Counted from the stretch's first letter, positions 1 to 64,000 are shown. The stretch is 64,000 bases of DNA from Trichosphaerium sp. ATCC 40318 (GCA_038496445.1 JALMLS010000186.1:102882-166881); one strand, 5' to 3'. The notes: generated by a model from the letters alone, not told the origin. A program made the numbers and translations.

Positions 1-717
1 GCATACATAAAGTGGCCTTTGTTGTCGAAACAAACAGCAACAACTACAAGGTTTGATGTAGAGATGAACAAACATGGAAAATGGACAAAGTATACAGTTG
101 CTGATACAGCCAAGCGAGTATTTCAAGAGAATTGGATGAATGGTAAACTTCATGGAGCATGTAGAAAGTGGTATGATAGTAGTCAACTTGATAGCCAGTT
201 CTACTATGCAAATGGTAAACTTGAAGGAGATTTCAAGGGATGGTACAAGAACGGGCAACTAGGTGAGCACTGTAAATATGTTAATGGTAAGAGAGAAGGA
301 CAGTATAATGTTTGGCTTCCTAGCGGAGAATTGAGAGAGAAGCATCACTATGTAAAAGGAAAACTTGATGGTGAGTCAAAACATTGGTACAAGAATGGAC
401 AAATTAGGAAACAGCTTTTTTTTATCAATGGCATACAAGAAGGAGAGTACAAATGTTGGCACAAAAATGGTCATTTGATGTTTAAATTTAACCTTGTCAA
501 TGGCGTTTATGAAGGACAACAGCTTTTGTGGCATTCACGAAATCAGCTTTCTGAAGAATATTATTGTGTTGCTGGTAAAAAACATGGAGTGTACAAGATC
601 TGGTATAAAAATGGACAACTAAAATTAGAAGGTAAGTACAACAATAACAAACTAGAAGAAGCAAAAAGATGGTATGAAGACGGAAAACCATTATTGTACA
701 AGTTTGTTGGGGTATAG
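1..717 (+). CDS. F-box-like + MORN-variant (MORN_2/YwqK-like) repeat protein, 5' partial
   Basis: Frame is open from base 1 (AYIKWPLLSKQTATTTRFDVEMNKHGKW), the same linker as the paralogues. About 8 repeats of GExKxWYxNGQLxxxxxYxNGKxE follow. Confidence 0.85.
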   Translation, partial: AYIKWPLLSKQTATTTRFDVEMNKHGKWTKYTVADTAKRVFQENWMNGKLHGACRKWYDSSQLDSQFYYANGKLEGDFKGWYKNGQLGEHCKYVNGKREGQYNVWLPSGELREKHHYVKGKLDGESKHWYKNGQIRKQLFFINGIQEGEYKCWHKNGHLMFKFNLVNGVYEGQQLLWHSRNQLSEEYYCVAGKKHGVYKIWYKNGQLKLEGKYNNNKLEEAKRWYEDGKPLLYKFVGV

Positions 718-906
718 CGAGGGTCTGCCCATTTTATTTATACACAGTAATTAGTATTGATGTATTTATGAACCAAAATGCAGATAAAATTAGTACAGTG
801 TTGAGCGTTCTTCCAAACAGTTGAATACGTGAATATTGTTTTTCTAAAGTTGTATTGACAACTACAGATATACAAGTAATGGAACAAGTATAACCCAACT
901 TGTCTA

Positions 907-1728
907 TTAGTATTTGACGGTACATCCTTTCTCTTTCAATGCCATAATACCAGCTGTTGATAGTGAGTTACAACCAAACAATAGTGCTCTATGTACACCC
1001 TCCAGTGCCTTCAAACCCTGCTCTGTTATATTTGTGTACGACAAGTTGACTTCATGTGCTCCTGCTAACGCTTTCAAACCTTCATCTGTTACTTCTGTAT
1101 TTGACAATTTAATTGCATGTACACCTGCTAACACCTTTATACCTTCATCTGTAATCGATTTGCACGTATTTAAGCTGATAGTATGTACACCAGCCAACGC
1201 CTTCAAACCTTCATCTGTCACGTTTGTACATGCTAAATCAATCTCATGTACACCTGCCAACGACTTTATACCTTCATCTGTTATTGATCCGCAGTTAGAC
1301 AACCCGATTTTATGTATACCAGCCAAGGCCTTCAAGCCTTCATCTGTCACCTCTGTGCACCCTAAATCGATCTCATGTACACCTGCCAACGCCTTTATAC
1401 CGTCATCTGTAATCAATTCACACATGGCTACGTTGATAGTATGTACACCTGCTAACATCTTCATATGGTTATCATCTAGTGTACTATGACACTGAACACG
1501 AATTGGTGTATTTAGGAGTAACGGGCTGCCGGAAAGCATCTTCACTTTACTTACGCTGCGAATATCAATAGCAGTATATCCTACGTGGCTGTGAACGATA
1601 TCTCGCAATAAGCGGCATGTTTGGGCTGAACGGAGCGTATAACTCCCTTGTTTGAGAATACGCGCTATTATTTCGACTGGGAGTGCTAAGAGCTCACTTG
1701 CGGCCTTTTCAGTGTATCCTTGGCTCAT
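907..1728 (-). CDS. F-box + leucine-rich repeat protein (single exon)
   Basis: LLALPVEIIARIL...SAQTCRLLRDIV F-box, then alternating 21/22-aa LAGVHxIxLxx(C)xxxTDEGxKA repeats. Confidence 0.9.
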   Translation of the reverse strand: MSQGYTEKAASELLALPVEIIARILKQGSYTLRSAQTCRLLRDIVHSHVGYTAIDIRSVSKVKMLSGSPLLLNTPIRVQCHSTLDDNHMKMLAGVHTINVAMCELITDDGIKALAGVHEIDLGCTEVTDEGLKALAGIHKIGLSNCGSITDEGIKSLAGVHEIDLACTNVTDEGLKALAGVHTISLNTCKSITDEGIKVLAGVHAIKLSNTEVTDEGLKALAGAHEVNLSYTNITEQGLKALEGVHRALLFGCNSLSTAGIMALKEKGCTVKY

Positions 1729-1905
1729 TTTGTTAGAATTAACGTGTAAGACGCGGCCTAGTTGTGAGATACGTGTTATTGAAAGTTAACATAAGTACTA
1801 CTTTCAAAGAATACAATGTGTTTCGTAATGTAGACTTTCGACGAGAATGAGTCTACGGTAAATACACTACAACTACTCATAAAGAGCTATCTAGCATGTA
1901 GTATC

Positions 1906-2088
1906 TCAACAAAAACTGAGATCAATAGTGTGAACTCCAGAAAGAGCTTTTATCCCTTCATCTGTAACCATAGTGTGAGAAATATCAATGGTATGAACAC
2001 CAGCAAGTGATTTTACACCTTCATCTGTAATGTGCTTACACCGTTCAAGATTGATGGAATGAACACCAGCAAGGGTTTTTAAACATGC
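1906..2088 (-). pseudogene. LRR gene fragment (about 3 repeats, no F-box or start codon)
   Basis: Minus strand reads LKTLAGVHSINLERCKHITDEGVKSLAGVHTIDISHTMVTDEGIKALSGVHTIDLSFC*, bounded by stops on both sides. Confidence 0.85.
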
Positions 2089-2659
2089 TTATACATAGAC
2101 GCTGTGCCATTCATCTTGGTGAGAATATAGAACGTTTTAAAGTTAGATACAAAACGTCTTGGATAAAGGAGTCACCGTGTATCAACGTGACCTCTTGTTG
2201 AAGTATGTGAGTGTATGAATATTTCAAAGGAGTTGGGTACTAAGAAAAAAATAACATACACATGTTTTTATTGTGAAGAATCATCACGTGAAGAATCATT
2301 TGAGGAATCAAGCAAATGAACTTCAAGTCCTTGTTACTAACATGAGTTCTTGCTACGCAGAACAATGTAGCATTAGCAACTCATAACATTGGCCGCCGCA
2401 TTAATATTAGTATCAATAAAATGGACACGTGTTTTTTTCGAATACCCTTTTAAACTTGCGCCAATGGGAACAAAACTGTCATTTCAAGCTCCGGAATTTT
2501 GATTACACAACGTTTACTCTTTCTAACTCCTTTGTGTCTCATTTCATATTTCTGAGTGTTAGACTATTTCCCCGCACTCTAAATGTGTGCTTTTGGTGAG
2601 TCTTTCTTCGGACTTAAATGTGAGTTTTTAGGTAAAACTTTTTAGCAATAATTACAGAG

Positions 2660-4923
2660 ATGACCGGAGCAATTATTTGGATGTTGTTATTTTTAGTCTT
2701 TACACCTATTGTAAACGCAGTCGTTACTGTTATTAACGGGACAGCATCTGGAGAAGACTTCACGATTTATTCAACGCCATTAATATTCGGTGGTAACTCC
2801 CTGCACTTTACAGCAATACAAGACGCTCCTATTTCCTTTATTAATAATGTCGTTTCGGGTTAGATTTTGTTTTTTTATAAACTTTGAATACCACGACTAC
2901 TCATTCGCGTAAACTAGGGTCAGCAGTTTATATACCTTTCTATCAAGCGTCTACAGCAAATCTACTCAATGCTATGGATTCAGGAGCTGTAGCTATTATC
3001 TATTCAAAGCCAGTATTCTTTACAAACAATGGATGTACAATGTACTTCAATTATGGTATCTCCCCTTTCCTTAGCGACAACCCCACGTGTTGACGTAATT
3101 TCTAAATACAGTTCAAAAAACTGCTATATTATACGAAAATCAGCCTTATTGCCACCCCAACACTTCTGTTGTGGCGCACAACCAACCCTATTTGAGCGAA
3201 TCAGCTCAGCTTTTTTTTCGGTCTTTCAGAAATTGTCATCCTTTTTGTACTAAAATGACCTCATATTGTTTGTAGCCAGGAGTCTTTCTAGAATTACTAT
3301 ACCAATAGTGGAGGTATCAGATATTGATTCGGAAGGAGTATTGAATGATACAGTTAGAGTAACTATAACTGATAGTACGACTTAAAACTACGATCTCACT
3401 TACTAACTTTAAGCGCCATAGATTACAACCCATGTCACGGGTTTTTTAGAGGAGCTGGATTTATTACTATACAAGCAATAGTATCATTCTTGTGTGTCAT
3501 AGCATTAATACTATGCTACTTTAGGTACTATTACCTCAGCTATTTTGAGTAAGTTCACGTTTTTTTTACATCCATATTTAGGCTTTATCAGTATTACAAA
3601 AACAACCAATTGTTTATTCTCTCGCTTGGTTTGGTTGCTATTCTTTTAGAAATTATAGCGAATACATGTACGGTTTATAACAAAAGATACGTAATCAGCT
3701 AATTGAACATCTTAGTCAGGCTTATTTCGATTATCAATTTCCTTGGATCAAACTTACTATACACCCCGAACTTCGATGAATTTATGCTCTATATATCCTT
3801 CCCTTTTTCTACAATAACAAATGTAATGATCATTATGTTTTGGTATGTTACAAAACGAATATCACGTGATTTTGACTTTTTTTTAAAGGCACGAAGCGCT
3901 TGTTTCAAAAAGTGTTAAGATACATACTTTTTTGAAGTCAATTAAGTTTAGAATTGCCATTGTCGTTCTGAGCATTATACTCATTGTATTCGAGTTTCTA
4001 GTTGCTACAATACGTATTACAAGTGATATGCCACCAATAGCAATAATACGTTTGCCTCAAGTATTTGGTATTGTGGTGAACTTTGGTGCTTTAGTATACG
4101 GATGTGTTATTCTAGTTTTGGTACGTTATAACCTACTTATCAACAGCTTTTGGACTCAATTATTCAATGTTTAAAGTCATTCGCTCTCGTTGAACTAACT
4201 ATCCTTCTATAAAATACTCTTAAAAAACATGCTTTCGATGACTTCTTTAATTTTGTGGATTTTATTTTGTTCTTTGTTTGCACGGAGTCTTACTCCCATT
4301 TATTTTATTCAAAGTTTAATTTAGTATTTTAACTTACGACATTGTGAAATTACTTAACAAACGGTGTTAAGGTGCTTCAGCGAGCTGGTGGCTTTAAAAG
4401 TATAAAAGAAAACAACCTTGTGAAAAAAGTACGAATTCTTGCCTCTGTTAATTGTATTTATATAAGTCACGTGATTCTGAAGGATCATGTTATTCTTTTA
4501 ATCTTAAAAACCATTTTTTGCAATAGCCACTGTTGATTTCAGTGCTTGAAGTTACTAGGCAAACTAAAAATCACGTTTTAGTAGTACAACAACTTACATA
4601 TTTTTTTTTTGTCTAGATACTATTCCGATTGGCTGCAAACACTGTCCTGCTTGTTGCACTCATTGTTAGTCTTATCATATTGATGCTCCCTCCAGCTATA
4701 GATTTAAAAAAAGTTCTATACGCTTTCGGAGCTAGCTATGCTTCTCAAACTTTGCTATCCATTTTACAAGTAAGTAACTATGTTTAACCACGCTAAGTTA
4801 TTTTTTAAGGTTTATTCATTTCAGCCATATAAAAAGAGGAATACAACAGTCTCTTTCAGTAGTTCAGGTAAAACCCATGCTAAGGAATCTGAAGGGACAC
4901 AAAACAATAGTGTCAAGCCCTAA
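2660..4923 (+). CDS. Multi-exon membrane protein: signal peptide, PA-like domain, about 7 TM helices
   Basis: GT-AG splicing joins the short ORFs. NAMDSGAVAIIY and ITIPIVEV are PA-like motifs, followed by serial hydrophobic segments and a Ser-rich tail. Confidence 0.7.
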
Positions 4924-5302
4924 TAATGCAATCAAACGTTGTGAATAAATCCAGTAAGTACAGCGGAAATTAACAATCCACAAAATAAGTTTAGCCTATT
5001 GAACTTAAGTGACAAGGTAAGCATTTGGTGTTGGCTGGTATCCATACAATTCAGTTACTGTACTGTCACAGTATAACAGATGAAGGTACAATTGGTTGGT
5101 GTAAATCCAGAGTAAATTAGTGTCGAAACCCACGAGCATTTAATGACAAAAGTAGTACAACAAGTATTAGTGAAACGTGTGAAAGTTGAGTGTAAAATAC
5201 GAGAACAGGTTCATTGTTACACATCAACGGCGACAAATCTCATATCAGCTCAAACACCTCTGACCTTTGAAACAAAGCTATTTATTTTTTTTGTGTTTTT
5301 TT

Positions 5303-6321
5303 TTATGCTGAGTAATATACGGTTAGCGTTGCTTGTCTTACATGGTTGTCCCACCCAGGGTATGTACTACGTATAAACAATCCTACAGCTAATTTTTCGT
5401 CTTGAAACCTCTTCACTATTGGATGAGTGTGATCATATAGCTCCGAGTGAAGCTGCCATGTGTTATCCGCATGAATATTAGTATAGCAGCGCACTCCATC
5501 ACCTTTCTGAACAAATTTTTCGTCTTCAGATAGGCCAACCAAATTGAGCTCTCCCCTAATAAACAATTATAAAGTTTAGTCACACTTTACTAAAAGGTGA
5601 AAAAAAAGAAGAGTTTGTTATTAAATAGCAACCATTTTAAGCTTGTACTTTCGATTATCTAGGCGAACAAGTCCTTATCCACTTTACATGTTTCCGCCCT
5701 GAACAAGCTTTACTTGCGTAGGAAACATGCTAGTATTTGCACTCATTTGAGGTAAAAAAGACGAAAACGAGCGAGTTTTCGTGTAAATAAAAAAAAAACG
5801 AATTTCGGAGAAGTTTCGTTGTAATAACAGAGAAACACAAAATTCGAATTTTGCCCTATCCAACGCACTGACATGCCCTCAGGGTTGTATTTCGTACCAT
5901 GTATAACTTCTTTGTTTTGTTCCCTGACTTTCAGGATAAGAACTCCATCCTTGATCATGACTTGAACACGTGAAGCCAAAAGCCTTTATACGTATCTGGC
6001 TTTCTACAGGGTAAGGCATTGACAAGTATAACTTGTTCATATTAGTCCCGTTCATACTCACAGAGGTTGAAACAGTGTGCTGTAGCCAAAATCTAGCGTC
6101 ATCGAAGATAATAGAGATGATTTCTATAAAAAGGAATAAGTAATCATTTTGTGTTTTTGTCTGTTTTACGCTTATTCGCCCGTATTTTATTGTGTGAGTA
6201 TTGAGAATGCTTTCGTACCTATTGGGAGTCCTGGGATTGTGTTTGTACCATTTTGGAGCCTTTCGCGTAATTGAACCATTAGAACAGCGTCATAGCCTTC
6301 ATTTTTACTTTCCGCCTCCAT
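5303..6321 (-). CDS. F-box-like protein with uncharacterised SHDQGW...YPGWxN domain (3 exons)
   Basis: Spliced product: ...GLPIEIISLIFDDARFW...SSHDQGWSSY...SYTW|GELNL...RSTYPGWDNHVRQATLTVYYSA*. Confidence 0.65.
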
Positions 6322-6847
6322 AACGTGCTGTATAAACGGTTTAAGTTCGTGCACACCTTAATAAATAGATTAAGCGAAGTGTTAAAAGGAGGAAATGAAA
6401 GAATAGGTAGTGCAATATAGCAGAAAATTTTCAAGCTCTACATAGGTGCTCACATGATTTGGTTGCTTGCCGTCACACATGCCCAACTAAATATAAAGTA
6501 ATTTAGTTGGTACAAATTAGATAGAAAAATACGAAAATGAAGTAGAGTATTTTTTCTTTCTTCACAAATAGGTCAAATTTAAAGTCCTTAGAGTCGGTTA
6601 AGCCGAGTCATTTATGTTGGCAAAAGCTGGGTAGATCTAAGTCACTATATTTGGCGAACGCAGCAGGTAACTACAGCTCATTTTGAATTTAACACGACAA
6701 TCTAGGTCAACTCAATGATTGCGGCGCACCCTTAGTCTTAACTTCTTGAACAGTGTGCGTAGAAACATCACTCAGTTTCACATCACCTTCCAGGATTCAA
6801 CTTGGTTTGTTTATTTGTTATTGACAAGTTTAGTTAGAAATACACTT

Positions 6848-7643
6848 TTATTTTCTTCCACCACGGATACGCCAATTTGGTGACCTGTCCTCCTTGGGTT
6901 TATTGTAAGCCATGTATATAGATCTGCGCCTTTATAACAGTAAGTACTACAAGTGCAACCAGCTGAAGTCTAACATGAGTCTTCAACTTACCTTGTTCTT
7001 TTACCACCTTCTTCTTGAGGTTTTTTTTCTACAGGCATTATTTCATTTTCGCTCAGCGATCGCTTTAAAAAGTTCTTTCCTTTAGCAGTAGCTAATGCTG
7101 CTCTACCACCTTTGGCATTGTTATTGGCATTTTTTGCTGGTTTGCGTATGTTTTGCTTATTATGAACAGGCTTTGAAGGTTTTTTGGGAGCACGTGGTTT
7201 GGGCAACGCTTCGTACATTGAGACTGCTCTTTGTCGTTCTGAAATTTCTGTTTTGTTATCAAAATCTCTGTATGCCTCTGCAAGCGTATTCCGTGGCGTC
7301 GTGGGCCGTGTATTAGTGGTTTCGGCGTTTTTCTTTTTCTTTTTTGTTGCGTTTGGTTTTGGTAGTGCTCCGTAACGACATGCCAACTCACGTGCTCGAT
7401 GTTGCGCAGCCACCGGCTTTTTATGTCCTGTTATGAATTCATCAGGTATTGATACACTTCTATTTAATGGAAATGGTCTATATAATTAAACACGTGTTAG
7501 AGAATTGGAGTGCAGCTTATTTGGATAAAAAAAAATGTAACTAACGGAGATTCCTCTTCCTTTGGAGTAGGAGCAGAAGTTACAGCTCTTTTGAGTTGCC
7601 TTGTAGTGGAGCCCTTTCTGGCTCGTCTTAGAGACATTGCCAT
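6848..7643 (-). CDS. Basic disordered protein with YxxLP motifs, paralogue A (3 exons)
   Basis: MAMSLRRARKG... RSVSIPDEFIT... YGALPKP... YEALPKP... RRSIYMAYNKPKEDRSPNWRIRGGRK*. Intron positions match paralogue B. Confidence 0.75.
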
Positions 7644-8072
7644 TCAATGACTTAGAGCTTGAATTAAGGTATGGCTATGAATTTAGAGGAAAATTATTTC
7701 GCTTTTTCAACGAAACTCGCTGTCGGATCATTGGGTGAAAGATATTTATAGCATGCGTAGAGGTGTTTGCATTATCTACAATGTATGTGTATGCAACCAT
7801 TCTAATACCTGCAGAAAGAGTCGCCAGCAACAACGAAATCAGAAAAACGTCTGTAAAAATCACGTTTTTACAATAAGTCCTCAGTACAACAAAGCGTGTT
7901 TTGAATATGATCTTCACTTATAATGGTCAGGATAATACTGTTGTAATCCGACATTAAGCCTGTCTCAAATAGCTACTTTTTGTACAACAAGCATATGTTT
8001 TCTGTTAATTTACACTCAATGGTAATCTTTATTGGTACATCATTGTAGAAAGTCCTTGTTGACAATACAGAG

Positions 8073-8839
8073 TTATTTCTCTCTATGGATACGCCAATTT
8101 GGTGGTCTGTCCTCTTTGGCTTTATTATACGCTAAGTAGACAGATCTACGCCTTCAAGAAAGTCAGAAAAAATGGTATTTCAGCTTGAAAACAACAATCA
8201 ATCAGTAGAGTTCTTCTTACCTTGTTCGTTTTCCGCCATGTTGTGGTGTTTGTTTTTCCAACTCAATTATTTCGTTTTCGCTCAGCGATCGCTGAAGCAT
8301 TCTTTTCCCTGTAGCTCTAGAAATCACCCTTCTACCATCTTTGATCGTTTTCTTTGGAGGTTTTCTGGCTCCACGTGTTGGTAACGCTTCGAACATTAAA
8401 CTTGACCGCTTTCCACGTGGTCTAGGCAACGCTTCGTACATCGAAACTGCTCGCTTTCTTTTTGTCCTATTGTCAACTGCACTACTATCACTATACGCCT
8501 TGATTATTGCTTCTGAAGGCGTCGGTTCTTTAATTAAGTTTGATTTTGTATTTTTTTCGGCATTATTTTGTTTAGATGGCGGTTTAGGTAGTGCTCCATA
8601 AGCACATGCAAGCGCACGTTTTTTTGGCTTTTTCTTTGGTCTTGTAATAAACTCGTCTGGCATTGATACGCTTCTGTTTAGTCGGAGCTTCTTTGTACTA
8701 AGTAGAGTGTTAATGGAGAACAGCTTATTTTGGAGTTAATTTAGTATGATCACCTTGATTCTTCCTTTTTTGAATTCTTGGGTATTGGTTTATTAATGTT
8801 TGTTGTCAGAGAACCTTTTCTTGCTCTTCGTAGACTCAT
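8073..8839 (-). CDS. Basic disordered protein with YxxLP motifs, paralogue B (3 exons)
   Basis: MSLRRARKG... RSVSMPDEFIT... YGALP, YEALP, FEALP... RRSVYLAYNKAKEDRPPNWRIHREK*. Confidence 0.75.
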
Positions 8840-9226
8840 GTTTGTACCTGTGTTCAGTTTATTATCTTTTGATATTAAGTCAATGCACGTGTGCAAAACT
8901 TGAACGGGTAGAATTTTTAGCTAAAAAATCAACTAATCATTGAAAATACCCGTAGGTTTATGAGAACATAGTATATAATCAACCCTACATCTCCACACCA
9001 TACTGAAAATTACCATCAAAAGACGTAAAGAATGAATTGGGTGTTTGACGGGCCAAATTAAATGTGACAACAAGTTTTTCTTACTAAAATTCACTTCAAG
9101 CCCGAAACAATCAGCTGGAAGAGCTATTTTTATTACTATCCTTACTGGAGAAAAACATGAACGCAAGGCTAGATATGCGAAGTTTTTATTTAGATCACGT
9201 TTAAAAGAACCGAGGACCGTCTTTTT

Positions 9227-10973
9227 TTACTTCTTAGCTATACCTCCCTTGCTCATTGGCATGTACTTCTTAGCCTCAAACAAACGACGTTCTACCCACT
9301 ATAAAAATGTAAGAGTTAGGTATATGAATACTCTACTAATTACTCAACCACTTACCCATACGTTTCCTTGTCCACATGGTTCCAACTTTGCTTTTTCAAG
9401 TTCAGCCTTAAAAAAACCATCAGCCTTCTTCAACACAATGAAGCAATAACAATATACTTACCTCTGCTTCTTTGACCTTGGCATTCATAGCATCAACTGC
9501 GGCATCAGCGGCGGCGCTAGCCTCTTCAGAAGCTTTTCTAGCTGCGGCAGCAGCTTCAGCTGCAGCATCGGATTCCTCACGTGCTAAAGGCGTTTAGTTT
9601 GCTTATTATCTAGCTTTATGGTTAGTGTACCTGCTACAGCTTGTTTATGTGAAGCTTCAGCTTCTTCTCTTGCTTTTTCTGCTTTTCTTGCTGACGCTTC
9701 TTGAGTCAATTTAGCAGTACGGAGCGGAAGAGGATCCTCTAAAAATAGAACGTAAATAAAGGAGTTTCAAACGGATTAATGAGAACTTGCGTTCTAAGTG
9801 TTGAGCTAGCTCATTCTTTGCTCTGTTTCGTGATACAACACCACCTTCTTCAGTCTTCCTCTTGAGCTCTTCAGTCTTATTATTATAAGCATCTTCTTGG
9901 GCCTAAGAAACGTGAACATCAAAGCACATTTGTTATTTATGGCCTACCTTAAGTTCTGCGACTGCTCTTTTTTCTTCCTCTTCAGCTTTCTTAGCTGCCT
10001 CTGCATCTTGCTTGGCACTATCTTCTTTTGCTTTAGCTTCGGCGGCTGCTTCTCTTGCAGCTTTCTCGGTCCTAGAATAAAGTGAACATTCGAAACAAAA
10101 GAAAACATGTAGAAAAGTTACATACTTTTTAGCCTCAGCAACGGCTTGTTTCGCTACTTCAGCCTTAGCTTTTACATCCTCAAGCAAAGTAAGGACTTCT
10201 TCGAGCATCTTTTGTGCTTTCTTAACGGCCTCGCCTTCACCCTAATAAAATTATTGTTACTACAAAAAAAATCACGTGACAACGTAATACATACCTGTGG
10301 CTTGTTCACAAACTCTTTAACGTTTTTCTTGTAACGCCACAAACAGTACCTATAATTCAGTTACTTAAAAAACGCAAAGAACAAAGAGACCATACTCAAT
10401 GAGTGCTAATCTTTTGTTGAAATCAATATCTGCGTCAAGGATCTCCTAAACAAAAAGTTAGTAACGGTTTTGAAGGCTTTTTTTTTTCAAAAGCTCAGTT
10501 TCGCTTTCCTCTCTCATAGCCTTGATAGTCTTGGTCTCACCTATTCATAATGATCAATAATAGTTCGTATTAAGTGAGTAAACAAAATAGAAAAACCAAG
10601 GCCTTGTTGCGACGTACCAAGTGACTCCAAGAAGCGATGAGCACTAAAGGACTGTCAAATACAGCAAGAAACAGCGAAAAAAAAATACGTTTTGTGGCTT
10701 TTATCCCACGTGCTAACGAAACGATACGTACTTGAATTCATCCAAATCACGGCCTTCTTCAGCTTTATCTAAGTCCAACTCAACGAATTTATGAGCCCAA
10801 ACCCACACGTTCTCGGCCTCGTCTTTAAGTTCAGACCAGTAGGCCTAAAAAAAGAGCGTTAACGCTTATCGTGTTGTGTCATTACTGCTATCAAATAATC
10901 TACGTACGTTTAGGAACGCTTTACCTTGGTCAGCGTAGTTTAGTGAAGTGAAATGTTTGAACTGCTCTCCCAT
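9227..10973 (-). CDS. Calcium-regulated actin-bundling protein (ABP34-like, Ala/Glu/Lys-rich coiled coil), multi-exon
   Basis: QGKAFLNAYW, DLDEFNAHRFLE, EF-hand-like DIDFNKRLALIEY and C-terminal GNVWWVERRLFEAKKYMP match motifs of the Dictyostelium ABP34 family. Confidence 0.8.
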
Positions 10974-11280
10974 TGTATTTACTTGTACAAGAACTATCAC
11001 TTATCCACCCATCAATCACTTAAACATTTAAGGAAGATAAAGATTTTCTTATGTATTGTTGGTATAAATCGGAATGAACTTGTTAACCATTTAGTTCAAT
11101 TTCATTATAATTTATGCTGTTTGGTTGTCAAGAAACTTGAGATTTTAAACACCGTGCATTCAGGACAAACAAGTCAATTCATATGTGAAATAACCAAGAT
11201 CATAGGCACTTGTTTACAAAGCTGTGTACTTATGAACACGAAACGTTGTGGTCAAAAAAGGACTGACAAATAAAGCTGCT

Positions 11281-14200
11281 TTAATTGAACATTGCGCTAT
11301 ACTCCATAACAAGGATATCCTCTCCTTGGACTATCAATTTGCCTTTGGCCATAGCAGGCTCATCACCAAATGTAACAGTATAATCACCTCCTCTAATCCA
11401 CTCATTACCTTCTGAATCCACCAATGAAAGTGCTCTTGGTGGTACAGTAAACAACACCTAAAAGGCAGTTCATCAGTAAATATGCGCTTGTACACAAGCA
11501 AATTTTAGAAAAAAAATCAGTCGTTTGAACTGGCCCTTCTTTCACAAAAGAACGGAGAACCTTGTTTGGGAAGTGACTTTTTAAGTAAAAAAAAGGCTAA
11601 CCGTTTCGCTAGTGCCTGGTTTCAGCATGTGTACACGTTGGAAGCCAAATAGTTTCTTAATAGGAGCGTCTGTATGAATACTATATACAAATCCAAGAAC
11701 GCTTACATCTGAGATAACATGTCCAGTGTTCTTAACAGTTACTTCATAACCAACATTTGGTTGAGGATTTGAAAGAGATTTATGTCCGATTGCAAGATCC
11801 TCCGTAGACACTGATATCTGCGATTGTACAATGGTGTAGTTAAACGAAGTATAAGACAAACCAAAACCAAAAGACCACAAAGGCGTTCCAGTGTAGTAGC
11901 GATACGTTATACCACCTAGAGAGTGTAATTAACTTTGTTGTTTCTGGTATGTTTGTCAAAAGAAATACCATCATTTCTGAGGTTCATGTTCTCTTTGTCT
12001 CGTTTGATGAAATCGGCAGGATAGACTGTATTTGGTAGTCTCCCTGACGGACTAACATCTCCATATAGAATAGAGGCTATTGCTTCTCCTATAAAAATAA
12101 TTAAGCAATAAACTGTTGTGTATTTGCTGTAAACCAACTACTAGTTTTCCTTGGTCTTTAGTACCTCCGAATTCGCCTGGATAGAAAGCATCTACGATTC
12201 CAGGCACATTCTCCTTTGTCCATTCAATAGCAAGAGGGCCACCATGTATCAACACAACAATAGTAGGCGTCTAATAATACTGTTATTAAACAAAAAAGAA
12301 AGTTGTTCCAAAACACGTGACAACAGGAATACATCAAGAAAGTGTACCTTAGTTACATGAACAGCTTTGATTAAGTCAGTTTGAACACCAGTCAACTCTA
12401 ATATTTCCCTATCATGACTTTCTCCTTCACTTGCAGCTCCACATCCCTTTCCAGGATGCAATCCAACAAATACAACTGCGTAATCTGCTTCTTTCGCAAT
12501 CTTTGTAGCTGCAGCGAACCCTGAAGTATCGTTGGAAATCAAGTCACAACCAGCTGCATATCCTGCTATTTTTACACCTTTTCTCTTCAAAGCTAGGTAA
12601 GGAGAGTTGTTGTATACGAGTTCATTAGATCCAATATAAGTAGACAACATCTCAATCGTTACATTGAAATGAGGTCCAAGGATGGCAATAGATTTATCCT
12701 TAGAAAGTGGCAATATGTTATCCTCATTCTTTAATAGGACTATACCCTGAAGAGCACCATCAAGGGCAAGTTGCCGATGTTCATGAGTGTCAACAACTTC
12801 AGGTCCAAGTTTTTGGTAACTGACATTCTACAAAGGAGAAAGTGAGTACAAAAGAGGCGCTAGGGCTATAGAAGTACCTCATCCATCTCACCAAGCATAA
12901 AAAGATACTTCCATGATGATATAAACGCATTGTCTACGTCTTTCTCTTTCAACACACCATTCTTGACTGCATCTGGTATGTATGATGAAAAGTACTGACC
13001 ACAGTTCATGTCACATCCAGCGTTGATAGCAACGCGTACTTGTTGGTCTGTAGATCCGTTAAAGTTCTTTTTTATATACTCTGTAAAGGCTCCATCAGTA
13101 ATAGCCAAGCAGTCAGAGACAACAAATCCGTCAAATTGCCATTGCTTTCTTGCTACGTTATTTATGAATTCATTGTTTCCGCAACTTGGAATGCCGTTCA
13201 CTGCGTTGTATGCACACATGATTGAACCTACATGAGCAGCTTCTACAGCTGATCTGAAAGCTGGCCAGTAGAATTCTACTTGATCTTTGAGGTTTACAAT
13301 AGCATTAAAGCTTTGTCGGACTACCTTACATGCAAAATTAGAAACCACATTGTAAGAACAAGTTGATAAAAATATGGGAAAAAACTAGGAATAGCACAAA
13401 GACAGTCATTTGATTATCAAACATTGATTATGATTGTTTATAAGTTTCTAATGCTTTCAAGTGGCTTAACATTGATGAAACATTTGAATGTGTAACAAGA
13501 AGCGAAAATAAAACACATAAATATTAGATTGCGGCTATTACATACCTCACCATTGCCTTCTATGTCATAGTCTGAAAAGTGTTTTGCTGTTGAAATTGCT
13601 TTGTAGAATCTTGGATCATCTCCCTCTTGTACACCTCTTGAGTAATGTTGTACATATTCAGATGTAAGAAAAGGATCTTCGCCAGGGACTTCTTGGCCTA
13701 TATTGTATTTCACTGAGCTACAAGAAAAAGAAAGATAAATCGACAGCACTTGCCTCGTCCCCACCGCGGATCCCTGAATAGATTGATATCTGGTGCCCAG
13801 AAAACGAGCCCTGCTATACCTTGTTTATTCAAGCCACGAGCTTCAATGGCGATAGCAGAGCCAACAGCACTCCACAGCCTAGGTGTAATTTTAAAAAAAA
13901 TGAAAGAAAAGAAGCTACATTTACGTTCTGTTGAACGAAGCACCCATCAGTAACCCATGAACAAATGACGTTGGGCACCCTGTATTCCCATTATATTTCT
14001 CTCCGCAAATAGTATGAACGCCATGTAGAGCTTCTTGGAACTTCAGTCGTGGCACCTGCAGCTTAAGATTAAAAGAGTTCAGAAGCAGTTTCAAATGTAC
14101 AGCAAGTCTTGGAATACCAAGATTATTGTCTATCAACAAATGCGCTTTTTCTGCGAGCGTTAAACGAGATACAAGGTCGGTAACTCTTTCTTCAGCGCCA

Positions 14201-14810
14201 ATATTAGCATTACAATATGGATAGCTACTCAAAGGAGGCTTGCTGCAAGAGGCATCTAAGTCCGAACCCACATCAAGACATTGGTTTGTTGGTAGATTTA
14301 TAGAAAACTGCTTTGTTGTAGTGTTATAAGTCCATTGCTGTACTGCACTATCACGTGTCATTACCCTTTTTAAAACCCAATTATTACCTCCCCGGATTAC
14401 AATGGCTCAGCCACACAACAGATCCCTCACGGTCTGCAGTAGCAGTCAAACAAAGTGTCAGGTCTGACTTTGGATGTATTTGTGTGTGTTTCGCCGATAG
14501 GTCTACTACCCATTGCTGGGCTGTAGATGATTCGCATTTCCATGAGTGCGGTATAAGATGGGTAGTACAACCATCGCAATCGAGGCACCCAAGAGAGGGG
14601 TTATTGCCTTCCTGTTAGACCGTTAGATGTTGACAAAAGCGTCGTTTATGGCAACACACCCCAACAATGAGTGTTCTGTCTTTGTAAGTCCATTTTTGAT
14701 TGTTATCACCACCAGTACAGTTAAAAAGCTGTAAATTGACAGCTGGCGAACATGTAGAAGTACAAAATAAGCCAAAGAAGAATACGAGGAGTATTCCAAG
14801 CTTCTAACAT
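11281..14810 (-). CDS. Secreted GH3 beta-xylosidase/beta-glucosidase with N-terminal ricin-B lectin and C-terminal Fn3-like domain
   Basis: [41 protein letters not shown] (nucleophile), SGRLP and FGFGLSYTSF motifs. QxW repeats at the N-terminus. Confidence 0.92.
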
Positions 14811-15445
14811 GGTTTTAAGAAACAACAAAGTAATCAAAGAGTTTACCATTTTATTAAAAAGTAGAAGGCGAGCTGTTCGTAACACGTGATAAAGCGAATT
14901 TAAGCCAAAAAGGTTAAGGCGATCGCGTGCACAAAAAACCAAAGTAGAAGACCATTTACAGCACCTTTAGTATGCAATACTTCTTTATTGTAGGCAGACG
15001 ACATTTGTTCTACAATGTACGAAAATACACTTCGGAGCGGATTCTTGTCTTAGCGGAAATCGGTTTTATTACCCACAATAAATTTAAACGCAAAATCTCG
15101 ATTTGATTAGGCATTCCCTTGAATGCTGGCATACTCAGTGCGCTCCAAAATCTAACAGCTACCCAAAAGCTGATCTTAAATGGAGCCATAGACCTTTAAT
15201 AAACGCCATTCATTCATTTTATAAACGTGAGCAAGTTAATGTTGATATCTATCTAAAAGATTAATTCGTTTTTTACATAACTCACGTTTGTACCAACACC
15301 AAGGTACTTACCAAAACGTATAGCATACCTGTTAAATTTAACCTCATACAACCATTCAGGCTATTAATTAGCACTCATTTTTTATTTATGTGGATACAAA
15401 TTGAGGCTATCCAACTTGAATTTTCATCCGTCACCAAAAACAACA

Positions 15446-16498
15446 CTACAAAGAAACTACTGAGCGAAGATGCTTTGAAGCAACAAACGCTAACGACAAA
15501 GAGTCCTCTTTAGCTTCGAAAACAGCCTTGCATAGTTTCACGATAAGATCAAAACGAGAATACATAGCAATACTTTCAACATCATCACCACATGGTTCAT
15601 CATGATAAATAGCTCCAATGAGGATTTTAGCAGCTTTTGGATATCCACATAACAGAAATCCAGGTATTGCAAAGTGATGTGCGATTGGCTTAAAGTTCCC
15701 TCTGATTTGGTCCCATCCACCATTATTGCACTGTTCGTGAACCGCTGCAGCTGCCGAGAAGCATGTGAGGAGCTTCCAACCATTTTCCTCACTTGAGTCA
15801 CTGTCAAGAACAGATTGAAGCCATACCTTGAAATGTTCTAGTGTAGCTTGACTGGTTTCACCTTTTTCAATGTCGAACTTTTCAACACGTTTCATTACTT
15901 CTGATAAGGGTATTTCTGTCTTGATGTAGCTGGCGTGTGCGCTAACGTCTCTTCCTTTTGACTCTACCCATCTTCTTATGACATAATCCCAGTGATAAAT
16001 AGGAATCTTATTCCACAGAGTATCAACGCTAAGGTGTTCCGGAAAAACGCGATTAACAAAGCCGTTTGAGGTTTTATGCCAAAATGAAGGGTTTAAAACA
16101 TAAGAACCCAAGTGTTGCTTGAACATACATTTCTTTAAAGCTATTTGAAGATCATCAGAAGTCATATCGTCAAGTTCTTTCTTTTTTTTTGACATAATTT
16201 CATCATAAATTCCTCTAGCTTGTTTAAGCATCTTATCAGCCTTAAACTTTTCAATAATTGCCTCTAACTTCTTTATTTCTTTATCGCTCGATCCACTTTC
16301 TTTAGCTTCTCTTATTTTTCTCTCATGGCAAGGAATAATGTGTTCAATACCGACATGTAATTTATCATTATTTCTGAAAGCATAGTGATAAATTCCATCT
16401 CCGCATCTACTACAACCCGGGTTTGGATGGTTTTCAATGGACGTAGTATTAAGCAAAAGCGTTTTTAAGTCTTCATTTGACACGGTAGAGACAGACAT
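15446..16498 (-). CDS. Intronless 350-aa protein with a C-terminal DMP19/DUF4375-like motif
   Basis: Long uninterrupted ORF. EQCNNGGWDQIRGN...AIPGFLLCGYPKAAKILIGA resembles the DUF4375 EVxNGGFxQxFxN...GxxxxAxxLxxA pattern. Confidence 0.7.
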   Translation of the reverse strand: MSVSTVSNEDLKTLLLNTTSIENHPNPGCSRCGDGIYHYAFRNNDKLHVGIEHIIPCHERKIREAKESGSSDKEIKKLEAIIEKFKADKMLKQARGIYDEIMSKKKKELDDMTSDDLQIALKKCMFKQHLGSYVLNPSFWHKTSNGFVNRVFPEHLSVDTLWNKIPIYHWDYVIRRWVESKGRDVSAHASYIKTEIPLSEVMKRVEKFDIEKGETSQATLEHFKVWLQSVLDSDSSEENGWKLLTCFSAAAAVHEQCNNGGWDQIRGNFKPIAHHFAIPGFLLCGYPKAAKILIGAIYHDEPCGDDVESIAMYSRFDLIVKLCKAVFEAKEDSLSLAFVASKHLRSVVSL

Positions 16499-16678
16499 TA
16501 TAAGAACAGAGGTGTTGTTGTAAGTATACTACCAAAAAAACAAGAAAAAATATTTCTGATAAAAATACAAGAATCGTTCACTGTACGTTTCCATAGATGG
16601 TAAAACTCGACAGAAAAATAGTCGCGTGCCCTCCTATTGCTATAAATCAGACCCCCAATCTCTGTAAATAGTACTTAA

Positions 16679-17182
16679 GGGGACACCCAAATTTTCAAGA
16701 CTGTTTTTTTGAAATAACTCTGGCAACCTGTAATTTTAACCAGAGCTTTTTGGTTACATAGTGGTCATCTATTGAAAACATGGGCACAGTAAAATACCGT
16801 GTAAGAAAGTGCAAAATCCTATTATGAATTGCACACTTTCAAAAAAAGAGTACCACACGGCTGTTTTACTTGCTACGATACACCCATTTTCTACACGTTA
16901 AAAAATAAAAACGAATAAACATGATTTTTTAGGGTTTTAAAACGGGTTTGAAAAATCACCTCAAAATCGCCCAGAGTGCACTTAACTAAATTAGAGGAGC
17001 TCTAATACTGTTGAGGCACTATTGTAACTGTAATTAGGCCAAACAGCCTTCACTGATTAGGGTCTAAGGCCTGTTTTTGTGTTTAAATTACTGTTTACAG
17101 AAGGGTATTTTTAAAACACGTGACTGTGAAAAGTACGCTGCCAATGGTATAAAATCAAAAATTGAAATTAGAGGATGTGCCC
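16679..17182. mobile_element. Kolobok-like MITE (about 504 bp, TTAA TSD, imperfect TIR)
   Basis: TTAA|GGGGACACCCAAATTTTCAA ... TTGAAATTAGAGGATGTGCCC|TTAA, with a non-coding interior. Confidence 0.55.
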
Positions 17183-17496
17183 TTAAAGTACTCTTATCAA
17201 TAGGTTGCGTCGGTTAAGTTACTCCCCTTTAAGTGCATGTATCATGATGTCAACTAAATAAGAAAGATTGTCTTTACAGATTTTCTCTTTGCGAAATCGT
17301 TTCATTCCAACGGGTTGTACGAGCAAGTTTTTTTAACTTTTTATTATTTTTCCATACAATAATTAATACAACAAAAGCGAAAGGAAAACCAAAGAAAGGA
17401 ATGTGAAGTTTAAATAATTCTTTTTTTTTTTCCACATAATCTTCTTTTTCTTTTTCTTTCTCTTTTGACTTGGCGCCTATGTGGTTTTTTCTAAAA

Positions 17497-20400
17497 CTAG
17501 TGTTGTGGAGGTGTAGGTAAAGGTTTGGTAATTTTAGGCTTTGGTGGAGGTTCAGGTCTTGCACCACGGTTGACAGGAGGAGGACCAGCATGAGCAGCAG
17601 CTGGAGGTGCAGGAGCAGGACGAGCAGCGGCTGGAGGCGCAGGAGCAGCTCTAGCATGTACAGCTGGAGAAGGTGCATGTGTTGTAGTATGGGATGTTGA
17701 CCCACCGTAAGTACTCTTACTTGCTGCAGGAGCAAAACAGAACTTCTTTGACTTCCATAAGAAGTAGCAAACAACACAAACAACAACAATAATAAAAACG
17801 ATCAGAAAGATGACGCCTATAGCAGCGCCTGCAGCACTACTACCTCCAGAGTTTGATGATAAATCTTCTCTAAGCAGACATCTACTTTCTGCAGCAGCTA
17901 AAGAATAAAAGGGTCAGTAAAGAGTTAAGCATGGTCGAAAAAAACTTTGATTATCTTTTCCTTGTCGGACTACTTACCAGCTTGTTCAATCTTTGTACGA
18001 AGTAACAATGATACACGATTACTATTAGTACCGTGCTTTCCTTCTGCACCAAAAGTGATATCAATGTTGGAACAGTAGGACATAATAGTTCCTCCATCAG
18101 CGGGTTGACTCTCAGCACCACTGAAACAAGCAGATCCTCTTGATGTCTCTCCTGATTGACATCCATCAACATGAACAGATGCAAAACCTAATTAGACTGT
18201 TATACTCCATTATACTCTTACATATACAACTAGAATTGATGCAGCAACAAACTGTTGAATGCACTATAAAATTGAACGTGACAGATTAAAAAAAACGGGA
18301 GATATTTTCCTCTTTGAGCAAAAAAATCCATGTCGTACCATCTATGGCCATTGCTGGTGTATTATAACAATGAGTATGTGAACTACCAACTGTATGACCA
18401 AGTTCATGTGCTACAGTAACAACAAATCCCTTAAATCTTGATGTCTTTTGCTCAGGAGTGTACATTCTATTAACAGATCCGCCTATAAAAAAAAAAGAAA
18501 AACATCAATAACTTGCCACAATAATATTTAATTTGGTAATGCAGAAAAAAAGTATTTTTTTCTACCGTTATCAATTCACGTACTTCTCGTTCCACACAAA
18601 ACATCTACATTTGCAAGACCAGCAACAAAGCTATTTGTACCACCACCAATATTACGTGTAGTAACAAGCGCATAAGCATCAATCTCATAGTCACTGAGGA
18701 GACTACGACGTGTAGGACTAAATAAAAATTAGCTCAATATCGAAAAAAAGAAGAAAAATCCAACGCACTCATTCACACTGTAGTAAGCTACAATTTCATT
18801 CAAAAGAGCAGATGCAGCTCCATCTCCAGAAGCACCGCTCCACGGATCAGCAGCTAAAAAGAAATAAGCATTACATCCAACAAAGTCCAAATCTTTCTTT
18901 AAAACGCACATGAAGAATATAGAAATAAGTTTTGAATCTTTACTTTAGTGTTCAAGTCTGAGAGGTACACTGATGATACTTCAGCAATACTTTCTTCAAT
19001 ATTAGTCCTTAACAAATCCAAGTCATCACCTATTATCAAATATTTAATGGTTTATCCCAATAATACAAAGCGAAACAAAAAAAATCAGTGTTGTGTTTGT
19101 TGACATACCATAAGCTGTGAATGTTTCAAAATCAGATTCAACAGCAAGCTAGGAGGTAAAACTTAGTAAGATAACAAATAAATCGTAATAAAAGACAATA
19201 TAAGTAACACGACATGCTAATATTGTTCAAAGTTAAAACCAAAACCACTTTCTTGTTTTGAAAAAAACATTCAGGAAATAAAGATTGCGTTCAACGTACA
19301 CGCATTGTATACGTAATACCATCATTCGTTGGTTTCAATCCAGTCTGTTCAACACCACGTTTTGACATTGAAGCAATAACACCTCCAACCTTGCCATCAC
19401 GAAAATGGAAATCATGATCGTGATCATGTGTCATATTATGATCGTGTCCACTACATTTACCAACATGATCATGTTCAGGTTTTGGTTCGAGTTTCTCTAA
19501 ATGTACTGTTTCTTCATTAACATGTACGTCATAATGACCTTCGCCATGCTAAAATAAAGCGATTAGTACATACATGAAAAAAGTTGATAATTCTTTCTTA
19601 GTTTTTCGCTGTAATTGTTGCAATAATCACTTTTTTCAATTTGCCACACGTGTATACTGCGTTTTAGTACTATCAAAAAAACGAGTTTTAAATGCAATCT
19701 TTAAAAACGATACAATCATAAAAAATAGCCAAAACGCCACTAAACTGCATCCTTTTTATGTGCACAGAGTCAATTTCAGCAAAAAAAAAAGATCCAAAGT
19801 CCACCAAAACTGCAAAAACAACGAAAAACGAAAAACGTTTCTTTCTCGTTTTGACGCATTTTCATCTCAATGTACGTTGATTAAAAGTCCGTGATAATTA
19901 TTGTGTTTTTCGAAAAAACCTTTTGTACCTTTCCAAACGCCCACGCTGACACTTCGCCTTTGTGATCGAAATGAAACCTCACGTGAACATCACCAAGCTT
20001 TGCGCTAAAGTGGTGGGACTCTAAAACAACGATTGTGAGACTTTTTGACAATATCCGAAAGTTGCGGGGTTATCCCGTTATTTAAGTTTTGTTAGACATC
20101 TACCGTACGATTCTGTGCGTGAAGAAGGATTTTTCACGAATAGTAGAATGCGAGACGGGGATTTTTGGGTTGAAAAATTGAAAGTACCTGGAATCTCCAT
20201 TTGATGCTTGTTGTTAATGAATATCTTTGCTCCATTTGCTTTGGGTTATGTTTAGACCATATTTGTGTTTCAGTTTATCAATACGCACCATACGGGCTTT
20301 CTCTCTTTTTCATATGTAATACAGTGCTCTCTCCATTCCTTTTTGATTTGGTTAGAAGCTTTTTTAGTAAACTTCGTGATTTAAACGTTTAATGTCAATG

Positions 20401-20614
20401 GTTGATGATATACACGCACTCTTGTTGTGGTAGATGCACTTTAAATGCTTCTGACTCTCGTATTTCTCTGTGGTTAGCGTGAAAGTGCGCCCAAGGTATA
20501 GAGGCTGTATAAAGGCACTTAGGACGGTTTGATAATAAAATATTGCGTACTAGCGCTAATTGTTACGGCACAACCAAACAGAAGGCCCAACAGAAGCAGT
20601 GCGTTGTAGTGCAT
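17497..20614 (-). CDS. Metzincin (reprolysin/M12B-like) metalloprotease A, type-I membrane with Pro-rich tail
   Basis: Signal peptide MHYNALLLLGLL, VAHELGHTVGSSH zinc motif, TIMSY Met-turn, TM helix, then ...RPEPPPKPKITKPLPTPPQH*. Confidence 0.85.
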
Positions 20615-21471
20615 TGCTTATATCGCGTTTATCAACCTTTTTTTAAAATGGGTCATGTGAAATGACGTGACTGTTGTCTTGCTCGAATTTCCCCGTGGTG
20701 AAGCTGAGTGAATGTTTTCATTGGCTATTGCAATATAGCACGATTAATAACGGTATGGAGTGCATAGCTACGAAAACAGCCCGTGGTGGCTTCCTCCGTA
20801 CAAATAGGTTATGTTGACCGCATCTGCGCCGAAGCAGTATGTTGATACAAAGCGGCTCATAGCGGCGATCAGAATATTAACAAGCAGACAAACGGAGAGT
20901 TAAGCTAAATAGGATTCAAGCTCCACTTGCGAGCTGTACAGTCGATCAAAAACGTCCTATTATCAAAGTCTCAGTTTGGCTTGCTGTAATGTAGCCCAAC
21001 AGTTGTTTCTACGCTCATAACAACAGTCAACACCCACCAAATACCAAACGATGGTTTCTGTACGTTATCAAGTGCTACCTCACCAATTGCCAAACATAGA
21101 AAACAACTCTGACACTCAAATTAAAGCGTGTTAGATGTTTACAAAAATGGCGAAACAGAGGTCACACGGTAGCTCTGTAGACTGCTACACTTAAAAAACA
21201 ACGTGCTGTAGGCATCTAAGCCCAACAAAGCAACGTGTAGTGTCAATTTATACGAAAAAAAAAGTAGAAGCTGTGAAAAAAGTGCAAGTTTTCATGCATT
21301 TCATCAAATCGCTCTCACGTTAAGATTAGTTATAAGACAATAATTACTAATCTGTATGCGACCCTAGTTGTTTTAGATCCTTATCAACATTACTAGCTCA
21401 CGTTGGCATAATGAATGAATGGTGTTTATTTAATTAAGTCTACGGCTACATTTAAGACTATTAGAGTGTCA

Positions 21472-24420
21472 CTAAATAAGGAGAAGCGCGATAACTCCAG
21501 CAACAATAGCAATGCCTGCAGCATTACGGCCCGAGTTTGCTGATGAATCTTCTCTAAGTAGGCATCTACTTTCTGCAGCAGCTAAAGAATAAAAGGGTCA
21601 GTAAAGTTAAGCATGGTCGACAAACTCAAGAAAAAATCAGGAAAAACAATTTTGAACCAGTTGTCTTTCCTCTCGGTGTACTTACCAGCCTCTTCAATCT
21701 TTGTACGAAGTAACAATGGTACACGATTACTATTAGTACCGTGCATTCCTTCTGCACCAAAAGTGATTTCACTGTTTGAACAGTAGGACATAATAGTTCC
21801 TCCATCAGTGGGTTGACTCTCAGTTCCACTGAAACAAGCAGAGCCTGAATATGTCTCTCCTGATTGACATCCATCAATAGGAACAGATGCAAAACCTAAT
21901 TAGACTGTTATACTCACAAGTAGTATTGATACAGGAACATGAAGGTGACAGAAAAGAATAGCAAGTTTCTAATCAATGAGCAAATTTAATGATGTCGTAC
22001 CATCTATAGCCATTGTTGGTGTATTGTAGCAATGAGTGTGGGCACTGCCAACTGTATGACCAAGTTCATGAGCAATAGTACTGACAAATCCCTTAAACCT
22101 TGATGTCTTTTGCTCAGGAGTGTACATTCTATTAACAGATCCGCCTATAAAAAAGAAAAACATCAATAACGGTTGTCATCCAAACAGTCATGTCAACCCA
22201 ACAAACAAAGTTGATTCGCAGTAATATTTACTTTGTGTAGGATTTCATAAGACAAATCGCAGGTGTCGGTGCACCAAAAAAACAAGTGTTCTTCGATAAT
22301 TGTAGAACATTATTCACTTCACGCACTTCTCGTTCCACACAAAGCATCTATATTTGCGCGACCAGAAACAAAGCTAAAATCATTGCCACCAATATTGCGT
22401 ATAGAAAAAAGTGTATAAGCATCAATCTCATAGTCACTGAGGAGACTACCACGTGTAGGACTAGTAACAATTAACAGGTCATAAAAAAATAAGAAAATCT
22501 ACGCACTCATTCGTACTGTAGTAAGCTACAATTTCATCCAACAGAATATTCGCGGCTCCATCTCCAGAAACACCGCTCCACGGATCAGCAGCTAAAGAAA
22601 AATAAGCATTACATCCAACAAACGCTACTCCTTCTTTAAAACGCACATGAAGAATATAGAAACAAGTTTTGAATCTTTACTTTAGTGTTCAAGTCTGAGA
22701 GGTACACTGATGATACTTCAGCAACACTTTCTTCAATATTAGTTCTTAACAAATCCAAGTCATCACCTATTATGGAATTAGGTTTGTCAAGAATACAAGC
22801 AGACTATTGTTAAGTTTAAGTTTTATCTCAAGAACACATAGCGCAACAGGCAAACCTTCATACGAAAGAAACCCAGCGCTCACTGTTTGTTGGCGTACCA
22901 TAAGCTGTGAATGTTTCAAAATCAGATTCAACAGCAAGCTAGGATGTACTTAGTACGACAACATATAAATCGTAACAAAAAGAAAATATAAGGGATACAT
23001 CGGCTAAGTATACTTTCAACAAAATTAAAACTGTATAAAAATAAACCGTTCAACGTACACGCATTGTATACGTAATACCATTATTCGTTGGTTTCAAAGC
23101 AGTCTGTTCAACACCTCGTTTTGACATTGAAGCAATAACACCTCCAACCTTATCATCACGAAAATGGAAATCGTGATCGTAATCATGTGTCATGTTATGA
23201 TCGTGTCCACTACATTTACCAACATGATCATGTTCAGGTTTTGGTTCGAGTTTCTCTAAATGTACAGTTTCTTCATTAACATGTACGTCATAATGACCTT
23301 CGCCATGCTAAAATACAGATATTAGGACATATTTTAGGTGTGAAGCGAGCGAAGGCGCAACTAAGAACGTGAATAAGATGAAAAAATAGATATTGAATAT
23401 CAAAAGTTATGTAGTAAATAAAAGGTTTAACGGCGAATAAAAAATTCACAAACACAAAGGGGTTTCACCTGTATAGTAGTAGAAAGTCACGTGCTTGCTA
23501 CCACTAATCGGGAGTTGCCTTTTGGAGAATAGGTTAACGTTGTATTAATACAGCGTATTTCAGGTCAACTCCAATTTGAAAACGCTATAATTCCAAAAAA
23601 AATAGCGCTAAAACACCTCCAAAGTACCTCCTCTTATGTGTACAGCGTCACTTTCAGCAAAAAAACAGCGACGAACTTCAAAACCTCAAAAAATAAAGAA
23701 ATTTAAAATCATTGTGTCGCTTGGTGAACAAGCACGTGATAATTATTGTGTTTTGCGAAAATCTTTGTACCTTTCCAAACGCCCACGCTGACACTTCGCC
23801 TTTGTGATCGAAATGAAACCTCACGTGAACATCACCAAGCTTTGCGCTAAAGTGGTGGGACTCTAAAACAAAATTGTGAGACTTTTTGACTTTTTCGGAT
23901 ATCCGAAACTTGCGGTTTTCCTGTTATTGAAGTTTTGGTTCTACGGCACAATTCCACGTGTTTAAAAGCTTTTAATAAAAAACAGAATTTAGAAAGCGAG
24001 CGGGATTTTGTGGTTTAAAAACAAGTGCAACAGAAGTACCTTTAATCTCCATTTGATGCTCGTTGTTGATAAATACCTTTGCTCCATTTGCTTTGGGTTA
24101 GGTTTAGACCATATTTCAGTTTATCAACACGCACCATACGGACTTTCTCTCTTTGTCATATGTAATACAACGATCTCTCCATTCCTTTTTAGACTTAGAA
24201 GGTTTTTTAAACTGTCTTGATTTCACGCACTTTTGTGGTAGATGCACTTTAAATGCTTCTGACTCTCGTATTTCTCTGTGGTTAGCGTGAAAGTGCGCCC
24301 AAGGTATAGAGGCTATACACGTTAGGACTCAGCTGTAAATAGGTATAGCGTACTACTAGCGTTAATTGTTATGGCACAACCAAACAGAAGGCCTAACAGA
24401 AGCAGTGCGTTGTAGTGCAT
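21472..24420 (-). CDS. Metzincin metalloprotease B, tandem paralogue, probably GPI-anchored
   Basis: Exons near-identical to A, IAHELGHTVGSAH zinc motif, ends SSANSGRNAAGIAIVAGVIALLLI*. Confidence 0.85.
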
Positions 24421-25025
24421 TGCTGTTTATTGTGTCCAACAATTTTTAAAATGTCATGTGAAATGACATGACTTGTTTCTCGAACTTCCCCGTAGCGAAG
24501 ATGTGTGAATCCTTTCATTGCCTATTTCAGATAGCAGTTAATAAGTATATGGCGTGCGCAGCACTAAAACGAATGAACCAGCACGTGCTGGTGGAGCTTC
24601 CTACCATACAAAGCTAAAAAGGATGCAGCAAGCTCCTCTTGTGAGCTAGTAACAACGTGTCCTATAGACCGTCAGTTCTCATCCCGTGCAAAGTCTCAGT
24701 TTGACATGCTTTTGTTTTCTTTTTTCTTAGCTGGTAACAGTGATAGAACAAGAACGCATTCAGTCTTTTCCAGAGGACTTCGAAAAAACGAATTACATAA
24801 AAGTGACAAGCTATCAGTGCTTTTTTAAATGTGATGCCAAAAAGACACTAAATTGTTGACATTGCGAGTCTGTGTCCAAACGCCCCAACCTAAAAGCCAA
24901 AGTCCTCGTACTATGTACAAAACGACTTAGGTAAAGCTAGTACTTAAGAGACTGTAATAAGCCAGAACTCAAGGCGTCGAAAAAAGTAAGCGAGCCCAAA
25001 TCCGTAAATAATAGAACGATCTGTT

Positions 25026-27396
25026 ATGGCTTCTCAGGGTAGTCATAGAACCTCTATTAAGCGGCTTGTAGAATATTTAAATTATATTGAACAGTGTACT
25101 GGTATTATTGCTGCAGATCAGGATGTATTAAGCGTGTTAAACAGACAAGATGAAAAAGTAAAGGACATTCATACACGAGAACGTTTTTTACAGCTATGTA
25201 GAGACTTTGACCCTAAGAGCATGACAGGTAATACAGTTTGGTTCATTTTTGTTGTAGATAACGTTAAAGACATTTCGAGAAACTTTTATTTTGCTAAAAA
25301 GTGTGAAATACGCACGTGTTTTGTAGTACTATTTCAACCGGCGTAGTTTCGACTTTTTCTAAAATCTGTTTTCACGTGCTAATTAGTATTTTTTCAAAAG
25401 GTTTTCTGTATCAAGTAAAGCCTTCACATCCACTTCTTGGTTCATCAAGTAGTGCTTTTGTATCTGTTAAAGATATAAGAAATACGAACTTAACTGATGA
25501 GCACGTGATTGATTTACCAGATGAGCTCGTTGTTGCAAGAAAGAAATTCGCAAGTAAGCCTTTAAAAAAAAAATACAGAAAAAACATGTTTTTTAACCAG
25601 TCCCTAGAGCGGATACGCGCTGATACAACAGACTTTTCAGATACTAGAAAGGTTCTTTTATACACTAAAAAGTGGATAAACAAAAGATATACATACCCAA
25701 TGAAGCAATTGAGCGAAGCGATGCCACTTAATATTGATTGGAGTGAAACAAAGTTTGCATCAAAGAAGCAGAGAAAAAATTGCTGGAGATTGATCATTTG
25801 CGGCTCTTTATTACTCCTACTTTTAATCGCATGTATTTCTACTATATGGGTTTTATACGTACTTCATGATGGATGCATCATAACAAATTGTACGTTCACA
25901 AACATGAGACTAGAATTTTGTAGCAAAATTGTTGGAGAAAACTCAACGTTTTTTCGGTCATCAAGCATGTCTATCAAACTTGAATACTCGTCATTGATAT
26001 TAAGCATATCATAGCATGTGCATACTCGCTTCTTACCTTTTTAAAGCTCATATATAGCAGAAATTTAATGGGTTTTTTGATTGTTTTTTTAGATGCTTAC
26101 AAGAACATATGGGGAAACTCTTACCTTGCGTTATCATACGCAGGTTCAAAGGATTTTTCTATAGCTGTTCCAGATAATTTTGATGAGAAACAAAGTAGAC
26201 CCTTTCGAGTATTTAAAAATAGAATATATACATTTGATAAAGAGTCAAGACTTGTTCATAGAGGTGTAAATGATAGATGGTGGTTTGGTGGATATAAAAC
26301 TGAAGGAGTAAGGAGTTTTTTTTTTGGAATGGTTTTTGACATTTTGCTTGATACTCACGTGATCAAATGTTTAGAAATTTGATGCATCAGTTTTCGCTCT
26401 ATCGGATGAATATCTTTATTTTACGGATACTCGTGGTAGATTACGTGCATCTGCTATGAACGATTTGAAGGAAAGTCAAAATTATTCATCCTTATCTGTT
26501 AGATTTGATGATCCACGAATAGCTGTTGGTGATAAACACGTATACATCTCCACAAATCCTAAAAATACTAGAAAATGTGAAGTACATGTAACACATTTAC
26601 TGGAAGGTACCGAAGCTTTAAAGACTAGAAAAAATAAAAGATTAATATCCATGTGTTTTGTGAAATGACTCTTTTTTTTTTAGATAAGCCAATCGAACCA
26701 AAGATTTTTTATTGTAAATCTGCTTGTCCAGATGGAATAACTAGTATTGAAACACTCATTGCAAAAGATCAATTCGCTTATGGAGTCATCGCATGTGGCA
26801 ATGGGACAAAATTAATTATACTAGAAGGGTCACAACTGGTTGTCTCAACAAGGTACCTTTGTCTAGTCAAGCAACAAGTACTGATGTCCTAGGAAATATG
26901 ACTTTATGCGCCTCAGCTTCAATTCACAGAAACAAGAGCTTTTAGGATTTTCGTACAATCACACTGAGGCCAAATATTTCGTAACAAGGCTACACTTTAA
27001 AAATTACGGTTAGACTTTTTGAACACTAGTTTCTCACTTTTTTATTAAACAACAAATTGTAGATCTGAAGTTCCTTCAAACATTATTTCTGCCAAAGGGT
27101 GTTATAAGTAGAGTATTAAGTAAGAACGAGGGATTATATTACACGAATTCTTGCAGTTACGTGTCTATTTTGAGGCGTAAATTTACTAAAGCAAAATCGA
27201 ATAGGTATTTTTAGCTCCATTGGTAAAACGATACATATAGTCTCTCTTGGCGTGGTTGGCTTCTTTGTTTTAATTTACACTATTGCTATTATATGGATTA
27301 TAGTGAGAAGGTACAAAAAACGAAAATATGAAGAACTTGGTAGCGCTAGTGTTACTATAAACGTGCCAAAGACATCAAGTATTTTAGAAGAATAGA
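25026..27396 (+). CDS. Multi-exon membrane protein of unknown function (two TM segments flanking a large loop)
   Basis: Spliceable ORFs. TM segments LIICGSLLLLLLIACISTIWVLY and VSLGVVGFFVLIYTIAIIWIIV followed by RRYKKRK. Confidence 0.6.
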
Positions 27397-27529
27397 ATAG
27401 GAAAGATCAAAAAAATAAAAAAAACAAACAAAAGGCTGTTAAATTAGAAGATCAGGTTGAGGTCTTTTTCGTTTTAAATGATATAATGACATAAACGTTG
27501 TACTTAGAAATCGATATATTGTATGTTAA

Positions 27530-28136
27530 AGGCGTTATGACTCGGTCGTACGTAATTTTTTTTTCGGATTTTCTTGGTCCGGAAGCAAAGAAAATACGAG
27601 GCCTGTGTTACCGTGTATCGTCATTTATTTCATTTTCGTGAATACCTAAAAAACCGATAGACGTCAAATTCGGTTTTCTGTAAGTACTTTGGGATCCTGT
27701 GATTTCCCACAAAAATTTCCGATGAGAAAACCCGACCCGTATTAACTTTTAATTTCTGAGAAAAACGAGTGCTTGCCGTTTACTATCACGTGTTTTACAT
27801 AAGTGCATGATGAGGAGACAAGTAGACCAAAACGTTGTGTATTCATATACGTCACTTTAATGTCATGATATGCTTATAACGTTTAATGCAGCCGACTCTA
27901 TTGGTTTTTTGTAATTTTGTTCAAATTCATGAAATGACTTCAAACCAAGATTTTTTACAGCTGCCACATAGCTAGCGCCTTTGATGCCATTGCGGCTTTT
28001 TTATTAGTCCGAGATTTTCGCGAATTTTCCTCCTTATTTCAATTACATCTACAACCCCTCAAGAGATATAAGACATGTTATAGCCGCGTGTGATATGCTT
28101 TTTGACGGAAAAAAAAAATGAAGTCAAAAAATGTCC
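27530..28136. mobile_element. Possible degenerate TTAA-flanked MITE
   Basis: TTAA|AGGCGTTATGACT... and ...AGTCAAAAAATGTCC|TTAA. Only loose inverted similarity, but size is similar to the other two elements. Confidence 0.25.
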
Positions 28137-28426
28137 TTAACCGAGAAAACTTACCGTACTTCTTCTCTGGCCTTCGCATCCCGGCTTTTTCTGCCATAGT
28201 ATCTATAATATAGTGTTAAACTATCTGTTAAGCATATTCTCGGTACGTTTCTCATGTGTCGCTTATTTCTTTTTACCCGATGGTTTTCGAAATTTTTTTT
28301 TGGCTTACTTGTGACCACATGGTCAATTTCCGTTTGTCCTTTCGCAAGTTGAAACACTTGAGTTCATACAGAGTTTATACTTTATCTATAGAGTCCCGTG
28401 TAGCTTATTAATAGTTTTATAGTACA

Positions 28427-29568
28427 ATGGAGTCTTTTAAACGGTCGTTAATGTCGAGAGCCGAGTGTACGTTTTACGTTAGTGTTTTTTTACAGCATTT
28501 TTTTTTTATTGAATCACGTGTTGATTTATTTACATACTGTTCCCAGTTACGCTTCATACTGGCTCAATAATTTTGCGTCTACCTCGGGAAATACAAAAAA
28601 AGATAAGCTCAACGAACGAAGAGACGTTTACTAAATGGTACGTAAAAGTGTACATAGAGCCCAAAAGAAGAATAAAATTTTGTCGCTAAAAAACAACAAC
28701 CGAAAAAAAAAAACCCCGTCAACCGCCAAAACTTGCGAACTCAAGTTTCGCCTTTTCAGCGATAACTGACAACTTTATTTCTAGGCACGTGCTATCTAAA
28801 CTAGCAGCAACAATGACCCACTATAATAATAAACTTGAGAGGAATGGTATATGGCTAAAGTGGCATAGTAACGGTCAACTACGTGTTAGATGTTTTATTC
28901 AACATGGCGTAAAAGAAGGACGAAGAACACATTGGTACGAAAACGGTCAGATAAAGTCTCTATGTTTCTTAAAACACGGTCTACCTCATGGAGAAGTAAG
29001 AGAGTGGTATGATAATGGACAAATAAGTTCGTTATGTACTATGAATGAAGGAAAAAGAGAGGGAGAATATAAAACATTTTTTATGAATGGTCAATTGGAG
29101 TCTTTTGGTTTTTTTAAAGAAGATAAAGAGAATGGAGAGTTTAAAGAGTTTAGAGAGAACGGACAGATATTAATGCATTGTTATATGATAGATGGAAGAC
29201 AAGAGGGTGAGTATAGAGAGTGGCATCATAATGGGCAGCTCTCTATGAGATGTTTTATGAAAAACGGTATGGAAAACGGTGAATATAAAGAGTGGTATGA
29301 TAACGGTCAGTTACATATGCACTGGGTTATGAAAGACGGTAAAGCCGAAGGAGAGTATAAAGAATGGCATGATAACGGTAGATTAAAGTCGTTATGTGTA
29401 TTTAAAGGAGGTGACGAAGACGGAGAAATACAAGAATGGCATAGGAATGGACAGTTAAAGATGAGATGTTTCATGAAGGAAGGTATTGAGAATGGCGCTC
29501 ATAAGGAGTGGAATGATAAAGGATGTGTAACAATACATGCTTATATGAGGCACGGTGTATGTGTTTAA
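28427..29568 (+). CDS. F-box-like + MORN repeat protein (3 exons, Met-rich repeats)
   Basis: Introns 28467-28546 and 28638-28784 give MESFKRSLMSRAEFTLHTGSIILRLPREIQKKISSTNEETFTKWHVLSKLAATMTHY, restoring the family F-box. Confidence 0.85.
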
Positions 29569-30195
29569 AAGAAAAGAGAAAAAGAAACCAAAAGAAAATA
29601 AAAGAAATACAAACAAAGCAAAATTCGTCTTTTTTTCTTGATTTCCTTCTTCGTATGTCCTGTTTACCTTTTTTATTTTGAACTGGTGTTACTGACGTTG
29701 TAAATTGGTGCGGTTTTTCAAGTGCTTGTCTCTTTTTGCTACAACTGGTTGTGAAGTGCAAGAATTGTCTTTTTGGGTAAGTTGTTTTAACATACGAGTT
29801 GAGGTAAGTCGTTGGCTTTATTTTGAACGTAAATAGTCCGTCGTAGTACTTTATTACCACAAAAAAGAAAATACCCACTGCGCAAACAACTCTCCAGTTA
29901 ACCTCGACTTCTTAACGGTTATGATTCGGTGAAAATTCATCTGAAAGCGTTGGACAAGCTCTACCAAATTAGGGAGGTTTGCACTAAGTCATTACAAAGC
30001 ATACCAAACGCCACAACGGAGTTAATGTACTACGTAAATATTTTTCAGCCATCTAAAACCTACATATTCCAAGAAGGTCGGCAAACAAACCTTCAATTGT
30101 TGAAACAGAAGCAAGCTACTCTAGGTGCCTTGTTTTGTTTATTTCGTATTTGGTTACAAGCATTTAAGACCGTATTTGGGGTAGCTGTATTTGTA

Positions 30196-31164
30196 TCACT
30201 TGTTAAAGCATATGCGTGCACCATCCAAAGACTTTAACCCTTCGCGTGTTACATTTGTATAGGATAGATCAATCACATGCACACCAACTAATGCTTTCAC
30301 ACCATGATCTGTTATTGACTTGCAACCAAATAAGTGGATAGTGTGTACTCCAGTCAATGCTATCAGGCCTTCATCTGTCACATTTGTTTTGGATAGATCA
30401 ATCGTGTGCACACCAGCTAATGCCTTTACACCGTGATCTGTTATTGACTTGCAACCATATAAGTGGATAGAGTGCACTCCAGTTAAAGCTTTTAATCCTT
30501 CATCTGTTACTTTTGTTACTGATAAATAAATAACATGTACACCAGCTAATGTCTTCACACCTTCGTCTGTTACATTTGTATAGGATAGATCAATCACATG
30601 CGCACCAGCTAAAGCCTTCACACCGTTGTCCGTTATTGCTTTACAAAACCGTAAGTGGATGGTGTGTACACCAGCCAATGCCTTCACACCTTCGCCTGTT
30701 ATTGATTTACAATACCATAAGTGGATGGTATGTACTCCAGACAATGCCTTCAAACCTTCATCTGTTACAGCTGTTTCATATAAGCCGATAGTGTGTACAC
30801 CAGCCAATGCCTTCACACCTTCATCTGTTATTGAATGGCAAAATTGAAGATTGAGGGTATGAACACCTGCTAGCAATTGCAAGTGGCTGTCAGTTAGATT
30901 ATGAAATTGGCGAAAAGAAATAGCTGAGTTCTTCAATAAAGGACTCCCAGATAGAATTTTCACTTCAGTTTCACTAGTTACATTGATTTCACCATATCCA
31001 ACATGGTTGTGAACGATACCTCGTAATAAGCGGCATGTTTGGGCCGAACGGAGTGTATAACTCCCTTGTGTAAGAATATGAACTATTACTTCAACTGGGA
31101 GAGAGGTTAGGTAGCAGTAGTGAGCAGCATTTGTTTTTTCACATCCTGTTGCTGATTTGTCCAT
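30196..31164 (-). CDS. F-box + LRR protein (single exon, about 11 repeats)
   Basis: LTSLPVEVIVHIL...SAQTCRLLRGIV followed by LAGVH repeats. Confidence 0.9.
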   Translation of the reverse strand: MDKSATGCEKTNAAHYCYLTSLPVEVIVHILTQGSYTLRSAQTCRLLRGIVHNHVGYGEINVTSETEVKILSGSPLLKNSAISFRQFHNLTDSHLQLLAGVHTLNLQFCHSITDEGVKALAGVHTIGLYETAVTDEGLKALSGVHTIHLWYCKSITGEGVKALAGVHTIHLRFCKAITDNGVKALAGAHVIDLSYTNVTDEGVKTLAGVHVIYLSVTKVTDEGLKALTGVHSIHLYGCKSITDHGVKALAGVHTIDLSKTNVTDEGLIALTGVHTIHLFGCKSITDHGVKALVGVHVIDLSYTNVTREGLKSLDGARICFNK

Positions 31165-31619
31165 TCTCTTAGTACACCTTCCACTCCCTTAGCGTTGTAT
31201 GAAACTTGCCAACGTAACTTGAAAGAAAGAGTCGTAAGAAGTCAATTAAAGTAAAGATAAGCGACCAGTTGTGTAGTAAGTAGCTAAATGTAACTACATA
31301 TTCAGAGAACGCATGGTAACATTAATGACATTGGATTAACGATGAGGTTAATACCAGTCATTGAATAAGAACAAGGGCTTTACGCGTTACATTTGCTAGA
31401 GTCCCGTTTAAAGGGCATATTGCCGAGATAATAGCGCTTCTTAGAAAAAATCAGACTAATATTCTGATAAGAATCACTCCACACAATTGTCAAGTTTAAG
31501 AACAAGGCGAGGCGCTTTCAATTACTATCCACTATGACAAACAGTGATTGGAAAAGTGTTAACAATTGTCAACTGTCCAATTAACAGAAAATAAAACGGT
31601 TCAAAAAGTAGAATGGTTG

Positions 31620-31788
31620 AAATTGTGCACAAAGAATATATTCATTGACTAACAATCGTTTAAGCATTTAACTCAAGACATGGTAACAAGAAGCTTTGTA
31701 TTTGTTAAAGTTGGATCTCTTGGAACGGTCCAAAGAATCCACCGTAGTGGTTCATTGCCATCCAACAAGCACATTGCATATCAATCCC
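31620..31788 (-). repeat. Near-identical copy of the arylsulfatase 3' end (38606-38773)
   Basis: Direct alignment by eye shows only a few mismatches. It covers the last ~28 codons plus 3' UTR. Confidence 0.9.
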
Positions 31789-32150
31789 ATAACAACTGCA
31801 CAAAGGTTTCAAGTAACTGGTTTTGTTCTACTTCTTGTCACGCGTTATTTTTGATGTTGTTGCTCCAGCCTTAATTTTCGAAACAAATTGTAGATGCTCA
31901 ATCGAGCTATGGACGGTCTAATACGCTTCTAAACAGTGACAAACTACTTTCCGACGCTCTTGTTTTGATTGGCCACTTTTTTTTTTTCGGCACCAAAATT
32001 GTGGTCGAATCATCATCTTTTCCTTTTGCCTCAAGCATACTATCATTTCAAATTTGGCTTGGTACGTTTGTTACCTTTGCTGAATTCGTTTGTGGAAACG
32101 TTGTTCCTTAACACATTTTCTTATTTTCAACTTTCATCTTCGACTAGCGG

Positions 32151-34779
32151 ATGACGTCAAGATTTGCCTTATTCGCACTCTTTGTGTATATTTACATCAC
32201 CACAAGCACGTGCGCAGTTGTTTCAAAATGTACATGGGAAAATACAGTATACACGCTTCATAATGATACAGACAATGATTCATGCGAAATGGGTAATGTT
32301 TCTACGAGAACAGACCTTTATTTTCCCTAAGTATTACTTTCTCGCTAGGATTCAATCCTCTTGTACTTGACAGTATTATGGAAGCATCTGTAATGACTTT
32401 ATTTCCCGTACGTACGACGAGCACAAATAAATTACTTTTTTGTTTTTTATCTCCCAAATCACGTGTTTGTTGGTTAAAAGGTTAATTAGCGACTACGTTT
32501 AACTATTACCACGTCAAACAGTATTGATTATTTTTGGTACGATAACTCGCTTGTCAGTGCCGTCGCTATGCAACTGTCATATCCTGGGAGTGTCATTGAC
32601 GATACCAACTGTCCTACACTTCACAGAGGCGTGCGTACAATAAGTTTAAGCTTAAAAATAGAATTAGCTCATATCAAATGCTTGTGACTCACATTATTTC
32701 GTTTGTGAAGCACCCTCTGGCAATTTTCCTTCAGTGTCAACTCCTTGCATAGAGATGTTGGAAAATGTACCTTGTAATCATTACAACAACGTTTCAGGTA
32801 TTGAGAAACCACATCATGTTAACTCTGTTTTTATTTTGTTGAACAGATCATTGCTACAACCCTGTTAGTTCGCTTTTCACATGGCCTGAAGCTCAAGGTA
32901 CTTGTGGGAAAATAGCACCAGTTTCTCAATAACATTATTACAACAGGACATTGTTTACAACAAGGTGGATACCTAATGACAATCACCAGCGCTGAGGAGT
33001 TTGATTATGTTAGTAATTTTTTGCCTTTCCGCAGTGCAGGCCGAGGTTATCTCGCAATGATTGGGTTGACAAGTGGATACAGGGAGCACCTTGATTTCCA
33101 ATGGGTACTATTATGTTTTAAATCTACAATCAATTAACTCCAGTCCAAAGGCAGTAACGAATGAATCACTCGATTATGGACAAGTATTTTTGGAAATGCC
33201 TTGGCTTGATGCAGAGCCAGGACAAGGCGCTAATTCCCTTGAAAATTGTGCACTCATGGTCAATGTAACACAGGGGATAGGTTGGGCTGACATTACTTGT
33301 GCCCGAGCAGAACCGTTCATATGTGAGCTTGATACACCACCTCCTACACTCCCGCCGACAGGTACAGACTTTTGCTTGTAAGTGGTATGTAACCCGGTTG
33401 TTTAGTTATTCCAACATCCACATTACCACCAACAGATACGCCAACAGATACGCCAACAACAGGTATCTTCAAGATTACTTCATAAGCCCTAGTATCAGAA
33501 TAGAGGTGTTGGTCAGGTGCTAACTGGTTGTAGATTTTATACCAACTGATAGTGTTGTTGTACTTGATTTTGATATTTCTATCAATGGTATGGTGTTTCA
33601 TAGACTCGCTGATACTAATATACTTGAAAGGCATGGCTAGGTTCAATAACACAACACTTCAACTGAGTAAAACCAATACAATATTTGAAGTGGGAAGCTG
33701 TATCATTGGTCCATTTAACATTGATGCTACATCAATTAAGGGCGTCCTCTCAGATTAGACCCAGCGTACAGAATTTGCTACTTTTTACACAATACATTCC
33801 AGACACACAAGGCATCCTCCATAGCGATTTAGAGCAACACAGGTCGCCTTTGAAAAATTGAAAAAAAAAACTGCTTAAACTGATGTGCCAAAACCGAAAA
33901 GTGTCTAAAACGCGTTTTACTATCATATAAACACATTTTAGGCTATTTTACATTATTACTAAAGACAAAACCTGTATTTGAAGTTCATTTTTGATGACTG
34001 CACTTAGCACACATACATTAACCGTATACCAGCGTATTAAGCAAATTCAAGCCTGTGCAAAAAAGAAAAAATACTAAATTAAGATTTACTTTCCAAAATA
34101 AGAAAAATTCAATCCCTAAACCTTATATTCGAAGCTCATATTGCCATAAACACCTTAAATATGTGTGTAGACTTTGAATATAAAGTTTAAGGAAAATCTG
34201 AGGATGTACAATTGAGATAAAAAAAACTGCTAAAAAAAGCACATCATAATGCTCGAAGTTCATATTCGAAGCCAATTTTTTACACAGAGCTGTGTATACA
34301 CGTGTTTGTAGTGTGGCAAAAGTTTAAAGTAAATCAAAGCATGTACAATTTAGTAAACACTAATCTGAGATGACGCCCTTAAAGTATACTACAATTTTCT
34401 TATTTTAGTGTAAACATAATATTTTGTAGGTAGCTTCATTACTGTTATCACAACTTAAAGAATGTGAAGAGGTTGCTCCAATGGTTCTCTTGAGTAGAAC
34501 GCAGTGTCTTGAGCAAACAAGATCATCTACATCGCTATCAAGCACTCTCAATATCAAGGTTTTCGAGTGTAGCAGTAGAACGCTCACTGTATGTACTGTA
34601 CTGCTTCTTGTTATGGTATTGTTGCTGTTGTAAAATTGAACTAAAATCTAAACCAATAAAATCTTAGCCAATGTAAATCATTTTGTACTTTCGTTCTAGT
34701 GACGGTTGCTTGTTCACTTGGTATTGATAAGTTCTTCATAGTACTCACCGGATCACTTGTGCTGTTATCCAAGGTGTAG
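32151..34779 (+). CDS. C-type lectin domain membrane/secreted protein with Pro/Thr stalk, interrupted by a MITE (possible pseudogene; 3' end uncertain)
   Basis: Signal peptide and CTLD motifs (CYNPVSSLFTWPEAQ, CLQQGGYLMTITSAEE, ENCALM...WADITCARAEPFICE), then PT repeats. Confidence 0.7.
33740..34378. mobile_element. Kolobok-like MITE (639 bp, 19-bp TIR, TTAA TSD)
   Basis: TTAA|GGGCGTCCTCTCAGATTAG ... CTAATCTGAGATGACGCCC|TTAA, an 18/19 inverted match. Internal ATATTCGAAGC repeats. Confidence 0.88.
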
Positions 34780-35207
34780 GGCCTATTATATGACTACATA
34801 CCGTCATCCACAGCTTGTAGTAGTTGGACTGCTTGGCTAAGCACATCATTGCTTATAGATGCAACAAAGGTTTTGTATTACTTCCAAATATCTACGATTT
34901 GTTTCCGTAACTAATTAAGGTAATATTTCAAAGCTAGGATCTACACTATTGCCCACGCAGTGGCAATGTAAAGAAAGAAAAAATTTATTACGATATTTAT
35001 CGAAGGGCAACTTTTCCCTACCTCGACCTCACTGGGTCACTGTAACAAAATTTACAATTGGCTTGCCCTGGACCGAATACAACTATGGAGGACGTAGGCG
35101 AATCAATAACTTCGCAACACTTGAAGCACCAAGTGGCAATGTGTGATGTTGTTTACTTTGAATGACTTTTTTCGTAGGTTCTCAAGGACGAAGCCTTATC
35201 TTCAAAT

Positions 35208-36247
35208 ATGACATCTAAAACTACATTAAGAAATAGCGTACGGTATACCGACGTCATACTACGACTAACACAAAAAATTAGTTACAATCCGAAAAATGTC
35301 TTGTATTGTGTCTTCCGTTGGAACTACATGGTGAAATCATTGATTTAAGCTTTGAAGTTTATAAAAAGTGGTCGCTGTTATCAAAATACATGGCAACAAC
35401 AACAAGGTTTGACAACGAGTTAAATAAACACGGGAAATGGATAAAAAAACGTGAAACCAAAAAGCCAAATATTTTATGTCACGTGTTTTTCAAAAACGGT
35501 TTACGTCATGGAGATTCAAAGAGTTGGTTTAAAAACGGCCAAGTACTTTCTCAAAAATTTTTTGTGAATGGTAAACTGCAAGGGGAGGTCAAGAGGTTCT
35601 ATCCTAATGGTACAGTGCGGGTACATTGCAATTACATAGATGGCAAACGAGATGGGCAGCTTAAGAAGTACCATAAGACTGGTCAATTATCTGAACAAAG
35701 TAATTATGCAAATGGCGCACGTGATGGAGAGTACAAAGAGTGGTTTACTGATGGTCAAATACATAGAAAAGTCTTTTATGTCAATGGTAAAAGAGAAGGA
35801 GAGCAGAAACGTTGGTATGAAAATGGCCACTTGAGGGAAAGTTTCAATTTCATAAAGGGCAAACTAGACGGAGAGAATAAGCAGTTCTATAAGAATGATC
35901 AAATAAGAACTGAACGTAATTATACCAAAGGAAAACATGACGGGGAGGCCAAGTCCTGGCATGGTAATGGGCAATTACAGTCTCAAAGAATGTGGGTTAA
36001 TGGTAAATCTCATGGTGCATATCAGACATGGCACAGCAATGGGCAATTGAAAAAGCAGTGCAATTATGTGAATGGTTACCGAGAAGGAGAAGACAGGAAG
36101 TGGCATGAAAATGGACAAACAAAGGAAATAGTTTATTTTAAGAATGGGAAATACAATGGCACTGTAAAGACATATGACTCAGAAGGTAACCTGACTTCAC
36201 AGTGTATATATGTTAATGATAAAAGAATGGAAGAAAACACAAACTGA
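35208..36247 (+). CDS. F-box-like + MORN repeat protein (2 exons)
   Basis: ATG at 35208, 44-nt intron 35238-35281 (GTACGG...ACTAAC...TTAG), then LCLPLELHGEIIDLSFEVYKKWSLLSK and about 11 repeats. Confidence 0.88.
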
Positions 36248-36752
36248 GAATAAACACATCCACAAATATGAATCCGAGTGAGAATAGACTTGAAAATGAA
36301 AGGTGGCTAGAGTCCAAAGTTCGAAAAAAAAAATGTAAAAAACTTGATTCAAACTAATATTACTACCAATCCATAACCATAACTCTATCACAAGTTCCTA
36401 ACAGTAAAGACCGTTAAAACTAGCTTCTATAAATGCTTCTATCTATTGAATAGCATCAAAGCCTATTCTCAGTACCAGTGAAAAAACTAAGATTACCAGA
36501 GTGCTTGAAACATCTTTTAAAAAGTCTGATGGCTTGTTGTTACAGATAGCCCTCAAGTAAGTCAAAGTGTTGACCAGGGCGCCCTTTGACATGGGATGAT
36601 TCATACTCAATACAACATGAATCTGTTTGAACTGAGTATGTTTATTGTATAATATTTTGTCCTGCACTCCTCATCTCATAGAGGAACAAAAAAAAGTTCC
36701 TAGCCTTCAACTGTGCACTGAAATACGTTTCCTCAGTAACCGCCAACTTTTT

Positions 36753-38183
36753 TCACTTTGCTATCGTATCTAAGCGCAATTCACCATTTGTATCCCATTC
36801 TTTAAACACCCCTTTTCTTTTATCATTGACATAGTTGCAAAGCTGACATAATTGACCATTTTCATGCCAACTCTTGTACTCTCCCTCCAACTTATCATCA
36901 ACATAATAACAATGTGTATTTAGTTGTCCATTAGAGTACCACTGTTTAAACTCTCCATCTGGTTTACCATTCACACAATTATACTTCTCACCGAGCTGAC
37001 CGTTTTCGTGCCATTCTTTGTATTCTCCTTCTCGTTTGTTGTCAACATAGCTACATACCCTCCACTGATTACCGTTCTCGTGCCACTCCTCACACACACC
37101 TTGAATACGATTATCAACATAGACACACCGTGTCTCTAACTGCCCATTACTAAACCAATACTTGTGCTCTCCTTCTAATACATTACTACTGTAGGTACAG
37201 TGTTCTAATATTTGACCATTTTTATTCGGATCAAAACGCTTGTAATCTCCATCTAAACGCTCACGTTTATAACTTCCTTTCTCGTTCAAAAAACTATTTG
37301 GATGCCATTTTGTATACTCCCCTTCCTTAACACCTCTGACATATTTACAAGTCTCTTTTGGTAAACCACTGTCATACCATGTTTTGCACTGTCCGTGGCG
37401 AAAACCACCAACAAAATTAGATTCTTCAAGCAAATGACCATGATTCTTTGAATACCTTTTATACTTGCCTTCTTTCTTACCACGAACATAGTCATACTCT
37501 TCATATAATTCACCACTTACAGACCATGATTTGTACTCTCCTTCTTCTAAATCATCAACAAAGGTACACTTCTCATGTAATTGTCCATCTACATACCAAC
37601 GCTTAAACTCTCCTTCAAGTTTATCTTTAACATAATGATTTTCAACATGTAGCTGTCCATTGTAATACCATGTCTGATATACTCCTTCTAGCTTACCACT
37701 GACATAATGGCACTTGATTTCTTCTTTTTTCCAAGACCTGAACTCTCCCTCAAGCTCACCATTGACGTAATTGCTTTTGATGAGCAATTCGCCATCGGAT
37801 GCCCAACTCTTATGCTCTCCTTCTTCCTTGCCTTCCTTAAAATGCATTTGCTTCCGTAATTGACCGTTTTTGTACCATTTCTTGAACTCTCCGTGGAGTT
37901 TACCGTTTTTCCAATGAGCTTTCCTTAAGAGCACTGATTTGGACTTCTTTATCCATTTGCCGTGTTTTTGAAGCTCGTAGTTGAACCTAGTCGTAATTGC
38001 AGTGTATTTAGATAGCATTGACCATTTCTTGTACACTTCGAAGTCAAAATCGGCTAAATCGAGTTGTATCTCTAGCGGTAGGCGTAGTAGGTGGCAAAAA
38101 TCAGCTTCTGACTCATTCATCTAAAGCGTATATAAGCTTTCTGCAACAGTACAAGTAAAGAGTACTACTTGTCGTTTCGTCAT
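36753..38183 (-). CDS. F-box-like + MORN repeat protein (about 16 repeats, probable short 5' exon)
   Basis: LLRLPLEIQLDLADFDFEVYKKWSMLSK. The ORF ATG at 38120 is preceded by CTTTAG and an upstream mini-exon MTKRQ(V) starting at 38183. Confidence 0.88.
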
Positions 38184-38689
38184 CAACAAGCAGCTCGAAA
38201 GTTGCAATGCGCCAACTCGAGCAGAATAGCTTTTTGACGACTTTGTTTGACTCTTCGGCGTTTTTTGATTGTATTATTTAGTTACAGGCTCACGTGAACC
38301 ACAACTCCACCATGTCTCTGTTAAGTATTCTTTGATAGCTAGCGTAAAAGCAAGAGGTTTGTTCAACGCTTGGGCTTTTTATTGCCCAAAAATTCATTAG
38401 CCTTGGAAGTGTTAACATTACAAAAGATGTCGTCCTTGTCATTACATGCCACGTGAATAGTTCCCAACAACTCAATAATATCTCAGCTGGTAGGTATTGC
38501 AGGAGTTTACAATAAGTGGTAGCGCATAGAATGATACCACGTGATTAACGATGATAAAGACCTTGGTAAATAAGTGGTTTACAAGAAATAGTCAATTTAA
38601 GCTAAAATTGTGCGCAAAGAATATATTCATTGGCTAACAATCGTTTAAGCATTTAACTCAAGATATGGTAACAAGAGGCTTTGTATTTG

Positions 38690-41141
38690 TTAAAGTTGGA
38701 TCTCTTGGAACGGTCCAAAGAATCCACCATAGTGGTTCATTGCCATCCAACAAGCACATTGCATATCAATCCCCGAAGGACAGCTATCAACGCCTTTTTC
38801 GTCATTATTATAAAAGCCTTTCTTGAGTTCATCTAGTCGTGATATCATAGTCTTCACTTTCTCAGGCATCTAGTTTAACTAATTAAACAAAATAGGAAGA
38901 AAAAGAAAACTGAGTTAAAAATCATTGTACTAGCGACGTACACTACTGGCTAAGTCTGTGTGTTCGTAAGGATCACTTGCTACATTATATAGGCATCCAT
39001 CTTTACAATCTTTTTCAAACTTTGCCGGAGCATGAGTAGGGCTTGTTGCATTAGGAAACTGAGGACCTTAAATAAGAAAAAAATCAGAAACAAAATTCAA
39101 AGGGTGCTTAACATAAAACATGTGAATAAAAGATTTGCGTTTACAAGCTATGTTAGTTCAAAAAGAGTGTATATTCATTGTATAATCTTTTTTGTTCATA
39201 AGTTTGGTACCTGTCCAAGTGGCGAATCCTATTTTGTTGACTAGTAGTTTGTAATCTCCTTGAATCAAAGCGTTTTCATTTACCACTAACTCAGACCTTG
39301 GAGATACTTTTGTTTGTCCAGATATTAGTGGCCACACGTCTACAGAATCAACATCTGGCAAACCAGATGCTACAGCTGGTGCATCATGTTGATCAACACC
39401 CGCCATTTTACAGAAAGTTCCATACCTGTTAAAGTAACTTTTAAGCACAAAAAGACTTCCCGAATTCATACCAGTCTGCAACGTGTACTGGTTCCCCTTG
39501 TTCTGTACCTCGCACAGCCTTTGGTAAGTAGCCTCCAGAAACAAAAGCTGCAGATCTTATTCCGCCTTCCCTGTTAAGTGTGAGATTGTTAAACAAAATA
39601 GATACATGAAAACGCTTACCACTCAGAATATTTACCACCACGGAGTGGGTGGTTATTACCACCTGTTTCCGCTAGTACAAGGGGAGCACCATTATCAGCC
39701 GAAAAAACCATTAACGTGTCTTCCCATAATCCAGCAGCTAAGAGAAGTATAAGAACAATGTCTAAACTTTGAATTTCGAAGTAAAGCTTACCTTTCAGTT
39801 TACCAACAACATCACCGAGAATATCATCAAGAACATTCACAAAAGCATGATAAACGCGTCGACAACTTATGTTATGAGTGCTTCCTATTTTCTAGATTAA
39901 AGAAAAACACGTGGCATGTAAAGGCGTTTTGAAAAGTACGAAGACTTTTCTTTTTTTTTGAAAACGATTCAACTAGTTGTACCAGGGTAGATATAAGCAG
40001 TTTGGGCTGAGCATACAGTCTCATCGTTCTGGATAAAACTGAACTTGTCGTAATATTTCTGTGGTACTTGGTAAGGTACATGAGAAGCATGTGGAGTATA
40101 AACAAGGAACAATGGATCATCTGGGTTATGATTTTTTATGACGTTTGTCATCTCGTTGAGGAACATATCTTCTTCGTACATTGTTCCATTTAGAGTACTA
40201 ACAAAGTATTAAAGCTAATAAACAGCAAAAAAAAAGGAAAGCTGATATGATAATGTGAGAAAAGTGAAAAAGAAATTAGCCTTAAAAAAAGTCCTAGAGT
40301 AGACCTACTTTGCTGGTTTATCAGTAGCCCAAAGATCAACAATACCTAGTTTAGGAGAACAGCTAGATTGTTGTTCAACCTATTAACTTCTTAGATGGCA
40401 ACAGATAAGACGTCGGAACAGACATGTTGCGTCATAACGTACTTGTGTCCACAAATCGTTCTTGTGTGTAAAGTAATTGAGTGATGTGTCATATCCTCGC
40501 CCTTGTGGAGTGTGATGTGGTGTAGCCATACCAGCATCCCATTTACCAAACTTAAACAATACTTAGACATGCGCTACTACTGGAAAACGCCTCAACAAGC
40601 GTTGATAGAGCTAAAAAATGTACCAGATGCGTTTTGTATCCTGCTTGCTTCAATTTCGCAGCAATCCCTGTCATATTCCTTGGTATACCGCAATTCGGTT
40701 TCTCTGGATTAACTAGAGACGTTGTCACATGGACAGGAAGTCTATCACGTGATTTAGTAATAAAAAAGCAGAAAAACCGTAAAAAAGTCGAAGACGTTAC
40801 CTTCCTGACTGCATTGAGCTTCTTGTTGGTGTACAGAACTTATAGACGTAGTGTCGCATTAATTTTATACCATCAGCAACCAATGCGTCCATATTAGGCG
40901 TCATTATCTCAGGGTATGGTTGTCTAATAGAAATAAAGCGAATAAGCGCTGAACCAATCAAAACCCAAGCTAAAAAATAAAAAACTTTGTCACGTGACTC
41001 TTTTTAAGCGTACGGGCGATGAAAACCAACGTCTCCCCAACCGACGTCATCAGCTAACACGAAAAAGATGTGTGGAGGTTTAGCTTGGATAACAGTTGTA
41101 GTCGCTGAGAATAAAAAGAGAAGAAATAAACAGTACGACAT
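38690..41141 (-). CDS. Arylsulfatase (ARSB-like), multi-exon, secreted/lysosomal
   Basis: PHIFFVLADDVGWGDV, CTPTRSSMQSGR (CxPxR formylglycine motif), GKWD, SADNG and LRGGKYSEWEGGIR. Confidence 0.93.
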
Positions 41142-41997
41142 TTGGTGCGTTTAGGTGAGCACAAAAGCGAATTGAAATGTATATTGACTATTCACATAGT
41201 TCACGTGTATTAAATGTAGCAAACCAAATAGTGGATTTCAATCAAGTATACTTACTAGGGTGAGGCTGTTATTATAATATAAGGTATTAAAACACTTTTT
41301 GCTACGGGAGCGAGGAAGACTACAAGGTTACAAAAAATAAACAATCAAATCCATAATAAAAACAATTTAGACTGCAGTGATATCAGGGAGGTGTCAGTTC
41401 TGGAATCTTACAGAAACATAGGACCAAACTGATATGTTTTATGGCACTTAATAGTAATCCTTTTTACCTGGAATGCCATTACCAACTCTGGGCATCTTTT
41501 GGGTTCCCACGTTCAGAAGAATTTCTTGAAGATTGTTTTCCACTATGCGAGCTTGATTTCTTATCACGAAATACTAGTATCTAAATTTTGCCTTAACATT
41601 ACAAAGAAGAATGGCGATATAATACGTAAAAGAACAAAATTCAATAAAGAGTGGTCCTTGTTCTTTCTCTATTTTTTCTTAACAGAGTGAGTGTACCTTT
41701 TATGTTGTTTAAAACGGAAAATATTTTTTTCCGATGATTGACGACTACAATCGGCGTCAACTATAAGCACGTTACATAGCCAATATCTTAACACAACAAC
41801 ATTTGTAGAAAAACTCTCGCTAGCTGTCGCTAGTGCTGTAAATCATTATCATATCTATACAAACTTACATAAGGGCTAAACTGTACTGATCAGAACCACA
41901 ACTATTTGAGAAGATTGTTTCCCTGGCATGACCCTGGTACTGATTCACACGTGTGTACAGTTTAACCATATTATAAACAAACCAATACCTGTAGCTA

Positions 41998-44197
41998 ATG
42001 ATCAGGATACTTACAATACGTAACCGTGAAATGAAAAGAAACTACATCTTGACTGACTAGAGTTTAGTCTCGCTAGTTACAATTGCTTGTTGTTGGGACC
42101 AAGAATACTGGGCTAGTACTCAACATGTTGATGTTATTGACGAAAGTACGTATCATCGTAGTAGTACATCACTATCGAATTATTTATTAACACGTGGAAG
42201 TATCGTTTCGCCCAATCAACGGATTAAAAAGAGCGTTTCCACGTGAAGGAGAGATGGTTTTCAAGTTCGAAAATGGCAAAAACTGGACATTTACATGTGT
42301 ACAACACTCAATCTTTTCTAATGATGCCAAGGTAACAACAACACATTCACCTTACAGACTTGTTGACTTATATATTTTTTTTAGATTGTTGTACAGAATG
42401 GAGGGAACAGGACTTTTCTACCTATCCCTTCAAACATGTACAAAGCAATCGGTGATTTTCATCTCGATTTGCGTTTTATCGCACGTGATGATGGTACTTT
42501 CACTGGAGGATTTACAATAAACAACAACCGTATTAATTTCGATGCCGTATCTAGGTAACACCCAATTACCTTTGACTACACCTAACACGTGTTTTTAGGC
42601 ACAAAAGGTTCATGTCAGAAAATCACTTGTCAACAGCTGGACGTGCATCATACTTACTATTGAGGTATACTTCTTTTTGTTCCACTCTCCGTTGTAACAC
42701 TAGAAAAGAGAATTTACTGGCCCTTTAACGAGCGAGATAAAGAGCCAACACTCAATAAGCAAAAGGTAAGGAAGAGCCTATAATATGTCTCACTCTCTGG
42801 TAATAACTATTTTTAACAGGGTTGGTATCCCTGAAGGCGACACACTTCCGTTTACACCCGCCCCACTACCTTGTCCGCAATCAATGCGAGAACTCACACT
42901 TGCCATTGCAGCTAACGTTGGGTTCCAACAACGAACTGGAACTACTGCCGAAACTTTGGCGTACGTTAAAACAGGTACCGTTTCTTTCTTGATTCTTTCT
43001 TTTTCTCAGATATTTGCTAGCAATGGTGGATGTTGGCATCTTCTACGAATCTGACTTGGTACTAAAATATTCCTATTTGTATTGTTATTACTGACATTGT
43101 TTATTAAGAACCTTCGCATGACTGTTGTAGCACTTGAGGTAAGAGAAACGTCAGGTACGTTCTTGCTATTGCTATGAAAAAGTTACTGAATCAAAGGACC
43201 CGAACCATGGAACACACGTTCCTATGCATCAGGAGAATGCCCTGAAGGACTCTTGTCTTCGTTTAACTCATGGCGTTCTGACTTAAACGTTCCATCAAAT
43301 ACAGCAGCAGGTATTTTACTGAACGATTGTCAGAACTCAAATCGTGCTGGAGCAGCGACTTCCAACAACTTATGCGTACGCAGCCAGAGCAACATTCCTA
43401 ACATGTAATCTGCTTCTTTATAGACTACCTCAAAAGCTCAGTGCTCCTGGCAACAAGCTCCAGGGTTGAGACGCTGTATTGGTCATGAAATTGGTCATAG
43501 CGCAGGATGCATTCATGATAATAAAGGTATCATGGCAGGTCTCACAAACAATCCGTATGTTGTTAACATCTACACTATACTGCTAAATTGTTTAATGCTG
43601 TTTGCAGAGACTATAAGTACGATAGATTCTCACGTATATCTCAAGCACAATGCTGTGGTACTATTCAACATTTTGTGTCAAATGGATGTTTGAAACCATA
43701 CAACGGACCTACATCAATGCCAAGCAGCAATATGTTCCTTATCAGAAAGAGCAATAAGTTAAATTTTGCATTAGATGGAGGCAATGGTGGAGCACAAGGC
43801 AATGATGCACGTGACTATACCAATACAACTTTCGTGTTCTGACTTTTTAGAAGGTGTACTTATGGAGCTACAGAGTGGACAACTATAACCAACATTGGAT
43901 TGAAATACCAAGGGGTAATGGTATGTATTCTTATCAAAAGAGAAATACACAATTTTGTCTTGACGGTGGTGCACCTTGGGTCTTGTATTTGTTCGTGTTA
44001 CTCAACAGCAATAAACTACAGTTCCTATACATATACAATCATCAGGACCGTTTTTATGTATCTGTAATACACACCATCAAGGTTTATAGCCATTTTAATT
44101 TAACCACAAGAAAACAAGTGACTAGTAGCAGTTATCTCAATACAAAGAAGAATTGTTTCAGAAAGCTGAGGATGATTGTCACAGCAAGCCAAACTAA
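41998..44197 (+). CDS. Secreted metzincin metalloprotease C with C-terminal ricin-B lectin (3' end uncertain)
   Basis: Signal MIRILTILSLVTIACC, GHEIGHSAGCIHD...GIM, then FALDGGNGGAQGNDVYLW...NQHW...FCLDGG. Confidence 0.8.
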
Positions 44198-44545
44198 AGC
44201 AACTGGGATTGTTTGCATTTCTGGCATTTTTCAAATTTCACGCCACGTAGCGAAGGTTGGTTTCTTGTCCAAGCAAAGCTATGGGCCTGACCAAAAGCGA
44301 ACCGAGCACTCTACTTGCTCGCATTCGTTGTCCCACACTCGAAAAATTTTCGAACTAATGAGGACAATTACAGGACACCGTAAGGAGGCTTGGTTACCTT
44401 GATGCTGGCAATATACTTATAATAAATTAACTTGAAGAGAAGCGATACACGCTGCCTGTTATCAACTTAAGTGTGAAGAATTTTATGTAACAATACATTT
44501 GCTTAGGTTGGCTTCTGTTTTTTTGTCTGTTGCAAGTAAGCAATA

Positions 44546-45368
44546 TTAATGACGAGTATAGTTTACTAGCTCACCATTGACATACAAACCTTCTGCACTT
44601 AAAATACCATTGTCATACCATAGCTTGGTCTCTCCTTGTAAAATACCATTGATATAAAACCTTGTTTCATTAAGCTGTCCGTTTCTGTGGTAGCTGTTGA
44701 ATACTCCCTCCAAACCATCAATATTGTACTTACATTCTAAATACAGTTGTCCATTATCAAACCAATGCTTAAACTCTCCTTCCTCCTTCCCATTAACATA
44801 GTGACGTTGCTGGTAAAGATACCCATTCTTATACCATAAGCTTGATACTCCATCTTCTTTGTCATTTACATAGTGCCTTTGTTCCTCGATTTTACCACTT
44901 CTAAACCACCTTGTATACTCTCCTTGTTCCTTACCATTAACATAATGATGTCGGTCTCTGAGTTTGCCAGACTTCTTGTAGTATGATGTATACTCTCCAT
45001 GCAATAGACCGTTGTTGAAATAACATTGTATTATTATGTCATATGTGATGTATTCAGCATAATCTCCTCCTTTCTTACCATGCCTCTCGTACAACTTTAC
45101 TCCTGTGTGGTTTTTTTCTATTCTTTTCTGTATTACCCATTTACCGTGTTTATTCAATTCCTCATTGAACCTTGTCGTCTTTGCTGCGTATATTGATAGC
45201 ATAGGCCATATTCTATATACTTCAGGGTCTGTATCGATAATATCGAGTTGTATCTCGTACGGAAGGTTAAATAGCCGATTAGAGTCCAATTCGATGGTAT
45301 TGCTCTGTTTATAAGGCGGAGTTACTAGTTTTTATGTTAGAGTTGCGTACGTTGCTGTTTGTTGCCAT
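44546..45368 (-). CDS. F-box-like + MORN repeat protein (2 exons)
   Basis: MATNSN, then a 46-nt intron (45305-45350), then SNTIELDSNRLFNLPYEIQLDIIDTDPEVYRIWPMLS and about 7 repeats. Confidence 0.88.
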
Positions 45369-45606
45369 TATAGTTTGCAATTCTTTTTGGTTCTGCGGAG
45401 CACAGTTTTTTCCATCTTTCACTGAAAAGTTATATATAACTTGCAGTTGTGCCAAGTCGCGTACTGCCAATAAAATAAAACATCACAGGAAATCACGGAA
45501 CTCGCCACGGCTTGATAGGTCTAACTCCGACTACGATCTATCGCTCAAGTACCTTAAAACAAAGACAATATCGTACTACCTATTCTAAAATCAACGTTAC
45601 AACAGT

Positions 45607-46329
45607 ATGAGTTTGTTGCGGCTACCTACAGAGATATTGGCGTACATCTTGCGTCAAACGACCAAATCGCGATTTGCAGCTTGTCAAACATGTCAGTCCC
45701 TCGCTTCTATTGTTCACGATATTATTGGATACGACGCTATTAAAATTAACACGATAGCTCAAGCAAAAGCAGCCGCAAAACATCGTGGTATTCTGAACAA
45801 CACCAAAATCTCATTTGGAATGAAACGTGATGAACTTGATGACAATGTTATCAAACTATTTGCTTCTGTTCATACTATTGACCTTGCGTACACTCTAGTG
45901 ACTGATGAAGGGATCAAAGCGCTCGCAGGTGTTCATACCATTAACCTCAGGCAGTGTCATGGTTTTACCGACGAAGGTCTCAAAGAACTCAAAGGAGTAC
46001 ATACCATCAATCTTAAGCAAACATTAGTCACAGATGAAGGTGTCAAAGCGCTTGCTGGTGTTCATACTATTCACCTCAGTCAAACTTCAGTAACAGATGA
46101 AGGAGTCATACCTCTCGCTGGCGTTCATACCATTTACCTTGATAGGACTAAAGTAACTGATAAAGGTGTAATGGCGCTTGCTGGTGTTCACAGTATTTTC
46201 GTTGCCAGCACCAAAGTAAGTAATAGAGGCATACGCGCACTCAAAGGTGCATACTATATTAACGCAATTTCATGTCGTGTTACTAGAGAAGGGGCTAGCC
46301 GCTTAAAGGGGACTTCTGTGTTTGTATGA
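45607..46329 (+). CDS. F-box + LRR protein (single exon)
   Basis: LLRLPTEILAYIL...ACQTCQSLASIV followed by LAGVHTI repeats. Confidence 0.9.
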   Translation: MSLLRLPTEILAYILRQTTKSRFAACQTCQSLASIVHDIIGYDAIKINTIAQAKAAAKHRGILNNTKISFGMKRDELDDNVIKLFASVHTIDLAYTLVTDEGIKALAGVHTINLRQCHGFTDEGLKELKGVHTINLKQTLVTDEGVKALAGVHTIHLSQTSVTDEGVIPLAGVHTIYLDRTKVTDKGVMALAGVHSIFVASTKVSNRGIRALKGAYYINAISCRVTREGASRLKGTSVFV

Positions 46330-46389
46330 AAAATAACATAAAGATAGTCAGTAAAACGTGATTTAGTAGCTACGCTCTTGTATTTTTTT

Positions 46390-46720
46390 TTTCATCAATA
46401 AAACTACATTTGTTCAGTCAGTTTTCCATTTCTGTGCCAGCGTTTAAAATCATCATTCTGGTTGTTATCAATATAGTTCGCATGTATGCTTAGTGTCCAT
46501 TGTCATGCCATGTCTTGTATTCACCAAAAATAACTTCAAAGTTGTCCACTCTTGTTCCATTCTTCTTGCCATTAGCAGATGTCATTTGTGCCTGTAGATG
46601 GCAATTTTCATGCCACTTTTTTCCTTCACCGTGAAGTTAACCATTAATGTAGTAGGAATGAAACTGAAGCTGGCCGTCATCATACCACTTTTTTTGTTGC
46701 CATTTCTCCTTTCTAGTTCC
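46390..46720 (-). pseudogene. Decayed MORN-repeat gene
   Basis: KKWYDDGQLQFHSYYING*LHGEGKKWHEN... GEYKTWHDNG [frameshift] ...FKRWHRNGKL. Confidence 0.85.
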
Positions 46721-47057
46721 TTTCTAGAACTTTACCCTGTTCTCTCAAATAACTAATAAAGGCACCTATACCGCTATGTGATGTTGTGCAAGTGTATTAC
46801 TAAATTGAGTTTATGTTAAAGAAAATTACAGCAAATCTGGCAACTCGTAATACATAAAAGGGCTTGCACATAACCATCCACCAAGCATTGTGCTTGTGTA
46901 CTTACGCTCGTTGTCTATCAAATGCCCTATAGTGCTAAAAAAGATCAAAAACACAATTGGTTTTACCGATCATTTTCCAAGGCGCGAAAACTGACAAAAC
47001 TTTAAAATCTAGTGTACAGTTTTTATTTGTTTGGTCATTTTTCTCGATTACAATAAG

Positions 47058-47333
47058 TTAGTTTTCTATCAATACAATATCATCTTCACTTGTTATATCA
47101 AGTACAGTCGATGCACGCTTTAATATTTCCTTAACCTCAACAGATATGGTTTCTTTAAGCGTTTTTATCTTTTTATCCTTTTGTGCAAGTTTAACACGCA
47201 AATTTTTGTTCTCTTCTATTGCTTGATCGTATTTTCTCTTTAAACCACGCGTTCTTTCTTTTTCGTTTGTCAATGTAACTATTTCGGTAACTAATGTCTT
47301 CAAAGTCTCATTTATTACTTCAGATTGGCGATC
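47058..47333 (-). CDS. Terminal exon of a small coiled-coil protein (upstream exon unresolved)
   Basis: Acceptor TATAG, then DRQSEVINETLKTLV...LKRKYDQAIEENKNLRVKLAQKDKKIKTLKE heptads. Confidence 0.4.
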   Translation of the reverse strand, partial: DRQSEVINETLKTLVTEIVTLTNEKERTRGLKRKYDQAIEENKNLRVKLAQKDKKIKTLKETISVEVKEILKRASTVLDITSEDDIVLIEN

Positions 47334-47399
47334 CTATACACGGGTGAGTGTTTCTGGATGAAAACTCCAACAAAAAAAGATTGCGACTTCTACAAGCGA

Positions 47400-47539
47400 A
47401 AAAGGGGACGCGCTATACGCAGCGGCAACCAACTGCAGGGAATCCGCCTTTTACAATGTACAAAGTCTAAAACGCGCGTGTTTCACCCTTCTCTCGCGCT
47501 ATAACGCAGCGGCAACCAACTGCAGGGAAAGATAAAGGG
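47400..47539. ncRNA. Two tandem hairpins sharing a 34-35 nt core (candidate structured RNA)
   Basis: CGCGCTATA(A)CGCAGCGGCAACCAACTGCAGGGAA at 47409 and 47495, each closed by a different outer stem. Confidence 0.45.
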
Positions 47540-47767
47540 CTACGCAGGTACGCTAGCTTAATTCGTGCCTGTTGCTTCTTAATGCTTGAAGAATGAACGC
47601 GTAGCAGATCTCGAATCTGTTTGGCCTCTGTGTAGCATCTCTTGATGCTTTTGGTGCGTTTTGCATGATTTTTGTCTATTTAAGTCAGTGTTTAAGTGCC
47701 TGCTAGTTCAGTTAGTACAACGAGTAACGATAGTTTATGATAAGTCCTAACAAGCTAACTACTTTAT

Positions 47768-50017
47768 ATGGGTATTAATTTGGATACGCGCCAATTTCTG
47801 TGGCAGTCGTTATTGGGTGGCGGAATCGCTGGTATGCACTACTGATTTGCCGTTATTCGTATGTTTAGTGTCAAATTGATCGTTCTGTAGGTGTTGCAGC
47901 CCGAACTGTGACAAGTCCGTTAGATGTTATTAAAACACTCTCCCAAGGTACGAAAATCCAGTCTGTAGCGAAATAAACGGTGTAACAACAACGAAATAAC
48001 ATAACCCTCCTAAAATACGTTTAGTTGGTACTATAGAGACGGAAAGTGGCTTTCTTCGCTCTTGGAGGGCGATTTATACCAGAGACGGTTTAAAAGGTAC
48101 TAACGATAACGGTCAACGTTTAAACACTGGGTTTTTTAACGTAGCTCGGGTGTCAAATGTAGTGAGTTTACCTCACGGCGAATTTCGAAAAAAAACAGTT
48201 AATGTGTCAAACAAAGAAACACGTGAATGTCGTTCACTTTATTATAGGTTTTTGGAGAGGTAATGGCGTTGCATGTTTACGTTTATTTCCGTTCAGGTAT
48301 GACAAAGCAAAACCGAAAAGTTTTTCATGCCATGGAGTTAGTGCCTGTTCACTTTCTTTTTTTTTTCGATTTCAAAAAAAGAATGATGTCTACTGACATC
48401 TGGGCTCTCTGACTATTCTGTCAAAGAGTTATTTTGGTATTAGTACACCAGACAGACTTGTGGGTAATATTAATCATACAAGACATTAACACTTTGTGCT
48501 TTTAAACTCTGACACGTGATGTAAAACAACATCTTGATTTTTTTTTGAAAAGAACTATTTGCGTTACTAATTCTATTACCCTACTAATGCAAGCACTAGC
48601 GGATTAGAATTTGGTGGTGTCTATATTATGAAGATATTACTAATGAACCCAGAAAATGGTAGAATATCTGCTGTAAGGTTTTATTTGATTCAAATCCTTC
48701 GGTTGAAAAAAAAAAAAAAAATTTGTAAGTTTTGTTTTGACAAGTATTACAGGGTAGTAGTGCTGTTGCAGGAGCCTTGAGTGGTGCAGTCGGTATGGAA
48801 TAAATGATAGCTTTTTTACTAACTCAGCATTAGCTACAGCTGGTGTATACCCTTTGGAAGTGATTAAGACACGTCTAACAGGTACTTTTTTCTGCTAAAT
48901 AAACAAAAATCAGATGTAAATTTTGACACTTATCTAGTTCAACGTGTTCAAAGAATCAATGGTAAAAATGGGTCAAGCCATTACAAAGGCATAGCAGACG
49001 CATTCAAAGTTATATTACGAGATGAAGGCGCTTTTGCTCTATATAAAGGGCTAGGAGTGTCACTAGCAGGTAATTGCTTTTAAGTTCAACTTAAACTCTC
49101 TATGCCCGCCAATACTCTGCAGATAGCGTTCCCTAGCTTCACAAATATTTAATGTCTTTAAATACCTTGATATTATGGAGATAGTAGGATAGTAGTATTT
49201 GTGTTGTATTGCTATTGGCTAGACAATAATAGAGTTGATTGAAATTGCATTACTTTGTTTAGTTATATAACTGCTTTGTACAGGTATTATACCTTATGCT
49301 GGTATCCTTTTTGCTACATATGATGTACTGGATAATATATGGGGTAATAAATCACAGAAGACAATGGCTCATCATTTTTTAAATGGGTGTATCGCTGGTA
49401 AGAGATCAACAATCTTTATTTTTGCAACTAACTTATTTTTTTTAATAGCATCTGTTGCTCAGGTACTGTTGTTAACTTTGTTCTAAATGAGGTCTAAGTA
49501 TATCGATTAGACTGTATCTTATCCATTTGATACAATAAGAAAGAAATTACAAGCGCAAGGCAAAGTACCATCGTATATGCTACCTGATGTGTTTTGCAAG
49601 GGTATGTTTTTGGTTTTTTCTTGGCATTTCTTGTTTATTTCTTGGCTATGGTAGGCGCTATTTCAGCAGTTTCTCATACCATAGAAAACCGTGGTATTGT
49701 AGGCCTTTGGCGTGGGACTACAGCTAATCTCATAAAGGTAGTACATACATATTAATCGAAATTTTTGGAGTTGATTTTGCATTTAATTCCCGTGTAGGTA
49801 GCACCTTCTGCTGGTGTCCTTTTTGCTACGTTTGAATTCTGCAAACGAATTTTCCATTACCAAAATGGTTACACTGTATCACCATTCTCAAATGAGCCTG
49901 TAAAAGGCGTTGCACAAGACACGTCAGGTAACTAAAAAAAGGAAAAAAAAATCACGTGAAAAGTTAACTCGATTTTCCCTAGTTTATGCCATGAAAGAGG
50001 CAAATAAGGAGACATAA
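47768..50017 (+). CDS. SLC25A43: Mitochondrial carrier family protein, SLC25A43-like
   Basis: Three Px[DE]xx[KR] motifs (PLDVIK, PLEVIK, PFDTIR), QVGT, FWRGNGVACLRLFP and C-terminal FCKRIFHYQNGYTVSP. Confidence 0.85.
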
Positions 50018-50310
50018 GAATAACGATAGTACATTATTATTTTTGAACAACAACGGGTCTTAACAATTGTAATGTAATAAACCACAACCAAATTGCGTTT
50101 TGTTGTATCTTGCGACTAGAGTAGTCAACTCAAACTATTCGAAGTCGATTTTCAGAGAATAAACTGTTCACTGCTTGAATGGTGGTAATTGTCACGTGCC
50201 CGAAAGTTGTACTACTGGTTCTGTGAATGGCGAAGAAGTTTTGTAGTTAATTTTTTTCGAAAATTTATTTAATTTTGAGCTCAAGTACAGGTTGACCCTT
50301 TAAACTCATT

Positions 50311-51852
<1,542 letters not shown>

Positions 51853-51995
51853 GGTTCGTAGTGTGCGGTGATGTGGCAACGAGCGTACTCTGCGGGTTAG
51901 TGAAAATAACATTGACCTACAGCTGTTTTTGAGAGTTTTTTTCACACACCATTTTCTACTCTTGTGCGACCAAAAACCATATTAGCGCCTACCAA

Positions 51996-54887
51996 ATGAT
52001 ACGTGTACTGTTTTGTATCCTACTGACACTCCCGTTGTTGGTGTTTGTACGTAACAAAGTGTATTTTTACTTTAACACATCAAAGACCGACTTTGGTACG
52101 CTCAGGAAGATGAAACTAAAAGAATTAGACGATGCAGCTGACGGTTGGTTACAAATGCTACCAAAGCATCACAAACTAATGCCCACGCTTAGGAGAGTTA
52201 CGCTTTGAAAGCTGGGTACAAAAACATGGTGTGGGAATTCACGGAGTCTCTTTTCCACGTTATCCTCAGCCACGAGTCGTAGCCACACAGCACCTTGATG
52301 TACTCACACAGCATTTTAATTAAAACAATTTTTAAAAGAAGCTGACAAGGCAACAGGCACTAACTAAGATCCTCACCGTACCTTTAAGTGCGACAATAAC
52401 AGAGCTAACAGCAAGAAATCATGCCGTATTGGGACCTATACTTGCCGAGTACGAAAACAGTATTCAAGGTGCGCATTCGTTCTAAAACACAAACGTACAG
52501 CTGCACAAGCATTGTTTGCCAGCAGCTACCCCTTTTTAAAAACAAAGCAAAAAAGTACTTAGCGAAGAATGGTTTCGATCCATTGACCTTTGGGTTATGG
52601 GCCCAACACGCTCCCTGCTGCGCCACTTCGCTTTGAATGTGATAATTGGAACGAAAAAAATGTAGTCTTTCAAAATAGAAAGTTTGACCTTCGTGGACCT
52701 TAAACTCACTCTGTATTAGGACGTTCAGCACTTGCAGTTCTTTTGATGTATGAAAAGAATAACTACGATAATTCAGAATGGAAATTATACCTTGATATGT
52801 TCCCTAAAGAGCTTAACACGCCAATGTTTTGGAAAAAGTCTCAAAGAGATGAAATAACTGGAACTTGGCTACTAGATAGAGTAAACGCAGATTTAGGTAT
52901 GTTTAGTACTACCACGTGACATTACAGCTAAATTTGGTTCTTGTAACTTCACTATTCTTATAATTTTCCTGCTTTTCTATCTAACTTCATAATAGATGCT
53001 ATCATCGCTGACTATGACAGAGTATTCACAAAATCTTTGACTAAGGTACCTCGCATTTTAAAACTAAATATCGAACTCAATACAAGAGATGTCCTGCCCG
53101 TTTTTCTCAACGTAGAACTTAGGGTTACCCGAATATATTTCCTTCAAAAGAGTATTCGCTGTCTTCTTACTTGTGGGCTTGGGGTATAATATTTGATTAT
53201 ACAGTACGTATTGAGGATGAAACAAGTGATTACAGCGGTTTGATGCCAGTATCTCACTTATTTGAGCATCACTCAAAACATCAAGTGCGTGAACTTTTTT
53301 ATCGAACAAAAAAAAACTATGTCAAAAAACAACTTAAAAGAAAGTTGTTCTTGTCAGCTCAATGGCGACCAGAGCAATGTCATTCATACCAGTATGATTT
53401 AAACTTTTTTTTGGTATATTATCTATTGCACTAGTACTCAGTACCCGAGTCAGCTTCAAGCTTAAGCAATTATTAAACCAAAATTTTAATGCTTGTTTTG
53501 TTTACTTACTCTTTTTTAGACACTCTTTAGCATTGAAGGTGATAATATAATCATCAAAGTAGGTGATACATATGACGAAAATGATAAGGTACTTTGAAGT
53601 ATATTCTATATATCGCACTGTTATAATCACGCGCAGACATATTCGTGAAATTTTTCTTAACTTTTTTTCGTTCCTACTAGGTTTTCAGAAGTTATTACAC
53701 TGATGCACCAAATACCGATTTATTAAGAAAGCATGGAATTGTTCAAAAAGATAATGAAAATCATATTTTCCCTCTTAATCTTAATTTTAAAGATAATGAA
53801 CCTTACTTGAATACAAAGAAAAAATGGATGGCACTTCATGATATACCAATGTACGAACCTCTTAAACTTTTTACCTCTTTGTTTTTTTTTCCACGTGGTT
53901 TACATGCTCCGCAGAAATAACTAGTGTCCTTGTGTGGCGCTATTTATAAATCGTTTTCATCTCTTCAAATTGCGTATTTTGATACCATGATAACTAAAGT
54001 ACTCTCAAACAACTTTTGTGAGTACTTTTTTCAAAACAAGTTTTTTTTTGACAACATCTTTAACACTTCATAACTACCATAACGTTACAAATTGTCTGGT
54101 TTTCTATTGTTATTGAGTTATCTTATAATTTATGTATACGCTCTTTAAACCTATTTCCTTTACATTGTGTTTTATGATTGTTACTAACTCTCTTTTTTTT
54201 CCAAGACCAAACTACCCTTACAGTGAGCGTGAATACTTTCTTTCATCAAAAGGAGCATCTGGGAGTGTACCTGCTTTTCTAAGAGTTAAGCACTATAAGA
54301 TAAGACCAAATGATGTTGGATTTCCAGAAAAGCTACCTAACCCGCATGAAGACCAAACTGGTATTTTGAATCAACACTTACTCTTTTCTTCTTTTTTTCT
54401 TACAGTTTTTTTTTTTGCAGAGGACAATAAAGATGTTGAACGTCAAGTTGTATTTGAACTAGCTGATATTATGAAAAAAAATATGGCCGCATATCCAACA
54501 ACATTAGAGGTACAAACATGATATTAGCATACAAAAAAAACAAAAAAAAAACGTCTTTGTGTTGATTTCGTTCGTTTCTCACTCAAGAGACTGCTTTATC
54601 TGTATTGTTTTTTAATGTGCTTACATACTGTAGGAAGATTTAGAATTATTAAAGCGAGATGACTTACCTGAACGTCAATATTTAGCTGTAGTTGCTAGAC
54701 TTTCTGAAAAGGTAAAAATGGTTTTTTCATCGAATTTTTATATTTTATCACCATTCGCTAAGCCGAGCTAAAATTAATATAGCTTGCTTTGAAATCTGCT
54801 CAAAAAGAAGTAAATGTCCGTAAAGTAAAAGAAGGCGAACAATTTTCGTTCTTTGCAGACGATGATGATGAAAAAGTAGAAATGTAA
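51996..54887 (+). CDS. SET-domain (Rubisco-LSMT/SETD3-like) protein with signal peptide and divergent catalytic motifs
   Basis: SEWKLYLDMFPKELNTPMFW, LWAWG, LMPVSHLFEH, PNTDLLRKHGIV and YPTTLEEDLELL. Ends DDDDEKVEM*. Confidence 0.75.
52560..52632 (-). tRNA. tRNA-iMet: Initiator tRNA-Met (CAT)
   Basis: AGCGAAG acceptor stem with A1-U72, TTGGG-CCCATAA-CCCAA anticodon arm with 3 G-C pairs, eukaryotic initiator T-loop GATCGAAA and a downstream T6 terminator. Confidence 0.97.
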
Positions 54888-55255
54888 AAAACAACTAATT
54901 ATATAAACAAAAGCTGCTTTGTGCTCTTCATTGTTCATCCTCTGCCCCCTTCTGTTGTTTACAATCCCACATGTATAACGATCAGAGATTATAGAAATCC
55001 TACTGTAGTTGGTCTTGCAACTACATTCTGAAGTTTCTAAATAGACTCACTTCTGTCAAAAGAAAAACATTTGGCAGGCCATCATTACCTAAAAATACAA
55101 AAGAAATAGTCATACAAGAGTGTAAGTACAAGTTTTGTGCTTTTTTTATTTACAAAGGATTATTTGACAATATGTGGCAATTAGGAGAGTGCAGTAAAAG
55201 TTCGAAAGAAAACCTCTCCCAAGAAGGGTTGGTAAAGCTGAGTTAGTTTTTTTTC

Positions 55256-58200
55256 TCACTTTGGTTTTAGTGCACTCTCAACAAGAAACGTTAAAGGATT
55301 TCCCTTCTTAGTTGTAGGATTAATAGGTCTTGTGATTACATGTGATCCATTCATAGGCAATCCATTATTCATAGGTAGACCACCCATAGGACGAGTCTAA
55401 ATGAAACAACTGTTAGAAAAAAAATTCACCAAAAAAAAACCAAAAGAACAACAGTTCTATTCAACCTTCCCTCAGCCTCACCTCATACAAATACCTTCTA
55501 TTTTATGAGATAGTATTATAAGAGGGTTGAAAGTAAGAATTTGAGTGAATAGAACTGTAAGTCATCGATCTATTTACCACGTGCTGATAATTTAATGAAA
55601 AAAAACCACAGATGTGGTGACCAATAAAAAAACAAAGCGAATAACTCTTTTGCACAGCACGTTCTGTTTTTGTAACTGTTGAATATTAAAAGTACTGTAC
55701 CTGATGCGCCGGAAAAGACTTAAAAATTGGCGTAGAGATAGGTCCCAAGGTATTAATATGTGTACGTCCAGTATGTCGCATGTGTCCCATATTACGAACA
55801 TTCCCAACATTCCCCACATTCCCCATAGTTCCCATACGTCCAAGGGTTGGTGGTATAGCTACAGGTGGTAGTATAGGTTTTGCTGGAGGTCTAACAACTT
55901 GACGTTCTTGGCTGCAAAGATTAACCAAATCCATAAAACCTACGAAACTGTAAGAAAGCAGAAAACAAAGAGAATAAAGTCGTACTGCTTGATCGTGGTG
56001 GTTCAGGTGGATTAGGTTTACGTGTTTGTTGGTGTTGGTTTTGGAGGTGCTGTTGAAGGTGTTGTGGGTGCTGTGGAGGTGTTTGCATCATTGGTGGAGG
56101 TTGTATCCGTGGAGCAGGAGGAACGCGAGGAACATGATTTGTCCATCCACCATGAGCTCCATTGTGATGATGCTGTGTTGTTATTGAATGACTGAATCCT
56201 AGAGTCCCTAAACGAAAACACAAGGTAAGAAAAAGGCAACCACCATACCAAAAAAAAAAAAAAAAAGAAACAAGAAAAAAAAACAAGAAGAAAAATAGAT
56301 TCTAACCTGACACTAATAAGGGGTTTACCGCAACTACAGGATTGAGTCTTCCCATACCAGATAAAGCATGACCTCCTTGACCAGGAGGAACATACTCATC
56401 ATCTGAATGAGTGTCCTTTTCTTCTTTTTTAGGCCTCCCTGAACGTCAATTAACAACCAACACATAATCCTGAAAATGCTTGTAAAAAAAGTCTTACCTG
56501 GTCTCCGCCGTTTGTTCCTGGTTGATGCACGTGGTGCAATATTACGTTGAACATTTCGTGGGCTTCTTGTAGGTACACGAGACTTCCTATACGTACAAAA
56601 ATTAGGCCAAAAACTTACTTACAAATCAAACAAAACCAATCGGATGTTAAAACGGTTCGTTTTTTCAAAAAAAATATCCACGTGCATCTCATCAACTTCT
56701 ACATGATTCCCTCCTGGATTCAAAAGATCATCAACAGAATTCCTCCTAGACTTTCGAAGTGGTCTACCACGAGAAGAGTGTCCAACAGGCGTTGTAGCAT
56801 CGAACGAAGCTCGCGGTGGTATATAAGCAGTCTACAATAGTAATAAATACAAAAAGCTGTTCTACAAAGAGAATAACGCCTAAAATAATAAACTACTGGC
56901 ACCATGCGTACCAAGCCATCAGCGATATCTTTACGCGGTCTACCAGGTCCTCGGCGTTTTTGTACAGTGAAAGAAGGAACCTGAGATGCATGTAGAAGCA
57001 TTTCGTTTGTAGTCATAGACTCATCAAAAGAACGCTTTCTTGGTCGCCCTATTGACCAATGTAAGCTCGTTTAGACTTGTAACTACAAGAAAGTGTACCT
57101 GGTCCTCGTTTTCTTACTTGAACTGGAGCGTCTGTATTAACCTTTGGTTCGCTATTATTACGCGTAGCAGCACCTCTAGGATATTTTCTTGGTCGCCCTG
57201 GACCCTTTCTAAAGTAGTATGAGGTAACTGAGGTAAATACACTTTATAAAGGTATCGTACTTGACTACAACTACCTGTGGCCTGTCATCAGGACGAGGAT
57301 ATTTTCGTGGACGCCCTCGTCGCCTACAAGTATTCAATTAGCGGTTTTTTTTCTCGAGTAGTCAAACAAAGTAAGCCACAATTAAATAAGTACGAACCTC
57401 TTTGGTTGACTCAACTCTGGAACAGGTATTTCTTCCACAGGTGGGTTTTTAGGATATTTTCTTGGTCTACCTCTTCCACGCTTGAACGGAGGCGGTTCTT
57501 GAGCTAAACACATCGTGTAAGAACGTGCACGTGAATCATAGATTTTTACGTGAAAAAAAACCGAGCCGGCTTAAACACAAGCCAACTTAACACCTTTTTG
57601 ATCTGAAAAAATACAAAAATCGAGACGCACCCTCCTTCCCAGCTTTACGTTTTCGTCCTCCTTGTGGATCTTCTATAGTAATAGACTCATACGAAAAACA
57701 ACTACAACCTTCACAGTTTTTACGACCAATACCAAGGTGATTAGTTTCAATATGTAAACGTCTTTGTTTCCTTGCATCAAGTCCTTCAAACACCTCTTCA
57801 CAAGAATCATAAAGACAAGCCAGTTGTTCACCCTCTCTAGCATCAAATTTTGCTTTATGTTCTTTATCCACGTGATCACGTAACTCGAAAAGATCAAAAA
57901 AAGCACAAGAGCATTTTGGATAAACACACTTATAAGGTCTATTGTTTTTGAGCATATTAACGACTCTAGCTTCTGCCATGCAAAAAAGATAGTAACCAGG
58001 TGAACAATCTGCATTATGCCATGGTTCTCTGTGTATATATGTACGTGCTGTAGATGGTGGTTCCAATATAGCATTACAATGTTCTTGACACTCAGGACAT
58101 TCACCTTTAGGAAGTTTAGGTTCAAGCTTCTCAGGTTTTTTTGGTGCTACTTCTTCTTTATCATTCGCCTTACTATTTCCCTTAAAATTGTCCATTAGCA

Positions 58201-60447
58201 ATTGAAATCATACTTTATAGTGTAAATGAGTTCTAACAATTTGTACAGTCACCTCGAAGCGCCAGCAATGACACCAAAATGAAATAAAAAACCTATGACT
58301 TTCTAATATTTATTACCTGCGTTTCTTCATCGCTCTTAGGACCTTCACTCATCTCTTCCTTTTCCTTATAGGAATCAGACATACTACTCGCACTTTGTTT
58401 AGATGAGTAGTCAGATTCATATCCCTACAAAACAAAAAATCTAATGAACAACAGAGCGAAAACAGTTAACAAAAACAAAAGTGTTTTGTCTTTTAATCAA
58501 AAAAAAAATCATTAAAGAAGGATCACAGTGCAACCAATCTCAACAACCTATGACAGTACCCAAGCAAAGGGATAACATTTATAAATAAACTTACCGATGT
58601 AACGCTATTACTACTTGATCGAGTCCTTCTGCGACGTTTTGGTAAACCAAAACTATTCAACTTGCTACTCTTCAACAACCGTTTTTTTGCAGTCTCCTTA
58701 GCTTTTCTTGTAGTTGTCCTACGCCGCCAAATAGTATTTTTATTCTTCGCTCTAGATGCAGTCTCTACTTGCTTTTTTTTATCAACCGTAGACCCAGAAG
58801 AACGTAAAGATAACCTACGCCTACTTCCTATAATCTCATCTGATAGATCAACGTCCTCCAACGAAGAAAATTCCTGGCTTTCATCCTCTTCCTAATACCC
58901 AAAAAAAAACGCGTCAGAGAGACAAGGGACAAACCTAATGGTTGTTGCAAAACGCCAAATTAAATCAACTTGTGCCAAGCACACTAATTTACGCCAAAGC
59001 TGGTTGATCCAAGATAATACAATGTTGATAGATAATAATTCTTCGTACCGAACTTGATTCTTCTTCTTCTTCTGATGACTCATCCTCTGAAGATTCCACT
59101 GATTCTGAAGACGATGAAGACTCATACACAGGGTACTTTCTTGGTCTTCCTGGACCTCTCTTTTTTTTCACAGGTACCTTGAATTTAGTAAATTACATGC
59201 ATTTGAGCTCCCATAAAAAAATAATGATTCAACAAATCAATAAAAAAAATAAAGTCGAAGAAGCCATGTGATATATAAGTTTCCAAGAAGAAATTATGAA
59301 TATACACGTACAACTTTACTCTTTTTCTTTCTAGCAGCGATCATTTTTTTCAAAGCTCTAGTTAATATCTATTAGCAGTTGATCAAAAAAACGGAAAAAA
59401 AAATGGCTAAAAAAAAACCGTTTGATTTTAGGGACGGGTGCAAATCTTTTTTATAATTTTAGGAACATTTTATATCAACCCTATTATATTATATAAACGC
59501 AAATAAAAAGAATTTAATACCCAAAAAAAATTGGGCAGCCCAAAAAAAAAGCACAAAGTCTTTTTTTTTCACTTCGTTAACAAAAAAAATCCGAATCACT
59601 CCACTTGCCTACTACTACCTTTATCATTTCCATTTTTTCTCATAGCATGTGAACTACGTGTGGGAACCTATCACCGATTATTTACTTACACTATCACATG
59701 TACATATCACAAAAAATCAATTTTGTCAAAAAGGACAAAAAAACGCGGAATAAAAACAAACCCGAAGAAGAAAAAAAATACGTAGTTAGGTTTTTTTTGT
59801 TTCTTTTTTTTTGAGTTTACAAAAAACCGTAAATGCTTACCCGTTTCCAGTTCTTTTTTATATACTCATATGCTTCCTCTAGGGCCTCCTGGAACATTTT
59901 ATTTTTTTTCTTTGTAACAGTAAACTTTTGAAAGAACTCTTCCCATTTTTTTACTCTATCTTTAGGATCTACCCAAGCGCTACGATAGAAATAAGCGGTT
60001 TTAGAGTTTTTATCAAAAATCAAATAATTTAAAAAACATTTAAAGATAAGCACAAAACAATTCAGATGCTATTAAAATTGCTTCCACGCGACGCAATAAA
60101 TTACAACGAGTGCGTTTGTGGGTATTTTAGGAATTAGAATTTTTTTTGAGCAGCGTGAGTCTTAACTTACTAGTCGTGGCTTCCAAAAAAATATACGAGC
60201 ATTAGATCGTCGCTACCTTGTTTTTGGACATTTTCGCTCGCTTCGGTGACATCAGCTCTCTAAAAATTTGATCAGCGTTTAAAAACTTCAGAACAACACC
60301 ACGGCTATAGGAGTAAATACAGGGACGCTATGATGAATTCTCTGCGTATAAAAAGAGCTTTAAATCGTTAAAACGTACTCTGGCTGGCCAGTACGGATAC
60401 CCGATGACTTTAACCCAGCCAAGCTCTCCAAACTCCAACGCGTTCAT
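55256..60447 (-). CDS. PWWP + multiple AT-hook + C2H2 zinc-finger chromatin protein, multi-exon
   Basis: WVKVIGYPYWPAR...LVYFFGSHDY...AWV (PWWP), repeated GRPRKYP AT-hooks and CVYPKC...H...H / CLYDSC...H...H fingers. Confidence 0.85.
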
Positions 60448-60782
60448 TCCTTTACCATAGTCCGTTTGACAGGTAACGCCTTTTCTTTGTATTTCAGCCA
60501 AATGAACAAACAGAGCCAAGAGAGAAAGTGGGGAGTAACGTTAGGTGTTTTTGTGGTGCAAATGTGCGTGTGAGTAATGCGGAGGTGATTTTGCTTGACT
60601 CCCGTTTCTGAGAGTACGAGCGTGTTATTTCGAGTTGAGCGTTACGGAATCGTCTTTTATAGAGAATTACGTGTGACAGAGTCAATAACAAGATCAACAA
60701 AAGCAACAGAAAAATAAAAAGGTAAAGTCAGTGTTAGAACTAATTTGCTGAATTTATTCTATAGCGTTACAACTCTGACAGA

Positions 60783-62695
60783 ATGCTTGGAACTTCAATG
60801 GAAATATCAGATAACTCTGGGCGTGTATTAGACAATGATTTACTTGATAGATACGTTACATATTGTTTAAATAACCTTAACTGACTGTACGTACGTTATT
60901 ATTCTTGAACGTTGGCGAGGAGGAGCCAAGCGCACCTACAACATTTGGAGGACCACCACCACGCAATACGCCTTCATCTGCAATGAGTAATTTCATTTAT
61001 TGCGTCGATTGAATAACTTTATCGCTTAGAGCGCAAAAGAGGGCGTCCAGAAGAAAGCTCATCAATATCTGAAACAAAACAAGCTTGGGAGGTATGTTGT
61101 ACAATCTGACGGTTATAATACAATACAACTTTAATTAAAATAGACTATTATAGATGGCAGCAGTATCAGGAAAAGAATTCTGGAAGGATTTAAAGAAAAA
61201 GGCTCACGGGAAGAAGAAAAAACCAACAACTTCAGTACGCTTACTTAAATTCTCTTATTATGGCTTCCTTCGCCTAAATTACATCATTTTAATTTAATTA
61301 CACCGCTTCGTACAAACACATGTTTTAGGACTCCGTACCGCTTGATATAATTGTGGATGGATTAACAAAATATGACTTACAAGAGTATGCTAAAGGGCTA
61401 AAAACACTTTTACAACAAGGTAAGATATTGTGACCTTTTATAGAGTATCTTTTTAACCTGGTACATATATTACCAATCGTGTTATTTATAAATCAAGAAT
61501 AACGTCTCCGCCCACAATAATTTTTTTTTGGACAATTCTACAAAATCTCGAAAAGTCCAAAACGTACTTGTTGTACTATCGCTTTGCGTTTTTTTCGTTT
61601 AGATAAACGATTTGTTTTGTTTTCTTGCTAATAAAACTGTTTTTAAGCTACAAATCTAACAGGAAGTGAGCAAATCGTTCCAAGGGCAAGCTGGGATATA
61701 TTTTTGATGACTTTTGGATCAGATTTACGTGTAGCATGTCACAGGTTGGGTTATTTTGTTGCAAAAGGGTACGTTGTTGTTTTGATTAAGTGTGGAGGCA
61801 GCTAAGGCAGTTTTATGTCGTTTAATGTTTTCCTTTTTTCTGTTTTGTTTTTGGCGTCTTCTTTGGTGTTTTGACTTATATCCCTATGCCTTTATTCGTG
61901 CATACAGTTAAAAGTACTGCAGAATGCTGTTGTTCTTGTTTGTTTTTTTTCTTCTTTTTTCTTTTTTTTTCGTTTGCTGTACTTCTTATTCTTCTCTTGC
62001 TTTAGTTGGTTCTTTGGTATTGTTGAGAAGACAGAGATTGAAACTTTAATGGAAATGGAGGAACCTGGTACATTTCTTCTTCGTTTGAGCACGTCAAATT
62101 CAGGTATGAAAGAAAGAAGAGCTTATGTTGTTTATGTTGTGTGAATCTTCTTTATTTTTATTTTGTTTTTCACTTTTGTACACGGTTTTTGACTTATTTT
62201 GTTTGAAGGTTTTGCTATTTCACGAGTGAATAGTGAAGGTAAAATAAGGCATCATCACAATATAAGCTTTGTTGGAGACTCTGGTTATGAAATAAAATGG
62301 TACGTTACACATGAATTTTTTTTTGGAAAATCCTTTAGTACAACCATTCCGATCGGATTCTTGTTCTTCGCTCACATAAAATACCGGTTTTGTCTGTAGA
62401 GTAAAAACTAAGGTATTTATGTGGTCTGAGAGAACAAGAATTAGAACGATTTGAATGATTCTAACTGAGTAGTTTTATAAAGGAAATCCCGACAAAAAGA
62501 AAAATAAAAGATTCGCTTTGTTCAAATTTATTTTTTGGTGCTGTCTTGTACTCACGTGTTTTTTTTTTCAGGGCCGATAATGGTAATCATACTTATCGTG
62601 ATATGGATGCATTAATTAGTTCCTTAAAACATAAACTTAAATGGGCTGTAAAAGGATCACGGTTCATGCAATATCATCATGAATTATCTGATTAA
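60783..62695 (+). CDS. SH2-domain protein, multi-exon
   Basis: WFFGIVEKTEIETLM...PGTFLLRLSTSNSGFAISRV...IRHHHNI. Confidence 0.85.
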
Positions 62696-63084
62696 AATTT
62701 ATCACCTCACGCCAAAATAGAATAGTGTGATGGTTTCTTGTAAAAATAAAGACTACTTCAGAAGTAGTTAGTTGTTGTCGAATATTAAACTTAGCATGGT
62801 TGTGAAGCTGTGAAAGTGGTTTATGTTGCTTTCAGAGCCCGTGACAAGGTATTAGGTAAAAGATGTTTTTTTTTTAACCCTAAGATAAACTGGTGTTGTT
62901 TCTTACTTCTCAATACGCATGCTGCAAGTTCGTCTTCTTTCAACCTCTTGCCTAGTTGTTGAAGGCATAACAAAAAACAGATATTGTGTGGTCCAATCCA
63001 AGAAGAAATCCCACGTGATTACTTTAATTGACTTCTTAAGCTAGAACCCGAGTAACAACAAACAACCAAAGTAATAAGTGTAAA

Positions 63085-63648
63085 ATGGACCTTATCACAT
63101 TGCCAGTTGAAATAATCGTACATATTCTTCTCCGAGGAAGGTTTACGCTACGTTCAGCTCAAACATGCCACTTTCTACATGATATCGTCCACAAGCATGT
63201 AGGATATGGCAGTATTGAAGTATCAAGCATAGATGAATTAAAAATACTGTCTGGCAGTATGCTACTACAGAATACAGCTATTTCTTTATTTAAATTGAAA
63301 CGTGTAATAAACGACAGTCACTTGCGTTTACTTACAGGTGTACACACCATCAAGTTGATTTCCTGTAAACTGATAACAGACAATGGTATCTCGGCATTGG
63401 CTGGTGTGCATACAATAAACTTGTCATTTACAAATGTTACAGATGAAGGTTTGAAGGCTTTGGCTGGTGTACATACAATTAAGTTATCAGGTACTAAGAT
63501 AACAGATGAAGGTTTGAAGGTTTTAGTTGGTGTACATTGTATCAGATTAAGGCATTGCAAATTCATAACAATTGCTGGTATCAAGCTATTATCTGGAGTC
63601 CATACAGTTTACTGGGGTAAAGGAAGGGAACCACTAGCATTGACATAG
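63085..63648 (+). CDS. F-box + LRR protein (single exon, about 5 repeats)
   Basis: LITLPVEIIVHIL...SAQTCHFLHDIV followed by LAGVHTI repeats. Confidence 0.88.
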   Translation: MDLITLPVEIIVHILLRGRFTLRSAQTCHFLHDIVHKHVGYGSIEVSSIDELKILSGSMLLQNTAISLFKLKRVINDSHLRLLTGVHTIKLISCKLITDNGISALAGVHTINLSFTNVTDEGLKALAGVHTIKLSGTKITDEGLKVLVGVHCIRLRHCKFITIAGIKLLSGVHTVYWGKGREPLALT

Positions 63649-64000
63649 TGGTTATAGCTCAAACCATCTCTTAAAAATCAAGTTATAAATAAAAAAACAC
63701 TTTATCCTACACATTGCTTAGTGGGTGTAAAAGGTTGTACGGGCTGTTAATATTTAGGTAGAAACCTATTTAAATGTGTTTCTATTGGAAATGACGTGGT
63801 AGGACTAGTAGAATTAACAATCAACTAATTTGAGTATCACATTGGGACACATTTCAAACAGCAAAATGTCATTCATAAAATAATACGGATGGATACTTAC
63901 TGATCTTTCAGGCGCTATTGTACGCTATAACTAAGCCACATGTTATTGTAAAAAACCCAAGTACGAAGCTAGCCTGTTTTTACCTTAGTCGCTGATACAA

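Follow-up and report, generated by a model that had tools for sequence, protein, structure and literature searches.

The window, that is the whole 64-kb stretch of DNA that was analysed, carries genes that are probably ordinary residents of the nuclear genome of the marine amoeba Trichosphaerium sp. and members of two large families of SCF receptors, expanded in this lineage and evolving by birth and death. A sequence-only reading had taken the same genes for a rapidly diversifying, immunity-like system of paired receptors. The genes are real and expressed, but no tested point shows that they form an immune system which is paired and evolves fast. The families are represented by five F-box/MORN_2 genes and four F-box/LRR genes, together with a decayed MORN gene and two LRR fragments:

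1..717, plus strand: M1, F-box/MORN_2 gene; 5' end including the F-box lost at the window start, linker and repeats retained (MORN_2 E 2.4e-18)
907..1728, minus strand: L1, F-box/LRR gene of 273 aa in one exon (LRR_6 E 3.9e-23; F-box-like 18.6 bits)
1909..2082, minus strand: decayed LRR fragment of ~58 aa, three repeats without F-box, stop at its end (66–69% identity to the L1–L4 repeats)
5028..5087, plus strand: remnant of a single LRR unit
28427..29568, plus strand: M2, F-box/MORN_2 gene of 304 aa, expressed and spliced (MORN_2 E 3e-35; RNA contigs)
30196..31164, minus strand: L2, F-box/LRR gene of 322 aa with ten 21–22-aa repeats (contig cover in run X1)
35208..36247, plus strand: M3, F-box/MORN_2 gene of 331 aa, given removal of a predicted intron (MORN_2 E 3.8e-43)
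36753..38120, minus strand: M4, F-box/MORN_2 gene of 455 aa with a clean ATG start (three-helix N-terminal model with F-box structural matches)
44546..45289, minus strand: M5, F-box/MORN_2 open frame of 247 aa (transcript; identical to P0238)
45607..46329, plus strand: L3, F-box/LRR gene of 240 aa (PF00646 21.6 bits, cutoff 20.5)
46385..46711, minus strand: pseudo-MORN, remains of MORN_2 repeats interrupted by stops and frameshifts
63085..63648, plus strand: L4, short F-box/LRR gene of 187 aa with four repeats

All nine intact genes lie where the sequence-only reading had placed them, with Pfam matches of E 1e-17 to 1e-43 for MORN_2 and 1e-11 to 1e-33 for LRR_6. Decayed copies exist as well, though there are three of them (the pseudo-MORN, the three-repeat LRR fragment and the one-repeat remnant) and not two. 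The islands are small and formed mostly by convergent neighbours. M1 and L1 converge across a gap of 190 bp, M2 and L2 are likewise convergent, M3 and M4 make up a convergent MORN/MORN island, M5 and L3 stand head-to-head with 318 bp between their frames, and L3 converges on the pseudo-MORN across 56 bp. L4 is followed by no MORN gene within the last 352 bases of the window. These orientations are those described earlier, the convergent MORN/LRR arrangement occurring three times with L3/pseudo-MORN included.

The MORN_2 arrays are built of tandem 23–24-residue G-x3-G-x4-W-x3-G repeats, score above the Pfam cutoff (PF07661, 60–141 bits versus 29.6) and have Gly invariant at positions 1 and 5 of the 31 repeats parsed. 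The coding exons of M2 span 28427–28466, 28547–28636 and 28784–29568 and the 5'UTR exon ends at 28241; its three GT..AG introns lie at 28467–28546, at 28637–28783 and in the 5'UTR. The M2 start proposed at 28427 is proved by RNA contigs of three runs (X1, X2 and X5) in which these introns are spliced out. The start proposed for M3 at 35208 agrees with an intron of 44 nt (35238–35281; GT..AG borders, branch site CTAAC), which is predicted from sequence and not from reads. Expression is seen for M2 and L2 as contigs and for M5 as transcript L002, its mRNA spanning at least 44361–45351. The M5 transcript has no in-frame AUG upstream of Met30, and it is possible for this reason that the F-box part is not AUG-translated.

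The N-terminus of the MORN family is predicted to be an F-box by its structure, as none of 48 members matches any Pfam F-box model at E ≤ 1. The AF2 model of the M4 N-terminus (pLDDT 85) contains helices at residues 16–25, 27–33 and 38–44, and in all 22 cases Foldseek matched it to an F-box protein, most of these being taken from Skp1 complexes, with rmsd of 1.6–1.8 Å across 34–37 residues at weak E-values of 0.9–10. An F-box was also found in 20 of 24 VIA-align matches of the family N-terminal model (Z up to 3.5). The hhalign comparison with the F-box of the LRR family gave 39% probability, covering the LPxEI helix only. The family would then consist of a divergent F-box, a conserved capping linker and a MORN_2 array. 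Among 1.84 billion representatives its N-terminus forms at least 50 clusters (at 50% identity) and is almost restricted to transcripts of this amoeba: nine of ten clusters examined consist of transcripts from MMETSP or JGI that probably stem from a single transcriptome, P0238 is identical to M5, and one member has the taxid 498012 (Trichosphaerium sp. ATCC 40318).

In the LRR family the F-box-like scores are 17–23 bits (cutoff 24.3), L3 exceeding the PF00646 cutoff. The AF2 model of L2 (pLDDT 89) has its F-box helices at residues 24–32, 34–43 and 45–55, and its top Foldseek matches are FBXL2-SKP1 and FBXL17-SKP1 (TM 0.73–0.76, ~21% identity). This points to an N-terminal F-box of three helices, ~40–50 residues long, with an LPxE start. 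As had been noticed earlier, copies differ in repeat number and in exposed residues. Within each 21–22-residue LRR the variation falls on four or five positions (6, 8, 10, 11 and the residue after C/T), which coincide with binding-surface positions of other LRR receptors. The concave-face His at position 5 is invariant (24/24 repeats) and the β-strand-face Thr nearly so. L3 is the most divergent copy, with 48–49% identity to the others.

Both families are composed of F-box and repeat parts and are therefore plausible SCF substrate receptors, as was suggested before. The F-box would dock on Skp1-Cul1-Rbx1, while the repeat array would bind a substrate and bring it to ubiquitination; binding to Skp1, ubiquitination and the type of substrate are what we infer for both families. 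They would have grown through old duplications at the DNA level and would evolve by birth and death, leaving two- or three-gene clusters, fragments and pseudogenes scattered among unrelated genes, with the surviving copies expressed and presumably kept by purifying selection.

The published interpretation, according to which such genes were laterally acquired from giant viruses (Mimiviridae-like) and then amplified, or are integrated viral remnants, is possible but tentative. F-box and MORN are the commonest domains among the 1,568 virus-matching ("giant-virus-derived") gene models of this genome, many of which have their best BLAST matches in Indivirus, Harvfovirus, Hyperionvirus, Tupanvirus and Pacmanvirus; about 40% of the 1,568 have introns, and the genome GC is 37.69% (PMC10521059). 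Close relatives in giant viruses, which the sequence-only reading had asserted, are confirmed: proteins of the LRR family share 36–45% identity with those of Tupanvirus, Catovirus and Hyperionvirus along most of their length (L2 and a Tupanvirus F-box protein, 40% in 278 aligned columns, rmsd 1.7 Å), and the ESM Atlas clusters nearest to M4 residues 1–110 are F-box + MORN_2 proteins labelled Nucleocytoviricota. Moreover, a densely packed virus-like contig with 25.7% GC encodes an F-box and LRRs of the same kind. However, transfer from host to virus accounts for these data equally well. Signs of integrated or recent viral DNA are lacking in the window: M2 carries its three spliceosomal introns, GC3 of the family genes (0.30–0.37) is within or near the range of their neighbours (0.20–0.36), and no viral hallmark domain occurs in the 20 ORFs of at least 121 aa that were scanned. 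The F-box + linker signature of the MORN family, nearly confined to this amoeba as described above, is absent from the IMG/VR contigs searched, and a search of IMG/VR for repeats with the LRR signature likewise yielded none. An ancient transfer, whichever its direction, may be compatible with the identities to viral proteins.

By analogy with F-box expansions for which a part in nematode and plant defence has been proposed, the families could be a diversifying, immunity-like SCF repertoire for the recognition and degradation of foreign proteins, whether viral or bacterial, engaged in an arms race with giant viruses; we consider this unlikely. Such a role would fit the size of the families (the MORN-type clusters mentioned above; 139 mentions of "F-box" in a supplementary table of the genome paper, PMC10521059), the concentration of LRR variability at the positions listed, the variable repeat number, the presence of pseudogenes and the occurrence of the same scaffolds in giant viruses. 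A precedent is given by C. elegans F-box genes in responses to intracellular pathogens, as reported in PMC4063957 and PMC8665587. The invariant His on the concave face of the LRRs speaks against it, and so does the rate of evolution wherever this could be measured. One pseudogene and two fragments are signs of turnover, yet every intact paralogue pair in the window has dS of at least 1.1, up to saturation. In comparisons among L1, L2 and L4, dN/dS is ~0.23–0.35 for the F-box part and 0.22–0.28 for the LRR part, although with dS close to saturation and a small sample this is not a full test of diversifying selection. The LRR values are no greater than those of the F-box, therefore the repeats are not elevated.

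Between strains or alleles, evidence on selection comes from two genes with few differences, M2 and M5, both of which are under purifying selection. M2 shows six synonymous and no non-synonymous changes, which has a chance probability of ~2.5e-5 given 124 synonymous and 599 non-synonymous sites, and M5 shows no change in 744 coding bases versus 16 in ~185 bases of 3'UTR. Neither these differences nor the L1/L2/L4 ratios revealed any selection on the binding surface that is positive or diversifying. The description of the families as fast-evolving is thus not supported, and in M2 and M5 one sees the purifying selection that had been named beforehand as counter-evidence. As a separate matter, a coding sequence unchanged even at synonymous sites beside a diverged 3'UTR in M5 is odd; chimeric transcript assembly or gene conversion could explain it.

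It is doubtful that a convergent MORN gene and LRR gene function together as a module which is co-regulated or cooperates (as two receptors on one target, for instance) and duplicates as a unit. Four MORN-LRR adjacencies, three convergent and one head-to-head, are present in the 64 kb. This is above the mean of gene-order permutations, the probability of at least four being 0.016–0.13 depending on the number of other genes, set at 12–30, in a window which was selected post hoc. Adjacency above chance is hence suggestive and not decisive. With the convergent arrangement recurring three times, a functional or mechanistic link is conceivable. The partners do not share a history: L1 and L2 are 61% identical, whereas M1 and M2, with 34%, are the most distant MORN pair, so that the proposed co-phylogeny of neighbours was not observed. 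Neither flanking non-coding DNA common to the islands nor an upstream promoter motif beyond chance was found, and the idea that the two scaffolds move or are regulated together finds no basis here. Furthermore, one island is MORN/MORN, L4 has no MORN neighbour in view, L3 is intact although its convergent MORN partner has decayed, and the 71 consecutive gene models taken from the published table include two of MORN type (labelled YwqK) that are adjacent to each other and lack an LRR-type neighbour. Under the preferred explanation of two expanded receptor families, both abundant, MORN and LRR genes would be neighbours as a side effect of building up in the same regions, with a contribution from old block duplications, and would not form a functional two-gene system. 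That the convergent pair is a unit of intracellular defence, in which two unrelated scaffolds are kept side by side and spread together against giant-virus targets, with the viral homologues as decoys or counter-measures, is very improbable.

Among known systems, the LRR family resembles FBXL2, FBXL17 and Skp2 in having an N-terminal F-box directly followed by a curved LRR solenoid with the C/T-x-x-(I/V)-T-D-x-G motif. In contrast to FBXL proteins, the amoeba repeats have 21–22 and not ~26 residues and are of alternating Cys and Thr types, their strand face carries the conserved His and Thr, the F-box falls short of the Pfam thresholds or just reaches them, and the family has undergone a huge expansion in one amoeba. 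The same architecture and repeat type are found in F-box/LRR and LRR families of Mimiviridae-like viruses (Tupanvirus, Catovirus, Hyperionvirus, Harvfovirus and Indivirus), which were the basis for calling the amoeba genes virus-derived (PMC10521059); the window genes, unlike these, are host-like in composition and are surrounded by intron-rich genes on a eukaryotic chromosome.

Large dispersed and tandem adaptor families with birth-and-death evolution are likewise described for nematode and plant F-box genes and for the F-box/BTB + LRR genes of amoeba-associated Chlamydiae, an immune or host-manipulation role being proposed there for some of them (PMC8665587, PMC3030570, PMC4209131). The partner domains in nematodes and plants (FTH/FBA, Kelch) are not those of the amoeba families, the amoeba genes examined differ from all these expansions in that no positive selection was found, and the chlamydial families are bacterial effectors whereas those of the amoeba are host genes. 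The MORN family shares its order of N-terminal F-box and MORN_2 with Nucleocytoviricota-labelled clusters and with contig L032, which holds three tandem copies. In these proteins Pfam detects a canonical F-box (32 bits), whereas that of the amoeba family is divergent and followed by a conserved linker of its own. One F-box + MORN_2 relative, P0001, aligns with M3 across 97% of its length at 29% identity.

The gene inventory combines listed ORFs with the results of a six-frame search that used proteins of both families. It holds F-box/MORN_2 genes (M1-M5), F-box/LRR genes (L1-L4) and decayed copies:

1-717, plus strand: M1, MORN gene; its F-box is lost beyond the window edge
907-1728, minus strand: L1, LRR gene; ORF/six-frame search
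1909-2082, minus strand: decayed LRR fragment of three repeats; six-frame search
5028-5087, plus strand: LRR remnant of one repeat; six-frame search
28427 (start), plus strand: M2, MORN gene of 304 aa; spliced contigs
30196-31164, minus strand: L2, LRR gene; ORF/six-frame search
35208 (ATG), plus strand: M3, MORN gene; needs a predicted 44-nt intron
36753-38120, minus strand: M4, MORN gene; ORF/six-frame search
44546-45289, minus strand: M5, MORN gene (mRNA 44361-45351); ORF/six-frame search
45607-46329, plus strand: L3, LRR gene; ORF/six-frame search
46385-46711, minus strand: pseudo-MORN, a decayed MORN copy; six-frame search
63085-63648, plus strand: L4, LRR gene; ORF/six-frame search

The repeats of these genes are recognized by Pfam with E-values of 1e-17 to 1e-43 (MORN_2) and 1e-11 to 1e-33 (LRR_6). 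The genes lie in islands of mostly convergent neighbours: M1 faces L1, M2 faces L2, M3 faces M4, M5 diverges from L3, L3 faces the pseudo-MORN, and L4 stands alone at the window edge. This is the layout described in the sequence-only reading, and the observation of the islands is confirmed. One example of the ordinary genes between the islands is found at 12249-13348 (minus strand), where intron-split exons encode the N- and C-terminal domains of a glycoside hydrolase of family 3. One tRNA-Met (CAT) gene is present at 52560-52632 on the minus strand.

The LRR units are 21-22 residues long, and Cys-type and Thr-type units alternate. Conservation is strong at most positions, with an invariant His at position 5; variation is concentrated at positions 6, 8, 10 and 11 and at the residue following C/T. 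The 24-residue MORN repeats keep a conserved Gly/Trp/Asn-Gly skeleton, and the repeat number varies from copy to copy. The proposal of a conserved F-box with variable exposed residues is broadly right, except that the LRR repeat region is overall as conserved as the F-box part.

The N-terminus of the MORN family was matched by Pfam F-box models neither in the window MORN genes nor in any of 48 family members. Profile comparison with the F-box of the LRR family aligned the LPxEI helix alone (39% probability), and an earlier, shallow alignment gave weak hhalign results against both this F-box and that of P0001, an F-box + MORN_2 protein with a Pfam-detectable F-box and 29% identity to M3. The N-terminal 62 residues of M4 found no match in a set of 5.8 billion proteins, where short relatives fall outside the searched length range. 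PDB sequences searched with profiles from the N-terminal alignments of both families yielded chance matches only. A profile of the MORN N-terminus run against 1.84 billion representatives found 50 clusters, and the deeper alignment obtained from them allowed a 65-residue model to be built (pLDDT 85), which shows three helices right after the LP motif. Foldseek matches this model to 22 PDB entries, every one an F-box protein and most of them from structures of Skp1 complexes; among them are Cdc4, Fbw7, Fbx4, D3/MAX2 and FBXL5, with an rmsd of 1.6-1.8 Å over 34-37 residues. An independent all-against-representatives structure alignment returned F-box proteins in 20 of 24 matches. Individually the structure scores are weak, as the small size of the domain leads one to expect; the N-terminus is nevertheless read as an F-box because it matches almost exclusively F-box proteins. 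The MORN family most probably carries a cryptic F-box overlooked by Pfam. The linker that follows (TAxTTRFxxxLxKHGKW) has a motif suggestive of a half-repeat that caps the MORN array. Since Pfam overlooks this F-box, F-box counts for the Trichosphaerium genome would be too low, and perhaps those for giant viruses likewise.

The N-terminus of the LRR family scores 17-23 bits on the F-box-like model, with L3 reaching 21.6 bits on PF00646. The AF2 model of L2 (pLDDT 89) has FBXL2-SKP1 and FBXL17-SKP1 as its top solved matches (TM 0.73-0.76).

Expression evidence comes from assembled contigs of public runs mapped on one 6-kb stretch (28201-34200), with the RNA nature of the coded runs X1-X7 deduced from spliced contigs. 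These contigs show M2 to be a spliced mRNA with exons ending at 28241 and spanning 28422-28466, 28547-28636 and 28784-29623; the three introns are all GT..AG. Three runs, drawn from two or more studies, contain the spliced form, two of them with zero mismatches. The start of M2 at 28427, as placed from the sequence, holds: the spliced frame gives a 304-aa protein with the N-terminal motif. For M3, a GT..AG intron of 44 nt with a CTAAC branch site, so far predicted only, is required to link the ATG at 35208 with the main frame. M5 encodes a protein identical to that of the JGI transcript L002 (1,010 nt); upstream of the F-box part this transcript lacks an AUG and contains in-frame stops, which makes the start given for M5 a provisional one, and its first 17 nt are without match in the window. 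L2 is covered by a contig of run X1. One low-depth contig of that run skips 45 nt in frame (30558-30602, GT..AG on the strand of the gene). The skip was not accepted as an intron of L2, as the repeat register would break and the contig has mismatches; a very short intron used alternatively, or the transcript of a paralogue, could explain it.

A block of ~170 nt occurs at 31625-31790 and 38610-38776 in direct orientation, 96% identical and with sharp edges, 461 nt upstream of the ATG of L2 and 490 nt upstream of that of M4 (both genes on the minus strand). The block is covered by RNA contigs of three runs, and their continuation fits the copy near M4; one extends ~790 nt beyond the block, probably to about 39570. 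Since the contigs extend past it, the block belongs to a neighbouring transcript. No ORF runs through it, and a known RNA gene was rejected on zero Rfam matches; possible origins are a small mobile element and a dispersed fragment of young age.

The view that both families are F-box receptors related to giant-virus proteins is supported. For the LRR family, BFVD contains 139 viral matches with E ≤0.001, including a Tupanvirus F-box protein 40% identical over 278 columns (rmsd 1.7 Å) and Catovirus and Hyperionvirus proteins with 36-45% identity. The same LRR type is found in an F-box protein encoded by a densely packed contig of 25.7% GC (L001). The nearest ESM Atlas clusters of the MORN family are F-box + MORN_2 proteins labelled Nucleocytoviricota. 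Three canonical F-box + MORN_2 genes stand in tandem, with gaps of 30-80 bp, on a public-run contig (L032:676-4488, 58% GC) that has the look of giant-virus DNA or of a different amoeba, so this architecture has been amplified elsewhere too.

The amoeba-type MORN F-box with its linker is absent from IMG/VR viral contigs and almost confined to Trichosphaerium transcripts: nine of ten checked representatives are transcripts from MMETSP or JGI. One relative of the MORN family bears the label MMETSP0405 and taxid 498012, that of Trichosphaerium sp. ATCC 40318. The only genomic-contig match among the ten is L003, a eukaryotic metagenome contig of 47% GC, in which one exon (1958-2167) carries the F-box and linker and adjoins exon fragments of MCM, Rpb6 and Exo70. 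Four scans of IMG/VR viral contigs revealed no relative; 28 pattern matches in one scan were dismissed as single chance matches lacking tblastn support.

The published draft genome of Trichosphaerium sp. has 37.69% GC and short introns (mean 75 nt), and contains 1,568 virus-matching gene models, mainly with Mimiviridae matches, whose most frequent domains are F-box and MORN and about 40% of which have introns (PMC10521059). The window has 34-41% GC, its F-box genes have host-like GC3, and M2 has introns; the window copies are therefore long-resident host genes. Scaffold exchange with giant viruses is real and its direction may be either way; introns, host-like composition and purifying selection weaken a simple reading as recent viral import. 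The occurrence of F-box receptor families with giant-virus relatives largely restates, with support, a published feature of this genome. Should the proteins be ordinary SCF adaptors, the window would chiefly be an example of a published feature, the very large set of F-box and MORN genes that Trichosphaerium shares with giant viruses.

Co-location of MORN and LRR genes beyond chance is suggestive. When the order of six MORN-type and four LRR-type genes among 12-30 others is permuted, at least four MORN-LRR adjacencies occur with p falling from 0.13 to 0.016, in a window that was selected post hoc; p is ~0.04 at about 20 other genes, the number expected from the published density of 27,369 transcripts in 70.9 Mb (PMC10521059). 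Among 71 consecutive genes from one part of Table S2 of that paper, two YwqK-labelled (MORN-type) models lie next to each other and two models bear Harvfovirus labels. No MORN/virus-label adjacency is found among these 71, where BLAST labels such as 'hypothetical protein Harvfovirus...' or 'No Blast Hit' separate the families unreliably and lack the resolution that a real test needs. Islands as mobile-element cargo were rejected for want of terminal repeats and common flanks. The suggested functional pairing of MORN and LRR genes finds no support: partners show no co-phylogeny (M1 and M2 are farther apart than any other two MORN genes, while L1 and L2 are close), similarity between islands ends at the coding sequence, and upstream regions have no common 7- or 8-mer above a random-region null.

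The tests that were possible do not support fast evolution or immunity either; an immune role, if true, would be of wide interest and has no support yet. Identity between paralogues in the window is 48-63% for LRR genes and 32-46% for MORN genes, with dS from 1.1 to saturated. For L1/L2/L4, the N-terminal part has a dN/dS of ~0.23-0.35, and the LRRs, at ~0.22-0.28, show no elevation over it. At the protein level, change in the MORN repeats is ~1.5 times faster than in the N-terminus (dS saturated). Strain-level comparison covers M2 and M5; M5 alone has an identical record in the protein collection, where L1-L4 and M4 have no exact match. M2 differs from run X6 contigs at six positions, all synonymous, over 124 synonymous and 599 non-synonymous sites. 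Of the 17 differences between M5 and L002, 16 fall within ~185 nt of 3'UTR and one lies in the leader; the 744-nt frame has none, not even a synonymous one. This pattern could be due to very strong constraint, gene conversion or chimeric assembly. These small samples point to purifying selection rather than rapid diversification.

A tandem duplication of ~3.7 kb in an unrelated gene region (17834-20509 and 21518-24317; blocks 82-100% identical) is far younger than every F-box paralogue pair in the window.
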